In this document: positions 1 to 61,574 of the stretch, one piece after another
How positions within the stretch are numbered: the first letter of the stretch is position 1
Layout of the letters: every line of letters starts with the position of its first letter
Assembly (NCBI GenBank): GCA_012269595.1
Contig: JAAXJX010000050.1
Span: 1,612 to 63,185 of the forward strand
Direction of reading: 5' to 3'
Origin: Planctomycetia bacterium
Lineage (GTDB): Bacteria; Planctomycetota; UBA8108; UBA1146
DNA: 61,574 nucleotides
Program-made: the position numbers and the translations under genes
The notes under the pieces: generated by a model
What the model was told of the DNA's origin: nothing
Databases searched by the model: none
The model's input: the letters and a program-made list of their open reading frames with translations, nothing else

Positions 1-1
1 A

Positions 2-2110
2 AATATCGAAACTTTCAGTCGCCAATTGCGTGCCATGGGCTACTCCTACGATTGGGAGCGTGAGTTTTCTACCTGCGATCCCTCTTACTACCATTGGACC
101 CAATGGATCTTCCTGAAGTTGCTTGAGCACAATCTCGCCTACCAGGAAGAGGCGCTGGTGAATTGGTGCCCCGCTTTGGGAACTGTGCTCGCCAACGATG
201 AAGTGATCGATGGCAAGAGCGAGCGCGGAGGTCACGAGGTGGTCCGCCAGCCGATGAAGCAGTGGATGCTGCGGATCACCGCTTATGCCGATCGTCTCCT
301 GGATGGTCTCGACGACATCGATTTTCCTGAATCCATCAAGTCGATGCAGCGCGATCGCATCGGGAAATCGGAAGGAGCAGACGCCCGCTTTGCCATTGAG
401 GGCTCTGACCACACTCTTGAGATCTTCACAACACGCCCTGATACCCTCTTTGGAGCCACCTTCTGTGTCCTGTCTCCGGAACACCCTCTCGTCGACGAAG
501 TGACCACTGACGAGCAGAAAGAAGCGGTTGATCAGTACCGTGAGGAAGCAGCGCGCAAAAGCGACATCGAACGATCGGGTACGGATGCGGGCAAGACCGG
601 TGTCTTCACCGGGGCCCATGCCGTCCATCCCTGCAGTGGAGAGAAGCTGCAGATCTGGATCGCCGACTACGTGCTGATGGGCTACGGAACCGGCGCCATC
701 ATGTGTGTTCCCGGGCATGACCAAAGGGACTGGGAATTTGCCAAGAACTTCGGACTCCCCATCGTCGAGGTGGTGAGCGGAGGCAAGGTTGAGGAAGAGG
801 CCTGGTCCGGTGATGGCCAAATGGTCAACAGTGACTTCCTCAACGGGTTGTCCAAGGATGAGGCGATCACCCGCATGATCTCCTGGCTTGAGGAGAGGGA
901 TATCGGTCACGGTGTGATCCGTTATCGCCTGCGCGACTGGATTTTTGCCCGTCAGCGTTACTGGGGAGAGCCGGTTCCGATGGTCTACGACGAAGAGGGC
1001 GTGGCCCATCCGCTGCCCGAATCGGCCTTGCCCCTGGAATTGCCCCATCTGGAAGATTTCGCTCCGACAGGAACCGGCAAGTCTCCGCTGGCACGGGCAG
1101 AGGAGTGGGTTGCGACCGAGGTTCCCGGAAGTGGCGCAGCCGGGACCCGGGAATTGGACACGATGCCGGGAAGTGCCGGGTCGAGTGCCTATTTCCTGCG
1201 TTTCATCGACCCGAAAAACGATCAGGCTTTGGTCGACCCGGAAAAAGCCCGCCGCTGGATGCCAGTGGACCTCTATCTGGGCGGAGCCGAGCATGCGGTG
1301 GGGCACCTGCTCTATTCCCGGTTCTGGACCAAGTTCCTGCACGATATCGGCGTCTGCCCGGTGGACGAGCCCTACGCCAAACTGGTGAATCAGGGAATGA
1401 TTCTCGGCGAAGACCATCGGAAGATGTCCAAGCGTTTTGGTAATGTCGTTGACCCCCTGGACGTCATCTCTGATCAGGGTGCGGACTCCCTGCGTGTCTA
1501 CGAGATGTTCATGGGACCCATCGAAGCGGACAAACCGTGGTCCACAGGAGGCCTGATGGGAGCCAGAAGGTTCCTTGATCGAGTCTGGCGCCTCTTCTTC
1601 GACGAGGATGACCAGCTGAGGGATTTTGACTCACCGGCCTCTGAAGATCAGATGAGAATCCTCCACAAAACCATCGCCAAGGTCGATGCAGATACGGAGA
1701 GCCTCTCCTTCAACACCGCCATTTCGCAAATGATGACCTTCGTCAATGAGATCACCGCTTGCGAGAATCGACCCAGAGAGATTCTGGAGCCCTTTTGCCT
1801 GCTGCTGGCCCCCTATGCTCCTCACCTCGCCGAGGAGTTGTGGAAACATCTGGGTCACGAATCCTCGTTGATGTGGGAGTCTTTCCCGGAGGTCGACGAA
1901 AAGTGGTTGGTCATCTCTTCTGTCGAGGTTCCTGTCCAGATCAATGGCAAGGTGCGGACCCGGATCGAAGTCGCAACTGAGATCACCGAGGAAGAGATTC
2001 GCCAAGTTGTCCTTGCTGACGAGCGGGTTCAGGAGTACACAGAAGGCAAGGAACTGGCAAAGTTTGTCTGGATCCCCGGAAGAATGGTCAACCTCGTCGT
2101 CAAAGGCTGA
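2..2110 (+). CDS. leuS: Leucine--tRNA ligase (5' end truncated by the window edge)
   Basis: Frame open from base 2 (NIETFSRQLRAMGYSYDW). Contains VNWCP, FTTRPDTLFG, RLRDW..RQRYWGEP, GGAEHA and the KMSKS-type motif RKMSKRFGN, plus C-terminal VQINGKVR. Confidence 0.98.
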   Translation, partial: NIETFSRQLRAMGYSYDWEREFSTCDPSYYHWTQWIFLKLLEHNLAYQEEALVNWCPALGTVLANDEVIDGKSERGGHEVVRQPMKQWMLRITAYADRLLDGLDDIDFPESIKSMQRDRIGKSEGADARFAIEGSDHTLEIFTTRPDTLFGATFCVLSPEHPLVDEVTTDEQKEAVDQYREEAARKSDIERSGTDAGKTGVFTGAHAVHPCSGEKLQIWIADYVLMGYGTGAIMCVPGHDQRDWEFAKNFGLPIVEVVSGGKVEEEAWSGDGQMVNSDFLNGLSKDEAITRMISWLEERDIGHGVIRYRLRDWIFARQRYWGEPVPMVYDEEGVAHPLPESALPLELPHLEDFAPTGTGKSPLARAEEWVATEVPGSGAAGTRELDTMPGSAGSSAYFLRFIDPKNDQALVDPEKARRWMPVDLYLGGAEHAVGHLLYSRFWTKFLHDIGVCPVDEPYAKLVNQGMILGEDHRKMSKRFGNVVDPLDVISDQGADSLRVYEMFMGPIEADKPWSTGGLMGARRFLDRVWRLFFDEDDQLRDFDSPASEDQMRILHKTIAKVDADTESLSFNTAISQMMTFVNEITACENRPREILEPFCLLLAPYAPHLAEELWKHLGHESSLMWESFPEVDEKWLVISSVEVPVQINGKVRTRIEVATEITEEEIRQVVLADERVQEYTEGKELAKFVWIPGRMVNLVVKG

Positions 2111-2214
2111 CGGTCGATCAGAACAGTTCGGGTGATTCCCCTCCGGTTCCCGAGTCCCCTGAAACAGGGGATGATCAACATGAACAGACGGCTTCAGGGC
2201 CGGGTCTTCAGGAA

Positions 2215-2254
2215 CGACCGAGGCTGCCGACTGGCGCCTCGGTCGATTTTTTTT
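2215..2254 (+). terminator. Intrinsic terminator downstream of leuS
   Basis: Stem CGACCGAGGC (2215-2224) / GCCTCGGTCG (2236-2245) followed by A and 8 T. Confidence 0.75.
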
Positions 2255-2308
2255 GTGCGGTTGAACTGTTCGCCCCAGTTCATCGTTATGCAGGAGTAAA
2301 GGAGCACC

Positions 2309-2755
2309 ATGAGCCAACAATTGATCGCGGAACTGACCCGTTCTTACTGGATGGAAATCGAAACCACCATGAACTACCTCTCTGCCTCCACCAATCTGGT
2401 GGGAGTTCAGGCGGAGCCGATCAAGCAGGCTTTGGCAGCGGATGTTCTGGAGGAGATCCAGCATGCCCAGGCACTGGCCCGAAGAATCCACATTCTTGGG
2501 GGTACCGTTCCCGGGAGCATGGATTTCTCCGCCGTGCAGAAGTCGATGCAGCCCAACAGTGAAGCCACGGATGTGGTCGCTGTCATCAAGGGTGTGATCG
2601 ATAACGAGGAAGCGGCCATCGCCCAATACAAGAAGACCATCAAGCTGTGCGAAGATGATCCCGTCACCGAGGATATCTGTGTCACTCTGTTGGCCGATGA
2701 AGAAGAGCACCTGCGTCTTTTCCAGGGCTATCTGTACGAGTTCGAAAACCGCTAG
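2309..2755 (+). CDS. Ferritin-like (bacterioferritin/rubrerythrin superfamily) di-iron protein
   Basis: AAGGAG RBS; 148 aa; di-iron ligand pattern E...EEIQH...E...DEEEH. Confidence 0.85.
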   Translation: MSQQLIAELTRSYWMEIETTMNYLSASTNLVGVQAEPIKQALAADVLEEIQHAQALARRIHILGGTVPGSMDFSAVQKSMQPNSEATDVVAVIKGVIDNEEAAIAQYKKTIKLCEDDPVTEDICVTLLADEEEHLRLFQGYLYEFENR

Positions 2756-2764
2756 ACCGGTTCG

Positions 2765-4144
2765 TCAGACCATTTCAGAGGGAACGACCCATTCATCGAA
2801 TTGGGCACCGCTGCAGTAACCTTTTTCGATAGCGACTTCCCGAAGGGTTTTGCCTTCTGCATGCGCAGTCTTCGCGACGTCCGCAGCATTGTCGTAACCG
2901 ATGTGTGGGTTGAGAGCGGTCACCAGCATCAAGGATCGGTGGAGCAGTTCATCGATCCGTTCCTGAACCGGCTCGATGCCACCGGCACAATTCTCCCGGA
3001 ATGAATCCATCGATGCCGCGAGGATGTCGATGGACTGAAGAATGCAGTCACCGATCACGGGCATGTAGACATTCAACTCAAAGTTGCCCAAAGCGCCACT
3101 GAAGCCGATGGTGCTGTCGTTGCCGATTACTCGGGCGCAGACCATCGTCATCGCTTCCGATTGGGTCGGATTGACTTTGCCGGGCATGATGGAAGATCCG
3201 GGTTCATTGGCGGGAATCGTGATTTCACCGATTCCACAACGGGGACCACTGGCAAGCCAGCGGACGTCATTGGCAATCTTGTGCAGGGCGGTGGCGAGGG
3301 TTTTGAGTCCTCCGGACAGGGCAACCAGAGCTTCTTTACCGCCCAGTTGGGCAAACTTGTCTGGTGCAGCCACAAAAGGGATACCGGTGGTTCCGGCAAG
3401 CACCAGCGGAACCATTTCAGAGTAACCTTCGCGGGTGTTGAGACCGGTTCCCACAGCAGTTCCACCGATCGGCAACTCACAAACCAATTCGAGAGCGGCT
3501 TTGATCTGGTGTTCACTGATGCGCAGCTGGTCTGCCCAGCCACCGATTTCCTGACCGAGCGTCAGCGGAGTTGCATCTTGCAGATGGGTTCTGCCGATCT
3601 TGACGATGCCCGAGTACTTCTCTGCCAATTCGGTGAAACACCCCCGCAATGATTCGAGAGCCGGGAGCAATCGGTCATGGCATTCGGATGCACACGCTAC
3701 ATGAATCGCCGTCGGAAAAGAGTCATTGGTACTTTGGGCGTGATTGACATGATCATTCGGGTGAACAGGACTCTTGCTGCCCAGAGGTTGCCCGAGGATC
3801 TGGTTGGCCCGGTTGGCGATGACTTCGTTGCTGTTCATGTTCGACTGGGTCCCTGATCCTGTCTGGTAGACGACCAGAGGGAAGTGATCATCCAGATCAC
3901 CGCGGATCACTTCTTCGGCAGCACCATCGATCGCCTGAGCGACCTCCGTTGGAATCCCTCCCAACTCGGCATTCACACGGGCAGCGGCCTGTTTGACCAG
4001 TCCCATCGCACGGATCATCGGACGCCGCATCCTTTCTGAGCCGATACGAAAGTTCTGCAGGGATCTTTGGGTCTGTGCTCCCCAGAGACGATCGGCGGGG
4101 ACTTCGATGTCGCCCATGGTGTCTTTCTCGATGCGGTGATCCAT
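2765..4144 (-). CDS. fumC: Class II fumarate hydratase
   Basis: [31 protein letters not shown] and signature [15 protein letters not shown]. Confidence 0.97.
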
Positions 4145-4308
4145 TGGGATTCCTCTCCTGTGCCTGCTGCCAAATTACCCCATGGAGAGTACCCCGGGCC
4201 ACCGATGCCGAGCCTGTTCCCGACTCTTTCGCTCACTCGCCCGGAGGCGGAGGAGGATTTACAATCCCGGGATATTTCACCGGATTTGTGATCTGTGGAG
4301 GAGTCGGC

Positions 4309-7300
4309 ATGAGAGTCGGGATGAGGAAGCCAGTACCAAGCATTGCGACATGGAGTCTGCTGACCGCATTTCTGCTGTGGTTGCCCCATGCTGCCCGAGC
4401 CCAGGATGGGCCCTGGGAAGAGATGGATTACGGCCCTTTTCTTTCCGCAGCCATCGAAGTTTCTCCGGACAACATTGCCTGCAAGGGCATCGCAATTCCT
4501 CTTTCCAGAGATGGTGCTCATGCTGCACTTTTTGATACCGCTGAACTGCGTTGGGCGGCGGTTTGGGAGGGCGATTTTGTCGAACTCCGGGGCATCGTGT
4601 ACGACGGTCCTCATGGCACCTGGCCGGAGATTGCCGGCGAACCTGATTGGCAAAACCCTGCAGGTCCGGGAGTGACCCTTTTGAAAGGCCGATGGGAAGA
4701 TCCCAGAGAAGTTCCTTTTGGCCCACTTCCTCCAGAGAAGGGGCGTTGGCAGGGTCTTCAGCGGGATCGTCAGGGGATTCTGCTGCATTATTCCCTGGGT
4801 GAAGCCAATGTCTTCGAACGGATGGCTTATCTTGAAGAGTCGGAAGTCGGCTTCTGGAAGCGCTCCATCCACTTGCGAAACAACTCGAAGGGGTTGCAGT
4901 TTTCGCTGATGGAATTGCCGGAGGGTGCTTCACTCGAAGCAGACGGAGACAGTCGAGGGGTCTGGACACTCCGCTTTCCGGATGGTTCCGGTTTTCTTCT
5001 CGGATTTGAAAACCGGCAGAAGTGGCGATTGGTCATTGATGACCAGCGACTGATATTGCAGATCCCTCCCACAGCGGAGGATGTTTATTCCCATCTTTAT
5101 CTTTCCCGCTTTGAGGAAGAGCCACCCCTACGCCAGTTCGAGTCTCTGCGTCGACGCACTTATCTGATCAATCCATCCCCGTTGGGTGAAACCTGGGGGA
5201 CCGGTTCCTTTCCCGCTCTTTACGACGAGAAGCTGGAACTGTCAGGGGAGATCGGTTTCAGAAGTGATGAGACTGGAGAGCTGCAGGAGAGACAGCGACT
5301 CACGGGCTCCCTGCCTGCAGACCGGGATCTGGAATTGGGCAAGCAGAGAAGGGTGCATGTTCTCGATTTGAGCGGGAAAGAGCTGGAGTTTCCCGCACCT
5401 CTGGAAAAGACGGTTCTTGTCGTCGAGGAGACGTTGCCACCGGCACCCTTTGCAGGCTGGAACTGCGATGAAAGTGCCGGAGAGAAGATGCAGAGTGTGG
5501 TCGATGGTGAAAAAGATCTGCTTCTCGACGGTGTGACCTGGCGTCGCGGAGTTCAGGGGCGGGCCCTCGATTTTGATGGCACCGGCAAGGCACGCTGGTT
5601 GCGTTCACCCGGAGATCTTCTCTTTGATGAGGACTTCACCTTTTCGACCTGGATCTGTACGACCAAGGACGGATCCATCTTTTCACAGACCCAGCCGGAA
5701 GGCTCCTGGATCCCGGGTGGAAAAACTTTTTTCATTCGTGACGGTCGCCTTTGTTTTGATGTCGGTTGGGTGGGAGTCATCGAGGGGGATCGATTTATCT
5801 CAGATGGTCGCTGGCGTCATGTGGCCTTTTCATGGGATGCAGATAATTTCCGTGTCGAACTCTTTGTGGATGGTGTTCGTGAGACTGGCGCCATTCTTGA
5901 ACCGGAAAACGAAACGAAGAATACCGTCACGACCATCGGGTTTACCGCGGAAGACTTTCCAGCAGAGTCCTGGTTCAGTGGATACATGGACGGTCTTCGA
6001 TTGCACCGGGGAGTCCTTGAAGAAGAGCAGCTTCGCGCAGTCGCTTCCGAAGGAGGCGAACCGCTGATCGAGGCGCTGGCGATCACCGGAGAGATTGAAA
6101 ATGCCATTTGGGAAGCAGATACGGAAAGTGCCCGGATCGTTCTGACTGCAGAACCTCAGGAGCTTCGAGTGGTTTTTCACCGGTGGTGGGGCCCACTGTC
6201 AAAGATTCAGGAGTTTCTGGGAAGACTTTCACAGGAGGATTCAGAGCAGCCCACCGATCCTTTCGAGATCGACAGGATCAGCTGGCCTGAAGAAAACCCG
6301 TGGAACTCATGGATGCGTTTTGGGGATTTTGATTTTCTCGCCGGTGGCCAGAGTGCGGTCATCTCAACCTGGAGTGGGGATGTCTGGAGAGTGGATGGAC
6401 TTGATGACACTCTTGAAAAACTGCAATGGCAGCGCATCGCAACCGGGCTCAGTCAGCCCCTGGGGCTGTTGACCCGTGCTCAGGGAGATGGAGAACAGAT
6501 CCTGGTCATGGGCCGTGATCAGATCACGGAACTGGTCGACCTCGATGGCGACGGAGAGACGGACCTTTACCGCGGCTTCAATGTGGATCCGATGAATTCC
6601 CCCCATTTTCATGAGCCGGCGGTGGGATTGCAGGAAGGACCGCAGGGCAAACTCTATTACCTGAAAGCGGCTCGCCATGCCAAGTTGCCCCTGCATCCCC
6701 AGCATGGAACCCTCATTGAAGTGGAGGCGGATGGCAGCACTTCACGGGTGATTGCCACAGGATTCAGGGCCCCCAACGGTCTGGCCGTCGATTCGGCTGG
6801 TCTCTTTTGGGGGTCTGATCAAGAGGGCCACTGGATGCCGGCGAATCGGATCAATCGCATTACCCGTGGCTCTTTTCAGGGGAATCACTGGAGTGGAAGC
6901 ATGCTCTCCGGGGAGAGAGAGATGGGCAGTGCCCATGATCCTCCCCTGTTGTGGATTCATCCGACGGTGGATCGTTCGCCTTCCGCCCAGCTCAGGGTTC
7001 CTGAAGGAGCCTGGGAAGAGCTTTCAGGCAAACTGCTGGGTCTCTCTTACGGCACCGGTGAAGTCTATCTGATTCTTGAAGATGAAGTCGAAGGCGTTCA
7101 TCAGGGAGCTCTTGTTCCTCTGCCCATCAGGATTCCCACCGGGGCGATGCGGGGTCGATTCCATCCGGATGGCAGCCTTTATCTTTGCGGTCTATTCGGA
7201 TGGTCTTCGGACAGAACCGAACCGGGCGGTTTCTATCGGGTGAGAAAAACCGAGACAGCCCAACCTCTGCCGTTGAAGATCCGGGCTGTGGAATCCGGTT

Positions 7301-7629
7301 TGGTGATCGAGTTCAGCGAAGCGATCACCACTTCGGAAGAGAGGTTGACCGATGCCTTTCAATTGGAGGGCTGGGACTATCGATACAGCAGCAACTACGG
7401 ATCACCCCGACTGAAGCTGGGTGGTGGGGGAGAAGGCACGACCCGGTTGCCGGTGGAGGAAGTCAAACTCTCCAACGGTGATCGAAGTGTGCATTTGAAG
7501 ATCGAAGGAATGCAGCCGGCGATGCAGATGAATCTGGACTGGTCTCTGGATTTTGGCAATCTGGGCCAGCACTCATCCTCTATTCACTTCACTGTGCATC
7601 GATTGGCCGGTGAAGGCCAGGGTCGCTAG
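4309..7629 (+). CDS. Secreted multidomain protein: DUF6797-like N-terminus, LamG/ConA-like domain, sugar-dehydrogenase-like beta-propeller
   Basis: GGAGGAG RBS before ATG 4309; signal peptide ending ARA-Q; MDYGPF...KGIAI; LamG-like FTFSTWI...DGRWRHVAFSW...LFVDG; propeller motifs GFRAPNG, DQEGHW, GAMRGRF. Confidence 0.7.
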   Translation: MRVGMRKPVPSIATWSLLTAFLLWLPHAARAQDGPWEEMDYGPFLSAAIEVSPDNIACKGIAIPLSRDGAHAALFDTAELRWAAVWEGDFVELRGIVYDGPHGTWPEIAGEPDWQNPAGPGVTLLKGRWEDPREVPFGPLPPEKGRWQGLQRDRQGILLHYSLGEANVFERMAYLEESEVGFWKRSIHLRNNSKGLQFSLMELPEGASLEADGDSRGVWTLRFPDGSGFLLGFENRQKWRLVIDDQRLILQIPPTAEDVYSHLYLSRFEEEPPLRQFESLRRRTYLINPSPLGETWGTGSFPALYDEKLELSGEIGFRSDETGELQERQRLTGSLPADRDLELGKQRRVHVLDLSGKELEFPAPLEKTVLVVEETLPPAPFAGWNCDESAGEKMQSVVDGEKDLLLDGVTWRRGVQGRALDFDGTGKARWLRSPGDLLFDEDFTFSTWICTTKDGSIFSQTQPEGSWIPGGKTFFIRDGRLCFDVGWVGVIEGDRFISDGRWRHVAFSWDADNFRVELFVDGVRETGAILEPENETKNTVTTIGFTAEDFPAESWFSGYMDGLRLHRGVLEEEQLRAVASEGGEPLIEALAITGEIENAIWEADTESARIVLTAEPQELRVVFHRWWGPLSKIQEFLGRLSQEDSEQPTDPFEIDRISWPEENPWNSWMRFGDFDFLAGGQSAVISTWSGDVWRVDGLDDTLEKLQWQRIATGLSQPLGLLTRAQGDGEQILVMGRDQITELVDLDGDGETDLYRGFNVDPMNSPHFHEPAVGLQEGPQGKLYYLKAARHAKLPLHPQHGTLIEVEADGSTSRVIATGFRAPNGLAVDSAGLFWGSDQEGHWMPANRINRITRGSFQGNHWSGSMLSGEREMGSAHDPPLLWIHPTVDRSPSAQLRVPEGAWEELSGKLLGLSYGTGEVYLILEDEVEGVHQGALVPLPIRIPTGAMRGRFHPDGSLYLCGLFGWSSDRTEPGGFYRVRKTETAQPLPLKIRAVESGLVIEFSEAITTSEERLTDAFQLEGWDYRYSSNYGSPRLKLGGGGEGTTRLPVEEVKLSNGDRSVHLKIEGMQPAMQMNLDWSLDFGNLGQHSSSIHFTVHRLAGEGQGR

Positions 7630-7637
7630 AGGGGTGT

Positions 7638-8276
7638 CTACAGTTCCGTCGCTCGCCAGCAATACCAGCTGGCGATGGAACGGTATGGGGCCCAGCGTCG
7701 GGCACGTTTTTCCAGTTGGGGAATCGTCAGATCCTGACGACGGTTGAGGATGATGGTGGCTCCCTTGCGAACCCCGAGGTCGTTGGCGGGAAGAACATCC
7801 GGCCTTGCCAACTGAAAAATCAGCAGCATTTGTACTGTCCATACACCAACACCATGGACTGCGGTCAGCTTCTCGATGATCTCTTCATCATCCATCCGAC
7901 CCAGTTTTGCAAATCCGGGCAGCAATCGTTGCTTTTGAAAAGTCGCAAGATCACGGATAGCTTTCAGTTTCGGTCGTGACAGGCCTGCAGATCGAAGTTT
8001 CGTTTCGGACATTCGCAGGAGTCGATCGGGGTTTGGACGGTATCCGGGAAACAGTTTCAGGAAATTTCCATGAATCGTTGCTGCCGCCGAACCGGTGATC
8101 TGTTGATAGACGATAGCCCGGAGCAGGTACTCGTAGACGGAGCGGGCTCTCTGGACAGTCAGCTGCTGTCCACGGTTCGCCTGGATGACTTTTTCGAAAG
8201 CAGGTTCATTCTCCAACAGAACTGAGACCGCTTTCTTCCAGCCACTGCGGTTTGGGAAAAAAGCGGACTCAGCCAT
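7638..8276 (-). CDS. DNA-3-methyladenine glycosylase II (AlkA family, HhH-GPD)
   Basis: IVYQQI, HhH motif LTAVHGVGVWT, DVLPANDLGVR, WAPYRS. Confidence 0.9.
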   Translation of the reverse strand: MAESAFFPNRSGWKKAVSVLLENEPAFEKVIQANRGQQLTVQRARSVYEYLLRAIVYQQITGSAAATIHGNFLKLFPGYRPNPDRLLRMSETKLRSAGLSRPKLKAIRDLATFQKQRLLPGFAKLGRMDDEEIIEKLTAVHGVGVWTVQMLLIFQLARPDVLPANDLGVRKGATIILNRRQDLTIPQLEKRARRWAPYRSIASWYCWRATEL

Positions 8277-8311
8277 GGACTTTTACCTTCGTTGGAGATG
8301 GCCTGCTGTGA

Positions 8312-9790
8312 TCAACGATCGTTGTCGAGACCTGGATTGGGAAAGATCTTTGATGGAAAACGACTGTTGCGACTGACTTCGAGTAACTCCTGAAGCCGTT
8401 CAGGCTCCGTAGAAGCAAGATCCTTCTTTTCCCCGGGATCTTCCTTCAGGTTGAACAGTTTGGTTGCAGGGTTTTTCTTGCCGAGACGGCGGCGAACCAA
8501 TTTCCAGTCGCCAAGGCGAAGAGCCTGTTGGTCTCCGTGTTCCCAATACAGGGGTTTAGTCCTGTCGAAGTTACCTCCGTGAAAGATGGGGAGCAGGCTG
8601 TGGCCGTCGTGGGGACGATCATCTGCCAGGCCGGCCAATTCGAGAACTGTGGGAAAGACATCCGGGAAGTAACTGGGAAAGTCACTTTCAGATCCGGCAG
8701 CAACTTTTCCTGGCCAACGAACCAGGAAGGGAACTCTCAGACCCCCTTCGAGAACACTGCCCTTCAAGCCGCTGAGCTCACCGGTACTGTCGAAGAATTC
8801 ATAGTCGACCCCTCCGGCCCAGGTGGTGCCGTTGTCACTGCTGAACATAACGATGGTGTTCTCTGCCAAGCCCAGTTTCTCGAGCCGATCGAGAAGAGCA
8901 CCGACCTCTCGATCAAGGTGGGTGATCATCGCAGCATAGGCAGCGCGGGGTCGAGGATGCGGCAGATAACTGCCTCCCAGATAAGGTTCTGTATCCCACT
9001 CTCGGGGATAGGCATCCAGATCTTCGACGGGAACCTGCAGGGCAACGTGGGGAATTGGACTGGGGTAGTAGAGGAAGAAGGGTTGATTGCTGGTGTGGGC
9101 TTTATCGATGAAGCCGAGGGCTTCCTCGAGGAAGACATCGGCCATGTATCTCTCACGGAGGTAACGGTCGTAATATTCCTGCTCCGTGGCGAGGGGTTCC
9201 TTGATTTTTTGATGCGCCTTGAACCAGCCATTGCCTTCGAGAATGACCTTCTCACCATTCTTCCACAGGTGATTGGGATAGAAGTTGTGGGCCTTGCGCT
9301 GGCAGATCACGGTGCAGGAGTGATCGAAACCCTGAACCTCAGGTGCACCGGTGGTACCCGGACCGCCCAGACCCCACTTGCCGAAGACACCGGTGGTGTA
9401 ACCCGCTTCTTTGAGAAGGCTCGCCATCGTTCGGGTACCCGTTGGCAGGGGGTACTGACCTTCCGGCTGGAATTCACCCCAACCACCATTTTCCCAGTTG
9501 TTGCGCACCAGAGAATGACCGCAGTGCAGGCCGGTCATCAGGACGCAACGGGAAGATGCACAGACCGGAGCCCCGGAATAATGCTGGGTAAAGCGCATCC
9601 CCTCTGCGGCCAGAGCATCCAGACGGGGAGTCTTGATCTTCTCCTGACCGTAACTGCCCAATTCCCGGTAACCCAGATCATCAGCGAGAATGTAGATGAT
9701 ATTGGGAGGCGGGCCCATATCTGCAAACACAGGAACCGCAAGAAACACCATCAAGAGCATCGGAATCACAGAAAAATGGAGCAGTTTCAT
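8312..9790 (-). CDS. Secreted formylglycine-dependent sulfatase (arylsulfatase, family S1)
   Basis: Start reassigned to MKLLHF (GGGAGG RBS); PNIIYILADDLG, CASSR..LMTG (CxxxR), GKWGLG, SSDNG, EGGLRVP. Confidence 0.93.
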   Translation of the reverse strand: MKLLHFSVIPMLLMVFLAVPVFADMGPPPNIIYILADDLGYRELGSYGQEKIKTPRLDALAAEGMRFTQHYSGAPVCASSRCVLMTGLHCGHSLVRNNWENGGWGEFQPEGQYPLPTGTRTMASLLKEAGYTTGVFGKWGLGGPGTTGAPEVQGFDHSCTVICQRKAHNFYPNHLWKNGEKVILEGNGWFKAHQKIKEPLATEQEYYDRYLRERYMADVFLEEALGFIDKAHTSNQPFFLYYPSPIPHVALQVPVEDLDAYPREWDTEPYLGGSYLPHPRPRAAYAAMITHLDREVGALLDRLEKLGLAENTIVMFSSDNGTTWAGGVDYEFFDSTGELSGLKGSVLEGGLRVPFLVRWPGKVAAGSESDFPSYFPDVFPTVLELAGLADDRPHDGHSLLPIFHGGNFDRTKPLYWEHGDQQALRLGDWKLVRRRLGKKNPATKLFNLKEDPGEKKDLASTEPERLQELLEVSRNSRFPSKIFPNPGLDNDR

Positions 9791-9872
9791 GAAGCCTCCC
9801 TTGGAGGCAGGGTACCCCCTGTGGGAATCACTGCTATCCTGAATCCGAACCCCTCTTTGGAAACCTGAATTC

Positions 9873-10859
9873 ATGAACGCTGACGACAAACCCGCAGTCA
9901 TCATTCTCTGTACAGGAAATTCATGTCGATCTCTCCTCGCAGAGGCTCTCTGGCGTGAAGAGACTGGCGGTTCATGGCAATCGGCCTCCGCCGGAACTCG
10001 TCCGACGGGACGACCGCATCCCATGGCGTTGAGAGTCCTTGAAGAAGACGAGATTCCGACTGCGGATCTGATGAGTCAGGGCATCGAGGATTATCAGGGT
10101 CAGAAATTTGACCTGGCGATCACGGTGTGTGCTTCCGCTGCAGAGGAATGCCCGGTCTTTCCAGGGGCGGCCAAGACACTTCATTGGCCTTTCCCAGATC
10201 CGGCGGATCATGTTTCAGTCGAAGATGACAGTGAAGAGGGATTGCAGATTTTTCGGATTGCCAGAGAAGCGATTCGTCAGAGGATCCAGAGATATCTGGC
10301 AGCCTTGAGATTTGAAAAGTCACTGCTGGAATTGATCGAGCAGCTCCCCGGGGATCTGGATGCACCTCGCCTTGCGGCTTACCGCAATCTGGTGACGGCC
10401 AGTGGGGGCATCATGGACCAACCGGATGCCTGGGCCCAACTGCCGGCGGTGATTCGCAAGGAGATGCATTCACTGGGTTGGGAGTGGAATGGCATCTATC
10501 ACTTGCACGGTCAGACCCCCAACCGCCGGCTGCAACTGGGATCGGCGGCGGGCCCTCCGGTTTGTGCGACGCTGGAAGAGATTCCCGGTGAACGCAGTGG
10601 AATGTGTTTCGATGCAGTCCGCCATGGTCACTTGCTCGTGGCTGCCGATGTACGCAGTTGGCCTGGCTATGTTTCTTGTGATGGTGAAAGCGGTCTGGCA
10701 ACTGTTTCGTCCATCGTCAGGCCTTTGCTCGACGAAAATGGCGAGGTGGTGGCTGTTTGGGATCTGGATGCGGTGAAGCCGGTTCATCCCTGTGATGCCT
10801 TGTTGATGGATGCCCTTCTTGAAGGCTTCAGTGCTTTCGGGCCACCCCGAACCGATTGA
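9873..10859 (+). CDS. Fusion of thioredoxin-dependent arsenate reductase (LMW-PTP fold) and GAF domain of the free methionine-R-sulfoxide reductase (MsrC/YebR) type
   Basis: N-half has CTGNSCRS, TVC..AAEECP, HWPFPDP. C-half has WNGIY...LG..GPPVC...GMC...DV..WPGYVSCD...SSIVRP...DLDA. Confidence 0.8.
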   Translation: MNADDKPAVIILCTGNSCRSLLAEALWREETGGSWQSASAGTRPTGRPHPMALRVLEEDEIPTADLMSQGIEDYQGQKFDLAITVCASAAEECPVFPGAAKTLHWPFPDPADHVSVEDDSEEGLQIFRIAREAIRQRIQRYLAALRFEKSLLELIEQLPGDLDAPRLAAYRNLVTASGGIMDQPDAWAQLPAVIRKEMHSLGWEWNGIYHLHGQTPNRRLQLGSAAGPPVCATLEEIPGERSGMCFDAVRHGHLLVAADVRSWPGYVSCDGESGLATVSSIVRPLLDENGEVVAVWDLDAVKPVHPCDALLMDALLEGFSAFGPPRTD

Positions 10860-10872
10860 GGATTGGACAGAG

Positions 10873-11082
10873 ATGGAAGAAGCAACGATTCGACTCGCCC
10901 AGTTTCTCAAGTGGATGGGCCTTTGTGGGACCGGTGGGGAAGCAAAGATTCGCATTCAGGAGGGTGAGATTTCAGTCAATGGAGAAGTTGAAACCCGCCG
11001 GGGACGCGTTCTGCGGAATGGAGATCGGGTGCAGTTCGAGGGCGTCGAACATGAAGTCCAGCTCGACTCTGATGAATCGTGA
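10873..11082 (+). CDS. S4-domain RNA-binding protein (YaaA/YbcJ family)
   Basis: IRLAQFLKW.G...TGGEAK..I..G.I.VNGEVETRRGR.L..GD; 69 aa from ATG 10873. Confidence 0.9.
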   Translation: MEEATIRLAQFLKWMGLCGTGGEAKIRIQEGEISVNGEVETRRGRVLRNGDRVQFEGVEHEVQLDSDES

Positions 11083-11098
11083 AAGGTCACGGAACTGA

Positions 11099-11506
11099 TC
11101 AGGAAAAACGCAACAGTTTTCCCAGTCCCGATCCGATTCCGACCATCAACAGGCAGACGAGAGTCTGAAGTAACGCCAGAGACATCCCCTTGAGAAGTTG
11201 ACCATCCCTGAAAAGGGTCCAGCCCTCCAGGCCGAGTGCACTCATGGTGGTGAAGCCACCGAAAAGACCGACGATCAGGAAGGCCCGGATCTTCTCATCC
11301 TCAAAGGCTTTGTCGCCCATGGCTGTTGAGACGATGCCAATCAGTAGACAACCGACGACATTGACCAGCCAGGTCCCCCAGGTTCCCGGAAGATGAGCCA
11401 CCCAACTATCTACTTGCTGTGGAAATTTCGCTTCGACCCACAGATACGTTCCATAACGGATGGTGGCACCGACAGCTCCACCCAGAGCAACCAGAATCCA
11501 TGGCAT
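11099..11506 (-). CDS. crcB: Fluoride efflux channel Fluc/CrcB
   Basis: VALGGAVGATIRY, GTWLVNVVGCLLIG, GLFGGFTTMS; four TM segments; start MPWILV with GGAGAGG RBS. Confidence 0.9.
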   Translation of the reverse strand: MPWILVALGGAVGATIRYGTYLWVEAKFPQQVDSWVAHLPGTWGTWLVNVVGCLLIGIVSTAMGDKAFEDEKIRAFLIVGLFGGFTTMSALGLEGWTLFRDGQLLKGMSLALLQTLVCLLMVGIGSGLGKLLRFS

Positions 11507-11701
11507 GGCGTTCAATCCTCTCCGGGAATCCGAGATCAGTCTGGAGCGGGTGGAAGAAAATGGCCACCGGAATCTTCGGCGCCCCCTGGGTTCTTCGAGG
11601 GAATCTTGCCTCATTTTTTCATCTGAGGTTGTTTTCGTTGGTCCCCTGACAGGAACTGGGTCACGATGTTGGGATCAACATCGCCCCCCAAGGAGTATCC
11701 C

Positions 11702-12961
11702 ATGCCGAAGATTGAAGAGAGCACATATCGCTTTCACCTTCGTGCCGTGATGTTCGAGGGGGTCTTCAGTGGCTTGCTCTGGTCTGCCCCGGAGATCGCA
11801 CGCAAGGCTTTGGGTGTCGACAATCTCCTTTTGACGCTGATCGTCATGGCACCGGCAGTGGCTCAGGGGGCTGTTCTCTTCTTCGGCGGCTGGATTTCGA
11901 GGACGGGGCCAAGGCGATTGTTGAGGAGAGCGGCGACGGTGGGGCGCTTGCCGCTCTCTTTGACGCTGTTGTTGCTGGTTCCGATGATTGCCAATTGGGC
12001 GCAGACCGACGAGGGAATGAAATGGGTTCCCTGGTTCTTCCTGATATTGGTGACAGTTCAGGCTCTGGCTTCAGTCCCGATCACCTCTGCGATCAATGGG
12101 GTGATACGCAGCAACTATCGCGATGAAAATCGTGGCTTCCTGTTTGGCAAGGTGCAGCGCTGGGGAGCCCTGATCTCCGGTGCCGGAAGTGTGATCGCCG
12201 GCTTCTGGATGCACTATCAGAATGAAGCTTTCCCGATTCTTTATGCCATTGCCGGGCTCACTGGTTGGCTCTCCTGCATGATCTTCTCCAAGGTTCCGCT
12301 GAGAGATCGGGAAACGGCTGCACCGGATGCCCCCGATATTCACAATGCCCGGGCACTGTGGAAAATTCTTGCTCGGGATCGACGCTTCTTCATCTACGAG
12401 ATCGGCTTCATCCTCTACGGAACAGCTTTCATGGCGCTGATTACGGCCAAGCCGATGTGGACTGTCGACAAGGAGTGGCTGGCTCTGGACTGGAGATTCC
12501 TACTCGGAGCAAAAGGTCTCTCGAGTGTCATGATGTTTATCCTGACACCCTACTTTGGCAAGAAACTGGATCGTATCGGTCCGGGCTGGCTGGCGGGATT
12601 CAGTTACTCAGGATTGGCTTTGTATGCCGTTCTTTTGGGATTTTCTTCATCTCCCCTGTCTTTCCTGATTGCCGAGATGGTCTTCGGCTGTTCGATGGCG
12701 GGAGTCATCCTCGCCTGGAATGTGGGGCCCATTTCTTTCGCTTCCGCTGATCAGGGGCGTCAGTACATGGCTGTTCATGTGGCTCTGGTCGCGGTCAGGG
12801 GGCTGATCGGGCACCCCATCGGGGGTGCCATGGCAGATGTCACCGGGGATCCGCGCAGTGTCTTCGTCTTTTCTTTTGTTCTGTGGTTGGCCAGTGCGGC
12901 AGTGATGTTCAGTCTCGGCAGGGGCCCAGCAAGGCGGGAAACCGAAACGCCCGGTTCGTGA
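11702..12961 (+). CDS. MFS transporter
   Basis: AAGGAG RBS; about 12 hydrophobic segments; MFS loop motifs GWISRTGPRR and GKKLDRIG. Confidence 0.85.
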   Translation: MPKIEESTYRFHLRAVMFEGVFSGLLWSAPEIARKALGVDNLLLTLIVMAPAVAQGAVLFFGGWISRTGPRRLLRRAATVGRLPLSLTLLLLVPMIANWAQTDEGMKWVPWFFLILVTVQALASVPITSAINGVIRSNYRDENRGFLFGKVQRWGALISGAGSVIAGFWMHYQNEAFPILYAIAGLTGWLSCMIFSKVPLRDRETAAPDAPDIHNARALWKILARDRRFFIYEIGFILYGTAFMALITAKPMWTVDKEWLALDWRFLLGAKGLSSVMMFILTPYFGKKLDRIGPGWLAGFSYSGLALYAVLLGFSSSPLSFLIAEMVFGCSMAGVILAWNVGPISFASADQGRQYMAVHVALVAVRGLIGHPIGGAMADVTGDPRSVFVFSFVLWLASAAVMFSLGRGPARRETETPGS

Positions 12962-12985
12962 TACACTGAGTGTCGGAGGAAACCG

Positions 12986-13588
12986 ATGGCCAGAAAAAAA
13001 CGGCGCAGCAGGGCACAGAATGATGGAGATGGTCTGGAAGAGGCGCTGGTCTCTCTGGATCGATCCCGTGGTCCGTTGTTCCTTGAGAAGCGTGAGCGAC
13101 CCGGAGCCTCCGAGAATCGTCCCCCCGAGTGCTGTCAGCGCCCCATGAACAAGATGAGGATCTCCGAGTTGGAGGCCATCGATATCGCCCGGGCATTCCA
13201 TGAAAAGCCACACCTCAACGGCAAAACAGATGCTGTTCTTGAAAGGCTGGGACAGGCGATTCACTTCTTGCGTGACAATCGCCGGCCGCAGGCATTTGAT
13301 TGTCCTCTTTTGGAAGATGGGCAGTGCATGGTTCACAAGGTTGCCAAACCCATCGAGTGCCTCGCTTACGACAAGACAGAAGACAGGATCAGTCACGAAG
13401 GCAAGCGCAGCATCGAGAGGCGCGACCAACTCAACGAATCTCTCTTTGGAGAAGAATGGGATTATCGTGTGATTCCATTCATGCTGATTCGCTACCTCCT
13501 CGATGAAGAGGGGCCAGCTATCGGTTCCTGTGGATCCACCCTGCGCAAGAATCTCCAGCGAAATGATCGCGCAGCGAGTGATCGCTGA
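12986..13588 (+). CDS. YkgJ-like cysteine-cluster (Zn/Fe-chelating) protein
   Basis: GGAGG RBS; ECC...ISELEA...CPLLEDGQC.VH...KPIEC pattern. Confidence 0.6.
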   Translation: MARKKRRSRAQNDGDGLEEALVSLDRSRGPLFLEKRERPGASENRPPECCQRPMNKMRISELEAIDIARAFHEKPHLNGKTDAVLERLGQAIHFLRDNRRPQAFDCPLLEDGQCMVHKVAKPIECLAYDKTEDRISHEGKRSIERRDQLNESLFGEEWDYRVIPFMLIRYLLDEEGPAIGSCGSTLRKNLQRNDRAASDR

Positions 13589-13609
13589 TCGACTCGAAAG
13601 AACTCGCCG

Positions 13610-15220
13610 ATGTCCACACGCCGAATACTGGTCCACAACGTCTCCCTGAAACTGGGAGAGACGGAAAAAGATCTTCAACGGGCACTGACACGAAGCCTCA
13701 AGGTGGGTCGACAGCGCATTCGGGGAGTGGAAGTTCGCAAAAAGTCCCTCGATTGCCGTCGTGGTCGGCCGCCTCGCTGGATTCATTCGGTGGTGGTTGA
13801 GACCGAGGAAGAAGTCGCAGATCGCCTTCTCGAAAAGGGGAGTGCGAAACCATGGGCGCCCGAGCGAGTGGAGATCCCCAGGTACTCGGGGTCTGAAAGA
13901 CCGGTCGTCGTTGGTACAGGACCCGCAGGGCTTTTCTGTGCATTGCGACTGATTCAGGCTGGCGCCCGCCCAAGAATCATCGAGCGTGGTCCTGAAGTTG
14001 TGGAGCGCTCAAGACGCTGGAATCGTTTTATTCGGGGCCAGGATTTTGACCCCGAGTGCAACCTTCTCTATGGCGAAGGCGGAGCCGGGGCCTATTCCGA
14101 TGGGAAGCTGTATACGCGGGTGCAGGATCCCCGGGTACCGGAGGTCCTGGAGGCACTGGTTGAACATGGAGCTCCGGAAGAAATCCTGACGGATGGTCGT
14201 CCTCATGTGGGATCGAACCTTTTGCCCAGTGTCGTCAAAAGAATGCGTAACTCCCTCATCGAAAGAGGAGCCGAATTCTGTTTCGATCACCGCTTGGTCG
14301 ACATGGTCTGTGAATCGAATGGAACAGGCTCATCGGTCCGGGGGTTGAAGATTGAAACAGATGGCAACACCACCCTTTGGGAGACAGAAACGGTCTTTCT
14401 GGCGAGTGGTCACAGTGCCCGTGACGTTTATCGATGTCTCGCTGATCATGGCGTTCCCATGACCCGCAAACCGTTTCAGCTGGGTGTTCGTATCGAGCAT
14501 CCCCAGGAAGTCATCAACGCCATTCAGTACGGCGAATCAGCGGGGCATCCCCATCTTCCTCCGGCGGATTACAGCCTGGTTGCGAGGGGTGAAGGGGGTG
14601 AGGTTTACTCCTTCTGTATGTGCCCCGGTGGTGAGATCCTTCCTTCCAGCGAGCGCGAAGGCTATCTGTGCGTCAATGGTGCTTCCCGATATCAGCGTCG
14701 CAGCCCGTGGGCGAACAGCGGATTTGTCGTCACTCTCGAGCCTCAGGATTTTGGTGAAGGTGAAGATCCACTGGCGGGTGTTGCATTACAGGAGCAGATC
14801 GAAAAAGACGCCTATGAAGCGGCAGGGGGAAACTTCGCCGTCCCTGCGTTGAGACTGGGTGATTTCCTGAGGGGCGAGATCTCCTCTGACCTGCCCGATT
14901 GCAGTTACCCCCGACCACTGGTGGTGACAGATTTTTCACGATTTTTGCCGCCCTATATTCACGCCGCACTGCGGTCCGGATTGCAGGAACTGGTTCGAAG
15001 GATTCCTGAATTTGATCATGAAAGTGCGGTGGTGACGGCTCCCGAATCACGATCGTCGAGTCCGGTGCGGATCGACAGGGATGCGGTTACATTCGAAAGC
15101 ACCGGCTTCAGGGGACTTTATCCCCTGGGTGAAGGTGCGGGATACGCAGGTGGTATCCTTTCAGCCGCACTCGATGGCATGAAGGCTGCGGAAGCCTGGT
15201 CCACCAGGGTTAACAGTTGA
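13610..15220 (+). CDS. FAD-dependent oxidoreductase (uncharacterised dehydrogenase family)
   Basis: VVGTGPAGLF, GEGGAGAYSDGKL, GHSARD, GVRIEHPQ, SFCMCPGG, GEGAGYAGGI. Confidence 0.88.
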   Translation: MSTRRILVHNVSLKLGETEKDLQRALTRSLKVGRQRIRGVEVRKKSLDCRRGRPPRWIHSVVVETEEEVADRLLEKGSAKPWAPERVEIPRYSGSERPVVVGTGPAGLFCALRLIQAGARPRIIERGPEVVERSRRWNRFIRGQDFDPECNLLYGEGGAGAYSDGKLYTRVQDPRVPEVLEALVEHGAPEEILTDGRPHVGSNLLPSVVKRMRNSLIERGAEFCFDHRLVDMVCESNGTGSSVRGLKIETDGNTTLWETETVFLASGHSARDVYRCLADHGVPMTRKPFQLGVRIEHPQEVINAIQYGESAGHPHLPPADYSLVARGEGGEVYSFCMCPGGEILPSSEREGYLCVNGASRYQRRSPWANSGFVVTLEPQDFGEGEDPLAGVALQEQIEKDAYEAAGGNFAVPALRLGDFLRGEISSDLPDCSYPRPLVVTDFSRFLPPYIHAALRSGLQELVRRIPEFDHESAVVTAPESRSSSPVRIDRDAVTFESTGFRGLYPLGEGAGYAGGILSAALDGMKAAEAWSTRVNS

Positions 15221-15233
15221 GGAAGAGAGCGTG

Positions 15234-15947
15234 ATGTCGGGGGATTACCAACCGGTACCACTGGATTTCAAACGGAAGACTCCTGAAGAGATGGAAGCCA
15301 TCTCCCTGCAGTTGGAATCGGATCTTTCAGCGAGAAGATCGGTTCGCGAGTTTTCCGATGAGACTTTTCCGAGAGAGTGGCTCGATCGGGCCATCGCTGC
15401 GGCGAGTACCGCTCCAAGTGGAGCACACCGGCAACCATGGCACTTTGTGGTCGTCGATGACCCGCAGATCAAGCATGAGATTCGTCTTGCTGCCGAAAGG
15501 GAAGAACAGATCTCTTATGGTGGAAGGATGCCGGAGGACTGGCTCGAAGCGTTGCGCCCGATTGGAACCGACGAGCACAAACCGTATCTGGAGACGGTTC
15601 CCTATCTGGTCATCCTTTTCGCAGAAACACAGGGCATGACAGAAGAGGGTGAAAAGCAGAAGAATTATTACGTCACCGAATCGGTGGGCATCGCTGCAGG
15701 TCTGTTTATCAGTGCCGTCCACCGTTTGGGGTTGGCCACTTTGACCCACACCCCCTCGCCGATGAAGTTTCTGCGCGATCTGCTCCACAGGCCGGTTCGT
15801 GAAAAGCCGTTCCTGCTTTTTCCAGTGGGATACCCCGCTCCCGGATGCACGGTGCCGGATCTGAAACGCAAAGAACTTGAAGAGGTTCGCAGTTTCAATC
15901 GGGATGGTTTGCCTTCCGATTCAAGGGAGAACCAAAGTGAATCCTGA
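15234..15947 (+). CDS. Nitroreductase-superfamily iodotyrosine deiodinase-like flavoprotein
   Basis: RRSVREF, TAPSGAH.QPW, lid AAEREEQISY..RM..W..L..GTD..KPYL, YY..ESVGIA, LTHTPSPM. Confidence 0.88.
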   Translation: MSGDYQPVPLDFKRKTPEEMEAISLQLESDLSARRSVREFSDETFPREWLDRAIAAASTAPSGAHRQPWHFVVVDDPQIKHEIRLAAEREEQISYGGRMPEDWLEALRPIGTDEHKPYLETVPYLVILFAETQGMTEEGEKQKNYYVTESVGIAAGLFISAVHRLGLATLTHTPSPMKFLRDLLHRPVREKPFLLFPVGYPAPGCTVPDLKRKELEEVRSFNRDGLPSDSRENQSES

Positions 15948-16770
15948 AGAGATCCTGACCAGTCTTCAAAACCCGCGAATCAAGACACTGGTACGCTTGC
16001 GCGATCGCAGGGATCGCGATCGCGAAGGCCAATTCGTGATCGAGGGATTTCGTGAAATCTCCCGGGCGGTGGAAGCCCGACTGCCCATCGAGGAGATATT
16101 TACTTGTCCTGAACTGTATCTGGGGAGCAGTGAGGCAGAGCTGATTGAAACCGCGAAGGAGCGTTGCGGGGCGGAAGTCTGGCACGTCAGCAGAGACGTT
16201 TTTCAAAAGGTTTCCTATCGCGATCGTCCCGATGGCCTGATTGCACGGGCACCCAAACCGGATTGGGGGTTAGGGCGCTGGGATTCGCTTTTGGAGGAGA
16301 ACGGTTCAGACCAGCCGCAGATCTTCATCGTTGCTCAATCTATCGAGAAGCCTGGAAATCTCGGAACCTTGTTGAGAACAGCAGATGCTGCCGCAGTGAC
16401 TGGATTGATGGTCGTCGATCGCTGCACCGACCTTTTCAATCCAAATGTGGTGCGTGCCAGCGTGGGGACTCTCTTTACGGTTCCGGTGGTGGAGTGCTCC
16501 AGCGAAGAAGGCATCGGCTGGTTCAGGGACAAGGGAGTACAGCTGGTAGCGACTTCACCCGATGCAGAAAAGGTTTACACGGAGACGGATCTCTCCGGTT
16601 CGATTGCGATCGTCATGGGCAGTGAGCAGTACGGTCTGGATGAGCGCTGGCTGTCCCACACCGATTTACAGGTATCGATCCCCATGGCAGGGAGTGCCGA
16701 TTCCCTGAATGTGGCGATGGCGACTGCGATCGTTCTCTTTGAATCTCTGCGACAGAGATCGGCTCACTGA
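15937..16770 (+). CDS. TrmH/SpoU family RNA methyltransferase
   Basis: GTG start with AGGGAG RBS; SLQNPRIK, EKPGNLGTLLRTADA, GSEQYGL, IPM.G..DSLNVA. Confidence 0.92.
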   Translation: MNPEEILTSLQNPRIKTLVRLRDRRDRDREGQFVIEGFREISRAVEARLPIEEIFTCPELYLGSSEAELIETAKERCGAEVWHVSRDVFQKVSYRDRPDGLIARAPKPDWGLGRWDSLLEENGSDQPQIFIVAQSIEKPGNLGTLLRTADAAAVTGLMVVDRCTDLFNPNVVRASVGTLFTVPVVECSSEEGIGWFRDKGVQLVATSPDAEKVYTETDLSGSIAIVMGSEQYGLDERWLSHTDLQVSIPMAGSADSLNVAMATAIVLFESLRQRSAH

Positions 16771-17763
16771 TCAGTCGAGATTCGATCCTGTCAAATCAGC
16801 ATCTTGCAGTGTTGCTTCGATGCGATCCCAATCGAAAGCAGGTCCAGGGTCCACCTTGTGGGATCCCACATGCCAATGGCCGACGATTCCTGCCACCGGT
16901 TGCCCCGGAGTTTCATCTCTTAACTCAGACTCAACCAGGCCTGAACTGGATCTCGGAACCACAGGGCGAATACTGGGCAGGGCCATGCAAAGAGTGACCA
17001 GAAGTTTTTCGAGGGCCACATATTGGGCTTCGGTGAAATCTCGCTGATACAGATTTTGCTGATGAATTTCTCCGGTGAACAAATCCTGGCGGGAGGGATA
17101 GGGGTAGGCTCCCTCTGCCGAGGTTCCTTCCAGAGATGAAGCCTTGAGTCTCATTCCGAGAGAGCTTTGCTCGTAATGCCGGTCCGCATCTTCTGCGTCG
17201 GGAAACGCGCCGAAGTGGGCGATTTCAATGCCTATGGAGCGATCATTGGCGGTCCCGGCATGCCATGCTCTCTCCTTGACGTCGAGGGTTTGATAGATGG
17301 TTCCGTCCACATCGAGAAGGAAGTGGCACGAGAGCCCTCTCAGGTCATGAAGGACGTGGAAACAGCGGCTGGAAGAACCACAGGCGTCATAATGGACAAC
17401 GACCGTATCGATGACTTCTTTCAGATCTTCAGGAGCGCAGCCCTCAGACTGGATTCGCTCCGCCCAGCCGGGGGGGCCATTTCTTCTCAGGCTTCCAAAA
17501 CGTAACAACCGATCAGGGCGATCCCGCGGTGGGCCGATGTCTTGTTGGTCATGTCTGTGCCCCCGATAAGCGTCATAGCCACCTTTATCGGTCCATAAGA
17601 CCACTTTGGTGGTCGTGTGAAAGCGCTCGCCGGCAATCACAATTTCGTCGCCAATAGATTCAGAACGGTCTCCAGGAAGGATTTTGCAGCCCGACAATAA
17701 GACCAAAACTGCCAAAACCCCAAGAATATATACAGGTTTGTTTGTTTTTACAAAATTGAGCAA
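16771..17763 (-). CDS. N-acetylmuramoyl-L-alanine amidase (Amidase_2), probable lipoprotein
   Basis: Lipobox LLSGC; VVHYD, SCHFLL..DG.IYQ, AWHAG, SIGIEI, GHWH...K.DPG. Confidence 0.85.
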   Translation of the reverse strand: MLNFVKTNKPVYILGVLAVLVLLSGCKILPGDRSESIGDEIVIAGERFHTTTKVVLWTDKGGYDAYRGHRHDQQDIGPPRDRPDRLLRFGSLRRNGPPGWAERIQSEGCAPEDLKEVIDTVVVHYDACGSSSRCFHVLHDLRGLSCHFLLDVDGTIYQTLDVKERAWHAGTANDRSIGIEIAHFGAFPDAEDADRHYEQSSLGMRLKASSLEGTSAEGAYPYPSRQDLFTGEIHQQNLYQRDFTEAQYVALEKLLVTLCMALPSIRPVVPRSSSGLVESELRDETPGQPVAGIVGHWHVGSHKVDPGPAFDWDRIEATLQDADLTGSNLD

Positions 17764-18092
17764 TATTCCCCCTTGTTAGTACTCAAACTGTGTGCAAGTA
17801 TAGGACAGATATGACTAATGTCACTCCTCATATTTAGGAGTGCTTCGTAGAGAATCCTCTCTTCTTGAGAGGTGAGATATTGTCGGATTTCTGCGTAAGA
17901 CCCTATTAGCCAAATGGTTCTTCAGTGGGGTTAAACGCTGATTTTATTAAAAACGGTCAAGTTTGGTGTGTTCGGGTGAGATCCCCGAGGGAGTTAGAGG
18001 TTCCCGGATCCGGGCAGAAGTCATGGTACTTCTGCGACGGCCCAGCCCTACACCTGCTGTCATTTTTCAGGGAAGAGGAAAAGACCGTGAAC

Positions 18093-18548
18093 ATGGAGAT
18101 TGAAATGAACAGTCTCGGCAGACTCGATGTTGAAGCCCTCAAGCAACTCGTTGCCTTGAAGGAGAACAGCGGAAAGTTGAATCGCCTGGAGACGAAACGG
18201 CAGAGACTCAAGGATGAATTGGATCGGGTGGAAGACCAGATTCGCGAATTTTTGAGTGAGTATCCAGAGGTTCAGGGGTATTTGGCCAGCACCAGCGGGT
18301 CGATGCGCCGATTGACTCCTTCGGGCCGTCGTCCCCGTGGTTGGATTCGATCACAGGTCGAAGAAATTCTTGGAGCTTCGGAATCTCCGCTGACCCCTGC
18401 AGAGGTTCGCGATGAGATTGCCCGTCGACACCCTGAAGAGGCCACCAAGAACCTTTATCTGGCGGTCTTCCAGCATCTTCGTCGTCATGACGAATTTGAG
18501 CAGGATATGTCTGGTCGCTGGAAGATGAAATCCCCTGAGACAGCCTGA
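18093..18548 (+). CDS. Hypothetical DNA-binding protein (N-terminal coiled coil, basic linker, C-terminal winged helix)
   Basis: Heptad helix LETKRQRLKDELDRVEDQI; linker GRRPRG; VEEIL...PLTPAEV...LYLAV..HL...F...GRW. Start uncertain (18087, 18093 or 18105). Confidence 0.65.
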   Translation: MEIEMNSLGRLDVEALKQLVALKENSGKLNRLETKRQRLKDELDRVEDQIREFLSEYPEVQGYLASTSGSMRRLTPSGRRPRGWIRSQVEEILGASESPLTPAEVRDEIARRHPEEATKNLYLAVFQHLRRHDEFEQDMSGRWKMKSPETA

Positions 18549-18566
18549 TTGTTTGACAGTTCTTGG

Positions 18567-18607
18567 AATGCCCGCTGTATCCACGGATGCAGCGGGCATT
18601 TTTTGTT
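18567..18607 (+). terminator. Intrinsic terminator
   Basis: AATGCCCGCTGTATCC / GGATGCAGCGGGCATT stem followed by a T-run. Confidence 0.85.
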
Positions 18608-18723
18608 ATCACTTCCCGCCTGCCAAATCTGGCCTGATCCCTGGCCCGTCGTTGTGATCCACTTCCGAATCTTGACGACGGGGTGATACACTTTCAGCAG
18701 GAATGACCCAGAAGAGGTGACAC

Positions 18724-19443
18724 ATGAATGCAGAGAATCATGAGGGACAGAATGCCAGCCTGGCAAATGACGGTTCCAGCAAAGGGCTGTCTACTTCCTG
18801 TTGCTGTGGATCTGTTCTCAAAAGTGCCTTGGTGATCGTCGCCCTGTCCTCTTTTCTGGCATTGACGACCAACGCCCTGAGGTCATCCGGATCCATCGAT
18901 CTTTCCAGAAACTACTTCCGTACCTTGCAGGCACCGGTAAATCCGGTGCAGGAACAGGATTCGAACGGGAGTAACTCTGAGATCAACTCTGCAGGAAATA
19001 CCGGAGAAAACATTTCTGATCAGGACACCACTTCCGGCCAGGAGGAAGCCCAGCCCGATGATGGAATCCAGAGGCTCACTTTCGAAGATGTGCATGATCA
19101 CTTCATGACCGCCGAAGAAATGGTCGGCATGGGGGAATCCATCGTTGCTTTTGTGGATGCGAGGGTGCGTGATCAATATGAGGAGGGTCATATTCCGGGA
19201 GCGCTCTGGCTCTATCATTACGAGTCGGGAGACCTGATTGATGCCTTGCGTCCCCAGTTGGAGATGGCTTTCTTCATCATCGTCTACTGCAACGGTGGGG
19301 ATTGTGAAGACAGTTTGTATCTGGCAGCGGATCTGGGTTCACTCTACGGATTGCCACCGGAAAACATCTATGTCTATGAAGGTGGGCTCAACGAGTGGAA
19401 AGAGCGGGAAATGCCCGTCGTCACTGGATCGGAGGCTCGCTGA
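18724..19443 (+). CDS. Membrane-anchored rhodanese-like domain protein
   Basis: N-terminal TM segment; FVDAR...Y..GHIPGA, IVYCNGGDCEDS, VYEGG..EW. Confidence 0.85.
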   Translation: MNAENHEGQNASLANDGSSKGLSTSCCCGSVLKSALVIVALSSFLALTTNALRSSGSIDLSRNYFRTLQAPVNPVQEQDSNGSNSEINSAGNTGENISDQDTTSGQEEAQPDDGIQRLTFEDVHDHFMTAEEMVGMGESIVAFVDARVRDQYEEGHIPGALWLYHYESGDLIDALRPQLEMAFFIIVYCNGGDCEDSLYLAADLGSLYGLPPENIYVYEGGLNEWKEREMPVVTGSEAR

Positions 19444-19934
19444 TGGATGCCTTGAAGCGTTTGGATGCCACAGGAATCCCGCTGTTGCTTGCTCGAATCG
19501 TGGTCGGGTTTGTCTTTCTTTCCTACGGGATTGAAAAGGTCTCGGACCCCCTCACCTTTCTCAAAAGCATCAAGAACTATGATTTGCTGCCTTTGGAGCC
19601 GACCTGGTTCATCAACAGCATTGCCGTCATTTTGCCATTCACCGAGATCGTTTGTGGCCTCGCATTGTTGTCGGGGATCGGCTTGAGAGCAGGCGGAGCC
19701 ATCACTTCACTGATGTTGATGGCTTTTACTCCCGCAGTCTATTTGCTGGGCAGCAGTCTCGTTGGCACGACTGCCGAGTTTGATTCGCTTTGCAATGTGG
19801 TGGCCGATTGTGGTTGCGGATCCGGTGCGATTCCCATCTGCAACAAGCTTATGGAAAATTGCGGGATGCTGATTCTGTCACTTTGGGCAACCTTCAGCAT
19901 GTCGGGCAAATTTCGCGGCGGTTTGAGTACCTGA
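19443..19934 (+). CDS. MauE/DoxX family membrane protein
   Basis: TGATG overlap with the rhodanese gene; LARIVVG..F..G..K..DP..F, LP..EI..GL.LL.G, DCGCG. Confidence 0.85.
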   Translation: MDALKRLDATGIPLLLARIVVGFVFLSYGIEKVSDPLTFLKSIKNYDLLPLEPTWFINSIAVILPFTEIVCGLALLSGIGLRAGGAITSLMLMAFTPAVYLLGSSLVGTTAEFDSLCNVVADCGCGSGAIPICNKLMENCGMLILSLWATFSMSGKFRGGLST

Positions 19935-19961
19935 TAATCAGGTGGAAGAGTGGTTCGCCCT

Positions 19962-21065
19962 TCACTCTTTCTCAAGAAGTCGTTGGATCGTTGCCTCGAG
20001 CAGTCCTTCGCCACCGGCACCGACTCGTACCCATGCGATGTCGCCCTTTTTGTCGATAAGGACCACCATGGGGATGCCTCCGACCCGGTAGGAATCGAAT
20101 CCCTGTTTACCCGTGACCACGTAGGGGTACTCGACGCCGAAGCGCCGACGGAACTCGAGCAGGTGTTGCAGGAATGCGTCCCGCGTCATGCCTCGCACTG
20201 TTTGGCCCCGCTGCTTGTTGTCCTTCTCTGGCAACCAGCCCTGTGCATAGGGCTTGGTTACACCGAGTATCTGCAATCCCTTGTCGGCCCAGTGTTTCTG
20301 GATCTCGTCCAACCCCGGCATCAGCATGCGGCAGGGCCCGCACCAGGTGGCCCAGAAATCGAGAAGGATCACTTTTCCCTTCATCGATTGCAGGCTCTGT
20401 TTTTTACCACCAAACCAGGTGGTGGTGCCGAGACTGGGAGCTTTCTTGCCGAGCAGTGCCAATCGCACCGCCGAGTTTCTGCGCGCTCGAGCCTCGTCAC
20501 CGTGGTTGTTGAGATCGTCGGTGAGACGACTCCAGGCACGCTTGGCGGGAAGCACTTCACCGAGGGCCGCTTTCAGATCTCCATTGAGTAGCCACGCTTC
20601 GCGAATCTCAACACTGCCCGGGCTGAGATAGGGAATTCCTTTGTCGAGGACTGCGAGAGCATCTTCGATCTGACCCAATTCCGAATAGGACTGGGACAGG
20701 GGAAGAATCGCCCGGGTGGCAATCTTCCTTTGCGGTTCTTCTCCTGCGAGATTTTCATCGATGATGGTTTTGAGAACTTCAACCGCTTTCGGGAATCTCT
20801 GGTTCAACTGGTGGTCTTGACCGATCACTCTCTGGCAACCGAGGCGCAGGAGAGCATGCTCTTCACCGGGGATCAGAGTTGAGATGTCTTGATCACCAAC
20901 GACCTTGAGCAAATTTCGGCGGTGACGCATGACTCCCGAGAGATCCCCTTTGTCTTCAGCCTGAATCAGGGAGTCGTAATGCCTGGTGATTTCCTCAACA
21001 GGGCCGACAGAAGAAGGTTGAGGTGACAGAGTCAAAATCATCAATGTGACGAGCAGTGTATTCAC
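19962..21065 (-). CDS. TlpA-family thiol-disulfide oxidoreductase with helical/TPR-like N-terminus
   Basis: GTG start with GGAGGA RBS; [26 protein letters not shown]. Confidence 0.85.
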
Positions 21066-21200
21066 AGATCCTCCGCTGACAGTGATTCTTGTGTCCCTAT
21101 CATAGAATTTTTGCGAGTCATTTGTCGATATCACTGTGAATTCCCTGAATACTTCTGTGAGCGGTTCATTTTCAGAGAGTTGGGCAGACGAGGAGGAGTG

Positions 21201-22277
21201 ATGGTGAAAACGGTTCTGGTGGTCGGATGGTTCGCGCTGTTGGGTTCTTTCCCTCAGCAACCGCTGCCAAATTTTGACGATCCGGCAAAAAAACCTCAGG
21301 TTTCCAAGGAACACCAACGTCTGGCTCTGGAGCAGGGGCTCTACCGCTGGAGGGGGAAACTTGATTACACTTTTGGTCGGGTTGACCCACTGACTGGAGA
21401 GAAAGGGCCCAAGTTCATTTCTCTGCAGGGAGAATCAACTTCACAGATGATCCTGGGTGAGCAGTTCCTGCTCACTCGGACCCTGACTCAGGGGAAGAAA
21501 ACTCCTGAATACCAGATCCGGGGTTACCGCAGCGATTTGAAACAGTACTTCGTCATCGTGATGGAGGGGTTGCGGACCCCTTTTTCCTACCGTTCCGGGA
21601 AGGAAGAGAAGGGGGAGAGAACCCTGAAGGATCCCTCAGGGTATGTGACCGAGGTCACCCGCTTTGATGCGGATGACCAAAGCAGTGAGAGCGAAATATT
21701 TCTGGGAGAGGCAAAAACGCCCTTCCTTACCCTGAGTTCCGAACCGAAAAAAGGCAGGGCTGCCAATCTTTGGGCGGATCTGATGGCTGCGAGACCGATT
21801 CCGAAGGTGGTCAATACATCCGACGATCGCGATGACCCTGCAGAAAACTATTCTCCTGAGCATCAGCTTTTTCACAAGTTTGCCGGAGACATGACAGCAG
21901 AGTCGGAAGAAATTTTGCCACGGGCGGGAAGAATCATCTGTGACGGTCGTTTTCTGGCTCTTGTCAACGTTTCAGATATCAAGAAAAAGAGCGTTTCCAG
22001 TCTCACCCTGATCGGATTCGACAGCACCAGAGGGGCTTTCCAAATGTTCGTACTCCACGACAAGAGTCCGAACCCGGAATATTACGAGGGCGACTTCGAT
22101 GGTGTGACCCTGACCTTTCGTAATCCCTTCGCAGGTGAGGGCAAGGCAGACCAACCGGTACTGATCTACAACTTTGCCGCCAGAGGGCCCGGTTTCACGG
22201 AGACTGATTTGCGCACCGAAGAGGGAATAAAGGCGCAGCCGGTTCTCTTTAAACCGAGTCGCAATTTCCGCAGATAG
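21201..22277 (+). CDS. Secreted protein with two DUF1579-like domains
   Basis: GAGGAGG RBS; two related units starting SKEHQRL and SPEHQLF, each with IL/IC..G.FL and GY/GFD motifs. Confidence 0.55.
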
Positions 22278-22293
22278 TCATCCGCAGCAGTTC

Positions 22294-22332
22294 AAAAAAC
22301 AGGCCCGCACTCCCCAAGGGTGTGCGGGCCTG
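22294..22332 (-). terminator. Intrinsic terminator of katG
   Basis: CAGGCCCGCAC / GTGCGGGCCTG stem with an A6 run on its left (T6 on the minus strand). Confidence 0.75.
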
Positions 22333-22357
22333 CTCCGTTTTATGATCGATAACGATC

Positions 22358-24553
22358 TCAGGAGAGATCGAAGCGATCTGCATTCATGACCTTGTTCCAG
22401 GCGCTGACGAAGTCGGCGACAAACTGATTTGCCCCGTCGTCGGAGGCGTAGACCTCGGAGATGGCACGCAACTGGGAATTGGATCCGAAGACCAGGTCCA
22501 CTGCGGAGGCGCGCCACTTCGGCTCGCCACTGTTGCGATCGCTGCCCTCGTAGAGGTGCTCGCAGCGCTCGGAGACCTGCCACTTCGTTCCCACGTCGAG
22601 CAGGTTGACGAAGAAGTCGTTGCTCAGGACACCCGGGCGATCAGTGAAGACACCGAACTCGGTATGGCCGGTGTTGGCATTGAGTGCTCTCAGTCCACCG
22701 ACGAGGACGGTCATCTCCGGTGCACTCAGGCCGAGCATTTGCGCACGGTCCACCAGCAACTCTTCCGAGGAACGGGTGCATGCTGCGGAGTAGTAGTTAC
22801 GGAAGCCATCTGCTTGCGGCTCCAGCACAGCGAAGGAATCCACATCGGTGTGCTCGGCAGTGGCATCGGTACGGCCCGGAGTGAAGGGGACGTTGACGGT
22901 GTGTCCGCCGGCAGCTGCGGCTGCTTCGACTGCGGCACAGCCGGCGAGAACGATCATGTCCGCCGTGGAGATCTGCTTGCCACCGGAGTGGGCATTGTTG
23001 AACTCACCGCGAATGCCTTCGAGGGACTCGAGGACCTCTGCCAGCTGTGACGGGTTGTTCGCTTCCCAGTACTTCTGCGGAGCCAACTGGATGCGGGCGC
23101 CGTTGGCACCTCCACGATTGTCGGTTCCACGGAAGGTGGAGGCGGAGGCCCATGCGGTGGCGACCAGCTTTTCACCGGCGATACCGGAGGCGTTGACCTT
23201 GGCCTTGAGTGCGGCCACGTCGTCATCGTTGATCAGCTCGTGATCGACGGCGGGAACCGGGTCCTGCCAGATCAGGGCTTCGGCCGGAACCTGAGCACCG
23301 TAGCAACGGCTGATGGGACCCATGTCGCGGTGGGTCAACTTGTACCAGGCGCGGGCAAAGGCGTCGGCGAACTGGTCCGGGTTCTCGAGGAAGTTCTTCG
23401 AGATGGGTCCGTAAGCCTGATCCTCACGCAGGGCGAGGTCGGTGGTGAACATCACTGGAGCATGACGCTTGCTGGAATCATGGGCATCCGGCACGGTGCC
23501 ATCGGCGGCCGCATCCGTGGGGATCCACTGGGTAGCACCGGCGGGGCTCTTCGTCTGCTTCCACTCGTAACCAAAAAGGTTCTCGAAGTAGTTGTTGTCC
23601 CACTGAACCGGGTTGGTGGTCCAGGCACCTTCGAGTCCGCTGGTGATGGCGTCGCCACCTTTTCCGCTGCCGTAGCTGCTCATCCAGCCCATACCCATAT
23701 TCTCGGTCGGTGCGCCTTCCGGCTCAGGACCGACATGGGAATCGGGTGCGGCACCGTGGGCCTTACCGAAGGTGTGGCCACCGGCGATCAGGGCGACAGT
23801 TTCCTCGTCGTTCATCGCCATGCGGCCGAAGGTCTCACGGATATCCCTGGCGGCAGCGATGGGGTTCGGATTGCCGTTGGGGCCTTCCGGGTTGACGTAG
23901 ATCAGACCCATCTGCACGGCACCGAGGTGACCTTCCAGTTCACGGTCGCCACTGTAGCGCTCGTCAGCGAGCCACTCTGTCTCGGATCCCCAGTAGATGT
24001 CGTCTTCCGGCTCGAAGACATCCTGACGGCCTCCGGAGAAACCGAAGGTCTTGAAGCCCATCGACTCGAGGGCGCAGTTGCCGGTGTAGACCATCAGGTC
24101 CGCCCAGGACAGGCTGCGACCGTACTTCTTCTTCACGGGCCAAAGCAGCATGCGCGCCTTGTCGAGGTTGGCATTGTCGGGCCAGCTGTTGAGGGGAGCG
24201 AAACGCAGGGTTCCGGCTCCTGCACCACCACGGCCATCGCCGATGCGGTAGGTGCCAGCGCTGTGCCACGCCATGCGGATGAAGAGCGGTCCATAATGCC
24301 CGTAGTCGGCGGGCCACCACTCCTGGGAAGTGGTCATGACCTCATCGATGTCCTTGCGCAATTCTTCAAGGTCGACGTTTTTGAACTCTTCGACGTAATT
24401 GAAGGTGTCGTTCATCGGACTCACCTGAGGTGCATTCTGGTTGAGCACCTTGAGGTTGAGTTGATTGGGCCACCAACGCTGGTTGGCACTGGTGCTGGCA
24501 GCGAGGTGCTGCTGCGGGCCACCCATGGCGGGGCACTTGCTGATATCGCTCAT
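22358..24553 (-). CDS. katG: Catalase-peroxidase
   Basis: [59 protein letters not shown]. Confidence 0.98.
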
Positions 24554-24783
24554 TGAAACTCCTGTCTGTCACTGAAGATTTTCGCATTCAAAGGTTCTTG
24601 CGAATCTGCGCAAAAGGACGCATTGATCGCAAAAAGCCGGTGTTGCGGGTGGAAGGACGCACCCTCGACACAGGTGCTGTATGCTACAAGCAGGGAGTCA
24701 AAGCAGACAACCGATTTTCCAGTGGACTTCCCGCTCCAAATCTCACTTTAAGGGTGCGGGATGGGTACTTAGGAGAGACAGCC

Positions 24784-25242
24784 ATGGAGTCTTCCGTCAG
24801 CGTTGATATCAACAGGCCTTTGCCCGAGGTGTTCCGTTATACCAATGAAAATGTGAGTGACTGGAGTATCACAGTTGTCGAGAACGAGGTACTCGAGGAA
24901 ACCCCTGAAAAAGTAGGGTCCCGATTCAGAATGCTGACCCAGGACAGGGGACGGCAGATGGAGATGACGGGGGAGGTGATCCGCTACGAGGAAAACCGCT
25001 TGAGTGAGGTTTTCCTGGTGGGACAGGGTTTCGAGATTTCCGCATTCTACATCTTTGAGGATCTGGGAAATGGCGTGACCCGGGTGACCGAAACCGCCAC
25101 AGTCCATCCCAAGGGAGTCACAAAAATCTTCTTTTTTCTCTTCGGCTGGCTCATGAAAAAATCCAGCTGTGAGGCACTTCAGAATGAATTGGATAGCCTC
25201 AAGGAAAAACTGGAATCGGGTGCGGGTGCGATGGCCTCCTGA
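24784..25242 (+). CDS. SRPBCC/START-like family protein
   Basis: AGGAG RBS; SVDINRPL.EVF.Y...W...G.RF...L..LKEKLE pattern; 152 aa. Confidence 0.75.
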   Translation: MESSVSVDINRPLPEVFRYTNENVSDWSITVVENEVLEETPEKVGSRFRMLTQDRGRQMEMTGEVIRYEENRLSEVFLVGQGFEISAFYIFEDLGNGVTRVTETATVHPKGVTKIFFFLFGWLMKKSSCEALQNELDSLKEKLESGAGAMAS

Positions 25243-25284
25243 AAACGGAGATGAGAAAAATGAACCGACCTTAAGGAGCAGATA

Positions 25285-26229
25285 ATGCTGAGCAAACCTC
25301 TGGTTCTGATATCGACATTCATGTTGCTGGTTTTTACAGGTGCGGATGACAAACAAGCGGACCTGAAGGCCAAACTCGAAAAGAAGTTGAAGGCAAAGTT
25401 CGTCGAGACCGGGGGGTGGCTTCTCGATTATCAGGAGGCCCGAAGGCAGGCTGAAGAGCAGGGCAAGCCGATCTTCGTCTACTTCACCCGCACCTTCGCA
25501 CCGTGAGGCCCTTGCGACACCCTGGAGAGTGGTGCACTCTCTGCCCCCGCTTTTCTTGAATTTCGCAAAAAGGTAATCCCCTATCTCAACATCATGACCC
25601 GCATCGAGGGACATCCCGATGACAACCTGTTGATCGATCTCGGTTATGGAGGCCACCCGACCCTGGCTTTCATGAATCCGAAGGGCGAGGTGCTGGGACG
25701 GCCACTGGAAAGAAGTGTGTCCAGTTTTGAAGAGACGTTGTCGGCCATTGAAGATTTCACCCAGCTGGAGAAACGGGAAAAGGAGGGTGAAAAGGGGCTC
25801 GAATTTGAGCGCTACATCCTGGAATACCGCCTGATGAAATTGCGTGGAGGTCAATTGGTGAAGCGCGGCAAGGCGTTACGGGGTCTGACCGGTGAGCAGC
25901 AGGCAAGAGTGGATGGGATAGTTCTCGGCGAAGAGGTGAGCGATCTGGTGCTGCTGTCGATGGACCCCGCAAAAATCGAAATTGCTGGAAAACGGATGCA
26001 AGAGATTCTCGACGGTGGACGTTGTCCCCAAATGGTTCGGGATGCCAATGCCTGGAGTGTCCTTTCCCGATATGCCGAGAAGATCCGCGATGCAGATCTG
26101 TTGGAACGCTGCGCCAAAGGTCTCGCGGAAAACTTCCCAAACGACGAATATATGCAGAATTGGGCGCAGAGCCTGAAGAAAAAAGTGAAGGCATTGCGGA
26201 CTACCGACAAGGGGATCGAAAAACCCTGA
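25285..26229 (+). CDS. Secreted thioredoxin-like protein with in-frame TGA (putative selenocysteine, U-G-P-C)
   Basis: ORFs 25285-25506 and 25594-26229 share a frame and the 29 codons between them have no stop. The joined product reads YFTRTFAP-U-GPC...GGHPTLAFMNPKGEVL. A SECIS-like hairpin follows the TGA. Confidence 0.75.
25525..25541 (+). promoter_or_regulatory. Candidate bacterial SECIS hairpin
   Basis: GAGAGTG-GTG-CACTCTC; the G-starting apical loop lies about 25 nt after the TGA at 25504-25506. Confidence 0.55.
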
Positions 26230-26330
26230 GTCTCATTTAGAATCGAGTCTTCAGGACAGAGTTATTCAAAAGCAAGACCACAGGTCTTTACACGTGGACG
26301 CAGAAACGATTTGTAGCAGAGGCGGTTTCA

Positions 26331-28775
26331 ATGGGGACGCAGAGATTCCCGGTAATCCTGATCGGTTTCCTGGGGGCCATGCTTTTGGCCACTGCTCCCG
26401 TGATTGCCCAGTCAGGGAATGAGACCTGTTCCTCTCCGGGCACGATCTTTGGCGGTGAGACGGGGACTCCCGTTTCGATTTCCGATTCGATCCAGATCAA
26501 CGACAGCCTGATTATCGAAGACCTGCACGTTCGGGTGGACATCAGCCATGGCTTTGTTGCCGATCTGCTCGTCGATCTGAATTCTCCGGCGGGCACGACT
26601 CTCCGGCTTCATGACGGCCTGGGAGGGGATCTCGATGATCTGCGGGTCATCTTCAGTGATGATGGCGTGGCCAACGGGGCGGTGACCTATGACTTCGGCT
26701 GTTACATGCAGCCATCGAACGGCCCCTTGAGTCTCTTCAGCGGTCAGAATACCCAAGGGCTGTGGACCTTGAACGTGCAGGATGATTTTCCGGCCAACAG
26801 TGATGGAGTCCTCAACAGCTGGTGCCTGCGATTCTTCAACTCGCCCGTCTCGGTTTTGCCGGCTGTGCAAAACTTTGCCTGCACTCCCACTCAGGACGGG
26901 GCTGCACTGTCCTGGGATAATCCCCAGGCCTACGGCTCCATCGAACTGACGGTCAACGGAACCGTGTTGTCATTACCGGGAAGCACGACGACTCACACCA
27001 TCAGTGGAGTTGCACCGGGAACCCTGCTGGAGATCTCTGTTGTTGGTGCATTGGCACTTCCCGGGCAATCGGTTTCCTGTGCGGAAGTCTGTGCTGTGAC
27101 CACCCTGAATGGCCCCCCGACCCAGGTGGCGGTGACCATCGATGAACAGTACGACGACTGGAGTGGGGTTACGCCGCTTCAGGATCCGGTCGGCGATGCG
27201 GTTCCCGGCGGCCACGATCTGCTGTCCCTTTCCGTGGCCGATGATGATGAGTCCCTGTTTCTTCGTTTCGATTTTGCCGGGCCGGAGGTGCAGCTCGATG
27301 AAGGGGACACACTGATTCTCTACATCGATACGGATGCCAATCCCAATACGGGGCTGGCCATCTCCGGGATCGGTGCCGAGGTGGAATGGGACTTTGGGGC
27401 CAGGCAGGGAACGGTGAGATCCGGGGGAGCGACCTTTCCGATCAGCCATGCGGATGTGGGCCTCGTCGCCGCACCCACTGTCTCTGGCACCGAGTTTGAA
27501 CTCAGCCTTCGCAGAAACTCGCCACTGATCTCACTGGGATCGGAGGTTCGGGTACTGCTGTGTGACGACCGACCCGGGGGAGATTGTCTTCCCGATTCAG
27601 GTGGCCTCTTTCACCCGCTGGCTCTGGGCCAATTGCCTCCGGATGCTGAGATCCCTCTGACCCGGGAGCAGGCATCAGATCTGCGGATCGTCAGTTACAA
27701 CGTCCTCACCGATAACCCGTGGCAAGGGCAGGGGAATCGGATTGGCCGACAGTTGGCGGCAGTGGCAGCGGACATTTACTGTTTTCAGGAGATCTACAAT
27801 CACACACCGGTTGAAACCGCTTCTTATGTGAGTTCATGGGTGAGCCCCAGCGGCGGCGGGAACTGGTTCAGTGCCGGTCAGTCCGACTGCATCTTTGTCA
27901 GCCGCTTCCCGATTTTGCAAACCTGGGCCCTGTCGGGGAACAGTGCGGCGTGGATCGATACCTCCAGTGAGTGGGGGGTACCGACGATGGTGATCAACGC
28001 CCACCTTCCCTGCTGTGCCAACGAATCGGGCCGGCAGAACGAATGTGATCAGATTGCCGCGTTCATCCGTGACCAGCGTTTGGCAGGGCTGCTTTCGACC
28101 CACCCGGAGGCGGCGGTGCTGATTCTGGGGGACATGAATTTTGTTGGCGAATCCCGTCAGCGGACGACCCTGTTGACCGGTGACATTCTCGACGAGACCC
28201 AATGGGGCTGGGACTACCCCATGGATTCGGATGGATCCGATCTCATCGATACCAAATCGCGTCATGTCGCCAAACGTCAGACCTACACCTGGCGCAACGA
28301 CAACGGCAGCTACTCCCCCGGTTATCTGGATTACATCATCTATTCCGATGCGGTTCTGGAACTGGGGCGTCATTTTGTGCTCCTGACCGATGAGATGTCG
28401 AACAGCTCACTGGTGCAGAATGGACTGCAGTTCGATGATTCCAGCGGGTCAGATCATCTGCTGGTGGCGGCGGATTTCCGCCCTCTGGCAGGTGGAGTGC
28501 TTTTCCGTCGGGGAGATTGCAATGGCGATGGATCTCTCAATATTTCGGATGCGGTCGCTTCCCTGCTCTCCCTCTTCGGCGGAGGGGCTCCTCCCAACTG
28601 TCAGGATGCCTGCGATGCGAACGACGATGGAACGCTGGATGTGTCGGATCCGGTGACGCTGCTGGGAATGCTCTTCTCCGGTTTTGGCGATCTGCCCGCA
28701 CCGGGACCCCAGAACTGTGGAGCAGATCCCACCAGCGATGCACTCGACTGCTCCACCTTCAGCGGTTGTCCCTGA
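26331..28775 (+). CDS. Secreted protein: proprotein-convertase P-domain, FN3-like, DOMON/CBM9-like, endonuclease/exonuclease/phosphatase domain, C-terminal dockerin-like domain
   Basis: P-domain (VDISH..VADL...SPAGT...GLWTL.V.D...G.L.SW); EEP motifs SYNV, FQEI, NAHL, GDMN, LDYI, SDH; tail FRRGDCNGDGSLNISD...DANDDGTLDVSD. Confidence 0.85.
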   Translation: MGTQRFPVILIGFLGAMLLATAPVIAQSGNETCSSPGTIFGGETGTPVSISDSIQINDSLIIEDLHVRVDISHGFVADLLVDLNSPAGTTLRLHDGLGGDLDDLRVIFSDDGVANGAVTYDFGCYMQPSNGPLSLFSGQNTQGLWTLNVQDDFPANSDGVLNSWCLRFFNSPVSVLPAVQNFACTPTQDGAALSWDNPQAYGSIELTVNGTVLSLPGSTTTHTISGVAPGTLLEISVVGALALPGQSVSCAEVCAVTTLNGPPTQVAVTIDEQYDDWSGVTPLQDPVGDAVPGGHDLLSLSVADDDESLFLRFDFAGPEVQLDEGDTLILYIDTDANPNTGLAISGIGAEVEWDFGARQGTVRSGGATFPISHADVGLVAAPTVSGTEFELSLRRNSPLISLGSEVRVLLCDDRPGGDCLPDSGGLFHPLALGQLPPDAEIPLTREQASDLRIVSYNVLTDNPWQGQGNRIGRQLAAVAADIYCFQEIYNHTPVETASYVSSWVSPSGGGNWFSAGQSDCIFVSRFPILQTWALSGNSAAWIDTSSEWGVPTMVINAHLPCCANESGRQNECDQIAAFIRDQRLAGLLSTHPEAAVLILGDMNFVGESRQRTTLLTGDILDETQWGWDYPMDSDGSDLIDTKSRHVAKRQTYTWRNDNGSYSPGYLDYIIYSDAVLELGRHFVLLTDEMSNSSLVQNGLQFDDSSGSDHLLVAADFRPLAGGVLFRRGDCNGDGSLNISDAVASLLSLFGGGAPPNCQDACDANDDGTLDVSDPVTLLGMLFSGFGDLPAPGPQNCGADPTSDALDCSTFSGCP

Positions 28776-28781
28776 TCGAGA

Positions 28782-29525
28782 TCAGCGTTCCGAAATGCGC
28801 GGGATCTGCAGCTCGGCACTGTGCAGCTGAATCGCGTCGACATGGCCCGATCGAGAGCCTGAAACCACATGAAGGTGGCTGTTGTGTATGTGGTGGGTGA
28901 GTTTTCCGGCGGATCCTTCGACGTAGAATCCAACCAATTCCAGAGGTTCTTCCATAATGGAATCGCGCCGGGGAGGGGTTCCCTGAGGGTCGGCAATCGG
29001 GCAGGAACCGGCAATCACGTGAAAATCGACCCGTTCAGCGATTCCACGGACTTTGACAGGTGTCGGCTTCAGAAGATCGAATCCGCGCTCCTTCAAGACT
29101 GCTGATACTTTCTTTTCCAGTTCAGGATAGGTGGCACAGGATCCCAGCTTCACCGATTCCCAGTGGGGAACTTCGGCGATGACAAGTAGTGTCGCCTGAT
29201 CAGACTTCAGGAGATTTCGGGAGTGGGCGATTTGTTGACCGGAGGGTGGATCAGTCAATCCTGAAGCGATGATGGCTGTTCCATCGACGAGGGTGATTTC
29301 TCCTTCGAGATTTGCCAGAGCCCCCACACCGATGGAGTTCGGGGTCATCACCTCAGTCAGGAGGACCCTCCCGGAAATTTTTCCCTCTTTCAATACCTCT
29401 CTCATGCTGCCCCAGGTTTTGACCTCATAGTTGTCGCCAGAAATCACCCTGTCCGGGCCCGAGGTGCAACTGCACAAAAGAAGCGAGAACAAAACAGAAA
29501 GGCAGGGAAAACGGTAAATCGACAA
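28782..29525 (-). CDS. Alpha-acetolactate-decarboxylase-like lipoprotein
   Basis: Lipobox-like LLLCSC; GVGALANLEGEIT.VDG, LVGFY, metal-ligand-like HLH...SGHVD. Start codon (TTG) uncertain. Confidence 0.6.
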   Translation of the reverse strand: MSIYRFPCLSVLFSLLLCSCTSGPDRVISGDNYEVKTWGSMREVLKEGKISGRVLLTEVMTPNSIGVGALANLEGEITLVDGTAIIASGLTDPPSGQQIAHSRNLLKSDQATLLVIAEVPHWESVKLGSCATYPELEKKVSAVLKERGFDLLKPTPVKVRGIAERVDFHVIAGSCPIADPQGTPPRRDSIMEEPLELVGFYVEGSAGKLTHHIHNSHLHVVSGSRSGHVDAIQLHSAELQIPRISER

Positions 29526-29560
29526 GTTGTGAAGCTTCCCGACAGAGAATGATAAAAATG

Positions 29561-29634
29561 CGTCCCCGGCAGGATTCGAACCTGCGACCTTCGGATTAGG
29601 AATCCGATGCTCTATCCAGCTGAGCTACGGGGAC
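29561..29634 (-). tRNA. tRNA-Arg (anticodon CCT), CCA not encoded
   Basis: Minus strand GTCCCCG-TAGCTCAGCTGGATAGAGC-A-TCGGA-TTCCTAA-TCCGA-AGGTC-GCAGG-TTCGAAT-CCTGC-CGGGGAC-G forms a canonical cloverleaf. Confidence 0.96.
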
Positions 29635-29865
29635 ATCCCGAATCATGACTATCCATCACAACCTGACCCGGGAGCGTATCGCCTTTGCCGGGATGGGTCG
29701 AGGCGAACGGTAATTCATCTGCCAAATGCGACCGTTGTCGCAAAGGGTTCGATCCACGCCATATTGACAAAGGCTCTTCCCTCATTGTCAAAAACTAACA
29801 AAGTCAATACATTTAGTGGATCGGGAGAACTATAAAACTCTTCAAATTAATGGGGGAGAGACCCA

Positions 29866-32800
29866 ATGAAGATCTTTTCTGTAACGACATCCTATGTCGT
29901 ATCAAGCCTTGCCGCCTTCAAACGGCTCGGCCTTGTATTCGTGTTTGTATTTGTGTCTATGGGTATGTCCGGCACTCCGCTGACGGCGCAGAACTGTGAA
30001 ACAGGTTCTGAGACGTTGGCTGCATCGGCAACCCATGTGGACAACTCCGGTTCGTGGCTGGTTCGTGGCCAGGGCAGTGAGGTCGAGCTGTTACTCGAAG
30101 ATCAGGGAAGCTGGACATCCTTCCAGACTCTTGATCTGGGATTGCAGACTCTTCATTCGCTGGATCTGGATGGAACCTTGCTTGCCATCGGTCTGGGCAA
30201 TGAGGTCCGCATCCACAGTTATGACGGTACCAGCTGGGTCGAGGAGTTTGCCTTCGGGCCTGCTGATCCAGCAACGAGTTTCGGTCACAGCGTTGCCTTG
30301 TCCGGAAACCGACTGGCTGTGGGAGATCCAAACAGCAATACGATCACTTTCTACACGCGACTCTTCACCAGTGGGCAATCTGCTTCCTGGTTCACGAGTT
30401 CTACCAATACAGGATCTCCCGGAGGAACTCTGGGAGATGAGCTGGAAATGGTAGACGGCTACCTCGCCGCTGCTGACAGATCTCTGGGTTCCATTCAGGT
30501 ATTCGTTCCGGTGGGAAGTCCATCTCTGGAATGGGAAGCGGACTCCAGTCTGGCTCTGTCGAATGTTTCCGGATTCAGCCTCCATTCTTCTGGAGCTCAT
30601 CTGGATCTTTTGGTTCCTTCTGCTTCCGGTGCACAAATTTATCGTCGCGCTGGAGCCGGTTGGGATTTGCAGAGTGATTTGTCTTTCACTCCAGGAGCCA
30701 GACAGTACAGCGTTCTCTCCGCTGACAAGGCCGTCGTGACCACGGACTGTGGTCTGAGGCTCTACTCGCAGGAAGCGGGAGTATGGGATTCAGGTGTGGA
30801 ACTTCGCACTTTGGATGCTGCTGTGGCGTGCATGGACTTGCACGGAGCACAGGATGATTCTCCATTGGCCTTTGGTGATGCCGGAATTTTCCTGAGTACC
30901 GCCTCTGATCTGCGTCTGATTTCCGGATTGACCTACGCCGATTGCAATGGAAACGGATTACCCGATTCCTGTGATCTGGCTGCCGGAACTCCGGACTGCA
31001 ACGGCAATGGAATTCCTGACAGTTGCGACTTCGCCAATGGTGATCAGGATTGCAATGACAACGGCGTGATCGACATTTGTGAGATCAACAACGGATTTGC
31101 CCCTGATTGTAATGGAAATGGGATTCCGGACAGTTGCGACGCTCTCAATGGCGTTCAGTTTGATACCATTCCTCCGGTGATCGCCGGGGTTCCGGAAAAT
31201 CAGGACATTATTCTGAGCCCGGGTGTCTGTGCTGCGATTGCTGATTGGATAGAGCCGACTGCAACCGATATTTGCAGTAACGCCACCATTTCTTCGGATG
31301 TAGCTTTGGGTTCCGAGTTGTTCCCGGGTGTCAATACGATCACCTACACAGCCGAGGATGATCACGGCAACCAGTCCACCGCCAGTTTCACAGTGACGGT
31401 GACAGAGAATATTCCTCCGGTACTGGCGCAGTTGCCGATTGTCCCCGATTTTGCGGCGGACCCTCTGACCTGCACCGCGGTGGCGACCTGGGAAGAGCCG
31501 ACGGCAACGGACATCTGTTCCGATGTGACGATTACATCGAGCCATCCCAATGGGTCTGAGTTCCCCCTGGGAGAAACTCTGGTGGTCTTTACTGCGACGG
31601 ATGTCAGCGGAAACACTGACATCGATGGAATCATCATTCGCGTGGTCGACAACTCTGCACCCGTGATTGAGCAGTTGCCAAATATCGAGGTTTCTGCCCC
31701 CAACACTGCCTGTAATGCGACTGTTGACTGGATTGATCCGGTGATTACCGATTGCACACCAGGTGTGACGGTTACCCAAAATTTCCAGCAGCCCCTGATC
31801 GGCCTGCCGGGTATTCGCAATGTGACCTACACAGCCACAGATGCGAATGGTGTGTCATCTGCGATGACCTTTACGGTCAATATTGTTGACGATACTCCGC
31901 CGACTCTGGTGGGTTTGCCTGCGGATATGGTCCTTAACACTGACCCGGGTGCCTGTGGTGCCACGGTTCTTTGGGATCCGCCGACCGTGGTCGATAACTG
32001 CGATCTTGAACTGGAGCCTGTCAGTAACTTCGATCCTCCCTCCACCTTTGGTGTGGGTGTGACGACCGTGGTTTACACGGCCATCGACCCTTCCGGTAAC
32101 GAGAGGGTGGGTTCTTTCACGGTGACCGTGAATGACCTGGATATTCCTGTCTTCGTCAGTACCCCTGGACCGGTCTCTGCAGCGACCAGTACTACAGACT
32201 GTTCTGAGCCGGTGACCTGGAATCCGCCGGTGGCCGTCGACTGCTCCGCCAACCTCACCTACACCGCTTCTCATGATCCGGGAACCCCCTTCCCGTTGGG
32301 AACCACGGATGTCACTTACGAGGTTTCTGATCTTTCTGGCTTCTCGTCGACGATTACTTTCCCTGTGACGGTGACCGATGGATTCGGCCCGGAATTCCTG
32401 GGAGTGCCTGCAGACATCACTCAAGCGGTGACACCGGGTGAGTGCAGTTCTCTGGTGACATGGATCGAACCGACAGCTACTGATTCCTGTGGAACCTCCA
32501 CGATCAGTGGTTCCCATGCACCGGATACCGTCTTCCCTGTAGGAGTGACCCCGGTGACATACACGGCGATTGATGACAGTGGCAATGTCAGCACCGCGAC
32601 CTTCAATGTGACCGTGACCGATGGAAATGCACCAGCATTCAGCTCGGTGGTGGCCGATCAAAGTGCCACTGCTGCCATCGGAATCTGCCAGGCCCAGATC
32701 TTCTGGGATGAGCCTACAGCCACTGACGACTGTGCTGATGTTGTCATCACATCGTCCCATGCTTCCGGATCTTTCTTTGACAAGGGAGTCACGACGGTGA

Positions 32801-35800
32801 CTTACACCGCTTCCGATGGTGGCGGTGAAGTGGACCAGTTCTCATTCAACGTGACCGTGACCGACGTTGAGGCACCGAGTCTGCTCAACATGCCTGCAGA
32901 TATCACCGTGGGCAATGTTCCGGGTGCTTGTGCCAACACGGTCTTTTGGTTGACTCCGACTGCATTCGATCACTGCGAGCCAGTCGGATTTGCTGCGAGC
33001 CATGTTCCAGGAACCAGCTTCCCGGTCGGTCAGACCGAGGTGACTTACACCTCTACAGATTCTTCCGGAAACACAGCAAGCGCCAGCTTCATGATTCTCG
33101 TGGAGGATCGGGATGCCCCGACCTTTGTCGATACATTGCCGAGTTTGACGACGGTGATCGATCCGGGAACATGCGGAGCAGTGGTAACCTGGGCCGAGCC
33201 TTTGGCGTTGGATGCTTGTGATGCAGAATTGACCATCACTTCCAATCACCAGTCAGGTGACATCTTCCAGGTGGGAAGCACTCTGGTGACCTACACTGCT
33301 ACCGACGATTTCAATAACTCTACAAGCCTCTTCTTCAATGTGGTCGTGGAGGACAACGAAGGTCCAACGATTGTCGGGATTCCGCAGAGTTTCACTGCTG
33401 GAGTCGATGAAGGTGTTTGTGGTGCAACGGTGACATGGCAGGAGCCGGCACCTCTGGATTGCCAGTCGATGACAGTCCAAAAGAGCCATGATAATCCAGC
33501 CTTCCTTCCTCTGGGTGACACAACGGTGACTTACATCGTTACCGACGCCAGTGGAAATGCGACCACGGATTCATTTGTGATCACGGTTGTGGACGATCGT
33601 GCTCCGACATTCACGGCATTCCCTGAAAACATCTCGGTCTCCAACGACCCGGGAACCTGTGAGGCGATCGTGACCTGGGAGCCACTGCAGACGAGTGATC
33701 CCTGTTCGACCTCCTCATTTACCTTGAGTCACGAATCAGGATCGGTCTTCCCCCAAGGGGTGACGACCGTTACAGCGACCGCAGTGGACCTTTCTGGTAA
33801 CAGTCGTCAGCAGAGTTTTACCGTGAGTGTCCTTGATGGAGAGTCTCCGATTCTTCTGGAAGCACCCTCTGATCCGGTTTTCGTGGGTAACAGCACTCAA
33901 GAGTGTGATGCCGTCGCAAACTGGACCGTTCCTTCCTTCATCGACAACTGTGGTGGAGCAGTCACGGTCACTTCCAATCACCAGCCCGGTGATATCTTCC
34001 CGGTGGGAGAAACTCTTGTGAGTTACTCCGCTTTGGATGCGGACCTCAATGAGACGACTCACAGTTTCACGGTGATCGTTCTCGACACCACTGATCCGAC
34101 GGTGGAACAGCTGCCTGAAACGGTACATGTTTCAACGCCGGTCGATTCATGCTCAGCCACGGTCACATGGCCGGAGCCTGTTGCGACTGATTGTGGTCAA
34201 GTCACGGCTACCAGTGATTTTGCCAACGGCGCAGAGTTGGGTATCGGATCTCATATCATCACCTACACCTTCTCGGATGATTCAGGCAACAGCACGATGG
34301 GTTCTTTCCTCGTGGTTGTTTCTGATGGCGAGAATCCGACGATCTCGAATGTGCCTCAGGATGTGACGGTGACAAACACCACCTCCATGTGTGGGGTGAA
34401 CGTGATTTGGAGTGAACCCTCCACCAGTGACTGCACCTTCAGCAGCATGACTGCCAGTCACTCACCGGGAGACTTGTTCTCCACGGGTGTGACGGAGGTT
34501 CAGTACACCTCAACCGATACCGAGGGTAACCAGTCGACAGCCAGTTTCCTGGTCACAGTTCTGGATGGTGAAAGTCCGCAGATCATTGATATGCCCACCG
34601 ATATCACGGTGACCGCAGATCTGGGATCTTGTCAGGCAGCAGCCACTTGGGGCGACCCGCAGGCCATCGATTGTGTGTCTGCTGATTTGGCCTCCTCACA
34701 TCTTTCCGGAAGCCTTTTCGATATCGGTACGACTGAAGTGATCTACACAGCCACCGATACCGCAGGAAACTCCTCGCAGGCATCATTCCACGTGACAGTG
34801 ATCGATCAGGAAGCACCGCAAATCGCAAACATGCCGGATACGGTGATCGTCCAAAACAGCCCGGGCCTGTGCACCGGTGTAGCCATTTGGTCTGAACCGA
34901 GTGGAACCGACTGTTCCGGAATCGCATCCATCACGCCCTCGATTTCTTCGGGGTCCGAGTTCCCGGTGGGAACCACCACTGTGTTCTACAGCGTGATTGA
35001 CAACAGTGGTCTCGAGTCTGTGGCCAGTTTCCTCGTTGAGGTTCAGGACACAGAAGCGCCGACAATCCTCAATCTGCCTGGAACGGTAACGGTTTCCAAC
35101 ATCGCTGGTAACTGCTCTGGCCCGGCAACCTGGGAGACGCCTTCCACCGAAGATTGCTCGGGTTCCTTCATCACTTCTGACTACAGCAGCGGGCAAATGT
35201 TTGCGCTGGGAAGCACCACCGTTACCTACACGGCAATGGATGAATGGGGCAATAGCAGTCAGTCCAGCTTTGAGGTGATTGTTGAGGATACGGAATCACC
35301 CTTCTTCACGAATCTTCCGGCGACGATGACCTTCTCAAGTACATTGGGTACCTGTGAGGGATTGGCAACATGGCCGATGCCCACGGCGGCGGACCTCTGT
35401 AGTGCAGCTGCAGACGTCACCGTTACTTCCAGCCACGATTCTGGATCCGTATTTGCTATCGGAGATCACACAGTGGTCTTCACCGCAACGGATGCCAGCG
35501 GTAATGAACATGCACAGTTGGTGACGATCAGCATTATCGATATCGAGCCGCCGACGATCAGCGACATGCCTACAGACCTTGTGGGTACAGCGTTAATCGG
35601 CGAGTGCGGAGTACCGATGTCCTGGAATCCGCCTGCGACCTCAGACTGTTCGGATGTCACTCTCACCAGCACATTCAGTTCCGGTGACCTGATTCCGATT
35701 GGTTTGAATACCATTACCTACACAGCCACAGACAGTGCTGGTAACTCTTCCAGCTCTTCCTTCTTCATTAATGTTGCCGACGCGGAAGCGCCGACCATCA

Positions 35801-36795
35801 GCAACTTGCCCGAAAATGTGATTTTGACCAATGACTTCGATTCCTGTGGAGCAATCCATTCATGGGTTGAGCCGACCATTGAGGACTGCAGTGATCTGAT
35901 GCCCATCAGCATTTCTCACAGCAGTGGCACATTCTTTGAGCCGGGTATCACTGAAGTCTCTTACTCTGCGACCGATTTCTACGGTAACTCCACAACACAG
36001 AGCTTCACGGTCAATGTTGTTGACAAGGATGGTCCCCAGTTCCTGAACGTGGTTTCCTACGTTGAGTTGAACAACTATCCCGGTCTTTGCGGCGCAAATG
36101 CGTTCTGGCCAGAGCCGACGGTGGTCGACAACTGTGAAGTATCCAGTCTGCAGTCCACCGTTGAGCAGGGTGATTTCCTGCCGTTGGGTGAAACAGTGGT
36201 CAACTACGTGGCCATCGACAGTGAAGGCAATGCCAATACGGCCTCGATCACGATCAATGTCATCGACAATGAGGCGCCGCAGGTAATCAACCTTCCGGCT
36301 CACATCTTCGCCGAGCCGGATCCGTCAACCTGTACAGCGATCGTGACCTGGCAGGCTCCGGAAATCTCCGACAACTGCGACGGCGGCACGATCACCAGTT
36401 CGCATGAATCTGGAACAGAGTTTGAGGTAGGAACGCACACCGTGACCGTCATCGCGACCGACGCAGTTGGATTTGTGACGGAAGTCAGCTTCCAGGTCAC
36501 GGTCAATGAGTGCGGAGTGTCCTTCATTCGCGGTGACACCAACAATGACGGTGCCTACGACATCTCTGACGCGATTGGAATCCTCCAGTACATCTTTGGC
36601 GGGGCCATGACCGATCCGACCTGTCTCGATTCGCTGGATGAGAATGACGACGGCATGATCTCGATTGCGGATGCGATTTACCACTTCTCCCACCTCTTCT
36701 CGGGTGGTCCTGCTCCGGCAGCACCTTTCGACAGTTGTGGAGTCGACATGACTGCTGATGATCTGGGTTGCGAGAGCTACGGCGTCTGCCCCTGA
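29866..36795 (+). CDS. Giant secreted protein: degenerate FG-GAP propeller, 4 DCNxNGxxDxC repeats, 22 HYR domains, C-terminal dockerin-like domain
   Basis: Signal peptide; FGHSVALSGNRLAVG; repeats of about 80 aa D..P...C...W.EP...DC...SG..FP.G.T.VTYTATD..GN...F.V.V (22 counted); tail FIRGDTNNDG..DISD...DENDDG.I.IAD. Confidence 0.9.
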   Translation: MKIFSVTTSYVVSSLAAFKRLGLVFVFVFVSMGMSGTPLTAQNCETGSETLAASATHVDNSGSWLVRGQGSEVELLLEDQGSWTSFQTLDLGLQTLHSLDLDGTLLAIGLGNEVRIHSYDGTSWVEEFAFGPADPATSFGHSVALSGNRLAVGDPNSNTITFYTRLFTSGQSASWFTSSTNTGSPGGTLGDELEMVDGYLAAADRSLGSIQVFVPVGSPSLEWEADSSLALSNVSGFSLHSSGAHLDLLVPSASGAQIYRRAGAGWDLQSDLSFTPGARQYSVLSADKAVVTTDCGLRLYSQEAGVWDSGVELRTLDAAVACMDLHGAQDDSPLAFGDAGIFLSTASDLRLISGLTYADCNGNGLPDSCDLAAGTPDCNGNGIPDSCDFANGDQDCNDNGVIDICEINNGFAPDCNGNGIPDSCDALNGVQFDTIPPVIAGVPENQDIILSPGVCAAIADWIEPTATDICSNATISSDVALGSELFPGVNTITYTAEDDHGNQSTASFTVTVTENIPPVLAQLPIVPDFAADPLTCTAVATWEEPTATDICSDVTITSSHPNGSEFPLGETLVVFTATDVSGNTDIDGIIIRVVDNSAPVIEQLPNIEVSAPNTACNATVDWIDPVITDCTPGVTVTQNFQQPLIGLPGIRNVTYTATDANGVSSAMTFTVNIVDDTPPTLVGLPADMVLNTDPGACGATVLWDPPTVVDNCDLELEPVSNFDPPSTFGVGVTTVVYTAIDPSGNERVGSFTVTVNDLDIPVFVSTPGPVSAATSTTDCSEPVTWNPPVAVDCSANLTYTASHDPGTPFPLGTTDVTYEVSDLSGFSSTITFPVTVTDGFGPEFLGVPADITQAVTPGECSSLVTWIEPTATDSCGTSTISGSHAPDTVFPVGVTPVTYTAIDDSGNVSTATFNVTVTDGNAPAFSSVVADQSATAAIGICQAQIFWDEPTATDDCADVVITSSHASGSFFDKGVTTVTYTASDGGGEVDQFSFNVTVTDVEAPSLLNMPADITVGNVPGACANTVFWLTPTAFDHCEPVGFAASHVPGTSFPVGQTEVTYTSTDSSGNTASASFMILVEDRDAPTFVDTLPSLTTVIDPGTCGAVVTWAEPLALDACDAELTITSNHQSGDIFQVGSTLVTYTATDDFNNSTSLFFNVVVEDNEGPTIVGIPQSFTAGVDEGVCGATVTWQEPAPLDCQSMTVQKSHDNPAFLPLGDTTVTYIVTDASGNATTDSFVITVVDDRAPTFTAFPENISVSNDPGTCEAIVTWEPLQTSDPCSTSSFTLSHESGSVFPQGVTTVTATAVDLSGNSRQQSFTVSVLDGESPILLEAPSDPVFVGNSTQECDAVANWTVPSFIDNCGGAVTVTSNHQPGDIFPVGETLVSYSALDADLNETTHSFTVIVLDTTDPTVEQLPETVHVSTPVDSCSATVTWPEPVATDCGQVTATSDFANGAELGIGSHIITYTFSDDSGNSTMGSFLVVVSDGENPTISNVPQDVTVTNTTSMCGVNVIWSEPSTSDCTFSSMTASHSPGDLFSTGVTEVQYTSTDTEGNQSTASFLVTVLDGESPQIIDMPTDITVTADLGSCQAAATWGDPQAIDCVSADLASSHLSGSLFDIGTTEVIYTATDTAGNSSQASFHVTVIDQEAPQIANMPDTVIVQNSPGLCTGVAIWSEPSGTDCSGIASITPSISSGSEFPVGTTTVFYSVIDNSGLESVASFLVEVQDTEAPTILNLPGTVTVSNIAGNCSGPATWETPSTEDCSGSFITSDYSSGQMFALGSTTVTYTAMDEWGNSSQSSFEVIVEDTESPFFTNLPATMTFSSTLGTCEGLATWPMPTAADLCSAAADVTVTSSHDSGSVFAIGDHTVVFTATDASGNEHAQLVTISIIDIEPPTISDMPTDLVGTALIGECGVPMSWNPPATSDCSDVTLTSTFSSGDLIPIGLNTITYTATDSAGNSSSSSFFINVADAEAPTISNLPENVILTNDFDSCGAIHSWVEPTIEDCSDLMPISISHSSGTFFEPGITEVSYSATDFYGNSTTQSFTVNVVDKDGPQFLNVVSYVELNNYPGLCGANAFWPEPTVVDNCEVSSLQSTVEQGDFLPLGETVVNYVAIDSEGNANTASITINVIDNEAPQVINLPAHIFAEPDPSTCTAIVTWQAPEISDNCDGGTITSSHESGTEFEVGTHTVTVIATDAVGFVTEVSFQVTVNECGVSFIRGDTNNDGAYDISDAIGILQYIFGGAMTDPTCLDSLDENDDGMISIADAIYHFSHLFSGGPAPAAPFDSCGVDMTADDLGCESYGVCP

Positions 36796-36815
36796 TCAAT
36801 GCTGAGATCTGGATT

Positions 36816-36856
36816 TGCGGCTCCGATGGGATTCCCATCGGAGCCGCATTTTTTTT
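36816..36856 (+). terminator. Intrinsic terminator
   Basis: Perfect 15-bp stem TGCGGCTCCGATGGG / CCCATCGGAGCCGCA plus T8. Confidence 0.9.
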
Positions 36857-36916
36857 GATCGAAGTCTCCATCTCCTCGTTTAATCTGCATGCTCCTTAAT
36901 CTGCTGATCCGGAGGA

Positions 36917-39900
36917 ATGATGGTCGCTAATTGGGTTCTCATATTGTCCTTGCTGGCATTCAGTCAGGATGGTTCCACCGAGGCTGCTGCAGATTCTTCT
37001 CTTCAGCCCTGGCCCCAGGGAGCACTGGAGGCTCTTGAGAGAATTCGAACCCCGGAAGGGGTTTCCAAGCGCATCATTGCAGCGGGTCCCCTCGTCAGGG
37101 ATCCGGTGGCCTTTGCTGTTGACCATCGGGGAAGGGCATATGTTTGCGAATCGGAACGTCAGGAATACGGCGTTGAAGACAATCGCTCCAGTCCGTTCTG
37201 GTTGCAGGATGACCTGGCTCTGCAGACGGTGGATGACCGCCTCGCCATGTATGAAAAACACAAGGATCGTCGCCTGGATGGCATGGGATATTACAGCGCA
37301 CGCGAGGATCGGCTGACCTGCCTGAGCGATGAAGATGGGGATGGCATCATGGATACGGTGAAACCTTTCACCGATCCATTTGCTGAACCACTGGATGGCA
37401 CACTTGCTGGCGTTCTCGTCGATGAGGGAACTGCCTGGATTACCAATATTCCCCATTTGTGGATTGCTACCGATGAGAATCAGGATGGCCAGGCCGAATC
37501 ACGAAGGTCTGCACAAAGGGGTTTTGGCGTTCGCATCGCCTTGCGTGGGCACGATATGCACGGGCTGGTCCGCGGCCCGGATGGGCGTATTTACTTCTCC
37601 ATCGGTGACCGGGGTTTTTATCTGCAAACCGCTGATGGAAGACTTTTGCACGATGCCGGCTCAGGTGCAGTTTTCCGGTGTGAGCCGGATGGCTCTGCAC
37701 TCGAAGTCGTGCATGTGGGGCTGCGCAATCCCCAGGAGCTCGCTTTCAATGACTTCGGAGACCTTTTCACCGGTGACAACAATTCCGACGCGGGAGACCG
37801 GGCGCGTATCGTTCAGATCTTGCCTGGTGGGGAGACCGGTTGGCGCATGGAGTACCAGACTCTGGAAGGTGGCAATCAACGGGGGCCGTGGAATCAGGAA
37901 GGAATCTGGCAGGTGGAGCACCCGCTCAGACCTCGATGGGCATCGCCTCCGATTACCTATCTGGGGAGTGGTCCTTCGGGATTGGTTTACCATCCCGGGA
38001 CAGGATTTCGCTCCGATTTAGCGGGCAGTTTCTTCATGTGTGATTTCCGTGGTGACCCGGCGGCCTCTCTTCTGTGGAGGTTTCGCCTGGAGCCGGATGG
38101 AGCGGGGTATCGACTCTCGGAAAAGGAAAAGTTTATCGAGGGCGTCCTGTGTACAGATGTCGATTTCACACCGAATGGGGCCTTGTGGATTTCTGCATGG
38201 GGGGGCGGTTGGGTTTCGACCGATCGTGGGCGGCTTTTTGAGTTCACTGATTCCGATGGTTTGCGCCCGCCCGTTGAAATGGGAGTCCAGGATCTGCTGA
38301 CACGCAATGATCTGGATTCATTTGCTGCGGATAATTTGGCGGGGGCGGTCACTCTCGAAAATTGGCTGGGTTCCGCAGATCGCCGGGTTCGCCAGCGAAT
38401 CCAGAATCACCTCGCCTCAGGAGGAGAAAAGGAAGCCGATCTTCTGGTCTCCATCGCACGGGGTGGGAAATCGGCTACCGAAAATCTGTTGGGCAGAATC
38501 CATGCAATTTGGGGATTGGAACAATGGACGCGTCGAAACCCCGGAGATCAGGGACAGCGATTGTTGTCATTGGCCTCTCTGGAGGGTGACCCCCACGAAG
38601 AGGTCCGTCGTCAATTGGCACGGGTAATCGGGGATGGAGCAGGGACCCGTGGAAAGTCTGTGTTGATTCGGTTGTTGGAGGATCCCTCTCCCCGGGTTCG
38701 ATCTTCAGCAGCATTGGCACTCGCAAAATTGGGTGTCCCCGAAGCTCGCGAGGATTTTTTCAGAATCGGTCTGGAGGCCGCCGCCGACGACCCGGTTCTT
38801 CATCATTCCGCAGTGATGGCTCTGGCGGGATCCTGTACAGAGGCTGAGCTTCTGCTGGAAGGCTTGTCGAGAGACTCTTCAAAGGAACGAAGAATGTTGG
38901 CTCTGCTGGCACTTCGCAAAAAACATCACCCCTGGTGGCTCTTTTCAGGAAAGCAGGGCAATGTTGATGTCGCTGCGACTGAGCGAACTGAGCCCTTTGA
39001 CCCGGCGGATCTTCTGCAATCGGGATTGCGATACAAGTTGAATGAAACGGGTCTCACTCTTGCCAGACCGGTTGCCCCTTCTCTGGCCCATTTTCTCAAT
39101 GATGCAGATCCGGAGATCGTGGCAGAGGCAGCCCGGGCTATTCACGATCTGGATTGCACGGAGGCGATGACTCCTCTGGCGGATCTGCTGATTCAATGGT
39201 CGAAGATGCCTGCGGAAGAAGTGGCGGCCATGGGCGATTGGATCTGGCCGACGGGAAGAAGGGTGATCGATGCTGCCCAGCGTCATGGTGGGGCCCGACA
39301 TCTCATGGCATTGGTCGAATTCGCCGGACGGACGGAAGCCCCTGATGGGCTGCGTCGGTTGGCATTGCAGGCTGCCGCCGAATGGGATTCTCCTCCCTCG
39401 AGAGAGGGAGTGAGAGGGCTGGTCAGGCCGGTGGAGCCTGAACAGCGGCCACAGGATTTCGTTCCCCGGGAAGTGATCGAAGCCCCTCTTGGTCCATTGC
39501 TGAAGACCGGTTCCCTGAAAGGAGTGGCACTGAAAGTCGCTCTGGTTCATGGGATTGAGCTGGACCCATCCATCAACAGAACGGTTCTCGAGTCAGCGGA
39601 GCAGACTGCCGAATTCAGGATTCAGGCTCTCGAACAGTTACAGACCGCAATCTCAGCGGAGGAGCTGGCTGTCATTCTGAAACCTCTCGTTGGAAAAGGT
39701 GAAGCCAGTCTGCAACTGAGAATGGGTGAAGCATTGCAGGCGGAATCAGACCGACCGACTTATCTGATGAACACCTACGAGCAGGGCGGAGAGTTGTCGC
39801 TGCGTCAGTTGGCGATTCGGCGTCTGGCACAGCAGTATTCTGACAAGGCCGGAGTGGTCGACTGGTTGGTACGACAGCTGGACCGTCTCGATCAGGGAGA

Positions 39901-40318
39901 AGTGAAACCGGAACTGATTCTCGATGTATTGAGAGCCTGTGAAGAGTCCGGCTCCGAGTCTTTGCTGGAGCGTGCGCTCTCCAAAAGAATGGGGACCGAT
40001 GAGGATCGGGTTGCCGACCATTTCTGGGCACTCGCAGGGGGCAATGCAGTCAGGGGACAGAAGGTTTTTACAGAGCACCCGGCGGCCCAGTGTCTTCGGT
40101 GTCACCAGAGAGATGGAAATGGGGGGGTTTCCGGACCTGGTCTGGACGGACTCAGGGATCGCCGGGACCGGCGTCATATTCTGCAAAGCATCGTCGATCC
40201 ATCCGCCGAAATCTCCGAGGGGTACAGTGCCGAAAATGGCCTCTCTGCCATGCCGGAAGTGCACTGGATTCTGGAACCGGAGGAGATCCGCGACCTGCTG
40301 GAATATCTCGGGAGTTAA
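36917..40318 (+). CDS. PVC-type heme-binding protein (dehydrogenase-like propeller, HEAT repeats, cytochrome c)
   Basis: GGAGGA RBS; GHDMHGL..GPDGRIYFSIGDRG, GLRNPQEL.F...G; HEAT-like D....VR; G...RG..VF...AQCLRCH...GPGL and SAMP. Confidence 0.88.
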   Translation: MMVANWVLILSLLAFSQDGSTEAAADSSLQPWPQGALEALERIRTPEGVSKRIIAAGPLVRDPVAFAVDHRGRAYVCESERQEYGVEDNRSSPFWLQDDLALQTVDDRLAMYEKHKDRRLDGMGYYSAREDRLTCLSDEDGDGIMDTVKPFTDPFAEPLDGTLAGVLVDEGTAWITNIPHLWIATDENQDGQAESRRSAQRGFGVRIALRGHDMHGLVRGPDGRIYFSIGDRGFYLQTADGRLLHDAGSGAVFRCEPDGSALEVVHVGLRNPQELAFNDFGDLFTGDNNSDAGDRARIVQILPGGETGWRMEYQTLEGGNQRGPWNQEGIWQVEHPLRPRWASPPITYLGSGPSGLVYHPGTGFRSDLAGSFFMCDFRGDPAASLLWRFRLEPDGAGYRLSEKEKFIEGVLCTDVDFTPNGALWISAWGGGWVSTDRGRLFEFTDSDGLRPPVEMGVQDLLTRNDLDSFAADNLAGAVTLENWLGSADRRVRQRIQNHLASGGEKEADLLVSIARGGKSATENLLGRIHAIWGLEQWTRRNPGDQGQRLLSLASLEGDPHEEVRRQLARVIGDGAGTRGKSVLIRLLEDPSPRVRSSAALALAKLGVPEAREDFFRIGLEAAADDPVLHHSAVMALAGSCTEAELLLEGLSRDSSKERRMLALLALRKKHHPWWLFSGKQGNVDVAATERTEPFDPADLLQSGLRYKLNETGLTLARPVAPSLAHFLNDADPEIVAEAARAIHDLDCTEAMTPLADLLIQWSKMPAEEVAAMGDWIWPTGRRVIDAAQRHGGARHLMALVEFAGRTEAPDGLRRLALQAAAEWDSPPSREGVRGLVRPVEPEQRPQDFVPREVIEAPLGPLLKTGSLKGVALKVALVHGIELDPSINRTVLESAEQTAEFRIQALEQLQTAISAEELAVILKPLVGKGEASLQLRMGEALQAESDRPTYLMNTYEQGGELSLRQLAIRRLAQQYSDKAGVVDWLVRQLDRLDQGEVKPELILDVLRACEESGSESLLERALSKRMGTDEDRVADHFWALAGGNAVRGQKVFTEHPAAQCLRCHQRDGNGGVSGPGLDGLRDRRDRRHILQSIVDPSAEISEGYSAENGLSAMPEVHWILEPEEIRDLLEYLGS

Positions 40319-40403
40319 TGGATTGACTTCGTTAACAAACCGGTTTACAAACATGGGCGTCCCAATGACCCAATTTTCCCGAGTTGGGCCTTTCATTGCT
40401 TTG

Positions 40404-40514
40404 GACACTCTTGGGAACAGTCGTGGCCATCTATTGAACCTCTTCCGGGTCCCTCACTCCTCACTCCACTTAACCCGGGAGTGGTGTTCTTTGTCATGAC
40501 TGTTCCCAAGGGTC
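40404..40514 (+). ncRNA. Candidate structured RNA: long hairpin with CU-rich loop upstream of the cohesin gene
   Basis: 18-bp stem 40410-40427 / 40493-40510 with two G.U pairs; inner 9-bp stem 40442-40450 / 40473-40481 with one G.U pair. Confidence 0.45.
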
Positions 40515-40956
40515 ATAATCCCGCCAGTTAAGCCTTGTCTGTCGGGAAAGGCAGGTCCGGCAACTTTCTCATCGGGTGGTTGGCAAGGACCGATAAGTCG
40601 ATACAATCAGAGTTGCTCGGGCTCGAGAATTTGATCAAAAGAGGACACTTTGCGGGTTTCCGTTATGGGAACTTCTCCGTGTCATTCTGAGGTCGATTGG
40701 GGCTTTCCCAGACGGTCGAGAGCCTCGAGGAGGTGGGAAGGTGTGCGTCGCGGAGACTTCCGGTCCCCCGGCGTGCACTTCATTTTCTTCCTGCCAGGTA
40801 TGGACAGGTATAGACGCTGAAAACATGAACCCTGTGAGCGATTTATCCGACGAGGTGTGTCGGTGCGGTATATCAGGGTCTGGAAAAACAAGACAACTTT
40901 AATGGGGTGTGTCGGGGCGACAAGCCCTGGAGTGAGACCGAAAGGAACACACGATT

Positions 40957-42204
40957 ATGCTTCGATCGATGATGATCATGCTGACCATTGCAATGGCAGT
41001 TTCTTTTGTGCCTGCAGTTGCTATTGCGGGCGGTAGTGCATTTCAGTTCAGCCTGACTGGCGGTGCCGGTGCAGCAGGTGACAGCTTCACCTCTTCTGCA
41101 CTTTTGGACAACGCCGGTGGTGGAGACATTCAGGGTTGGTCCTTCGGTGTCTGCAGTGACCCTGCAGCCCTGACCGTAGACGGAGCCGCCAGCGGTGCCG
41201 ACACGGAGACCTCCAAGAACGGATCTGCTCCTGACTTCAACCAGATCAGTACTTTTGCTGACGGTGCCACCCAGGGTGTGGTTCTCTGTTTCACCGGCTG
41301 TGCCGTGATCGGAGACACCTCCGGTTTCGAGATGCTGACGATCGATTACACGATCGCCGGTTCCTCTGACACCACCATCGACTACTGCGGAACCCTGGGA
41401 GCTCCCCCGGTGAACACCGTGGTCGTGGTTGGCGGAGCCAGCCTTGCTCCCGCTACCAGTGGTGGATTGATCGACGTGATCAACCCGAACCAGTTGAGCG
41501 CCTCCAGTGGAACTGCCGTCCTCGGTGACGCCGCTTCCACCACCGTGAGCTTCAATAACGTCAACTACCCGGCCATCGACGCCGTTCAGATCAACCTTGG
41601 ATACGACAACACCGTCGTTTCCCCGGCTTCTGTCGACGCCGATTTCGCCTTCGAGACCTTCCTGGTTCAGGACTTCACCGGCAATGGCGGTGAGATTGTT
41701 GTTGGCGGCCTTGCTGACATCACTCCTCCCCTGGACGGACTGATTCCGGCCGGTGCCTCCACCGACCTCTTCACCGTGACCTGGAACACCGACGGCGAGG
41801 GTACCTCCGCCATGACCTTCCCGGCCACCGCAGGTAGCCCGGCTCAGGATCTTCTCTTCGTTGCTGGTCAGTCCAGCCTGGAGACCCCGACCCTGATCGA
41901 CGGTTCCCTGACCGTGGTGAACTTCAACCAGTTCCTGCGTTCCGACTGCAACAATGACGGAACCGTCAACATTGCTGACGGTGTTTACGGTATCAACTAC
42001 CTCTTCCAGGGTGGTGCTGATCCGGTCTGTGACGACGCCTGTGACTCCAATGACGACGGTGCCATCGACGCCGCCGACATGATCTACATCTTCAACTACC
42101 GCTTCCTTGAGGGCCCGGCTCCGCTGGCACCCTTCCCGAGTGCGGACCTCGACCCGACCCCGGGCGACGGACTGGGATGTGACGGCGACGCCGACGATCT
42201 GTAG
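40957..42204 (+). CDS. Secreted protein with two cohesin-like domains and a C-terminal dockerin-like domain
   Basis: AAAGGA RBS; signal peptide; domain 1 LDN...IQGWSFGVCSD..L; domain 2 VSFNN...IDAVQINLGYD...LFTVTW...DGSLTV; tail FLRSDCNNDGTVNIAD...DSNDDGAIDAAD. Confidence 0.75.
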   Translation: MLRSMMIMLTIAMAVSFVPAVAIAGGSAFQFSLTGGAGAAGDSFTSSALLDNAGGGDIQGWSFGVCSDPAALTVDGAASGADTETSKNGSAPDFNQISTFADGATQGVVLCFTGCAVIGDTSGFEMLTIDYTIAGSSDTTIDYCGTLGAPPVNTVVVVGGASLAPATSGGLIDVINPNQLSASSGTAVLGDAASTTVSFNNVNYPAIDAVQINLGYDNTVVSPASVDADFAFETFLVQDFTGNGGEIVVGGLADITPPLDGLIPAGASTDLFTVTWNTDGEGTSAMTFPATAGSPAQDLLFVAGQSSLETPTLIDGSLTVVNFNQFLRSDCNNDGTVNIADGVYGINYLFQGGADPVCDDACDSNDDGAIDAADMIYIFNYRFLEGPAPLAPFPSADLDPTPGDGLGCDGDADDL

Positions 42205-42223
42205 AAATCACTGATTTCGAAAC

Positions 42224-42263
42224 AAAGAAGGCCGCTCGATCGATGATCGAGCGGCCTTTTTTC
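42224..42263. terminator. Probably bidirectional intrinsic terminator between the cohesin gene and hemL
   Basis: AAGGCCGCTCGATC / GATCGAGCGGCCTT stem, T-run on the right and A-rich on the left. Confidence 0.85.
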
Positions 42264-42294
42264 TTGTGTATTTTTGAAGTGATACCGAAGTGTT

Positions 42295-43611
42295 TCAAAG
42301 TTTCAGTTTGCCGATGGCCTCAGCAGTGAATTCGATATCTTCGGCAGTGTGTGCGAGTGAGACAAAGCCCGCTTCATACGAAGAGGGGGCGATGGCCACA
42401 CCTTCGGCGAGCAAGCCGTGGAAGAACTTCTTGAACAGCTCCACATCTCCCTGAGAGGCGTCATGAAAGTTGTTCACCGTTTTCGCAGTGAAGAAGAGGC
42501 CGAACATCGATCCGACCCGATGCCATGAGTGGGGGATGCCATGCTGGTCCAGAGCCTCTTTCCACAGCTGGTGCAGTTGGGCTGAACGCTGATCCAGAGT
42601 GTTGTAGATCTCGTCTGAATCACTGTGCAGCCGCTTGAGCAGGGCGATTCCAGCGGCCACCGATAGCGGATTGCCACTGAGGGTTCCCGCCTGATAGACC
42701 GCACCGGTCGGAGAGAAATGCTCCATATATTTCTGGGGACCGCAGACGACCCCCATGGGCATGCCACCACCGACAATTTTGCCCAGAGTGGTCAGGTCAG
42801 GAGTGACCCCGAGCAGACCTTGTGCGCATTGGGGGCTGACCCGGAAACCGGTCATGACCTCGTCAAAGACGAGCAGGGATCCATGTTTGTCACACAGTGC
42901 TCTCAGTCCCTCAAGAAATCCTTCAACGGGCGGAACGCAGCCCATGTTGCCCGCGATCGGCTCGACGAAGATGGCCGCCACATCCGATCCGTGTTCCTGC
43001 ATGAGGGATTCCACTGCAGCCAGGTCATTGAAGGGGGCAACCAGGGTCAGGTTGGCAGTGGCCTCGGGAACACCCGGGCTCGACGGATGGCCATGGGTTG
43101 CTGCACCGGATCCTGCGGCCACAAGGAAAGAATCCCCGTGTCCGTGGTAGCAGCCTTCAAACTTGATGAAGAGTGATCGGCCGGTGATGCCCCGTGCCAA
43201 TCGCAATGCGGACATCGTCGCCTCGGTTCCACTGGAGGTCAGGCGAGCCATTTCTGCGGACGGAACCATATCGACGATCAGCTCCGCGATTTCTACCTCT
43301 GCGGCAGTGGGAGCTCCAAAGGAGGTGCCATGGACAGCGGTCCTGGCGATCGCCTCCAGAATCTCCGGATGGGCATGGCCCAGAATCATGGGGCCCCAGG
43401 AGCCGACGAAGTCGATGTACTCCCGGTTGTCTTCATCGAGGATTCGGCAGCCTTTGGCGGAGCGGATGAAGCGGGGAGTTCCCCCCACAGATCCAAAGGC
43501 GCGGACGGGGCTGTTGACCCCCCCGGGAATCAGCTTTTTTGCGCGGTCGAAGAGGGACTGGTTACCGAGACCGGCGACATCGTTGAGTGATTCACTGTCA
43601 TTGACGTTCAT
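42295..43611 (-). CDS. hemL: Glutamate-1-semialdehyde 2,1-aminomutase
   Basis: IPGGVNSPVRAF, SGTEATMSA, GCYHGH.D, FDEVMTGFR, GKIVGGG, YQAGTLSGNP; start reassigned to MNVND. Confidence 0.97.
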   Translation of the reverse strand: MNVNDSESLNDVAGLGNQSLFDRAKKLIPGGVNSPVRAFGSVGGTPRFIRSAKGCRILDEDNREYIDFVGSWGPMILGHAHPEILEAIARTAVHGTSFGAPTAAEVEIAELIVDMVPSAEMARLTSSGTEATMSALRLARGITGRSLFIKFEGCYHGHGDSFLVAAGSGAATHGHPSSPGVPEATANLTLVAPFNDLAAVESLMQEHGSDVAAIFVEPIAGNMGCVPPVEGFLEGLRALCDKHGSLLVFDEVMTGFRVSPQCAQGLLGVTPDLTTLGKIVGGGMPMGVVCGPQKYMEHFSPTGAVYQAGTLSGNPLSVAAGIALLKRLHSDSDEIYNTLDQRSAQLHQLWKEALDQHGIPHSWHRVGSMFGLFFTAKTVNNFHDASQGDVELFKKFFHGLLAEGVAIAPSSYEAGFVSLAHTAEDIEFTAEAIGKLKL

Positions 43612-43801
43612 CGTGCTCTCCCTGCTGTCAATTTCCGGAAGTATATCCGCCACCGCTTCGAGGGGTACCCACACTACGCAGGCAGAGAGTAAAGAAGCAA
43701 GAGCACAGCGGTCCTCCCACTCCTGAAATCTGTACGGGAAAGAATGGCAACTACCTCTGGTTCGGGGGGGTGGATACGATGCGGGGCGAAAAGGGGTTGA
43801 A

Positions 43802-45511
43802 ATGAAACTGATACTTTTGGTGATGGTCTTTCTGCTGGTCAGTGCCCGGGTTTGTGGCGGGGGTGATCGGGTTTTCGGTCTGCCTCTGGCTACCCGTTCT
43901 CCTGCTCTGGCCAAAAATGGCATGGCCGCGACGAGTCAGCCGTTGGCCACGGATGCGGCCCTCGACATTCTCAAGGCCGGGGGTAATGCCATCGATGCTG
44001 CCATCGCTGCCAATGCCTGTCTCGGATTGATGGAGCCGACCGGCTGCGGCATCGGCGGCGACCTCTTTGCCATCGTCTGGGACGCGGAGGAGGGCAAACT
44101 TCATGGTTACAACGGTTCCGGAAGATCTCCGGGGAGTTTGACTCTGGAAAAGCTGAAGGAAGAACTCTCCGATCGCGGTCTGGATGAGATTCCGGCCCAT
44201 GGAACCCTGCCCATCTCCGTTCCGGGTTGTGTGGACGGCTGGGTCAGCCTTCATGAAAAGTTTGGAAAACTGCCCCTTGAGAAAGTGCTGGAGCCGGCGA
44301 TTCGGCATGCCCGCGAGGGATTCCCTGTCTCGCAGGTGATCGCTTACTACTGGCAGGCCAGTGTTCGCAAACTCGAGCCGCAGCCAGGGTTCATGGAGAC
44401 ATTCACCCGCAACGGCCGTGCTCCTGTGGAAGGAGAGCTGTGGAAGAACCCAGACCTCGCGCAGAGTTACGAGCGGATTGCCAAAGAGGGTCGTGCCGGT
44501 TTCTACGAAGGTGAAGTGGCCGAGAGGATGGCCCGCTTTGTTCAAGAGCATGGTGGCTTTCTCACGGTGGAGGATCTCACTTCCCACCGGGGAGAGTGGG
44601 TCGAGCCGGTGAGCACCAACTATCGCGGTGTAGACGTCTGGCAGCTGCCCCCCAACGGGCAAGGCCTCGCTGTCTTGCAGATCCTCAACATCATGGAGGG
44701 GTATCCGGTAAGGGATTGGGGCTTCGGCAGTACAGAGCTGTTGCATCACTTCATCGAAGCGAAAAAACAGGTTTTCGAGGATCGTGCCCGGGATTACGTC
44801 GATCCGGAATTTCACAAGGTGCCGATCAGGGATCTGATCTCCAGGGAGAGAGCCGATCTGCAAAGAAGTGCCATCTCCCCAGAGAAGGCAGCCCGCTCCA
44901 TCGATACCGGCAGAGCCCAAACCCGAGATGGGGACACGGTCTACCTGTCCGTAGCAGACTCGGATGGAAACATGATCTCGCTGATCCAAAGCAACTATCG
45001 CGGAATTGGCAGTGGCGTTTGCCCTCCGGGGCTCGGGTTTGGCTTGCAGGACAGGGGTGAGCTTTTCTCACTGGATAAAGAGCATGCCAACGTCTACGAA
45101 CCTGGAAAGCGTCCTTTTCACACCATCATTCCCGGCTTTGCCTTCCGCGACGGAAAGCCCTGGCTTTCATTCGGAGTGATGGGAGGGGCAACCCAGCCCC
45201 AGGCCCAGGCATGGGTCTTGATGAACATGATCGATTTCGACATGAATCTGCAAGAAGCGGGGGACGCTCCCAGAGTTGTTCATGTCGGTTCTTCACAGCC
45301 CACCGGTTATGTCATGAAGGATGGTGGAGAGGTGGCCATCGAAAGCGGCGTCTCTGCAGAAGTTGTCGCCGAGTTGGAGAAACGGGGGCACGTGATTTCC
45401 AAAAAGCGGGGACTCTTTGGTGGATACCAGGCCGTGATGCGCGATCTCGAACACGGCACGTGGGTTGGAGCCAGTGAATCGAGAAAGGATGGCCATGCGG
45501 CAGGGTATTGA
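43802..45511 (+). CDS. ggt: Gamma-glutamyltranspeptidase family protein (secreted)
   Basis: GGNAIDAAIA, GIGGDLF, LPPNGQG, nucleophile GDT-VY, GKRPFHTIIP, GVMGG..QPQ. Confidence 0.92.
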   Translation: MKLILLVMVFLLVSARVCGGGDRVFGLPLATRSPALAKNGMAATSQPLATDAALDILKAGGNAIDAAIAANACLGLMEPTGCGIGGDLFAIVWDAEEGKLHGYNGSGRSPGSLTLEKLKEELSDRGLDEIPAHGTLPISVPGCVDGWVSLHEKFGKLPLEKVLEPAIRHAREGFPVSQVIAYYWQASVRKLEPQPGFMETFTRNGRAPVEGELWKNPDLAQSYERIAKEGRAGFYEGEVAERMARFVQEHGGFLTVEDLTSHRGEWVEPVSTNYRGVDVWQLPPNGQGLAVLQILNIMEGYPVRDWGFGSTELLHHFIEAKKQVFEDRARDYVDPEFHKVPIRDLISRERADLQRSAISPEKAARSIDTGRAQTRDGDTVYLSVADSDGNMISLIQSNYRGIGSGVCPPGLGFGLQDRGELFSLDKEHANVYEPGKRPFHTIIPGFAFRDGKPWLSFGVMGGATQPQAQAWVLMNMIDFDMNLQEAGDAPRVVHVGSSQPTGYVMKDGGEVAIESGVSAEVVAELEKRGHVISKKRGLFGGYQAVMRDLEHGTWVGASESRKDGHAAGY

Positions 45512-46757
45512 TCTTCTGATTTCTTCGCTTTGGATACCGATCTTTGTTGCGATCATCGTATGGAGCTTCGGAGCCGATCAGGATGGAGCCCGATCTGTAA
45601 AGGTGCAGAAGGTTGAGGTCCCCTGTCTTCCCGGTGGAGCCTTGCCATCCCTGACCCTGAATCAATCAGGAATCCCGCTGATTTCCTGGGTCGACCGGGA
45701 AGCGGACGGAGCCGCTGTTCTGAAGTTTGCCAAGTGGCAAGGCAACGAATGGTCGCCGCCGCGGGAGATCGTTCGTGGAAAAACATGGTTCGTCAACTGG
45801 GCTGACTACCCAACGATGGCAGTTTTGGATGATGGGACTCTGGCGGTCCATTGGCTCGACAAAATTTCCTCTGATACCTATGCCTATGGAATCAAGATCT
45901 CCCTCTCCAGAGATGGCGGTGAAACCTGGAGTGATCCGGTGATTCCGCATTCTGACCGTTCACCTTCGGAGCATGGTTTTCTCTCTCTGAAATCAGTGGG
46001 CGAGCGTTTTCATCTGGCTTGGCTCGATGGTCGTGAAACGCTGAAGGGCAAACCGATGACCTTGCGCTCACGATTTTTGTCTGCGGATGGAACGATGTCA
46101 GATGAGATTCTTCTCGACGAATCGGTCTGTGATTGTTGCCCCGTGGATGCGGTGGTCGGCAAAGATGGTGTGGTGACTTTTTATCGCGACAGAGACCACA
46201 TGGAAGTCAGGGACATCGCCTGGATAGAACAGGGGGTCTCCGACGGGAAGCCTGTCAGCTCGTCGCTGGTTCATGATGACCAATGGATCCAGCCGGGTTG
46301 TCCCGTGAATGGCCCTGCGGTTGCAGGCGACAGCGGACAGTGGGTCGCCGTCTGGTACACCGAATCCGGAAGCATGACAGCGAAAGATCGGGGCGCAGTC
46401 TTTCTGCGTAGCCTGGACACTGCCGAGGGGCAGTATGGAAAAGTGCACAGAATCGATGCCGGCAATCCTCTGGGAAGAGTGGATGTCTGTCAGGGTACAG
46501 ACGATCGCTTCCTGGTCTGCTGGATGGAAGAAGTGGATGGCAGGGCTCAGGTTTCAGTCAGACCCTGGAAGTTGGGATCCCTGACCGAAAACCGGTGGGT
46601 GGTGGCGGAGACATCCGCTGGCAGGAAAAGCGGCTTTCCGCAGATCGTGCAGATTCCCGGCACTCAGCAGGCACTGGTTGCCTACACCGTCTTTGACGAA
46701 AGGAATCTCAGCAGTGTGGAAACGGCATGGCTCAATTGGGGTGAAAATCAGCCCTGA
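45495..46757 (+). CDS. BNR/sialidase-like propeller protein
   Basis: Asp-box S.DGGETW; NWADYP, EHGF.S, CDCC, GCPVNGP, SGFP. Overlaps the ggt stop. Confidence 0.7.
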   Translation: MRQGIDLLISSLWIPIFVAIIVWSFGADQDGARSVKVQKVEVPCLPGGALPSLTLNQSGIPLISWVDREADGAAVLKFAKWQGNEWSPPREIVRGKTWFVNWADYPTMAVLDDGTLAVHWLDKISSDTYAYGIKISLSRDGGETWSDPVIPHSDRSPSEHGFLSLKSVGERFHLAWLDGRETLKGKPMTLRSRFLSADGTMSDEILLDESVCDCCPVDAVVGKDGVVTFYRDRDHMEVRDIAWIEQGVSDGKPVSSSLVHDDQWIQPGCPVNGPAVAGDSGQWVAVWYTESGSMTAKDRGAVFLRSLDTAEGQYGKVHRIDAGNPLGRVDVCQGTDDRFLVCWMEEVDGRAQVSVRPWKLGSLTENRWVVAETSAGRKSGFPQIVQIPGTQQALVAYTVFDERNLSSVETAWLNWGENQP

Positions 46758-46850
46758 TGTGTTCAGGGAACTGTCCGTCATTGCCTTTCGTCCTTGTCAC
46801 TGCGAAAGGCAGGGATAGGCTGGAATGGTCAAAAAAGCAGAGGGGTACCC

Positions 46851-47843
46851 ATGGATCACCTGAATAAGCCGGAAGAAGAAATCTCCGAATCCAATTACCT
46901 GAATCGCCGCGATATTCTTCGTGGTCTTGGATATGGAGCAGCCGGATTGACCGCTCTCTCGGTTCCCGGTTTCCTTCGCGGCATGAACGGTTCACTTCTG
47001 CTCGACGATGAAGCAGTCAAGGAAGCATTCAAGCCGGCAATTGGAGATCTGCACTCAGATCTGTTCCCCGCCAAAAAGTCGGAATCCTACTCGATTGCAC
47101 CGAGGACCCTGACAGAAGAAAAAGTGGCTTCCACCTACAACAACTTCTATGAGTTTACGACGGTCAAGAATCGTGGCTGGCAAAGGGCCAGGGGATTCAA
47201 GGCGACGCCCTGGAAAATTGAGGTGGGAGGCGCAGTCGAGAAAGAGTTCACTCTCGATCTGGAAGACCTTCTCAAGCTGGCTCCCCTCGAAGAGCGCACT
47301 TATCGTTTTCGATGTGTCGAAACGTGGGCAATGCAGGTTCCGTGGACCGGTTACCCCTTGAGCAAGCTGATCGACCGCTGCAAGCCACTGGGCAAAGCCA
47401 AGTACATCAAGTTTGTTTCGATCCTCGATAAAGATCGGCTTCCCGGACAATCAGACCCGCAGTGGCCATGGCCTTACTTCGAAGCTCTCCGTCTCGATGA
47501 GGCGCGTCATGATCTGGCGATGGTTTGCGTGGGTATCTTCGGCCATGCCCTGCCGATGCAGTTCGGAGCTCCCTGGCGTGTGATCGTTCCGTGGAAATAT
47601 GGTTACAAGTCACCGAAATCCATCGTGCGGATCGAGTTCACTGAAGAGAAGCCGAGCACCTTCTGGAACTCAGCGATTCCGAATGAATACGGGTTCTACT
47701 CGAATGTCGATCCTTCAAAGCCGCACCCGCGCTGGAGCCAGGCGATGGAGAGAGATATCGGAACCGGCAAGCGTCGACCGACCCTGCTCTATAATGGGTA
47801 CGCCGAACAAGTGGCCAGCCTCTACAAGGGGGACGAGCACTGA
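46851..47843 (+). CDS. msrP: Periplasmic protein-methionine-sulfoxide reductase catalytic subunit (molybdopterin)
   Basis: Tat motif NRRDIL; YNNFYEF, EER.YRFRCVE.W, PWKYGYKS.KSI, EYGFYSNV.P..HPRWSQA. Confidence 0.95.
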   Translation: MDHLNKPEEEISESNYLNRRDILRGLGYGAAGLTALSVPGFLRGMNGSLLLDDEAVKEAFKPAIGDLHSDLFPAKKSESYSIAPRTLTEEKVASTYNNFYEFTTVKNRGWQRARGFKATPWKIEVGGAVEKEFTLDLEDLLKLAPLEERTYRFRCVETWAMQVPWTGYPLSKLIDRCKPLGKAKYIKFVSILDKDRLPGQSDPQWPWPYFEALRLDEARHDLAMVCVGIFGHALPMQFGAPWRVIVPWKYGYKSPKSIVRIEFTEEKPSTFWNSAIPNEYGFYSNVDPSKPHPRWSQAMERDIGTGKRRPTLLYNGYAEQVASLYKGDEH

Positions 47844-47855
47844 TCCTGTTTCAGG

Positions 47856-48701
47856 TCAGGTAAATGAATCCGCAGGCCAAAGTTCGTCGACCAGATCGCC
47901 GATGGTTCCGGTTTCATTGCTGCCGATGATCCTGTCGGCCACCTTTTTCAGTTCGTCCATGGCATTACCCATCGCTACTCCGAGCCCAGCTTCCGTCACC
48001 ATAGGCAGATCATTGGTGGCATCTCCGATCGCCACCACCTCCTCTGGAGAAATCCCTTCCTCCTCTTGAAGATAGATCAGCGCTTCTTTCTTGCCTTCGC
48101 AGGGGGGTTGGATATCGACGACCTTGAGGGGACTGTCCCGGAGTTCTGGCAACAGGCTCAGGGGAAACCATGTCATGTAGGCATCGGCGTCATGAATCTC
48201 CCTGATTTCTTCTGCAAACTCTGCGGCATTTTCGTGGCGTTCTGAGAAAACGGAGAGACGGATCGGTTTTTCGAGGCGCAGCTCTTCTTCGCTCACGAGG
48301 TCGATGTGAGTCATGTCATGTAATGGGAATTCAAGAACCTCGGGTCTTGCGGTGAATGCCCGCTTTGTCTGTGCACACATCACGACAGGCATGAGATCTT
48401 CCCGATGGGCGAAATCCAGAATGACGTCGAGTTGTTCCGCATCGATCAGGCGTTCGCGGATCAACCTGCGATCCTTGGGGCACCAGAGTGCGGCACCGTT
48501 GTAAATGATGGTGGGCAGATGAATGCCGAGATCGTCGATGGTCGGTGCTGCAGATTTTTCGGATCTGCCAGTGGCGACCATGACCCGGATTCCCTGGTCG
48601 TGAATTCTGTGCAGAGCTGCACGGGTGTGGGGGTGGATGATTCCGTCATCGGAAACCAATGTGCCATCCAGATCGAGGATAATGGCCCTGTGACGTTGCA
48701 T
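47856..48701 (-). CDS. Cof-type HAD-IIB hydrolase
   Basis: ILDLDGTL, VATGR, YNGA, GDATND..M...G.GVAMGNA. Confidence 0.92.
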   Translation of the reverse strand: MQRHRAIILDLDGTLVSDDGIIHPHTRAALHRIHDQGIRVMVATGRSEKSAAPTIDDLGIHLPTIIYNGAALWCPKDRRLIRERLIDAEQLDVILDFAHREDLMPVVMCAQTKRAFTARPEVLEFPLHDMTHIDLVSEEELRLEKPIRLSVFSERHENAAEFAEEIREIHDADAYMTWFPLSLLPELRDSPLKVVDIQPPCEGKKEALIYLQEEEGISPEEVVAIGDATNDLPMVTEAGLGVAMGNAMDELKKVADRIIGSNETGTIGDLVDELWPADSFT

Positions 48702-48882
48702 GCTTCTCTCCTGCTCCACGATCGGGATGTTGCGGTCTGAGTCCTCTTTGGGCAAGGCTTCGGAATGACTTCAATGACGGGGCTGACCTGTTTAGGATGG
48801 TGAAATACATGCTGGAGGCCGGCTGTGAGGATTGGAAACCCACAGGCGGAACCACGGAATCGGCAACGGGAGGAGCCCCACG

Positions 48883-49122
48883 ATGACCAGTCATGCAGAA
48901 AGCGGTTTGAAAGTGATCGCCGTCTCTCTCGGCAAGGGAAAAGTCGCCTGGAAGGTCGACTTTCCACCAGTGGGACGCAAGGATTCACGCCTGAAGGGCC
49001 AATGGGAATCTCTCGAGGAAGCTTTGACGGTCCTCAAAAAATCCTGCGATAAATCGCAAGTAGACCCTGAAACGGCCTCAATGGCCGATGAGCACTGTCC
49101 AGATACTCCCTGGGCGAGCTGA
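48883..49122 (+). CDS. Small hypothetical protein (79 aa)
   Basis: Strong GGGAGGAG RBS 7 nt before ATG 48883; fills the gap between the divergent HAD gene and pckA. Confidence 0.55.
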   Translation: MTSHAESGLKVIAVSLGKGKVAWKVDFPPVGRKDSRLKGQWESLEEALTVLKKSCDKSQVDPETASMADEHCPDTPWAS

Positions 49123-49348
49123 CCAAAACTGGGCGGATTCACTCGCAAGAGCGGTCATCCTTGGGGAAAATAAATGGATATCGGAGAGCCGCTCTTGCCG
49201 GAATTGCCCCGCTCAAACGGGGAAACAGGTATTCTGCGGTTGAGTTGAAGTCGTTCCCGCCCGGGCCTGTTGAGTCTGGAACGGGATCATTGCCAGAGGA
49301 TCCCTTCAAAGAGGTCGATCCCTGCCAAGAGGAAGGTAAAGGAGAGGC

Positions 49349-50908
49349 ATGTCCACCTTGAACGAATTCAAAATCGAACCCAAGGTCACGATCTTCAGAC
49401 CAACTGCAGAAGAGTTGCGGGCGTTGACGGCGGAAATGCCAAATGCCTTTCATACTTCCTTCGACAACTACAACGTTCACGCAAAGGTCGACTCGCGCTC
49501 GAAAAAGTCGACTTACGTGATCGACGATGATCCGACTCGCCACAGTGACCAGTGCGTCACCCGCGAGGAAGCGGATCGTCTGGCTGCCATGCAGGATGAG
49601 TTCATTCGTGGCGCAGAGATGATCTGTGTGGATGGATACATCGGCAATCACCCCCAGTACCGCACTTCTGCCCGTCTTTGGATTGAAAAAGCCCACGCCA
49701 ATATCGCAGGGATGCAGAACCTCCTTTACTACCCCCTGGACGGGGACGAGGGGGAAGACTGGAATCCGACCCTGACCGTGGTTTACACCCCCAGTGTCAA
49801 GGCAGAGGGTTACCCGGATGATCGCGTCATCACCGTTGATCTCGAGGCCGGTGTCACCCGCGTCATGAACTCCGATTACTTCGGTGAGTCGAAAAAGGGT
49901 GGCCTGCGCATGTGGAATGCCATGGTCTACAACCAGGGTGGCCTGCCCCTTCATGCCGGCTGCAAGGTGATCCCCGTGGAAGACACCGCGAAGTGCGCCC
50001 TGATCGTCGGACTCAGCGGCACAGGAAAGACCACAACGACCTTTACCCGCCAGAACGGTTCGGGACCGGTTCAGGATGACTTTGTGGCATGGATGCCGGA
50101 TGGAGTGATCCAGTCCACCGAGAATGGTTGTTTCGCAAAGACTTTCGCACTCTCAGTAGAAGATGAGCCGACGATTCACGCCGCTGTTTGTCGTCATGAG
50201 TCTTACCTTGAGAACGTGGCACAAAAAGATGATGGAAGTGTCGATTTCTTCGACGAGTCCTACACACAGAATGGCCGTGCGGTGATCCGCATGCAGGATG
50301 TGGACGGTGCCATCGATGCACGGGAAGTTCCCAAGGCGGATTTCCTGCTCATCCTCAACTGCAACGAAAACATCATCCCGGGAGTTTGCAAACTCGACAA
50401 CAAGCAGGCAGCAGCCTACTTCATGCTTGGTGAAACTCAGGGAACCAGTGCTGGCGGAAAAGATGAAGCAGGCAAGTTCCTGCGAGTCCCGGGAACGAAT
50501 CCTTTCTTCCCGCTGCTCCATGCCCAGCAGGGAAATCGCTTCCTCGAGTTGCTCAAGAAGCAGCCGTTGGAAGTTTACCTGATGAACACCGGGCGAGTGG
50601 GTGGACCCGCCACCGACGATCGCTCGAAAAAGGTTCGCATTCCTCACTCCAGTGCCATCGTCAAAGGCATTGCTGAGAACACCATTACCTGGGAAGCCGA
50701 CCCTGATTTCGGATACCAGGTAGCCAGTGCAGTTCCGGGAATTCCTGCTGAGGACATTGGAATCCTTCAGCCCAGAGTTCTCTACGCTGAACAAGGCAGG
50801 GGTGACGAATACGGCGACCATGTCAGCAGGATCCAGAAGGAGCGTGTCGAGTACATGAACTCCTTCCCTGGACTCGACGAGGAGATCATTTCCGCTCTCA
50901 CCAGTTGA
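49349..50908 (+). CDS. pckA: Phosphoenolpyruvate carboxykinase (ATP), divergent subtype
   Basis: YFGESKKG, LHAGC, GLSGTGKTT, QDD, ENGCFAKT, LENV, TQNGR, YLMNTG. Confidence 0.88.
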   Translation: MSTLNEFKIEPKVTIFRPTAEELRALTAEMPNAFHTSFDNYNVHAKVDSRSKKSTYVIDDDPTRHSDQCVTREEADRLAAMQDEFIRGAEMICVDGYIGNHPQYRTSARLWIEKAHANIAGMQNLLYYPLDGDEGEDWNPTLTVVYTPSVKAEGYPDDRVITVDLEAGVTRVMNSDYFGESKKGGLRMWNAMVYNQGGLPLHAGCKVIPVEDTAKCALIVGLSGTGKTTTTFTRQNGSGPVQDDFVAWMPDGVIQSTENGCFAKTFALSVEDEPTIHAAVCRHESYLENVAQKDDGSVDFFDESYTQNGRAVIRMQDVDGAIDAREVPKADFLLILNCNENIIPGVCKLDNKQAAAYFMLGETQGTSAGGKDEAGKFLRVPGTNPFFPLLHAQQGNRFLELLKKQPLEVYLMNTGRVGGPATDDRSKKVRIPHSSAIVKGIAENTITWEADPDFGYQVASAVPGIPAEDIGILQPRVLYAEQGRGDEYGDHVSRIQKERVEYMNSFPGLDEEIISALTS

Positions 50909-50937
50909 AATGGTGTCCCGTCCGATAGGAACGACGG

Positions 50938-51771
50938 TTGACTCCTGATTCATTCGGTGCTTTGACCAATATCATCGTGATTCTGCTGACCGTGTTTTAC
51001 GGTTCGCTGATCACGAGTGAGTTGTTGCATGCCAGAAAAGCTGTATCCACAGCCGATCAGACGAAACCTCGCCTTCTTTGGCTCAACCTCGTCTTGTTGC
51101 TTCATTTTTCTGTGGTGCTTGCCCGTGGATTTGAAGTGGGATCCTGCCCGGTTGGATCACGCTGGGAAGCTCTCTCGTTATTGGCATTTCTCATCGCGTT
51201 TTTGCAGTGGTTTCTGGTGGTGATCAGCAAGGATCGGTCGACGCTCCTTTACGGGTTGTCTCTCGCGTTTTTACTGCAGTTGGGCTCGACTACTTTCAGT
51301 CTGACTTTTGAGGGTCAATCGGTACCGGTACTCGATTCCATCCGCTCACTACATGCTTTCTCTGCCCTTTTCGGAGTTGCGGGTGTGGCGATCGCCGGGA
51401 TCCATGGAATCCTTTGGGAACTCCTCAGGCGTTCGATAAAAAAAGGGCAGTTCGGTGTTCTGTTCAATCAGCTGTCGAGTCTCGAGTCGCTTTCAAGACT
51501 GGTCAAACTTGCAACGGTCATTTCTGCGGTCACTTTGACGATCACTGTCGCGAGCGCTTTCTTGCTTGTGGATGAATCCAATCGTGATCGTTCATTGGGG
51601 TATGAAAGCCTGGCGACACTTCTGACCTGGTTGATCTTTTCCATACTGGCAATCTTTCCCAGAGCGACCCATAGCGTCACTGTTTGGCGGACATGGTTTT
51701 CCATCGCAGGCTTTGCGGTTGTCATCTTTGTGATCGTTTATGGATCCCTGAATGGATTCCACGCGGCATGA
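50938..51771 (+). CDS. CcsA/HemX-like cytochrome c assembly family membrane protein
   Basis: About 8 TM segments; CP....EAL, LHA, LSSLE.L and C-terminal GFH; ATGA overlap with hemA. Confidence 0.75.
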   Translation: MTPDSFGALTNIIVILLTVFYGSLITSELLHARKAVSTADQTKPRLLWLNLVLLLHFSVVLARGFEVGSCPVGSRWEALSLLAFLIAFLQWFLVVISKDRSTLLYGLSLAFLLQLGSTTFSLTFEGQSVPVLDSIRSLHAFSALFGVAGVAIAGIHGILWELLRRSIKKGQFGVLFNQLSSLESLSRLVKLATVISAVTLTITVASAFLLVDESNRDRSLGYESLATLLTWLIFSILAIFPRATHSVTVWRTWFSIAGFAVVIFVIVYGSLNGFHAA

Positions 51772-53048
51772 AGGTCTACAGTCTCACGGTCTGCCACAAG
51801 GTTTTCCCGATTGAGTTACGGGAGAAAATCGCTTTCACCGACGAAGAAGCCACGACGTTTCTGAAAGATTTGAAAGCCAAGCATTCCATCGAAGAAGCGC
51901 TGCTTGTTTCCACCTGTAATCGAACCGAATTGTTCATCGGTACAGCGGATGTTCACAGGGGGCTGACTTCTCTGGAAGAGGTATTACAGATCTGGGAGAG
52001 GGAAAGAAATTTCACGCTGCCACTTTGCCCTCCGCCCAACATCGTCGATCACCACCATTCGGTGGAGAGACTGCTGAGGGTGACCGCAGGTCTGGAAAGC
52101 CAGATCGTCGGCGAGTCAGAAATTCAGGGTCAGGTTCGTAATGCCATGAATCTCTCCGCAGATGCAGGAGTCAATGGACCCGTGATTCTGAAGTTGTGGG
52201 AGAAGGCGTTGCGTTGCGGAAAACGTGTACGCGCTGAAACCTCGCTGGGAGATGGTGCTCTCTCTGTGGCATACGGAGCACTGGAAGTCGCAAGAAAGAT
52301 TTTCGGTGGTTTGTCCAAATTGAATGTGACGATTATTGGTGCAGGAGAGGTCGCTGAGCTGGTTTTGCAAAACCTTCAGGGCCAACAGACGAAGAGTCTC
52401 AAGATTCTCAATCGCAGCCGTGAACGGGCGGAGCATCTTGCCCGGGAATACGACGCCCAGTTGGGTGGTCTCGATGAGTTGCCACAGGTATTGGCAGGGT
52501 CTGATCTGGTAGTGGTCTCTACCGGAGCCAGCGAACCGATCATTACAAATGAATTGGTTCGGCAGGCACAATCAGAAAGAAAAGGGGGGGCTCTGCTCCT
52601 CGTTGATCTGGGGCTTCCTCGGGATGTGGAAGAGGAAGCTGGTTCACTGGCAGACGTCTTTCTTTTCAACCTTGATGATTTGGCTCGACTCGTGGAAGGC
52701 AATCTGCAGAAGCGCAGGGAGGCGATTCCCGAAGCAGAGCAGATCGTCCAGCATGAGGCGCGGCAGTTTGCAAACTGGCTGGAATCCAGAAGATTGGATC
52801 CGGCAATCCGCTCATTGAGGAATGCTCTTGAGTCTGCTGGTCTCAAAGAACTGGAACAGATGAAGGCAGAGCTGAACCCTGAAGAATTTGAGCGTATGGA
52901 AAAAGTGGTTCGCAAGGTGATCAATCGCCTTCTTCACAAATCCACTCAGGAACTGAAAGAGTCTTCTGGACAGTTGGAAAAAGGGTTCCTCTCCCAATTG
53001 GAATCCTTCTTTCAGATTGATCCGAAGAGTGAGGAAGAGTCTTCATGA
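51768..53048 (+). CDS. hemA: Glutamyl-tRNA reductase
   Basis: LREK.AF, STCNRTE, GLESQIVGESEI.GQV, IGAGE, NRS.ERA, DLG.PRD. Confidence 0.96.
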   Translation: MKVYSLTVCHKVFPIELREKIAFTDEEATTFLKDLKAKHSIEEALLVSTCNRTELFIGTADVHRGLTSLEEVLQIWERERNFTLPLCPPPNIVDHHHSVERLLRVTAGLESQIVGESEIQGQVRNAMNLSADAGVNGPVILKLWEKALRCGKRVRAETSLGDGALSVAYGALEVARKIFGGLSKLNVTIIGAGEVAELVLQNLQGQQTKSLKILNRSRERAEHLAREYDAQLGGLDELPQVLAGSDLVVVSTGASEPIITNELVRQAQSERKGGALLLVDLGLPRDVEEEAGSLADVFLFNLDDLARLVEGNLQKRREAIPEAEQIVQHEARQFANWLESRRLDPAIRSLRNALESAGLKELEQMKAELNPEEFERMEKVVRKVINRLLHKSTQELKESSGQLEKGFLSQLESFFQIDPKSEEESS

Positions 53049-53974
53049 AAATTCGATTGGGAACCCGTGCCAGTTTGCTCGCCAGAACCCAGTCAGGCTG
53101 GGTCGCTGATCAACTGCGAGCTTTCGAGCCGGGACTGGAGATCGAGGAAGTTCTGATCGAAACCGGGGGGGACCAGGATCAGGAAACTCCCCTTCATGAA
53201 GCAGGGGCACCGGGTGTGTTCACTGCGGAGGTGGAGAGAGCGTTGCTCGATGGTCGTGTGGATCTTGCGGTTCACTCACTCAAGGATCTGCCGATCCAGC
53301 AACCGGAAGGTCTGATTCTTGCTGCGATTCCTGAGAGGGAAGACCCCAGGGATGCGTGGATTTCAGCGGACCATGCCTCCCTTGTGGATTTGCCAGAGGG
53401 CTCTGTGGTTGCGACAGGATCACTTCGCAGACGGAGCCAGATTCTGCATCGCCATCCACATTTGAAGGTGGAGGGGATTCGGGGAAATATCGATACCCGC
53501 CTGGCCAAGTATCGTGAACAAGGTGCGGCAGGGTTGATTCTGGCTGCCTCAGGAATGAACCGGGTTTCAAGGCAGGGAGATTATCGTGCCCTGATTTCAG
53601 TGACGGAGATGACCCCTGCGCCGGGCCAGGGAGCCCTGGCAGTGGAAGTTCGTCAAGCGGATGAAGATCTGGTCCGCATCGTTTCAAAGTTGGATCACCG
53701 GGAAACCCGTGAGTGTGTGACAGCGGAGCGCGCTCTGTTGTCTGGCCTCGGAGGAGGCTGCCACCTGCCAGTGGGAGCGATCGCCGGAGTTTCCGGAGAT
53801 CATCTGAGTTTGTGTGGTGTGCTTGGATCTCTCGATGGTGAGAAACTGGTGAGGTTGTCAGCAGAGGGGCCGAGGACCGATGCCATCGGGATTGGCACCG
53901 AATTGTCAGCGTTGATCCGGAGAACCGGAGGTGAGGAAATCCTCGCCAAACTGGATGCAGGATTGAATACGTGA
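53045..53974 (+). CDS. hemC: Hydroxymethylbilane synthase
   Basis: GTR.S.LA..Q, AVHSLKDLP, SLRR, IRGNIDTR, PAPGQGAL, GGCH.P. Confidence 0.97.
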   Translation: MKIRLGTRASLLARTQSGWVADQLRAFEPGLEIEEVLIETGGDQDQETPLHEAGAPGVFTAEVERALLDGRVDLAVHSLKDLPIQQPEGLILAAIPEREDPRDAWISADHASLVDLPEGSVVATGSLRRRSQILHRHPHLKVEGIRGNIDTRLAKYREQGAAGLILAASGMNRVSRQGDYRALISVTEMTPAPGQGALAVEVRQADEDLVRIVSKLDHRETRECVTAERALLSGLGGGCHLPVGAIAGVSGDHLSLCGVLGSLDGEKLVRLSAEGPRTDAIGIGTELSALIRRTGGEEILAKLDAGLNT

Positions 53975-54762
53975 TGGTTTCTTCAGAACTTCAGGGGAGC
54001 TCCTGGATTCTTACCCGGCCGGCGGAGCGATCCGCACCCTGGGCAAACTTTCTGGAGAATCATGGAGCGCAAGTCCATTGTGACCCGGTACTCCAATTGA
54101 GCCCGGTCAAGGGAGAGATCGACTGGGAGCCGGTCGGCTCCGCTTCCATGTGGGTCTTTTCCAGTGCGACCACCGTTCGGCATTTCTTTTCGCTGTTGCC
54201 CGACTCTTTGTCCTCCTCCTTGATCAAAGAAGAGAAACCGTTGTTTGCCGCTGTTGGCGACGCCACCGCTGAAGCGATCAGGGCCGCAGGCCAGTCGGTC
54301 ACCTGTCAGGGGCCCGGGACAGGGGCGGATGATCTCGTTCGGATCATTCTCTCGGGACCGAAGGTGGACTCAGCGGTCCACGTGACCAGCGATGCCGGCT
54401 TGCCGGTGATTCAACAGGGCCTGTCTGACGGAGGCATCCCGTGTGAGCGGGTGGAGGTCAGTGAATCGACTCGGGTTCCCGATCTGGATATTTCCCGCTG
54501 GAAAAGCCTCCGCGAAAATTGGAGTGGGATTGTCTACAGCAGCCCAGCCACCGTGGAGGGGGTTTTGGCCCAATCCGGGCCTTTGGCCGACTGGGTTCGG
54601 GCGATTCCCGGGATTGCAGTCGGGGTGAGAACCGCTGAGGCTATGCGGTCTGCCGGGATCCTGCAGCGACATGTCGCCGCCTCGGCGGACCTCGAAGGGC
54701 TCTATGAGGTGTGCGTTTCAGCGATTTCTGCTGGTAACATGGGGCCCAACCTGAAAGATTGA
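53971..54762 (+). CDS. hemD: Uroporphyrinogen-III synthase
   Basis: LTRP, VFSS, AVGDATA, YSSP, AVG.RTA; located after hemC. Confidence 0.85.
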   Translation: MMVSSELQGSSWILTRPAERSAPWANFLENHGAQVHCDPVLQLSPVKGEIDWEPVGSASMWVFSSATTVRHFFSLLPDSLSSSLIKEEKPLFAAVGDATAEAIRAAGQSVTCQGPGTGADDLVRIILSGPKVDSAVHVTSDAGLPVIQQGLSDGGIPCERVEVSESTRVPDLDISRWKSLRENWSGIVYSSPATVEGVLAQSGPLADWVRAIPGIAVGVRTAEAMRSAGILQRHVAASADLEGLYEVCVSAISAGNMGPNLKD

Positions 54763-54807
54763 TGGGGCAGACCTCCCGCCGGGGGGGCTGGGGAAAGGGA
54801 TAGACTC

Positions 54808-55845
54808 TTGGATCTTGAAAACTCACTTCTGATTCGCAAACTTCGCCGACAGCCCACCGAGAGAACTCCGGTCTGGTTCATGCGTCAGGCAGGAAGATAC
54901 CTGCCCGGCTACCAGCGGATTCGCAAGGGGATGAATTTCCTCGATCTGTGCAAGGATCCTGATCTTGCCGCGGAAGTCACCGTCGAACCCCTGGAAGTTC
55001 TGAATGTGGATGCCGTGATCATCTTCAGCGACATTCTCGTGCCCCTGGAGGCAATGGGACTGGGCGTGGAATTTGGTGATCGTGGACCCTGCATGTCGGA
55101 TCCTCTGAGCAGCCGTGCAGACATCGATGCTCTGCGAGTCCCGGATCCGGTAGCAGAAACCGGATTTGTGATGGACGTCATCCGAACCGTTCACCGCCAT
55201 GTCAATGGGCGGGTTCCTGTCCTCGGCTTTGCGGGGGCTCCCTGGACCCTGACCTGTTATGCCCTTGAAGGGTCCCCCAGCAGAACTTTCGCCGCTGCCC
55301 AGAGGATGCTCTATGAATCTCCGGCGGATGTGCATGTCCTGATGGAAAAGATTGCCGATACGGTCACCGAATACCTCAAGGCTCAGATCGCCGCGGGGGC
55401 CAACGCCGTGCAGCTTTTCGATTCGTGGGGAGGAATGCTCTCCCACCAGGCCTTCGATGAGTTCTCTCTCCATTATTGCCGCAGAATCCTCGAAGGACTC
55501 GACGGTTGTGGTGTTCCGCGAATTCTCTTTATTCGCGGTGCTGGCAGCCACCTTGAAAAGATCGCCCGCATGGTCGATGAGGTCGGAGTCGAGGCTGTTG
55601 GCCTCGATGAAATGATTCCGCCGGAGCAGGCGATCCGGGTCTTTGGAGATCGTTGTGCCCTGCAGGGCAATCTCCCCCCGCAGGCCCTGTTTGCTCCCCA
55701 GGAGGATCTGCTCCAGAGAGTCCGCAACCTGCAAGAGGCGTTCAAGGATCATCCGGGGCACGTCTTCAATCTGGGGCATGGAATCCTGCCTCCGACTCCT
55801 GTGCCAAATGTGCAGGCGGTGGTTCGGGAGATCCGTGGGGAGTGA
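54808..55845 (+). CDS. hemE: Uroporphyrinogen decarboxylase
   Basis: PVWFMRQAGRYLP, IFSDIL, GFAGAPWTL, QLFDSW, QGNL.P, FNLGHGI. Confidence 0.97.
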   Translation: MDLENSLLIRKLRRQPTERTPVWFMRQAGRYLPGYQRIRKGMNFLDLCKDPDLAAEVTVEPLEVLNVDAVIIFSDILVPLEAMGLGVEFGDRGPCMSDPLSSRADIDALRVPDPVAETGFVMDVIRTVHRHVNGRVPVLGFAGAPWTLTCYALEGSPSRTFAAAQRMLYESPADVHVLMEKIADTVTEYLKAQIAAGANAVQLFDSWGGMLSHQAFDEFSLHYCRRILEGLDGCGVPRILFIRGAGSHLEKIARMVDEVGVEAVGLDEMIPPEQAIRVFGDRCALQGNLPPQALFAPQEDLLQRVRNLQEAFKDHPGHVFNLGHGILPPTPVPNVQAVVREIRGE

Positions 55846-57202
55846 TCCCCGCCGACGGATTGCTGTCATCGGTGGGGGGATCGCAGGTCTCTCTGCTGCC
55901 TGGCGACTTCGGCAAGCCGGTGTTGAAGTGGTGCTCTTCGAGTCCTCTTCCAGGCCGGGAGGCTGGATTCGCACCACTGAGCGGGAGGGTTTTTTGCTCG
56001 AATGGGGCCCCCATTCGGTGCTCCCCTCCAGTCCCAGGCTGATCCAACTCGCTGAGGAAGCGGGAATCTCCGATTCATGGACGAGTGCTGCTGGAGCAGC
56101 CCGACGCAGATATGTCTATCGGGCCGGGAAGGCCCGGGCTCTTCCCGGTTCGCCTTTCGGGATTCCTTTTTCGACGGCTCTCAGCCCCCTCGGATGGTTG
56201 AGGGTTCTCAGCGAACCTTTCCGTTCCAATGGGGGATCAGAAGAGGAATCGGTGAAGGACTTTTTCCAAAGGAGGCTGGGGGCGGAAGCTGCCCGGATTC
56301 TCGCCGATGCCATGGTAGCGGGCATCAGTGGCGGAGTGCCGGAGGATCTGGAGATGGCCTCTTTCGCTCCGGCAGTTGCAGAGATGGAGCGCAAACACGG
56401 GAGCCTGTTCAAGGGTTTGATTTCGAGATCGAGGCCGAAAGGGGTTCCCTTCCGGGGCACCGGAACCCTGAAAAGCGGAATGCAGTCTCTTCCGGAAGCA
56501 CTTGCCCGAGGGCTCGGAGAAGCCTACCAAGGAAGTAATACCGTCACCGAAATGTACCGGGAAAATCACCGCTGGAATTTGTCGGTGGAGGGGGCGTACA
56601 GCGGGGATACGGCTGGCTTTGATGGCGTAATCCTGGCGACCCCCTCAGCGGTCTCTGCAAAATTGGCCCGTCCTCATAATTTACGCCTCAGTGGCCTACT
56701 GGAATCAATTTCATACGCTTCCATGGTGCTCGTACAAATCGCATACGATGCCTCAAAGTGCCGTTTCAAGCCGGATGGCTTCGGTTTCCTCGTTCCCCGT
56801 CAGCAATCCCTGCAGATACTCGGAGCGATCTGGTCCTCTTCCATTTTCCCCTGGAGGGCTCCCTCCGGAAGGGATCTGGCGACCATATTCATGGGTGGAA
56901 CCCGTGACCCCCTCCTGGGTGAGAGGTCCGATGAAGAGATCCTCGAAAGAGCGATTCCGGACATGCAACGGGTCCACGGTAGCGGGTTCGATGCTGATTG
57001 GTGTGAGGTCGGACGGGCCCCCGTGGCGATTCCCCAAGCTCGCAGAGGCCATGGTCGAAAAGTGTACGCCCTCCGCAACGAGTGCTCCCTCCTGGATGGC
57101 CTCGAGCTCGCAGGAGGCTATCTCGATGGCATCTCGCTGGAGAACTGTGCTCGATCGGGCCAGTGGGCTGCAGAGAGATTGCTTCAGGAAACCGGTTCCT
57201 GA
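55835..57202 (+). CDS. hemY: HemY-type protoporphyrinogen/coproporphyrinogen oxidase
   Basis: GTG start with GGGAG RBS; IGGGIAGL.AA, GGWIRT, EWGP, E..HGSL..G, GFGFLVP, SS.FP.RAP. Confidence 0.92.
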   Translation: MGSDPRRRIAVIGGGIAGLSAAWRLRQAGVEVVLFESSSRPGGWIRTTEREGFLLEWGPHSVLPSSPRLIQLAEEAGISDSWTSAAGAARRRYVYRAGKARALPGSPFGIPFSTALSPLGWLRVLSEPFRSNGGSEEESVKDFFQRRLGAEAARILADAMVAGISGGVPEDLEMASFAPAVAEMERKHGSLFKGLISRSRPKGVPFRGTGTLKSGMQSLPEALARGLGEAYQGSNTVTEMYRENHRWNLSVEGAYSGDTAGFDGVILATPSAVSAKLARPHNLRLSGLLESISYASMVLVQIAYDASKCRFKPDGFGFLVPRQQSLQILGAIWSSSIFPWRAPSGRDLATIFMGGTRDPLLGERSDEEILERAIPDMQRVHGSGFDADWCEVGRAPVAIPQARRGHGRKVYALRNECSLLDGLELAGGYLDGISLENCARSGQWAAERLLQETGS

Positions 57203-57698
57203 GGATCACTGGGGGCGTTCCTTACCCCGTTCCGCCACAAAAGAAGTGAAAAGAACCGCCGGAATCACGGTGGTTTGAAATCACCGGTTTGAGTGGGGGC
57301 ATGCAAGTCTTTTATGACAGGTGATGTTCGTCACTCGATAAAAAACCGGAAACGATTTCCGAATCCTGCCTCCCCCAAACAGCGTGCCCAAAAAAACTTT
57401 CAATAATCAGCCTTCAACGGATAACCACCCTAGGCAGATTGCCGCTCAGGGATAAATTAGAGCCACTCTTCCAAAAACAATTCGGCCGGGAATCCCATCC
57501 CTCAGGGCATGCAATCCATCCCTGGCTGTGGCATCAGCAACAGCCCCCTGTCACTTCGGTGACTCTGCATCTCCTGCTTTCTTGGAGTTTCGGCCGTCCC
57601 AGACAAGTCAAACCCTGTTGTTTACCGGATCGGGCTTTCCCCGGTCCTGAATACACCCTTTGCGACCTGCGTTTTGCAGGTTTATTGGAGGTCAACCC

Positions 57699-60600
57699 AT
57701 GAAGACGTCTCCCCTCGCCTTCCTGGTGTTTGTGATTCACCTTGTTGCGGTCACCACTTTTGTGGGTGCCCAGTGCGACCCTGTTGTCGACTGCAACGGG
57801 AATGGAGTCTTGGACAGTTGCGATATCGCTGATCACAACAGCGACGATTGCGACGGTGATGGCATTCCTGATGAGTGCCAGATCAGCTCTGACCCGAGCC
57901 TGGACTGCAACCAGGATCTGATCCTCGATGCTTGCGAGAGCAGCCTCGAGCAGATCCTGAATGGTTCCGGATCGGATTATGGCAAGGGCCTGGACATGAC
58001 GTCCAACTGGCTCGCCATAGGAGCACCGAATCATTCGACCGGAGGAAACTCCGTCGGCGCTGTCCATCTTTACCGCAATATCGGTAGTAGCTGGGTTTCT
58101 GCAGGAATGCTGCAGGCACCATCTCTCTCTGATGGAGCAGAGTTCGGCTACAGCGTTGCGATCACGGATGACCTTCTCGTGGTTGGAGCGCCGGGGACCG
58201 ACAGCATCAGCAACTCCGATGAGGGTGCCGCCTACATCTACCGCAGAAGTGGCCTGAACTGGATTCTTGAACAGGTTCTTGAGCCTGCAGGAAGCAACAG
58301 TGACGCCGAGTTTGGTATCTCCGTTGATGTCGACGGCGAGCGTGTGGCTGTCGGTGCATGGTACGCATTGACCACCAGTGATTCCGGCAGTGTCTACCTT
58401 TACAGCAATGATGGAAACGGTTGGAACCTCGACCAGTTGATCGAATCCCCCGATTCCAGTGGAGACAAGCACTTCGGAGCTTCTATTGAGCTTTCGGGCG
58501 ATTTTGTTGCCGTTTCCGATCCGCGTGCGGATGCCGGGCCGGTCGATGACGCCGGTGCTGTCTACATCTACAGGGCATTCAATGCGAGCCTCTGGGCGTT
58601 TTCACAGAAGATCACCTCTTCTTCGCCTGTCGATGGAGGCAAGTTTGGTTACTCCATCGATTTGCAGGATGGCCAGCTTTTTGTGGGTGCTCCCAACAGT
58701 GGATCTGATGCCCGGGGAGAGGCGCATCTGTTCACTCTTGGCGGCAGCATCTTCAGTTTTGAGATTGCTTTCACCGGTCTTTCCTCCAACTCAAACCTTG
58801 GACAGGACGTGGCAGTTGCCGACGGTGGCCTTGCTGCCGGTGCCTGGAAAGCCAATGGAAATCTGGGGCAAGTCCTCGTTTTCCAGAAAGACGCCAACGG
58901 AACTTACCAGTTTGAATCCTTTGATCCCCAGGGAGCACAGAGCGGAGACCGCTTTGGTGAGCGTGTTGCCGCGGGTGGACGTTGGATTGCCGGAGCCAGT
59001 TTGGTCGATTCATACGTGGCTCTCGATCGACTGATCGATCTGCCCGACTGTGATGAAAACGGTGTCGATGATCCCTGTGACATTTTCCTCGGAAATTCCC
59101 AGGACTGTAATCAGGACGGTAAACCTGACTCCTGCCAGATTGCTGATGGAGAAGTCTCCGATTGCAACCTGGACGGGATTCCCGATTCCTGCCAGTTGGA
59201 TGACGGCTCTGAGCCCGACTGCAACCTCAACGGTGTGATCGACTCCTGCGATATCGACTTTGGAACCTCTGACGACTGTAACCACAACCAGATTCCCGAC
59301 GATTGTGAATCTGACTGTAACCAGAACGACATCGAGGACAGTTGCGAAATCGCAGCAGGAACCGCTGCGGACTGCAACTCCAACGGACTTCTCGACGAGT
59401 GTGATTTGATTGCAGGAACCGATACGGACTGCAACAACAACTCGATTCTTGACGGTTGTGAAATTGCCGACGGCAATGCCACGGACTGTGATGAAAATGG
59501 AATTTTGGACGTTTGCGATATCCTGCTGGATTTCAACAACGACTGTAACTCCAACCAGATTCTCGACTCCTGCGAGATCGCCAACGGCACGGCCTTTGAC
59601 TGTAACAACAACAGCAAGCCGGATATCTGCGACGTTGCATTCGGTATTTCACCGGATTGTGACAATGACCTGATTCCCGACGAGTGCGAGTTGCAGGATG
59701 GCAGTGAGCCGGACTGTAACGGCAACAACATTCCCGACTCCTGCGATATTCTTGCGGGAATCGAGCAGGACTGCGAAGGAAACGGTATCCCGGACACCTG
59801 TGACGTTGCCAATGGTGCTCTGGACTGTAATGAAAACAATGTCCCCGACGTTTGCGAAGTGGATGTTGATACCCAGCTGCCGACCTTCGAAGGCCTGAGT
59901 GGTGACCTTTCCATCAGTGCTCTCGAGGGAAGCTGCGAAGCACCGGCAACATGGTCTGAGCCGACCGTCACGGATGATTGTGGCGTCGCTTCTGTTGTCA
60001 GCAGTCACACCTCCGGAGATTCTTTCCCGGTGGGTGACACTCTGGTGACCTACACGGCCACCGATGTCAGCGGCAACGTGAACACGGCCTCCTTCACGGT
60101 GACCATCACCGATGATCAGTTGCCTTCCATTGCCAACGGCCCCACGGACATCTCTGTCTCCAACGATGCCGGCACATGTCAGGCTGTGGTGAGCTGGGAT
60201 GAGCCGAGCGCCGCAGACAACTGTGGAATCGCTGATCTTTCCAGCAACCATTCCGCCACCGATTCTTTCCCTGTGGGAACGACCACGGTGACCTACACCG
60301 CAACGGATGTGAATGGCAACCAGACGACCCATTCCTTCAACGTCACTGTTTCTGACGACGATCTTCCGGCGATCCACGGACTGCCCGGACCCGTCTTTGT
60401 GAACAGTAACCCCGGGTTCTGTACCGCAGCAGTCAGCTGGCCGGCACCGACCTTCTCCGACAACTGTGACGATGTCACCGTCGATGTGAATTATCAGTCC
60501 GGTTCCGCATTCACGGTGGGTGTCACCCTGGTGACCTACACTGTCACCGACGCGGCCGGAAACGTTGCCGAGGCCTCCTTCGAGTTGACCGTTCTGGACA

Positions 60601-61574
60601 ACGAACTGCCGACCATCACCAATGTTCCGGCAGACGTGGTCCTCAACAATGATGAAGACCTTTGTGGTGCTGCCTACGTCTGGGAAGAGCCGGCTCTTTC
60701 CGACAACTGCGGTGCACCTGCGCTGACCTCCAGCCTCCAGTCGGGACACGTCTTCCCCGTTGGAACGACCTTCGTCAGCCTGACCGTAGACGACGGAAAC
60801 TCCAACCTTGTGGAGACCGGATTCACCGTCACCGTTGTCGATAACACCTCTCCCCTGATCTCCAGAATGCCCGCTGATATCGTCATCGAGGCTGATCAGG
60901 GTGGCTGTGACACTCTCGTCGAGTGGGAAGAGCCAGAGGCTGCCGACAACTGCGGAGTTTCTACCCTCGTCGCCAACAATGTCCCGGGAGTCTACGCCGT
61001 CGGAACCACGGAAGTGGTCTACACGGCTCAGGATATTCACGGCAACATCACCCTTGAGTCTTTCACTGTGACAGTGGTCGACAGTCAGTCGCCGGAGCTT
61101 TCCGGTCTGCCCGTTGATCTTTCCACCGATAACCTTTTGGGTCTTTGTGGCGCAAACCTTGCCTGGCCTGAGCCGAGTGCCGCAGACAACTGTGGCGTGG
61201 ATAGCATCGAATCCACCCATTCCCCGGGTGACGAGTTCCCTGTGGGAATCACGACCGTCATTTACACGGTGACTGATATCAACGGTAACGTGACCAATGA
61301 GTCGTTCCAGGTGACCATTCACGACGTGGACGCTCCTGAGATCGACAACATGCCCGCCGACATCACCACGACCAATGACGAAGGTGACTGTGGCGCACTG
61401 GTCAGCTGGGCTGAGCCGGTGGCATGGGACAACTGTGAAGTGATCGAACTCGTCTCGAGCCATGAGAATGGCGGATTCTTCCCGGTGGGCACCACTGAGG
61501 TGACCTACACCGCGAAAGATGACTCCGATCTGGAGTACAGCGAGTCCTTCCTGATCACCGTTTCCGACGACGAA
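57699..61574 (+). CDS. Giant secreted protein, 3' end truncated: DCNxNG repeats, FG-GAP propeller, 15 further DCNxNG repeats, at least 7 HYR domains
   Basis: Absent from the ORF track because it has no stop in the window. GGAGG RBS; MKTSPLAFLVFVIHLVAVTTFVGAQ signal; FGYSVAI..LLVVGAP...GAAYIY blades; HYR units from about 59868. Confidence 0.9.
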   Translation, partial: MKTSPLAFLVFVIHLVAVTTFVGAQCDPVVDCNGNGVLDSCDIADHNSDDCDGDGIPDECQISSDPSLDCNQDLILDACESSLEQILNGSGSDYGKGLDMTSNWLAIGAPNHSTGGNSVGAVHLYRNIGSSWVSAGMLQAPSLSDGAEFGYSVAITDDLLVVGAPGTDSISNSDEGAAYIYRRSGLNWILEQVLEPAGSNSDAEFGISVDVDGERVAVGAWYALTTSDSGSVYLYSNDGNGWNLDQLIESPDSSGDKHFGASIELSGDFVAVSDPRADAGPVDDAGAVYIYRAFNASLWAFSQKITSSSPVDGGKFGYSIDLQDGQLFVGAPNSGSDARGEAHLFTLGGSIFSFEIAFTGLSSNSNLGQDVAVADGGLAAGAWKANGNLGQVLVFQKDANGTYQFESFDPQGAQSGDRFGERVAAGGRWIAGASLVDSYVALDRLIDLPDCDENGVDDPCDIFLGNSQDCNQDGKPDSCQIADGEVSDCNLDGIPDSCQLDDGSEPDCNLNGVIDSCDIDFGTSDDCNHNQIPDDCESDCNQNDIEDSCEIAAGTAADCNSNGLLDECDLIAGTDTDCNNNSILDGCEIADGNATDCDENGILDVCDILLDFNNDCNSNQILDSCEIANGTAFDCNNNSKPDICDVAFGISPDCDNDLIPDECELQDGSEPDCNGNNIPDSCDILAGIEQDCEGNGIPDTCDVANGALDCNENNVPDVCEVDVDTQLPTFEGLSGDLSISALEGSCEAPATWSEPTVTDDCGVASVVSSHTSGDSFPVGDTLVTYTATDVSGNVNTASFTVTITDDQLPSIANGPTDISVSNDAGTCQAVVSWDEPSAADNCGIADLSSNHSATDSFPVGTTTVTYTATDVNGNQTTHSFNVTVSDDDLPAIHGLPGPVFVNSNPGFCTAAVSWPAPTFSDNCDDVTVDVNYQSGSAFTVGVTLVTYTVTDAAGNVAEASFELTVLDNELPTITNVPADVVLNNDEDLCGAAYVWEEPALSDNCGAPALTSSLQSGHVFPVGTTFVSLTVDDGNSNLVETGFTVTVVDNTSPLISRMPADIVIEADQGGCDTLVEWEEPEAADNCGVSTLVANNVPGVYAVGTTEVVYTAQDIHGNITLESFTVTVVDSQSPELSGLPVDLSTDNLLGLCGANLAWPEPSAADNCGVDSIESTHSPGDEFPVGITTVIYTVTDINGNVTNESFQVTIHDVDAPEIDNMPADITTTNDEGDCGALVSWAEPVAWDNCEVIELVSSHENGGFFPVGTTEVTYTAKDDSDLEYSESFLITVSDDE
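59046..59855 (+). repeat. Tandem array of 15 coding repeats (mostly 57 bp) encoding DC(N/D)x(N/D)xxxDxC
   Basis: Direct translation: DCDENGVDDPC, DCNQDGKPDSC, DCNLDGIPDSC ... DCNENNVPDVC, mostly at a 19-aa period. Confidence 0.9.

What the first reader, a model, noticed from the sequence alone, without database searches (positions are those of the whole stretch)
25285..26229. Hidden selenoprotein: secreted thioredoxin-fold protein with a U-x-x-C site and SECIS-like hairpin
Seen: the ORF track splits this gene in two, but both parts share a frame and the only interruption is TGA 25504-25506. It falls exactly where the first Cys of CxxC belongs (PIFVYFTRTFAP-TGA-GPC), with the cis-Pro-type motif GHPTLAFMN downstream and a signal peptide upstream. 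The hairpin GAGAGTG-GTG-CACTCTC has a G-starting loop about 25 nt after the TGA. Established: bacterial Sec insertion uses a stem-loop just 3' of UGA, and UxxC thioredoxin folds are a typical selenoprotein class. TGA ends many other genes here, so this is not a genome-wide recoding. Inference: a 314-aa exported selenoprotein with a helical C-domain that standard annotation would miss.
Basis: partly seen in the sequence, partly recalled or inferred. Interest (0 to 1): 0.8.

Follow-up and report, generated by a model that had tools for sequence, protein, structure and literature searches.

The report
Unannotated exported thioredoxin-fold selenoprotein gene
What gene callers split into two pieces is one gene for an exported thioredoxin-like redox protein whose active-site "stop" codon almost certainly encodes selenocysteine; it is a solid new example of a familiar kind of bacterial selenoprotein.

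Summary
ATG 25285 to TGA 26229 is one frame broken only by TGA 25504-25506, at the first position of a UGPC redox motif in a Thioredoxin_7 domain. A hairpin at 25524-25542 has its loop 25 nt after the UGA.

The selenocysteine reading is strongly supported:
- The genome (a marine Planctomycetota MAG) carries selA, a Sec-containing selD, tRNA-Sec(UCA) and selB.
- The TGA is in the same column in 22 of 22 relatives' loci inspected.
- 103 of 118 strong family matches in 301 Planctomycetota genomes carry a TGA.
- Homologues with Cys at that column exist.
- The hairpin covaries and is kept by synonymous codon choice.
- The TGA is unchanged in independent metagenome contigs, and one metatranscriptome contig bridges it.

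Public records hold only the 211-aa tail, named "hypothetical protein". No curated NCBIfam selenoprotein model reaches its cut-off. I cannot exclude that old "Trx-like 2/3" marine classes include this family. This scan had already flagged paralogues in the same genome.

The function (periplasmic thiol-disulfide reductase like DsbH) is inferred.

The gene is accessory: close relatives lack it at this locus.

The parts
25273..25278 (+). Shine-Dalgarno-like AAGGAG, 6 nt before the start codon
   Evidence: Read from the sequence. No comparable motif precedes the ATG 25594 of the annotated 211-aa fragment.
25285..26229 (+). Full selenoprotein coding sequence: 314 aa plus the terminal TGA
   Evidence: The family profile matches across the TGA (positions 4-334 of 335). 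X10 and X15 DNA contigs span it and an X20 RNA-library contig bridges the TGA.
25285..25344 (+). Probable Sec-type signal peptide (MLSKPLVLISTFMLLVFTGA)
   Evidence: All 15 aligned members have a hydrophobic N-terminus followed by small residues. Inference: no signal-peptide predictor was run.
25417..25680 (+). Thioredoxin_7 (DsbH-like) domain, residues 45-132
   Evidence: PF13899: E 2.9e-10, 40.6 bits against a cut-off of 27. PDB profile hit 2ju5_A (DsbH): E 4.6e-8, with its CMWC aligned to U-x-P-C.
25504..25506 (+). UGA read as selenocysteine (U74), first residue of the U-G-P-C redox motif (25504-25515)
   Evidence: Same column in 22 of 22 loci. Cys in other homologues. No variant at these bases in the four runs laid.
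25524..25542 (+). SECIS-like hairpin: 8-bp stem with a GUG loop that starts 25 nt after the UGA
   Evidence: Covariation in 5 of 8 pairs. Positional and recoding controls. Sec forms are more stable than Cys forms.
25657..25659 (+). cis-Pro position of the thioredoxin fold (P125 in GHPTLAF)
   Evidence: Invariant in alignment A2. Pro in 117 of 118 representatives.
25708..26226 (+). C-terminal domain of about 170 aa, family-specific, fold unassigned
   Evidence: No Pfam family in 15 of 15 members. No significant PDB match (best E 0.0028). It is covered by the family profile in relatives.
25228..26395 (.). Variable segment holding the whole gene. It is absent between conserved flanks in same-genus genome G002 (about 190 bp instead) and replaced by other genes in G003. 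G001's contigs break here.

Best explanation
25285-26229 is a single gene for a 314-residue exported thioredoxin-fold selenoprotein.

How the UGA is read. During translation, UGA 25504-25506 is decoded as selenocysteine. The mRNA hairpin 25524-25542 lies inside the coding sequence, where it encodes the L-E-S-G-A-L start of helix alpha-1. It is the SECIS element that recruits SelB carrying GTP and Sec-tRNA(Sec) to the ribosome. The genome supplies selA, selD, tRNA-Sec and selB. These points are shown, or strongly supported, by comparative evidence.

What the protein does (inferred). After export by its N-terminal signal peptide, the protein acts in the periplasm as a thiol-disulfide oxidoreductase of the DsbH / DsbD-gamma type. 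Sec74, at the N-terminus of helix alpha-1, would be the attacking nucleophile. Cys77 would resolve the mixed selenenylsulfide. The thioredoxin-like U-G-P-C motif suggests a reductase rather than an oxidase. A DsbD-type membrane electron carrier, which is present in the genome, could recycle it. The family-specific C-terminal domain of about 170 aa would provide substrate or partner recognition.

Family setting. The gene is one of three paralogues in this genome. It belongs to a large, mainly Planctomycetota family in which Sec and Cys have been exchanged many times. At this locus it is an accessory gene.
For: Machinery in the window's own genome (93% complete):
- selA: 530 bits.
- selD: 347 bits, itself with one in-frame TGA.
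- tRNA-Sec: 67 bits, and ARAGORN gives anticodon tca.
- selB: 365 bits.

Conservation of the TGA:
- The best 60 rows of the relatives search all contain exactly one TGA.
- 22 of 22 loci inspected have it in the column YFTR[ST][YF]xP-U-xPC.
- 103 of 118 strong profile matches (E <= 2.3e-32) in 301 Planctomycetota genomes carry a TGA, 14 carry none and 1 has only a TAG. The TGA position was not checked in those rows.

Sec/Cys pair:
- 8 genes with TGC/TGT at the column in 7 loci, beside one TGA paralogue.
- Among 149 representatives: 76 Cys, 31 cut at the column, 20 Ser, 22 other.

Co-occurrence with selA, by my hand tally:
- 66 of 69 genomes with a TGA form have selA.
- The 3 without are 80-84% complete.
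- selA is found in 221 of 301 genomes overall.

SECIS hairpin:
- 99.2% of cells are paired against 91.2% in shuffles.
- 5 of 8 pairs have compensatory changes.
- The covariation score is 0.372 against 0.204, reached by 0 of 500 shuffles.
- The loop starts 23-26 nt after the UGA in 124 of 126 distinct members and mostly begins with G.
- Family stems average 7.9 bp against 4.35 bp after synonymous recoding. For the window's gene, 1.1% of recodings reach its stem.
- Sec forms fold at -12.8 kcal/mol (n=126) and Cys forms at -9.2 (n=8).
- The genome's own selD has a comparable hairpin, with a GGUCG loop 26 nt after its UGA.

Reads:
- There is no variant at 25504-25506 in two DNA contigs from two studies.
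- One RNA-library contig, 25289-25645, bridges the UGA.

Fold: PF13899 and DsbH 2ju5.

Electron donor candidate: DsbD_TM at 87.5 bits.
Against: - There is no direct evidence of selenium incorporation.
- For this gene alone, plain folding energy is unremarkable.
- Rfam has no SECIS match, even at E <= 10.
- bSECISearch could not be run.
- The covariation set of 33 sequences was chosen by pairing register, which inflates the percentage paired.
- The Sec-versus-Cys comparison has only 8 Cys forms, and relatives are not independent.
- One Cys form (L046) keeps a perfect hairpin.
- The RNA-library contig could derive from contaminating DNA.
- Function: no conserved gene neighbourhood was found. The score against the DsbH model is far below its cut-off (20.1 against 190 bits). 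The C-domain has no assignable fold. Export and the reductase role are inferences.
Confidence: 0.9

Rival explanations
1. The TGA is a true stop. The locus would then hold a 73-aa secreted peptide gene followed by an independent 211-aa gene starting at ATG 25594, as public annotation has it.
For: Table 11 gives exactly these two ORFs. Public databases hold the 211-aa product. TGA is the usual stop in this genome.
Against: The split would cut a thioredoxin fold between strand beta-1 and its CxxC helix. Homologues with Cys at the column are continuous proteins. Sequence is conserved on both sides of the TGA, in frame, across the phylum. There is no Shine-Dalgarno-like motif before ATG 25594, while AAGGAG precedes ATG 25285.
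Confidence: 0.03
2. The UGA is read through, but not as selenocysteine. Possible routes are near-cognate Trp or Cys insertion, or Cys carried on tRNA-Sec when selenium is scarce.
For: No chemical evidence for Se was obtainable here. Five of the 149 representatives have Trp at the column, and many have Cys or Ser, so other residues are tolerated in the fold.
Against: A complete Sec machinery co-occurs with TGA forms: 66 of 69 genomes, by hand tally. The hairpin at a fixed distance covaries and is kept by codon choice, which is the requirement of SelB-dependent decoding and has no role in leaky read-through. Hairpins are weaker in Cys forms.
Confidence: 0.05
3. It is a pseudogene or an assembly or sequencing error: a Cys codon (TGC/TGT) mutated or misread to TGA.
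For: A single-base change separates TGA from TGC/TGT. The genome is a metagenome-assembled draft of 60 contigs.
Against: The TGA is present in contigs from independent runs of two studies and in an RNA-library contig, with no alternative base. The same TGA occurs in 22 of 22 relatives' loci and in 125 metagenome genes. Those 125 were retrieved with a pattern that demands TGA, so they show abundance, not conservation. Ten of 18 variants within the gene are synonymous, a modest signal.
Confidence: 0.01

Closest known systems
DsbH, periplasmic disulfide reductase of Chlamydia (PDB 2ju5; NCBIfam NF043050), and the Pfam Thioredoxin_7 family PF13899
   Same: Exported thioredoxin fold. The best solved-structure match is E 4.6e-8, with DsbH's C-M-W-C aligned on U-x-P-C and the shared W..(Y)..A and FT motifs before the site. 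PF13899 scores above its cut-off. 13 of 15 family members touch the DsbH model, all below its cut-off.
   Different: Sec replaces the first Cys. It scores 20.1 bits against the model's cut-off of 190. It has an extra C-terminal domain of about 170 aa that DsbH (154-aa chain) lacks. The DsbH reductase role is recalled from the literature, not read here.
Catalogued UxxC thioredoxin-fold bacterial selenoproteins: 'Thiol:disulfide interchange protein' PF13098, 'Trx-like 2' cd02953 and 'Trx-like 3' of the GOS marine selenoproteome
   Same: Same kind: a Trx fold, a UxxC motif, Cys homologues and an in-gene SECIS. The GOS 'Trx-like 3' class is marine-enriched, with 212 Sec sequences and only a weak domain match (PMC2398784 Table 2, passages seen). 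4 of 15 family members weakly hit PF13098.
   Different: The window's protein does not hit PF13098 at E <= 1. Whether the GOS classes contain this family cannot be tested, because no sequences were accessible (figures and supplements not held).
Trx7/PDZ domain-containing selenoprotein (NCBIfam NF041199)
   Same: Best NCBIfam hit. It shares the Thioredoxin_7-type N-terminal region (residues 44-81) and is a recognised selenoprotein family (review PMC13188914, table passages).
   Different: 22.4 bits against a cut-off of 300. That family's motif is listed as CxxU, not UxxC. No PDZ domain was found here.
Canonical bacterial SECIS (E. coli fdhF type; bSECISearch model)
   Same: A stem-loop inside the coding sequence shortly after the UGA, with a small apical loop that begins with G. 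The example 'canonical SECIS' printed in the BSepDB paper has a 3-nt GGC loop on a stem of about 9 bp (PMC13326102, Table 1 passage). That is the same shape as this family's GGU/GGC/GUG loops.
   Different: No bulged U or lower stem was evident. The spacing is 23-26 nt here, against 17 nt in that example. The bSECISearch limits (loop 16-37 nt after the UGA) are recalled, not read. The program was not available.

Membership tests
Bacterial selenoprotein gene (operational criteria used in comparative genomics) | In-frame UGA conserved at the same position in orthologues and paralogues | tested here: met
   22 of 22 loci. The best 60 rows each have exactly one TGA. 103 of 118 strong matches carry a TGA.
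Bacterial selenoprotein gene (operational criteria used in comparative genomics) | Homologues with Cys aligned to the UGA | tested here: met
   8 TGC/TGT genes in 7 loci. 76 of 149 representatives have Cys, 70 of them as CxxC.
Bacterial selenoprotein gene (operational criteria used in comparative genomics) | SECIS stem-loop just 3' of the UGA | tested here: met
   Hairpin 25524-25542. Covariation. Fixed spacing in 124 of 126 members. Recoding control. It was not scored with bSECISearch, and Rfam gave no hit.
Bacterial selenoprotein gene (operational criteria used in comparative genomics) | selA, selB, selC and selD in the genome | tested here: met
   All four score over their curated cut-offs, and the tRNA has anticodon UCA.
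Bacterial selenoprotein gene (operational criteria used in comparative genomics) | Selenium shown in the protein | not testable with these tools
   Needs 75Se labelling or mass spectrometry.
Pfam Thioredoxin_7 (PF13899) | Score above the gathering cut-off | tested here: met
   40.6 bits against 27, residues 45-132. 12 of 15 family members match at E <= 0.01.
DsbH (NCBIfam NF043050, equivalog) | Score above the curated cut-off of 190 bits | tested here: not met
   20.1 bits. The best of 15 members reaches E 1.7e-8, still below the cut-off.
Trx7/PDZ selenoprotein (NF041199) | Score above 300 bits, a PDZ domain and a CxxU motif | tested here: not met
   22.4 bits over residues 44-81 only. No PDZ domain. 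The motif here is UxxC.
VPGUxxT thioredoxin-like selenoproteins (NF041382/NF041383) | Score above the cut-off (275 bits) and a VPGU motif | tested here: not met
   19.5 bits. The motif here is FAP-U-GPC.
GOS/Sargasso 'Trx-like 2' and 'Trx-like 3' selenoprotein classes | Sequence membership in those clusters | not testable with these tools
   Only the table rows were seen. No sequences or CDD models are on hand.
Rfam SECIS families | Covariance-model match | tested here: not met
   No SECIS hit at the gathering threshold or at E <= 10 on 25450-25620.

The most novel reading that the evidence does not exclude
This gene and its paralogues may be a selenoprotein family that is genuinely uncatalogued: an exported DsbH-like Sec enzyme with a private C-terminal domain. 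It is present in about a quarter of sampled Planctomycetota species, often in several tandem copies, and may be the main use of selenium in marine members of the phylum. Its SECIS is written into the first active-site helix, so amino-acid pairs there (Ser..Leu, Asn..Phe, Lys..Phe) co-vary to keep the RNA pairing. Sec and Cys have been swapped at least two dozen times.
Probability: 0.35. Interest if true: 0.5.

Novelty: new member of a known kind. Interest (0 to 1): 0.4.

Why it matters
The finding corrects a systematic annotation error. The active-site half of an abundant marine Planctomycetota protein is missing from public protein sets, so redox and selenium budgets inferred from those sets are wrong for this phylum.

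The family offers many natural Sec/Cys/Ser switches on one scaffold, which is useful for asking what selenium buys an exported oxidoreductase. It also gives a clear case of one stretch of sequence constrained both as RNA and as protein.

It does not change how selenocysteine insertion is understood.

Tried and rejected
Steps that gave no result:
- Structure prediction of the family alignment was asked for four times and was not available. No fold search was possible, so the 'helical C-domain' stays untested.
- The protein-atlas look-up gave nothing, either for the whole protein or for the C-terminal part.
- A profile of the C-domain alone against solved structures gave nothing significant. The best hit was E 0.0028, to a helical Helicobacter protein.
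- Rfam gave no SECIS hit.

Tests that were weak:
- MFE-based synonymous recoding on 22 sequences gave a mean z of -1.0. On 126 sequences it gave a mean z of -1.5, and the window's gene was not exceptional. I replaced it with a position-specific stem statistic.

Leads dropped:
- Conserved neighbourhood. Only the last 90 or so residues of the 814-aa neighbour recur near family members. That dockerin-like domain has 117 tblastn hits in this genome, so the proximity is meaningless.
- KatG next door is not a conserved neighbour, so it is not used as evidence of function.
- A screen of the window for other TGA-joined frames gave 145 candidates and was too noisy to use.
- A regex match on the opposite strand of L030 (8 codons upstream) was dropped as chance.
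- X19's RNA contig stops at 25501 and does not bridge the TGA, so it counts neither way.

Literature searches:
- 'DsbH' with 'selenocysteine' found three unrelated papers.
- 'UPPC', 'UGPC' and 'Trx-like 3' found only the GOS paper.
- The 2026 review PMC13188914 has no occurrence of PF13899, DsbH or Planctomyc (passages only).
- The deep-Sep and BSepDB papers have none of Planctomyc or thioredoxin in the main text.
- The supplementary tables of these papers and of PMC4807772 (its S9 list of planctomycete selenoproteins) were not seen and may list this family.

Full report
**Observation.** The window has ATG at 25285 and an in-frame TGA at 25504-25506. The same frame then stays open to TGA 26227-26229. 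Under table 11 this gives a 73-aa ORF and, from ATG 25594, a 211-aa ORF. Read through, the product is 314 aa with U74 in PIFVYFTRTFAP-U-GPC. AAGGAG lies 6 nt before the first ATG. Residues 45-132 match Pfam Thioredoxin_7 at E 2.9e-10, 40.6 bits against a cut-off of 27. TGA closes 33 of 39 long open frames in the window, including this gene. The codon is therefore not reassigned genome-wide.

**Sec machinery.** The window's genome has 2.82 Mb in 60 contigs and is 93% complete. It holds:
- selA (530 bits);
- selD next to it (347 bits), itself with an in-frame TGA at ...SCAG-U-AAKL;
- a tRNA with anticodon UCA directly downstream;
- selB (365 bits).

Record titles of Cys-form relatives and the public name of the window's own fragment place the lineage in Planctomycetota. 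Runs that hold the gene are marine and seawater metagenomes from six studies.

**Comparative evidence for Sec.**
- A protein search of 61 related genomes found matches in 44. The best 60 rows each contain exactly one TGA.
- In all 22 loci fetched, the TGA is in one column, YFTR[ST][YF]xP-U-[GP]PC. Each gene has a hydrophobic N-terminus, the Trx domain and a C-terminal domain of about 170-190 aa. One chance regex match in L030 was dropped.
- The window's genome has two further paralogues, on contigs C10 and C60, each with the TGA.
- A profile search of 301 Planctomycetota species genomes matched 134 at E <= 1e-10. Of the 118 listed rows at E <= 2.3e-32, 103 carry a TGA, 14 carry none and 1 has only a TAG. 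I did not check the TGA position in those rows.
- selA was found in 221 of the same 301 genomes. By my hand tally of the two listings, 66 of 69 genomes with a TGA form have selA. The three without are 80-84% complete.

**Cys homologues.** They are plentiful.
- A scan whose pattern happened to encode Cys at the column returned 7 loci. They hold 8 TGC/TGT genes and one TGA paralogue, and L044 has three family genes in tandem.
- Among the best 149 representatives of an exhaustive profile search, 76 have Cys (70 as CxxC), 31 are cut at the column, 20 have Ser and 22 have other residues.
- A FastTree of 216 rows needs at least 24 Sec/Cys changes, against a shuffled mean of 57. The window's gene sits in a well-supported clade of 7 rows that all carry Sec. 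Its nearest relative is at 58% identity, in a genome of another family of the same order.

**The hairpin.** The pattern demands TGA, so these genes show abundance and hairpin diversity, not TGA conservation. Together with the relatives' loci, this gave 126 distinct segments out of 147.
- The loop starts 23-26 nt after the UGA in 124 of 126, and mostly begins with G: GGU 24, GGC 20, GUG 14.
- The 5' arm stays in place, while different subgroups use pairing registers shifted by one or two bases.
- In the 33 sequences that share the window's register, 99.2% of cells pair, against 91.2% in shuffles and 37-76% in slid controls.
- In the same 33, 5 of 8 pairs show compensatory changes, and the covariation score is 0.372 against 0.204, reached by 0 of 500 shuffles. 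This set was chosen by register, which favours pairing.
- Some compensations change the protein. In L024, for example, Ser-to-Asn is paired with Leu-to-Phe.

Controls that do not depend on register:
- In 96 of 126 genes with enough context, the 30-nt window at the hairpin folds at -12.6 kcal/mol, against -5.9 for other windows. A median of 2.1% of other windows are as stable.
- Stems at the fixed position average 7.9 bp, against 4.35 bp after synonymous recoding. 116 of 126 have at least 7 bp.
- Sec forms fold more stably than the 8 Cys forms, -12.8 against -9.2 kcal/mol, Mann-Whitney p = 8e-4. Relatives are not independent, and one Cys form keeps a perfect hairpin.

For the window's gene alone the results are mixed:
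- The stem statistic is significant: 1.1% of recodings reach its stem.
- Plain MFE is not.
- Rfam gives no SECIS match.
- The genome's selD has a similar hairpin, with a GGUCG loop 26 nt after its UGA.
- The example of a canonical bacterial SECIS printed in the BSepDB paper has the same small G-first loop.

**Reads.** Eighteen DNA runs hold at least 75% of the gene's sampled words, and two metatranscriptome runs hold about 45%. I laid four runs on the window. Two DNA contigs from different studies span the gene. One RNA-library contig covers 25289-25645, across the UGA and the hairpin. No run shows another base at 25504-25506. Contigs cannot prove transcription. Ten of 18 variants in the gene are synonymous.

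**What it is like.** The closest solved structure by sequence is DsbH of Chlamydia (2ju5, E 4.6e-8). Its C-M-W-C aligns to U-x-P-C. The scores against NCBIfam's DsbH, Trx7/PDZ, VPGUxxT and TsoB models are 17-22 bits, far below cut-offs of 190-805. The protein is therefore a member of none of them. The C-terminal domain has no Pfam family in any of 15 members and no significant solved relative. The genome has a DsbD-type membrane domain, which is a candidate electron donor. From these points I infer a periplasmic thiol-disulfide reductase with Sec74 as nucleophile and Cys77 as resolving residue. This is inference from the fold and the thioredoxin-like UGPC motif. No conserved neighbourhood supports it.

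**Known or new.** All 17 close database hits are C-terminal fragments without names or Pfam domains. The window's own fragment is on record as 'hypothetical protein'. The 2026 review of prokaryotic selenoproteins (passages seen) lists no family under PF13899, DsbH or Planctomycetes. The GOS study lists 'Trx-like 2' (cd02953) and the marine-enriched 'Trx-like 3' (212 sequences) as UxxC classes. I cannot test whether they include this family. A 2016 paper reports Sec machinery and selenoproteins in planctomycete genomes, but its list is in a supplement that I did not see. Earlier notes of this scan had already called paralogues in this same genome, and the YAP-U-PPC family in another genome, selenoproteins of this type. 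My tests agree with them. The kind (Trx-fold UxxC selenoprotein with an in-gene SECIS) is the most familiar one, so I rate this a new member of a known kind.

**Accessory status.** In same-genus genomes the flanks are conserved: 95% identity in G001, 92-94% in G002 and 73-79% in G003. The segment at about 25228-26395, which holds the whole gene, is not.
- G002 has about 190 bp there, and the neighbouring gene ends also differ.
- G001's contigs break at both edges.
- G003 has other genes there, including an isoaspartyl-peptidase-like ORF.
- None of the seven same-genus genomes has a close orthologue. Their best matches are the two other paralogues, at 33-34% identity.
- GC content is ordinary: 53.7%, against 55.7 +/- 2.5% for the window.

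The gene is thus a variable third copy in this lineage.

Noticed in passing
window 25228-26395; L170 (G002), L171 (G003), L169 (G001): The slot between the SRPBCC gene and the 814-aa gene is variable within the genus. This genome has the selenoprotein gene there, G002 has about 190 bp, and G003 has an isoaspartyl-peptidase-like ORF and others. G001's contigs break at both edges. The last codons of the SRPBCC gene and the signal-peptide codons of the downstream gene also differ between G000 and G002.
   Followed up: partly
window 26331-28775 (+), last ~99 residues: The 814-aa protein (P-domain plus endonuclease/exonuclease/phosphatase domain) ends in a dockerin-like, Cys-containing repeat domain (two D-x-N/D-x-D-G-x-L-x-x-S-D repeats). 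That domain gives 117 tblastn hits across the genome, which suggests a very abundant C-terminal sorting or anchoring module.
   Followed up: partly
G000 contig C10:8947-11665 (L001, L003, L011): selA, selD and tRNA-Sec lie in a row, and selD is itself a selenoprotein (one in-frame TGA at SCAG-U-AAKL) with its own hairpin 26 nt after the UGA.
   Followed up: partly
L044 (Planctomycetota MAG contig), ~3000-6100: Three family genes stand in tandem with different active sites: C-I-D-S (degenerate), U-P-P-C (TGA) and C-P-S-C. Sec and Cys paralogues therefore coexist side by side. Tandem pairs or triples also appear in G277, G316, G170, G182 and G323.
   Followed up: no
L046 ~3166-3220: A Cys-form homologue (TGC) keeps a perfect GGAGAGCG-GUC-CGCUCUCC hairpin at the SECIS position. 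This may reflect a recent Sec-to-Cys change.
   Followed up: no
representatives P0019-P0167: 20 of 149 family representatives have Ser at the Sec/Cys column (15 as SxxC), and 22 have other residues (Trp, Ala, Val, Asp ...). These are redox-altered or inactive branches of the family.
   Followed up: no
window 22358-24553 (-): A catalase-peroxidase (Pfam peroxidase, E 3e-72) is transcribed divergently two genes upstream. It is not a conserved neighbour of the family.
   Followed up: partly
window 29866-36795 (+) and 29561-29634 (-): A 2309-aa protein with 21 HYR-domain stretches lies next to a tRNA gene.
   Followed up: no

What the first reader, a model, noticed from the sequence alone, without database searches (positions are those of the whole stretch)
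26331..61574. Candidate cohesin-dockerin surface assembly carrying non-cellulolytic cargo
Seen: three otherwise unrelated secreted proteins end in the same module of about 90 aa (28503-28775, 36523-36795, 41932-42204). It reads F.R(G/S)D.N.DG...I(S/A)D, helix, C.D..D.NDDG....D, helix, then a P.(A)P...D.T..D.L.C tail. One of the three also has two cohesin-like domains. A fourth giant (from 57699) parallels the 29866 architecture and runs off the window. Established: duplicated Ca-binding loop-helix dockerins bind cohesins to build cellulosomes. From memory and unverified, a cohesin/dockerin 'planctosome' has been proposed for freshwater Planctomycetes from genomes only. Inference: a modular extracellular scaffold displaying a nuclease/phosphatase and long adhesin-like stalks, with no glycoside hydrolase among the visible cargo and a Cys-extended dockerin variant.
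Basis: partly seen in the sequence, partly recalled or inferred. Interest (0 to 1): 0.85.

Follow-up and report, generated by a model that had tools for sequence, protein, structure and literature searches.

The report
Proteome-wide cohesin-dockerin network in marine planctomycete
The shared 90-residue tail is a real dockerin-type docking module, and the three genes are a small sample of well over a hundred such proteins and about eighty matching cohesin modules in this small marine planctomycete genome, which probably form a membrane-tethered scaffold for proteases, nucleases and giant adhesins rather than cellulases.

Summary
All three proteins end in the same ~90-aa module. Protein 40957-42204 has two cohesin folds (VIA Z 17.9 and 13.7). 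Orthologues of the 57699 giant end in the same tail.

It is not a local system. In this 2.82-Mb genome 118 ORFs carry 119 such modules, 110 of them at the C-terminus. An iterated profile finds 81 cohesin-like modules in 50 ORFs.

- 45 of those 50 ORFs also carry the tail, and 28 of the 45 are little more than Coh(1-3)-Doc.
- Two conserved lipoproteins end in a cohesin and lack a tail, so they are candidate membrane anchors.
- Cargo seen includes peptidases, nucleases, di-haem peroxidases, FG-GAP and HYR adhesins. No glycoside hydrolase is among the families listed.

The tail has a dockerin fold with both Ca loops intact, plus a roughly 30-aa Pro/Cys extension that matches no solved dockerin. 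Both modules are expanded in the own order or class and nearly unmatched in the rest of the phylum sample.

Binding is inferred, not shown. The closest precedent is the genomics-only 'planctosome' of freshwater Nemodlikiaceae. I rate this a new variant of a known kind.

The parts
26331..28775 (+). Cargo protein P0001 (814 aa): signal peptide, proprotein-convertase P-domain (res 62-168), endonuclease/exonuclease/phosphatase domain (res 454-709), dockerin-type tail
   Evidence: (P_proprotein E 7e-12; Exo_endo_phos E 1e-11)
28503..28772 (+). Tail of P0001: two Ca-loop/helix repeats plus a Pro/Cys extension ending ...GCP
   Evidence: AF2 model pLDDT 90; Foldseek top 28 rows all dockerins
29866..36795 (+). 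Giant adhesin-like cargo P0002 (2309 aa): signal peptide, Cys-rich short repeats, 22 HYR domains, tail
   Evidence: HYR E 1e-224, 22 stretches
36523..36792 (+). Tail of P0002, ending ...VCP
40957..42204 (+). Adaptor-type scaffoldin P0003 (415 aa): signal peptide, cohesin 1, cohesin 2, tail. 94% of its length is Coh/Doc modules
   Evidence: contigs from RNA libraries of 4 runs cover the whole gene
41035..41481 (+). Cohesin module 1 of P0003 (res 27-175)
   Evidence: VIA Z 13.7, rmsd 2.6 A over 132 residues to R. flavefaciens ScaB cohesin 5m2o_A
41482..41925 (+). Cohesin module 2 of P0003 (res 176-323)
   Evidence: VIA Z 17.9, rmsd 1.9 A over 134 residues to type I cohesin 6kgc_A; Pfam Cohesin over its cut-off
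41932..42201 (+). Tail of P0003. It has the 15/46 Cys pair, lacks the column-80 and terminal Cys, and ends ...DADDL
   Evidence: (Dockerin_1 29.6 bits, cut-off 22.9)
57660..61574 (+). 5' part of giant cargo P0005: signal peptide, FG-GAP repeats, Cys-rich repeats, HYR domains. It continues beyond the window across a 100-N gap to the contig end
   Evidence: orthologues end in the tail

Best explanation
The tail is a dockerin. It has two EF-hand-like Ca2+ loops, each followed by a helix, and a lineage-specific ~30-residue Pro/Cys extension that is predicted to pack on the core and is probably disulfide-stapled.

The three window genes belong to a genome-wide cohesin-dockerin interactome, which I read in four tiers:
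1. Two conserved lipoproteins tether the system to a membrane. Each has a lipobox Cys, a stalk of He_PIG Ig-like repeats and one C-terminal cohesin, and neither has a dockerin.
2. About 28 small secreted proteins are nothing but 1-3 cohesins plus a dockerin. P0003 (40957-42204) is one. They would dock onto the anchors or onto each other and multiply the binding sites.
3. About 73 dockerin-only proteins are displayed on this scaffold. Another 17 carry other, mostly unassigned, sequence together with Coh-Doc.
4. The cargo includes S8, M4, M12B, S9 and trypsin-like peptidases, EEP and endonuclease I nucleases, di-haem peroxidases, lectin and FG-GAP propellers, and giant HYR adhesins such as P0002 and P0005.

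The likely role is capture and breakdown of proteinaceous and nucleic-acid-rich organic matter by a small-genome planktonic marine planctomycete.

Shown computationally: folds, motifs, counts, architectures, lipoboxes, co-distribution, and presence in RNA libraries. Inferred: that cohesins bind the tails, Ca dependence, the hierarchy, the location (cell surface or periplasm) and the physiological role.
For: Dockerin identity of the tail:
- Both 12-residue Ca loops are conserved across the 119 modules: D14 110, N16 96, D18 106, D25 119, D47 116, N49 100, D51 102 and D58 119 of 119.
- The AF2 model of the P0001 tail has pLDDT 90 and pTM 0.82, with the extension ordered.
- The first 28 Foldseek rows are all dockerin chains, with TMt 0.52-0.83 (26 of them at 0.69-0.83).
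- The tail profile hits 30 dockerin-bearing chains among its 32 PDB hits.

Cohesin identity:
- Both P0003 domains align best to cohesins (Z 17.9 and 13.7), while unrelated pilins score about Z 10.
- The profile of 78 modules hits only cohesin scaffoldins in the PDB, 6 of 6.

Scale and architecture:
- 118 ORFs carry 119 tails. Stop to stop these ORFs total 84,168 codons, which is about 9% of the 2,817,642-bp genome.
- 81 cohesin-like modules lie in 50 ORFs.
- Architectures are 73 Doc, 21 Coh-Doc, 16 Coh2-Doc, 7 Coh3-Doc, 1 Doc-Coh-Doc, 4 Coh and 1 Coh-Coh.
- 114 of 118 have a hydrophobic N-terminus by my heuristic.

Anchors:
- L146 encodes adjacent proteins of 1002 aa and 484 aa with lipobox-like LSGC and LGGC, 7 and 3 He_PIG repeats, and a terminal cohesin without a tail.
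- The lipobox and the tail-less end are conserved in G006, G011, G012 and G025.

Against a mere C-terminal signal:
- 9 of 119 modules are not C-terminal, and 5 of those sit directly after the signal peptide.
- Public proteins hold 4-7 tandem whole modules, extension included.

Co-distribution and divergence:
- In a sample of 121 genomes of the phylum, the tail (E<=1e-10) is found in 9 and the cohesin subfamily (E<=1e-8) in 6. The same 5 own-order genomes reach the scoring cap for both.
- All 41 of 41 genomes of the class sample have the tail.
- Cohesins at positions 1 and 2 of dyads fall in different clades. Tails of cohesin-bearing proteins cluster: 23 label changes against a shuffled mean of 36.6 and a minimum of 27.

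Expression and export:
- Contigs from RNA libraries of 4 runs in 4 studies cover all of P0003.
- The genome has five secretin genes.
Against: - No binding evidence of any kind exists.
- Pfam's own Cohesin model sees only 5 of the modules, and only 1 over its cut-off. The count of 81 rests on my iterated profile, which could in principle have drifted. Only P0003's two domains were folded.
- P0001 and P0002 tails are below Pfam's Dockerin_1 cut-off.
- 110 of 119 modules are strictly C-terminal. 53 of those 110 end in Cys-Pro and 31 more have Cys as the last or next-to-last residue. This looks like a terminal recognition or processing motif.
- The extension has no counterpart in solved dockerins.
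- Several cargo families are, from general knowledge, typically periplasmic enzymes: di-haem peroxidases, GSDH and penicillin amidase. A lipobox alone does not place a protein on the cell surface.
- The co-distribution of the two modules is essentially one phylogenetic event, because relatives are not independent.
- RNA-library contigs do not prove transcription.
Confidence: 0.6

Rival explanations
1. The tail is mainly a C-terminal sorting, export or attachment signal, functionally like a T9SS C-terminal domain or PEP-CTERM. A dedicated machinery would recognise it, and the terminal Cys-Pro would be the recognition or processing site. The dockerin fold would be only the scaffold of that signal.
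For: - 110 of 119 modules lie within 25 aa of the stop.
- 53 of those 110 end in CP. Genome-wide, 60 of 3152 ORFs of at least 200 aa end in CP, and 53 of those 60 carry the tail.
- The module is attached to more than 100 unrelated secreted proteins, as sorting domains are.
- The ~30-aa extension has no equivalent in solved dockerins.
- NCBIfam has no model for the tail.
Against: - Five modules sit at the N-terminus directly after the signal peptide, and others are internal.
- Public proteins carry 4-7 tandem whole modules, extension included.
- Both Ca loops are conserved, which a signal would not need.
- A matching cohesin family of 81 modules is expanded in the same genomes.
- The fold is helical dockerin, not a beta-sandwich CTD, and no C-terminal transmembrane helix follows it.
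- The two roles are not mutually exclusive.
Confidence: 0.2
2. The dockerin-like and cohesin-like modules do not pair with each other. The tail would be a Ca-dependent stabilising, self-associating or ligand-binding module, as is assumed for many non-cellulosomal dockerins. The cohesin-like sandwiches would be spacers or bind other ligands.
For: - Sequence similarity to cellulosomal modules is low: 15-22% identity for the cohesins and 20-33% for the dockerin core.
- Most modules fall below Pfam's thresholds.
- From recall of Peer et al. 2009, non-cellulosomal cohesin-like and dockerin-like modules are widespread with no demonstrated partners. That paper is not held, and I saw nothing of it.
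Against: - 45 of the 50 cohesin ORFs also carry the tail, and 28 of the 45 consist of almost nothing else. That architecture is hard to explain without pairing.
- The two families are expanded in the same lineage.
- Tail-less cohesins sit on conserved lipoproteins, as anchoring scaffoldins do.
Confidence: 0.15

Closest known systems
'Planctosome' hypothesis for freshwater Nemodlikiaceae (CL500-3, Phycisphaerae), Andrei et al. 2019, ISME J, PMC6461901 (passages read; supplements closed)
   Same: It is a genomics-only proposal of a non-cellulolytic cohesin/dockerin complex in Planctomycetes. It uses the same domain vocabulary: LTD, proprotein-convertase P-domains, HYR, M12B reprolysin peptidase, cohesin and dockerin. 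All of these occur on tail-bearing proteins here.
   Different: - The published model is a 'simple' system of one anchoring protein (LTD, P-domains, TSP3, cohesin), one adaptor and two peptidases.
- Here there are 118 dockerin ORFs and 81 cohesin-like modules.
- The tail-less cohesin proteins are lipoproteins with He_PIG stalks, or a PKD-repeat protein. They are not an LTD protein.
- The lineage is marine and falls outside Phycisphaerae in a 16-row RpoB tree.
- The Cys/Pro extension is not mentioned in the passages I read. Supplementary Figures 13-14 could not be seen.
Clostridial and ruminococcal cellulosomes (type I-III cohesin-dockerin; solved complexes such as 1ohz, 2ccl, 4uyp, 5m2o)
   Same: - The cohesin and dockerin folds match.
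- The dockerin is duplicated and near-symmetric, with two Ca loops.
- There are multi-cohesin scaffoldins, adaptor scaffoldins with cohesins plus a dockerin, and tail-less anchoring scaffoldins.
- The scale is comparable to the largest cellulosome producers. That comparison is from recall, not checked here.
   Different: - The envelope is Gram-negative-type. Anchoring would be by a lipobox rather than SLH or sortase.
- No cellulase or GH family is among the Pfam families listed.
- The dockerin carries a ~30-aa disulfide-type extension and usually ends in Cys-Pro.
- Most scaffoldins are small, with 1-3 cohesins, and are numerous.
Cellulosome-like complex proposed for Ca. Stygibacter (Cloacimonadota), Williams et al. 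2021, PMC8542988 (passages read)
   Same: It is a genomics-only proposal of dockerin-tagged peptidases and hydrolases on a cohesin scaffold in a non-Bacillota aquatic bacterium.
   Different: That system has one 3,755-aa scaffoldin with tandem cohesins and CBMs, anchored through a T9SS-type C-terminal domain. Here there are many small scaffoldins and lipoprotein anchors.
Limihaloglobus sulfuriphilus (PVC superphylum), flagged in a survey of cellulosome-displaying genomes, PMC11557425 (one passage read)
   Same: It is a PVC-group genome with scaffoldin-like cohesin proteins.
   Different: It is described as barely meeting the criteria, with at most two cohesins in its largest scaffoldin. No expansion of this size is described there.

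Membership tests
Dockerin (Pfam PF00404 Dockerin_1; type I-like) | Two tandem segments, each an EF-hand-like 12-residue Ca2+ loop followed by a helix | tested here: met
   Column counts over 119 modules: D14 110, N16 96, D18 106, D/N22 111, D25 119; D47 116, N49 100, D51 102, D/N55 106, D58 119. The model has helices at residues 27-38 and 61-72.
Dockerin (Pfam PF00404 Dockerin_1; type I-like) | Score over Pfam's gathering cut-off (22.9 bits) | tested here: inconclusive
   P0003's tail scores 29.6 bits (met). P0001's 20.3 and P0002's 19.7 bits fall below. Genome-wide there are 63 matches at E<=0.01, and by my count of the rows 32 are flagged over the cut-off.
Dockerin (Pfam PF00404 Dockerin_1; type I-like) | Dockerin fold and profile similarity to solved dockerins | tested here: met
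   Foldseek ranks 1-28 are all dockerin chains, with TMt 0.52-0.83 (26 of them at 0.69-0.83) and rmsd 1.6-3.4 A. E-values are weak (3e-3 to 1.6) because the domain is small. The profile hits 30 dockerin-bearing chains among 32 PDB hits, best E 9e-9.
Dockerin (Pfam PF00404 Dockerin_1; type I-like) | Ca-dependent binding to a cohesin | not testable with these tools
   This needs recombinant proteins with and without EDTA.
Cohesin (Pfam PF00963) | Beta-sandwich fold of solved cohesins | tested here: met
   In the P0003 model, residues 176-323 give Z 17.9 (6kgc_A, rmsd 1.9 A over 134 residues) and residues 25-175 give Z 13.7 (5m2o_A). The first 40 rows are all cohesins, and the next rows (Z 10-11) are a CLIPPER adhesin domain, pilins and antigen I/II adhesins. 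Only P0003 was folded.
Cohesin (Pfam PF00963) | Sequence-profile membership | tested here: inconclusive
   P0003 scores 31 bits against a cut-off of 24.1. In the whole genome Pfam finds only 5 matches, 1 of them over the cut-off. My iterated profile gives 81 modules at E 1e-15 to 1e-43, and the profile of 78 of them hits only cohesins in the PDB, 6 of 6, best E 4e-6.
Cellulosome (system) | Dockerin-bearing cellulases or other plant-cell-wall glycoside hydrolases as main cargo | tested here: inconclusive
   There are none in the window's four proteins. No GH family is among the 25+25 families listed for 116 further ORFs, but 7+7 matched families were not displayed. One RGI-lyase beta-sheet domain, one BD-FAE esterase and two beta-helix proteins are present.
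Cellulosome (system) | Scaffoldins with several cohesins, plus an anchoring scaffoldin without a dockerin | tested here: met
   There are 16 Coh2-Doc and 7 Coh3-Doc proteins. The tail-less cohesin proteins include two lipobox proteins. Anchoring by SLH or sortase was not looked for.
'Planctosome' of Nemodlikiaceae (Andrei et al. 2019) | Lineage: freshwater CL500-3 / Nemodlikiaceae, class Phycisphaerae | tested here: not met
   The RpoB tree places the genome inside Planctomycetota (support 100) but outside the Brocadiia + Phycisphaerae + Planctomycetia group (support 92). It is a single gene and 16 rows. Holders of the sequence are marine and salt-marsh libraries.
'Planctosome' of Nemodlikiaceae (Andrei et al. 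2019) | Domain set LTD, P-domain, HYR, M12B peptidase, cohesin, dockerin | tested here: met
'Planctosome' of Nemodlikiaceae (Andrei et al. 2019) | Anchoring protein made of LTD, P-domains, TSP3 repeats and a cohesin | tested here: inconclusive
   This was not seen among the five tail-less cohesin ORFs. They are two He_PIG lipoproteins, one PKD-repeat protein and two ORFs cut by contig ends. The two LTD hits here are on tail-bearing proteins.
C-terminal sorting domains (T9SS CTD, PEP-CTERM) | Beta-sandwich CTD, or a PEP motif with a transmembrane helix and a basic tail, strictly C-terminal | tested here: not met
   The fold is helical dockerin. There is no terminal hydrophobic helix in the consensus. 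9 of 119 modules are not C-terminal, and tandem copies exist in public proteins.

The most novel reading that the evidence does not exclude
A whole deep-branching marine class of Planctomycetota has turned the cohesin-dockerin pair into a proteome-scale assembly code. About 9% of the genome would encode parts of one branched, self-assembling and lipoprotein-tethered matrix, in which dozens of small Coh(1-3)-Doc proteins polymerise and display about 90 enzymes and giant adhesins. The matrix would use a new disulfide-stapled, Cys-Pro-terminated dockerin subtype. It might sit in the enlarged planctomycetal periplasm rather than, or as well as, on the cell surface. In cohesin number per genome size it would rival or exceed the largest known cellulosomes, without any cellulase.
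Probability: 0.3. Interest if true: 0.88.

Novelty: new variant of a known kind. Interest (0 to 1): 0.72.

Why it matters
Cohesin-dockerin assembly is known experimentally almost only from anaerobic, Gram-positive plant-fibre degraders. Outside them it rests on a few genomics-only proposals of small systems.

Here the same two folds appear at a scale of 119 dockerins and 81 cohesin-like modules in a 2.8-Mb planktonic marine planctomycete. The system has a complete anchor, adaptor and cargo logic, and its cargo points to protein and nucleic-acid turnover and to adhesion.

If the modules pair, this would be a major, lineage-defining way of organising extracellular (or periplasmic) digestion in the ocean. 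It would also be a large natural library of orthogonal, disulfide-stabilised and seawater-adapted cohesin-dockerin pairs for protein engineering.

The hypothesis is directly testable with small, clearly bounded recombinant modules.

The tail family is also large and lacks its own model. It has 31,478 representatives of 50%-identity clusters at E<=1e-10 in public data, Pfam's Dockerin_1 catches it only weakly, and no NCBIfam model matches it.

Tried and rejected
- **Complex prediction.** I sent the P0003 cohesin dyad (residues 27-323, alignment A2), the P0001 tail (alignment A5) and 2 Ca. The result was no verdict (scores 0.13 and 0.11 against a mark of 0.32), and the controls were not run. It is neither support nor evidence against binding. 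Which cohesin pairs with which tail is unknown, so the pair may simply have been the wrong one.
- **NCBIfam on the tails.** There was no family. The only hit was one chance-level match to a CelK equivalog (E 0.018).
- **Pfam Cohesin model on the whole genome.** It found only 5 weak matches, so I built my own iterated profile.
- **The search for related loci with RpoB.** This was meant to name the organism. The best hits were 58-60% identical, spread over several planctomycete classes. I name no class, and I use only the small tree.
- **Tail tree by cargo type and residue frequencies at helix positions.** Clustering was only moderate and I saw no clean specificity signature. Tandem gene duplication, such as the C59 cluster, could explain the clustering.
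- **Cohesin tree.** The lipoprotein cohesins do not form a clade of their own, so no separate 'type' for the anchors is shown.
- **RNA runs.** Contigs cannot rank expression. Thin cover over the P0004 gene is not evidence of silence. No DNA run was laid beside them, so the similar contig ends (about 40600-40690 and 42195) are at most a weak hint of transcript ends.
- **Atlas search.** It gave only 'hypothetical protein' clusters of Planctomycetota.
- **Rejected: the span 26331-61574 as one operon-like locus.**
- **Rejected: T9SS-type CTD.** The fold is wrong for it.
- **Literature.** I searched 'planctosome' (6 papers), dockerin + Planctomycetes + cohesin (20 papers) and dockerin + Planctomycetota (11 papers). 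From the listings, and from the passages read in PMC6461901, PMC11557425, PMC8542988, PMC11840708 and bioRxiv 10.1101/2023.11.21.568195, I found no description of this expansion, of the lipoprotein anchors or of the Cys-Pro extension. Subscription journals and supplements are not covered. Peer et al. 2009 (PMC3035643) is not held, and I cite it from recall only. Supplementary Figures 13-14 and the Extended Data of PMC6461901 may hold counts and architectures that bear on novelty.

Full report
**1. Observation**

The window is G000:C50:1612-63185 of a 2.82-Mb, 60-contig genome that is 93% complete and 1.25% contaminated. ORFs 26331-28775 (P0001, 814 aa), 29866-36795 (P0002, 2309 aa) and 40957-42204 (P0003, 415 aa) are intact on the + strand.

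Their bodies are unrelated:
- P0001 has a proprotein-convertase P-domain and an endonuclease/exonuclease/phosphatase domain.
- P0002 has 22 HYR domains.
- P0003 matches Pfam Cohesin.

Their last ~98 residues align with 41-44% identity and 27 invariant columns. These tails match Pfam Dockerin_1 weakly, at E 8e-7 to 1e-3, and only P0003's tail passes the cut-off. NCBIfam has no model for them.

The fourth gene, P0005 (from 57660/57699), has FG-GAP repeats, Cys-rich short repeats and HYR domains. It runs into a 100-N scaffold gap that begins just beyond the last window base, and continues in frame with 15 more HYR domains to the contig end. Its own C-terminus is not assembled. Its same-genus orthologues end in the same tail and in ...CP-stop. 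These are G005:C31 (99% identical over 534 aa, frame 3491 aa) and G004:C9 (69%, 3411 aa).

**2. It is not a local system**

A profile of the three tails, searched against all six-frame ORFs of the genome, finds 118 ORFs with 119 modules at domain E<1e-5. Of these, 110 end within 25 residues of the stop codon. Stop to stop, these ORFs total 84,168 codons, about 9% of the genome's bases. By a hydrophobicity heuristic, 114 of the 118 have a signal-peptide-like N-terminus.

Within the stated span, 36917-40318 is a tail-less DUF7133/HEAT/cytochrome c protein. 42295-57202 encodes an aminotransferase, gamma-glutamyltranspeptidase, PEPCK, a HAD hydrolase and haem-biosynthesis enzymes. The span is therefore not one locus. 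The three or four genes are a sample of a dispersed family.

**3. The tail is a dockerin with an extension**

Across the 119 modules both 12-residue Ca loops are conserved. The first and last loop aspartates are D14 (110/119), D25 (119/119), D47 (116/119) and D58 (119/119). Each loop is followed by a hydrophobic helix ending in LF.GG.

With the 119 paralogues as alignment, AlphaFold2 models the P0001 tail at pLDDT 90 and pTM 0.82. The first 28 Foldseek matches are all dockerin chains, with TMt 0.52-0.83 (26 of them at 0.69-0.83). Their E-values are weak because the domain is small. The tail profile hits 30 dockerin-bearing chains among 32 PDB sequences, best E 9e-9. Every alignment stops by about profile position 76.

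The remaining ~25-30 residues have the consensus P.AP.P.CG.DPT.D.L.C....CP. They have no counterpart in solved dockerins, yet they are modelled as ordered (pLDDT 78-91).

Cysteines are conserved at column 42 (116/119), column 91 (105) and column 80 (86). Usually there is also a terminal Cys, and an optional 15/46 pair occurs 28 times each. Of the 110 C-terminal tails, 53 end in Cys-Pro, and 31 more have Cys as the last or next-to-last residue. Genome-wide, 53 of the 60 ORFs of at least 200 aa that end in CP carry the tail. I infer, but have not shown, disulfides that staple the extension onto the core.

**4. The partners: cohesin-fold modules**

The AlphaFold2 model of P0003 (37-row alignment, pLDDT 84) has two beta-sandwiches with pLDDT above 90.

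| P0003 domain | Best solved match | Z | rmsd / aligned |
|---|---|---|---|
| Residues 176-323 | Type I cohesin 6kgc_A | 17.9 | 1.9 A / 134 residues |
| Residues 25-175 | R. flavefaciens ScaB cohesin 5m2o_A | 13.7 | 2.6 A / 132 residues |

The first 40 rows of the VIA list are cohesins, and the next rows (a CLIPPER adhesin domain, pilins and antigen I/II adhesins) start near Z 10-11.

Pfam's Cohesin model finds only 5 weak matches in the genome. A profile iterated from the two P0003 domains converges on 81 modules in 50 ORFs, at E 1e-15 to 1e-43. A profile of 78 of them hits only cohesin scaffoldins in the PDB, 6 of 6. Only P0003's two domains were folded. The other 79 rest on sequence profiles.

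**5. Architecture of the system**

| Architecture | ORFs |
|---|---|
| Tail (Doc) only | 73 |
| Coh-Doc | 21 |
| Coh-Coh-Doc | 16 |
| Coh-Coh-Coh-Doc | 7 |
| Doc-Coh-Doc | 1 |
| Coh only | 4 |
| Coh-Coh only | 1 |

Of the 45 cohesin-plus-tail ORFs, 28 are at least 75% covered by these modules. They are pure adaptor-type scaffoldins of 280-630 aa. P0003 is one of them, at 94% coverage.

The five tail-less cohesin ORFs are as follows:
- Two are cut by contig ends. One of these is a close paralogue of a Coh3-Doc protein.
- One is an N-terminally truncated protein with 15 PKD domains and a terminal cohesin.
- Two are adjacent genes on contig C29. They encode proteins of 1002 and 484 aa with lipobox-like signal peptides (LSGC and LGGC), 7 and 3 He_PIG Ig-like repeats, and one cohesin at the extreme C-terminus.

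The lipobox and the tail-less end are conserved in orthologues of the same genus (G006), family (G011, G012) and order (G025). These two proteins are the obvious candidates for membrane-anchoring scaffoldins.

**6. Cargo**

I scanned 116 tail-bearing ORFs with Pfam in two batches, the window proteins, and ten selected proteins. The families found were:
- Adhesion and binding: FG-GAP families (9 or more ORFs), a galactose-binding-like domain (7), proprotein-convertase P-domains (5 with P0001), LTD (2), a legume-type lectin, beta-helix proteins (2), a cadherin-like giant and the HYR giants.
- Peptidases: S8 (2), M4 (2), M12B reprolysin, S9 and trypsin-like.
- Redox enzymes: di-haem peroxidases CCP_MauG (4) and DHOR (2).
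- Others: penicillin amidase, endonuclease I, the EEP domain of P0001, GSDH, esterases, DUF1800 and one rhamnogalacturonan-lyase beta-sheet domain.

No glycoside-hydrolase family is among the 25+25 families displayed. Seven further families per batch were not shown to me. The 'non-cellulolytic cargo' reading therefore holds for what I could see.

**7. Distribution**

First-look candidates run up to 583 in an 8.6-Mb genome.
- The P0001, P0002 and P0003 trio is syntenic within the genus and in some genomes of the family.
- In an even sample of 121 genomes of the phylum, the tail (E<=1e-10) is found in 9. Five are own-order genomes, all at the cap. Four others have 1-2 matches.
- In the same sample, the cohesin subfamily (E<=1e-8) is found in 6: the same five, plus one other genome with a single match.
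- The two families are thus expanded together in one lineage. Relatives are not independent, so this counts as one event.

RpoB is 58-61% identical to planctomycetes of several classes. In a 16-row tree the genome lies inside Planctomycetota (support 100) but outside the Brocadiia + Phycisphaerae + Planctomycetia group (support 92). This is a single gene with few taxa, so it is indicative only.

P0003 homologues are annotated only as hypothetical proteins of Planctomycetota or of a marine 'TMED' bin. In 1.84 billion cluster representatives, the tail profile has 69,483 hits at E<=1e-3 and 31,478 at E<=1e-10. Some proteins carry 4-12 matched stretches. P0076 and P0085 are tandem arrays of whole modules, extension included.

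Contigs of four RNA libraries from four studies (marine and salt marsh) cover the whole P0003 gene at 93-99% identity. This is compatible with expression but does not prove it.

**8. Mechanism and rivals**

*Best reading (confidence 0.6).* This is a hierarchical cohesin-dockerin network. Proteins are exported by Sec and fold in an oxidising compartment into Ca-loaded, disulfide-stapled dockerins. The lipoprotein cohesins form the base. Coh(1-3)-Doc adaptors dock onto the base or onto each other and multiply the sites. Enzymes and adhesins dock as cargo.

Supporting details:
- First and second cohesins of the dyads belong to different clades, which suggests different specificities.
- Tails of cohesin-bearing proteins cluster moderately: 23 label changes against a shuffled mean of 36.6.
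- The genome has five secretin genes that could serve export.

*Rival 1 (0.2): a C-terminal sorting or processing signal.* It is favoured by the strict terminal position and the Cys-Pro end. It is weakened by N-terminal, internal and tandem copies, by the conserved Ca loops and by the co-expanded cohesins. The two roles could coexist.

*Rival 2 (0.15): the modules do not pair.* This is hard to square with 28 proteins made of nothing but cohesins and a tail.

*Open point: location.* Several cargo families are, from general knowledge, classically periplasmic, and a lipobox does not prove surface exposure.

No binding has been shown. The one complex prediction gave no verdict and is recorded under Tried and rejected only.

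**9. Comparison with what is known, and novelty**

The closest precedent is the 'planctosome' hypothesis of Andrei et al. 2019 for freshwater Nemodlikiaceae (passages read). It uses the same domain vocabulary but describes a simple system with an LTD-type anchor, in another class. Its supplements could not be seen.

Similar genomics-only proposals exist for Cloacimonadota. A PVC genome with two-cohesin scaffoldins is mentioned in a cellulosome survey. Three literature searches turned up no description of:
- the scale found here;
- the lipoprotein anchors;
- the class-wide co-expansion of both modules;
- the Cys-Pro-terminated dockerin extension.

I rate it a new variant of a known kind, with interest 0.72. 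The idea is not new. The size, completeness and lineage of the system, and the new dockerin subtype, would surprise specialists, and the hypothesis is directly testable with small recombinant modules.

Noticed in passing
window 36917-40318 (+): A 1133-aa protein with DUF7133, a GSDH-like propeller, HEAT repeats and a C-terminal cytochrome c domain sits between the HYR giant and the cohesin-dockerin gene. It has no tail.
   Followed up: partly
window ~30940-31140 (P0002 res ~358-425) and ~59020-59820 (P0005 res ~455-720): There are long runs of short Cys-rich repeats of the type D-C-N-x-N-G-x-P-D-x-C-[DE]. They also lie just before the tail in P0005 orthologues. No Pfam family matched them at E<=0.01. 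They may be Ca-binding spacer repeats.
   Followed up: no
G000:C59:86-22487 (L140, L141): Ten consecutive same-strand genes all carry the tail. Nine are Coh2-Doc or Coh3-Doc scaffoldins and the tenth is a 1682-aa protein (Big_5, FG-GAP, cohesin, TIG, tail), which looks like recent tandem duplication. Similar but smaller clusters lie on C4:55465-63681, C7:19901-43884 and C15:19568-38495.
   Followed up: partly
G000:C15:32530-33654 (L096:13002-14087): A 362-aa protein has the order signal peptide, tail module, cohesin, tail module (Doc-Coh-Doc). It is the only double-dockerin protein in the genome.
   Followed up: no
public proteins P0076, P0085, P0090: These proteins consist of 4-12 tandem dockerin-type modules. 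P0085 is a signal peptide plus four whole modules with the Cys extension. Poly-dockerin proteins could cross-link cohesins.
   Followed up: partly
L129:885-1745 (-), L117:211-2769 (+), L082:8384-11044 (+), L141:76-5121 (+): Some tail-bearing proteins have lipobox-like signal peptides themselves. Examples are LAGC followed by an LTD (below Pfam's cut-off), LIGC followed by Big_5/FG-GAP/Coh, and an M12B reprolysin with TIG, Coh and Doc. Not only the tail-less cohesin proteins may be lipid-anchored.
   Followed up: partly
window 40598-42195: RNA-library contigs from four studies start about 270-360 nt upstream of the P0003 start codon and all stop about 10 nt before its stop codon. One run has a 10-nt deletion at 40803 in the upstream region. 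No DNA run was laid for comparison.
   Followed up: partly
window 22358-24553 (-) and 51684-57202 (+): There is a catalase-peroxidase-like gene with two peroxidase-domain stretches. A haem-biosynthesis row follows: glutamyl-tRNA reductase, porphobilinogen deaminase, uroporphyrinogen synthase and decarboxylase, and an amine-oxidase-type oxidase. This is ordinary housekeeping.
   Followed up: no
window 59649-61463 (-) and other long antisense ORFs inside the HYR genes: Long open frames run antisense to the repeat-rich giant genes, for example 604 aa. They are most likely by-products of the repeat composition, not genes.
   Followed up: no
just beyond the window end (G000:C50:63186-63285): The window stops at a 100-N scaffold gap inside the P0005 gene. 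The contig then ends at 66950, still inside the same frame.
   Followed up: yes

Follow-up and report, generated by a model that had tools for sequence, protein, structure and literature searches.

A predicted secreted protein with two cohesins and one dockerin as a likely adaptor-scaffoldin-like connector in a planktonic marine planctomycete

Knowledge of assembly through cohesins and dockerins comes mainly from anaerobes that degrade fibre. Adaptor scaffoldins are the parts by which scaffoldins or enzymes are linked (PMC12484212). For freshwater Nemodlikiaceae, a hypothetical 'planctosome' with cohesin/dockerin, P-domain, HYR, LTD and M12B parts was proposed (Andrei et al. 2019, PMC6461901), and this model, which is itself hypothetical, combines an LTD-anchored 2,210-aa protein with a dockerin-HYR-cohesin adaptor. 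In ANME archaea, some proteins join a single dockerin to as many as five cohesins (PMC9012536). A literature search for a cohesin/dockerin system in marine Planctomycetota found no description beyond PMC6461901.

The gene described here (window 40957-42204, plus strand, ATG start, 415 aa; the window is the whole stretch of 61,574 nucleotides that was analysed) encodes a protein with the same module plan as the cellulosomal adaptor scaffoldins (R. flavefaciens ScaC and ScaH, Acetivibrio cellulolyticus ScaB; 5lxv, 4uyp), which are likewise secreted and non-catalytic. Cohesins and a dockerin are present, no catalytic module was found, and residues 26-415 are filled (Table 1); since the three modules take up all 390 mature residues, there is no space for a catalytic domain. 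The earlier note had described an enzyme-free 415-aa frame with two cohesins and one dockerin, and this was borne out by Pfam and by the predicted folds. Archaeal proteins (ANME, Archaeoglobus fulgidus) also combine cohesin(s) and a dockerin on one non-enzymatic chain with no cellulose role, although they belong to another domain of life and another cell envelope.

Table 1. Features of the target gene, its flanks and two neighbouring candidate cargo genes (window coordinates)
Feature	Position	Strand	Basis or remark
Neighbour, candidate cargo: P-domain + endonuclease/exonuclease/phosphatase protein	26331..28775	+	Pfam
Neighbour, candidate cargo: HYR-repeat protein, 2309 aa	29866..36795	+	Pfam HYR, 21 stretches
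Promoter-like site TTGGCA-N16-TACAAT	40580..40607	+	Consensus scan; function inferred
Conserved leader, ~350 nt	40608..40956	+	Blocks invariant across 6 orthologous loci
Predicted signal peptide, residues 1-25	40957..41031	+	Sequence reading; cleavage expected after A-I-A
Coh1, cohesin-fold domain 1, residues 26-176	41032..41484	+	VIA superposition, conserved motifs
Coh2, cohesin-fold domain 2, type-I-like, residues 177-323	41485..41925	+	VIA superposition, Pfam
Dockerin, residues 324-396, two Ca-loop repeats	41926..42144	+	Pfam, phmmer, model, Foldseek
Dockerin tail, residues 397-415 + stop codon, single Cys408	42145..42204	+	Dockerin alignment
Terminator-like hairpin, common to convergent downstream gene	42224..42262	+	18 pairs, 9 G-C, then T run

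The putative signal peptide was read by eye as MLR, a hydrophobic run and the junction A-I-A/G, and model pLDDT was below 50 at residues 1-25. The mature protein (residues 26-415) contains 1 Lys, 2 Arg, no His, 43 Asp and 7 Glu, with a pI of ~4.05. Composition was ranked over a crude set of 2008 ORFs (restricted to ATG starts and a minimum of 120 aa, with overlaps removed greedily), in which the K+R+H fraction of the target was the third lowest and its side-chain nitrogen was very low (0.106 per residue, rank 7/2008). In-silico digestion with trypsin gave peptides of 62, 241, 54 and 33 aa. The counts of Lys, Arg and His, the low nitrogen cost and the poor tryptic visibility claimed in the earlier note were thereby all reproduced. 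The paucity of basic residues runs through the whole family and is not peculiar to the target gene.

Pfam Cohesin (PF00963) matched the target in two stretches (E 3.3e-7, 31 bits against a cut-off of 24.1), the best of which, residues 188-233, lies inside Coh2. Beyond Cohesin and Dockerin_1, no Pfam family exceeded its cut-off, no NCBIfam family was matched, and no S-layer or SLH family domain was found in the target by either search. An AlphaFold2 model was obtained from a 43-row alignment (pLDDT 86.8, pTM 0.61). In this model Coh1 (residues 23-176) superposed on type II/III cohesins (VIA Z 13.6 with 5aoz, rmsd 2.8 Å over 136 residues; Z 13.2 with 5m0y) and Coh2 (residues 176-323) on type I cohesins (Z 18.1 with 6kgc_A, rmsd 1.8 Å over 135 residues), both domains fitting the nine-stranded jelly-roll beta-sandwich of solved cohesins. 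Coh1 has four conserved Cys (66, 110, 114 and 144) and conserved motifs in the family alignment. The dockerin of A. fulgidus recognises a cohesin within the protein that carries it, and a cohesin of this archaeon (2xdh) matched Coh2 at Z 16.3. In a complex prediction run without controls, the cohesin pair (residues 27-323) and its own dockerin (residues 324-415) gave ipSAE values of 0.06 and 0.01, where the mark is 0.32; these values speak neither for nor against binding.

The jelly-roll architecture is common to cohesins and carbohydrate-binding modules, and the extreme acidity of the target (50 acidic against 3 basic residues) would favour cation binding; on these grounds the protein might be cargo and not scaffold, its beta-sandwiches binding polysaccharide or mineral/Ca and its dockerin serving only as a tether. 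This is judged highly improbable, as the Pfam Cohesin match lies above its cut-off, the top 45 entries of the VIA table were all cohesins or cohesin-containing constructs, with the first different fold at Z 11.2, and acidity is common to the whole cohesin/dockerin set of the genome, enzymes included.

The dockerin was recognised by Pfam Dockerin_1 (PF00404) at residues 329-378 (E 1.8e-5, 25.2 bits against a cut-off of 22.9), and a phmmer search with it retrieved the solved dockerins 2mte, 1daq, 2y3n_B and 3ul4_B at E 5e-4 to 8e-4. Duplicated predicted calcium loops (D-x-N-x-D-G...D) were read from the sequence at D329-D340 and D363-D374, and in the 92-residue dockerin model each loop leads into a helix (16-27 and 49-60). 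Disulfides are predicted for the pairs Cys331-Cys362 and Cys358-Cys408. Folded alone, the dockerin reached a pLDDT of 90.4, and the best Foldseek match of the model was 2mte (Doc48S, type I; TM 0.77, E 1.8e-3, rmsd 1.7 Å across 63 columns at 30% identity); each of the 30 rows listed down to rank 35 was a dockerin or a chain containing one. The modelled cohesin and dockerin folds of the target match solved cellulosomal modules, whereas the dockerins here differ from those of cellulosomal adaptor scaffoldins in carrying a C-terminal tail and pairs of conserved Cys. Equivalents of Cys358 and Cys408 were found in 40/40 aligned dockerins. The 'CG'/terminal-Cys pair, present in 28 of these 40, is absent in the target, whose tail was correctly said in the earlier note to be without the 'CG' and terminal 'C(P)' cysteines that the 844-aa and 2314-aa cargo frames of the window both have. 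According to our own HMM, these two neighbours end in C-terminal three-Cys-tail dockerins (window 28512-28649 in the P-domain protein and 36532-36675 in the HYR protein).

For a genome-wide inventory, HMMs built from the target's family were run over the 2.8-Mb genome (marine Planctomycetota MAG). Cohesin-like domains were found in 47 frames, 42 of which also have a dockerin (architectures CD 20, CCD 17, CCCD 4 and DCD 1), and a dockerin only in 76; the target is one among the 42 and hence not unique. Cargo families were tallied at E <= 1e-5 (best 25 of 30 families for set 1, all 22 for set 2), and those listed for the 76 dockerin-only frames comprised FG-GAP-type repeats (8), P_proprotein (6), CCP_MauG (4) and subtilase (2), single cases of penicillin amidase, endonuclease I, EEP nuclease, LTD, lectin and esterases, and HYR (1-2), with no glycoside hydrolase or CBM family among them. 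That nearly every cohesin protein bears a dockerin sets this genome apart from cellulosomal adaptor scaffoldins; it is unlike classical hierarchical scaffoldin systems, and a daisy-chain network or a cis-packed unit would account for the ratio of 42/47 no less well than an adaptor hierarchy.

In a cis-closed unit, the dockerin would pack on the adjacent Coh2 and form a stable cassette or an auto-inhibited tag, not a connector. Consistent with such packing, the gap from the last cohesin to the dockerin is just 0-10 residues long, both in the target (330/331) and in the majority of the 42 frames, large peptidases (M4, M12B (reprolysin) and trypsin-like) have the same cohesin-dockerin cassette at their C-terminal ends, and the pTM of the three-domain chain is compatible with some fixed inter-domain packing. 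We nevertheless find this arrangement quite unlikely, given that a spacer of ~180 residues lies between cohesin and dockerin in about 10 frames and that the 76 cohesin-less dockerin frames still require a partner in trans.

Proteins with a cohesin and no dockerin were considered as anchors. Two He_PIG-repeat proteins of contig C29 have a cohesin at the end, lack a dockerin and begin with lipobox-type N-termini (read by eye); the lipobox signals are retained in a 56%-identical ortholog (L108), and a homolog was found in 17/18 same-family genomes. From these sequence features the two may be lipoprotein anchors. In addition, a dockerin-less PKD-stalk protein (contig C49) has a Coh1-type cohesin at its end. 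When conservation of the anchor cohesins was compared with that of their stalks (G000 vs G007), nothing notable was seen (0.66 vs 0.53 and 0.79 vs 0.80); the anchor cohesins are not markedly more conserved than the stalks, and conservation therefore gives no pointer to the partner.

The codons of the target are biased to GGT (26/52 Gly), GAC (38/43 Asp), ACC (29/36 Thr), TTC (20/23 Phe) and AAC (17/21 Asn), in agreement with the bias reported in the earlier note. With 23 ribosomal-protein/EF-G genes as the reference, its CAI was 0.823 (rank 20/2008 in the crude ORF set), a value that no other small non-catalytic cohesin-dockerin frame reaches, the runner-up having 0.782. Contigs from RNA libraries lay over the target in three studies, at 40914-42146 (X4), 40624-42195 (X5) and 40691-42190 (X9). 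In X4 the word depth of the target contig was 49, against 3.5-7.8 for adjacent contigs, contig depth being a value that cannot rank expression; X5 and X9 gave little cover beyond the target gene, where missing contig cover is not evidence; and X12, one of four RNA runs, covered the whole stretch evenly and may contain DNA. The high expression suggested earlier thus has its signs in a CAI within the top 1% and in RNA-library contigs over nearly the whole gene in three studies.

The promoter-like site was kept in 6/7 orthologous loci searched (L001, L004-L007 and L009; not found in L008), and an AAGGAA ribosome-binding stretch lies immediately 5′ of the target ATG. A search of 40200-42400 against Rfam gave no family for the leader and two sub-threshold chance matches, both on the terminator hairpin, and the consensus fold of the leader from five sequences (56 pairs, 6 with compensatory change, covariation +0.32) had no convincing covariation. 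The hairpin was also detected on the minus strand, and the RNA-library contigs stop at 42146-42195. Because the next gene is convergent and the 638 nt upstream of the target are non-coding, a single-gene unit is plausible, and the description of the gene as monocistronic with a terminator fits the hairpin found and the gene layout.

The target was matched at E <= 1e-76 in 18/18 same-family genomes searched, the top match being full-length with 46-99% identity in 17 of them and the best listed match of the other (G010) covering residues 27-415 at 42%. The order HYR giant, DUF7133-HEAT-cytochrome c, target, aminotransferase and GGT was kept in 8/9 orthologous loci, the ninth being too short, so that the HYR giant gene is syntenic with the target in eight. 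The dN/dS of the target was 0.09-0.16 and, as judged from these sequence comparisons, the gene is under purifying selection. The slowest-evolving part among orthologs is the dockerin (77-95% identity, against 50-93% for the cohesins). For 11 paralogs having both domain types, identity was 38-61% in Coh1, 40-60% in the dockerin and 21-35% in Coh2 (n=10 for Coh2).

Conservation of Coh1 and the dockerin far beyond that of Coh2 is what a shared backbone contact with variable cargo sockets would give, and it suits a self-polymerising lattice or filament, in which the dockerin would engage a cohesin on a second copy, or on a closely related paralog, to build an S-layer-like coat, in chains that run head-to-tail or branch and whose spare cohesin displays cargo. 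One plug and two sockets in the target, the dockerin in 42/47 cohesin frames, the CAI in the top 1% and the dockerin-less terminal Coh1-type cohesin of the PKD-stalk protein would all agree with this, and the near-absence of Lys/Arg would suit a coat bearing trypsin-like peptidases. However, the Coh1/dockerin conservation could equally mean one shared anchor and one shared ligand, the S-layer family domains looked for in Pfam and NCBIfam are absent from the target, and in characterised adaptor scaffoldins the dockerin differs in specificity from the cohesins on its own chain (PMC12484212); the lattice is regarded as unlikely. A more elaborate form, which we hold to be rather improbable, takes Coh1 and the scaffold-type dockerin as a conserved head-to-tail pair through which ~12 paralogous subunits would co-polymerise as a filament or coat, with the target as the most codon-adapted of them. 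This coat would be held to the outer membrane by cohesins on lipoproteins or PKD stalks, would resist its own trypsin-like peptidases by being nearly free of Lys/Arg/His, and would show ~76 dockerin-tagged enzymes and adhesins on fast-diverging Coh2 sockets. If true, a free-living marine bacterium would possess a modular surface layer that bears enzymes.

The reading that we prefer is that the target is probably an abundant, secreted, non-catalytic connector working like an adaptor scaffoldin. With two cohesin sockets and one dockerin plug, it is therefore most likely a connector in a large non-cellulose docking network on the cell surface. The adaptor-scaffold half of the earlier proposal fits the genome, in which 76 dockerin-only cargo frames accompany two dockerin-less putative cohesin lipoproteins as candidate anchors, making an anchor-adaptor-cargo hierarchy plausible as in cellulosomes. 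We infer its export, calcium binding, disulfides, binding partners, surface location and abundance. After Sec export and removal of the signal peptide, the calcium-binding, disulfide-stapled dockerin would plug into a cohesin on another protein, for which an anchor borne by a lipoprotein or stalk and a paralog are both candidates. The two cohesins would serve as sockets for dockerin-tagged secreted peptidases, nucleases and adhesin-like repeat proteins, and the docked proteins would be kept at the surface of the cell.

Membership in a cellulosome was rejected, no glycoside hydrolase or CBM being among the listed cargo families and peptidases, nucleases and repeat proteins standing in their place; with no listed cellulase-type cargo, the target therefore acts in the manner of a cellulosome component without belonging to a cellulosome. 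Its host lives in marine plankton and is a planctomycete, not an anaerobic fibre degrader, and the candidate anchors are putative lipoproteins, whereas cellulosomal anchors are SLH or sortase proteins. The best reading places the connector in a 'planctosome'-type network, the general idea of which has already been published as a hypothesis. As in the published outline of the planctosome, this is a non-cellulolytic cohesin/dockerin system of a planctomycete, with proprotein-convertase P-domains, HYR, a lamin-tail domain and M12B peptidases (P_proprotein in 6/76 frames, HYR in 2, LTD in 1, and M12B reprolysin with cohesin and dockerin). The small two-cohesin and dockerin subunit, the 47-member cohesin set and the putative lipoprotein anchors seen here have no counterpart in the model of PMC6461901.

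A 2.8-Mb planktonic marine planctomycete thus gives 123 frames to cohesin/dockerin proteins (47 cohesin and 76 dockerin-only), with peptidases, nucleases and adhesin-like proteins, and not cellulases, as the cargo among the families listed. The target is a conserved member of this set, the most codon-adapted of the non-catalytic ones, and is a small, defined, expressible protein with which the published hypothetical 'planctosome' idea can be tested. Owing to its near-absence of Lys/Arg, standard tryptic metaproteomics would probably miss it, and such a tryptic blind spot could conceal an abundant ocean protein. If the network is real, free-living cells hold their secreted enzymes on the surface and do not lose them to seawater.

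The earlier note had described the 415-aa protein as a signal peptide, two cohesins and one dockerin with no catalytic domain. In a Pfam search, Cohesin was matched over two stretches (E 3.3e-7; 31 bits against a cut-off of 24.1) and Dockerin_1 at residues 329-378 (E 1.8e-5; 25.2 bits against a cut-off of 22.9); no further Pfam family exceeded its threshold, and an NCBIfam search gave no match. The AlphaFold2 model, computed from a 43-row homolog alignment, had a mean pLDDT of 86.8 and a pTM of 0.61, and only residues 1-25 fell below a pLDDT of 50. When the model was compared with the PDB using Foldseek, the type II cohesin dyad 3l8q ranked top (E 1.3e-11), and numerous single cohesins came next with a target TM of about 0.8. 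Re-alignment with VIA resolved two separate cohesin domains: Coh1 (residues 23-176) resembled type II/III cohesins (Z 13.6 for 5aoz and 13.2 for 5m0y), Coh2 (residues 176-323) resembled type I cohesins (6kgc_A, Z 18.1, rmsd 1.8 Å, 135 residues), and entries 1-45 of the table were all cohesins or cohesin-containing constructs. Since the Pfam and structural matches confirm both cohesins and the dockerin, the domain anatomy was correct at the level of sequence and fold, and the three modules fill the chain, leaving no space for an enzyme.

The C-terminal 92 residues were folded separately on a 40-row dockerin alignment from this genome and its orthologs (pLDDT 90.4, pTM 0.81). The closest structures were solved type I dockerins, with 2mte at TM 0.77, rmsd 1.7 Å, 63 columns and 30% identity; the E-value of 1.8e-3 is modest, in line with expectation for such a small domain. 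The same solved dockerins were matched by phmmer (E ~5e-4), and EF-hand proteins reached similar E-values. Two Ca-loop repeats were read from the sequence, at residues 329-340 and 363-374. The tail indeed lacks the "CG" and terminal cysteines present in two neighbouring candidate cargo proteins. These cysteines are strictly paired in the alignment (both in 28 rows, neither in 12, a single one in 0), equivalents of Cys358 and Cys408 occur in 40/40, and Cys331/Cys362 are both present in 12, both absent in 26 and unpaired in 2; such co-occurrence suggests disulfides. Against orthologous loci L004, L006 and L007, dS was 0.46-0.50 in the dockerin part versus 1.0-2.0 in the cohesin parts, about half or less, which may reflect codon constraint or recombination.

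Features and their locations (window positions unless a contig is named)
Feature	Location	Strand	Description
Promoter-like element	40580-40607		TTGGCA-N16-TACAAT, 5' of the two-cohesin gene; kept in orthologous loci
Promoter/leader region	40580-40956		Repeated GGTGTG(T/C)CG-like motifs in leader blocks
Two-cohesin/one-dockerin protein	40957-42204	+	ORF, ATG start, 415 aa
Dockerin part	41926-42144		Low dS
Terminator-like hairpin	42224-42262		18 pairs, then T run; between the two-cohesin gene and convergent aminotransferase gene
Class-III aminotransferase (hemL-like)	42295-43923	-	Long N-terminal extension, probably untranslated
PKD-stalk protein (L015)	C49:63134-67276		At least 15 PKD repeats, C-terminal Coh1-type cohesin, no dockerin; N-terminus cut by contig end
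Three-gene cluster (L016, L017, L105)	C29:16478-22617		Two He_PIG-repeat proteins, then cohesin+dockerin protein
Tandem array	C59:89-22484		Ten cohesin/dockerin genes (CCD, CCCD, CD; C, cohesin; D, dockerin)
Large peptidases (L018-L021)	C7:39076-43881, C39:17103-21422, C28:2726-7636, C1:10648-13377		M4 thermolysin-like, trypsin-like, M12B reprolysin-like; C-terminal 1-2 cohesins + dockerin

The mature protein (residues 26-415) is very acidic (pI ~4.05): Asp (43) and Glu (7) far outnumber Lys (1) and Arg (2), and His is absent, the basic residues being exactly as first counted. Ranks were taken among 2008 crude ORFs and are therefore approximate: K+R+H (0.96%; median 12.8%) was third lowest, side-chain nitrogen (0.106 per residue; median 0.369) ranked 7th, and CAI (0.823; reference, 23 ribosomal-protein/EF-G genes on contig C5) ranked 20th. 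The claims of nitrogen economy and of near-invisibility to tryptic proteomics were supported, the predicted tryptic peptides being 62, 241, 54 and 33 residues long, and the described codon bias was confirmed (GGT 26/52, GAC 38/43, ACC 29/36, TTC 20/23, AAC 17/21).

A terminator-like hairpin, consistent with the proposed terminator, lies downstream, and 638 bases of non-coding DNA lie 5' of the gene. Several invariant blocks of the ~350-nt leader are kept, with the promoter-like element, in orthologs down to 57% protein identity; the promoter/leader region had no Rfam match, and covariation in the leader consensus of the orthologous loci was not convincing. Contigs from RNA libraries of three studies (X4, X5, X9) span nearly the whole gene, and a fourth RNA run covered the whole stretch evenly; because such contigs cannot rank genes by expression, they show only that the sequence is present in RNA libraries.

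Relatives of about the same length numbered 104 in the databases; all came from marine Planctomycetota MAGs, and each was either nameless or labelled "hypothetical". In a library of 1.84 billion representatives, relaxing the threshold from E <= 1e-30 to E <= 1e-3 raised the number of matches from 200 to 25,477, the weaker ones mostly to the dockerin alone. All 18 same-family genomes had a match at E <= 1e-76 (the best match listed being full-length in 17), and family members occurred in 31/31 genomes searched, up to class level. Local gene order was intact in 8/9 orthologous loci, the ninth being too short; dN/dS was 0.09-0.16, and the dockerin and tail changed slowest. The adjacent aminotransferase gene is only 38-43% identical to its counterpart in L004-L007 and L009, versus 53-83% for its flanks; a distant homolog may have taken the original gene's place here.

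In this 2.8-Mb genome (93% complete), Pfam models gave 63 dockerin and 5 cohesin matches, and HMMs made from the family's own domains gave far more: 76 dockerin-only frames and 47 with cohesin-like domains, 42 of which also carried a dockerin (CD 20, CCD 17, CCCD 4, DCD 1). This set, to which low basic-residue content is common, supplies nearly all of the 30 ORFs poorest in K+R+H, and its tandem array on contig C59 holds the closest paralogs. Paralog identity within the genome was 38-61% for Coh1 and 40-60% for the dockerin but only 21-35% for Coh2. Both this pattern and the dockerin in nearly every cohesin protein favour the idea of a self-polymerising lattice, in which self-binding is conjectural.

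M4, M12B and trypsin-like peptidases also terminate in cohesin+dockerin cassettes, so enzymes here can be plug and socket at once. Among the matches listed for the dockerin-only frames (Pfam, E <= 1e-5) were FG-GAP-type repeats (8), proprotein-convertase P-domains (6), di-haem peroxidases (4), subtilases (2) and single cases of penicillin amidase, endonuclease I, EEP nuclease, LTD, HYR, lectin, cadherin-like and esterase families; none of the families listed was a glycoside hydrolase. Five cohesin frames lacked a dockerin: two truncated by contig ends, one PKD and two He_PIG. The latter, adjacent on contig C29, have a lipobox-type signal at the start and a C-terminal cohesin, and are candidate outer-membrane anchors on these sequence features; the cluster and its lipoboxes recur in a 56%-identical ortholog (L108), and homologs of the anchor candidate in 17/18 same-family genomes.

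The evidence best supports a predicted role as an abundant connector of the adaptor-scaffoldin type; closure of the cohesin-dockerin cassette in cis and a ligand-binding cargo role are lesser rivals. Similar proteins are the adaptor scaffoldins of cellulosomes (PMC12484212) and the dockerin/multi-cohesin proteins of ANME archaea (PMC9012536). The connector would dock through its dockerin onto an anchor or a further scaffold, while dockerin-tagged cargo would occupy its two cohesins. It would be part of a non-cellulolytic cohesin/dockerin network of the "planctosome" kind, itself a hypothetical proposal (PMC6461901).
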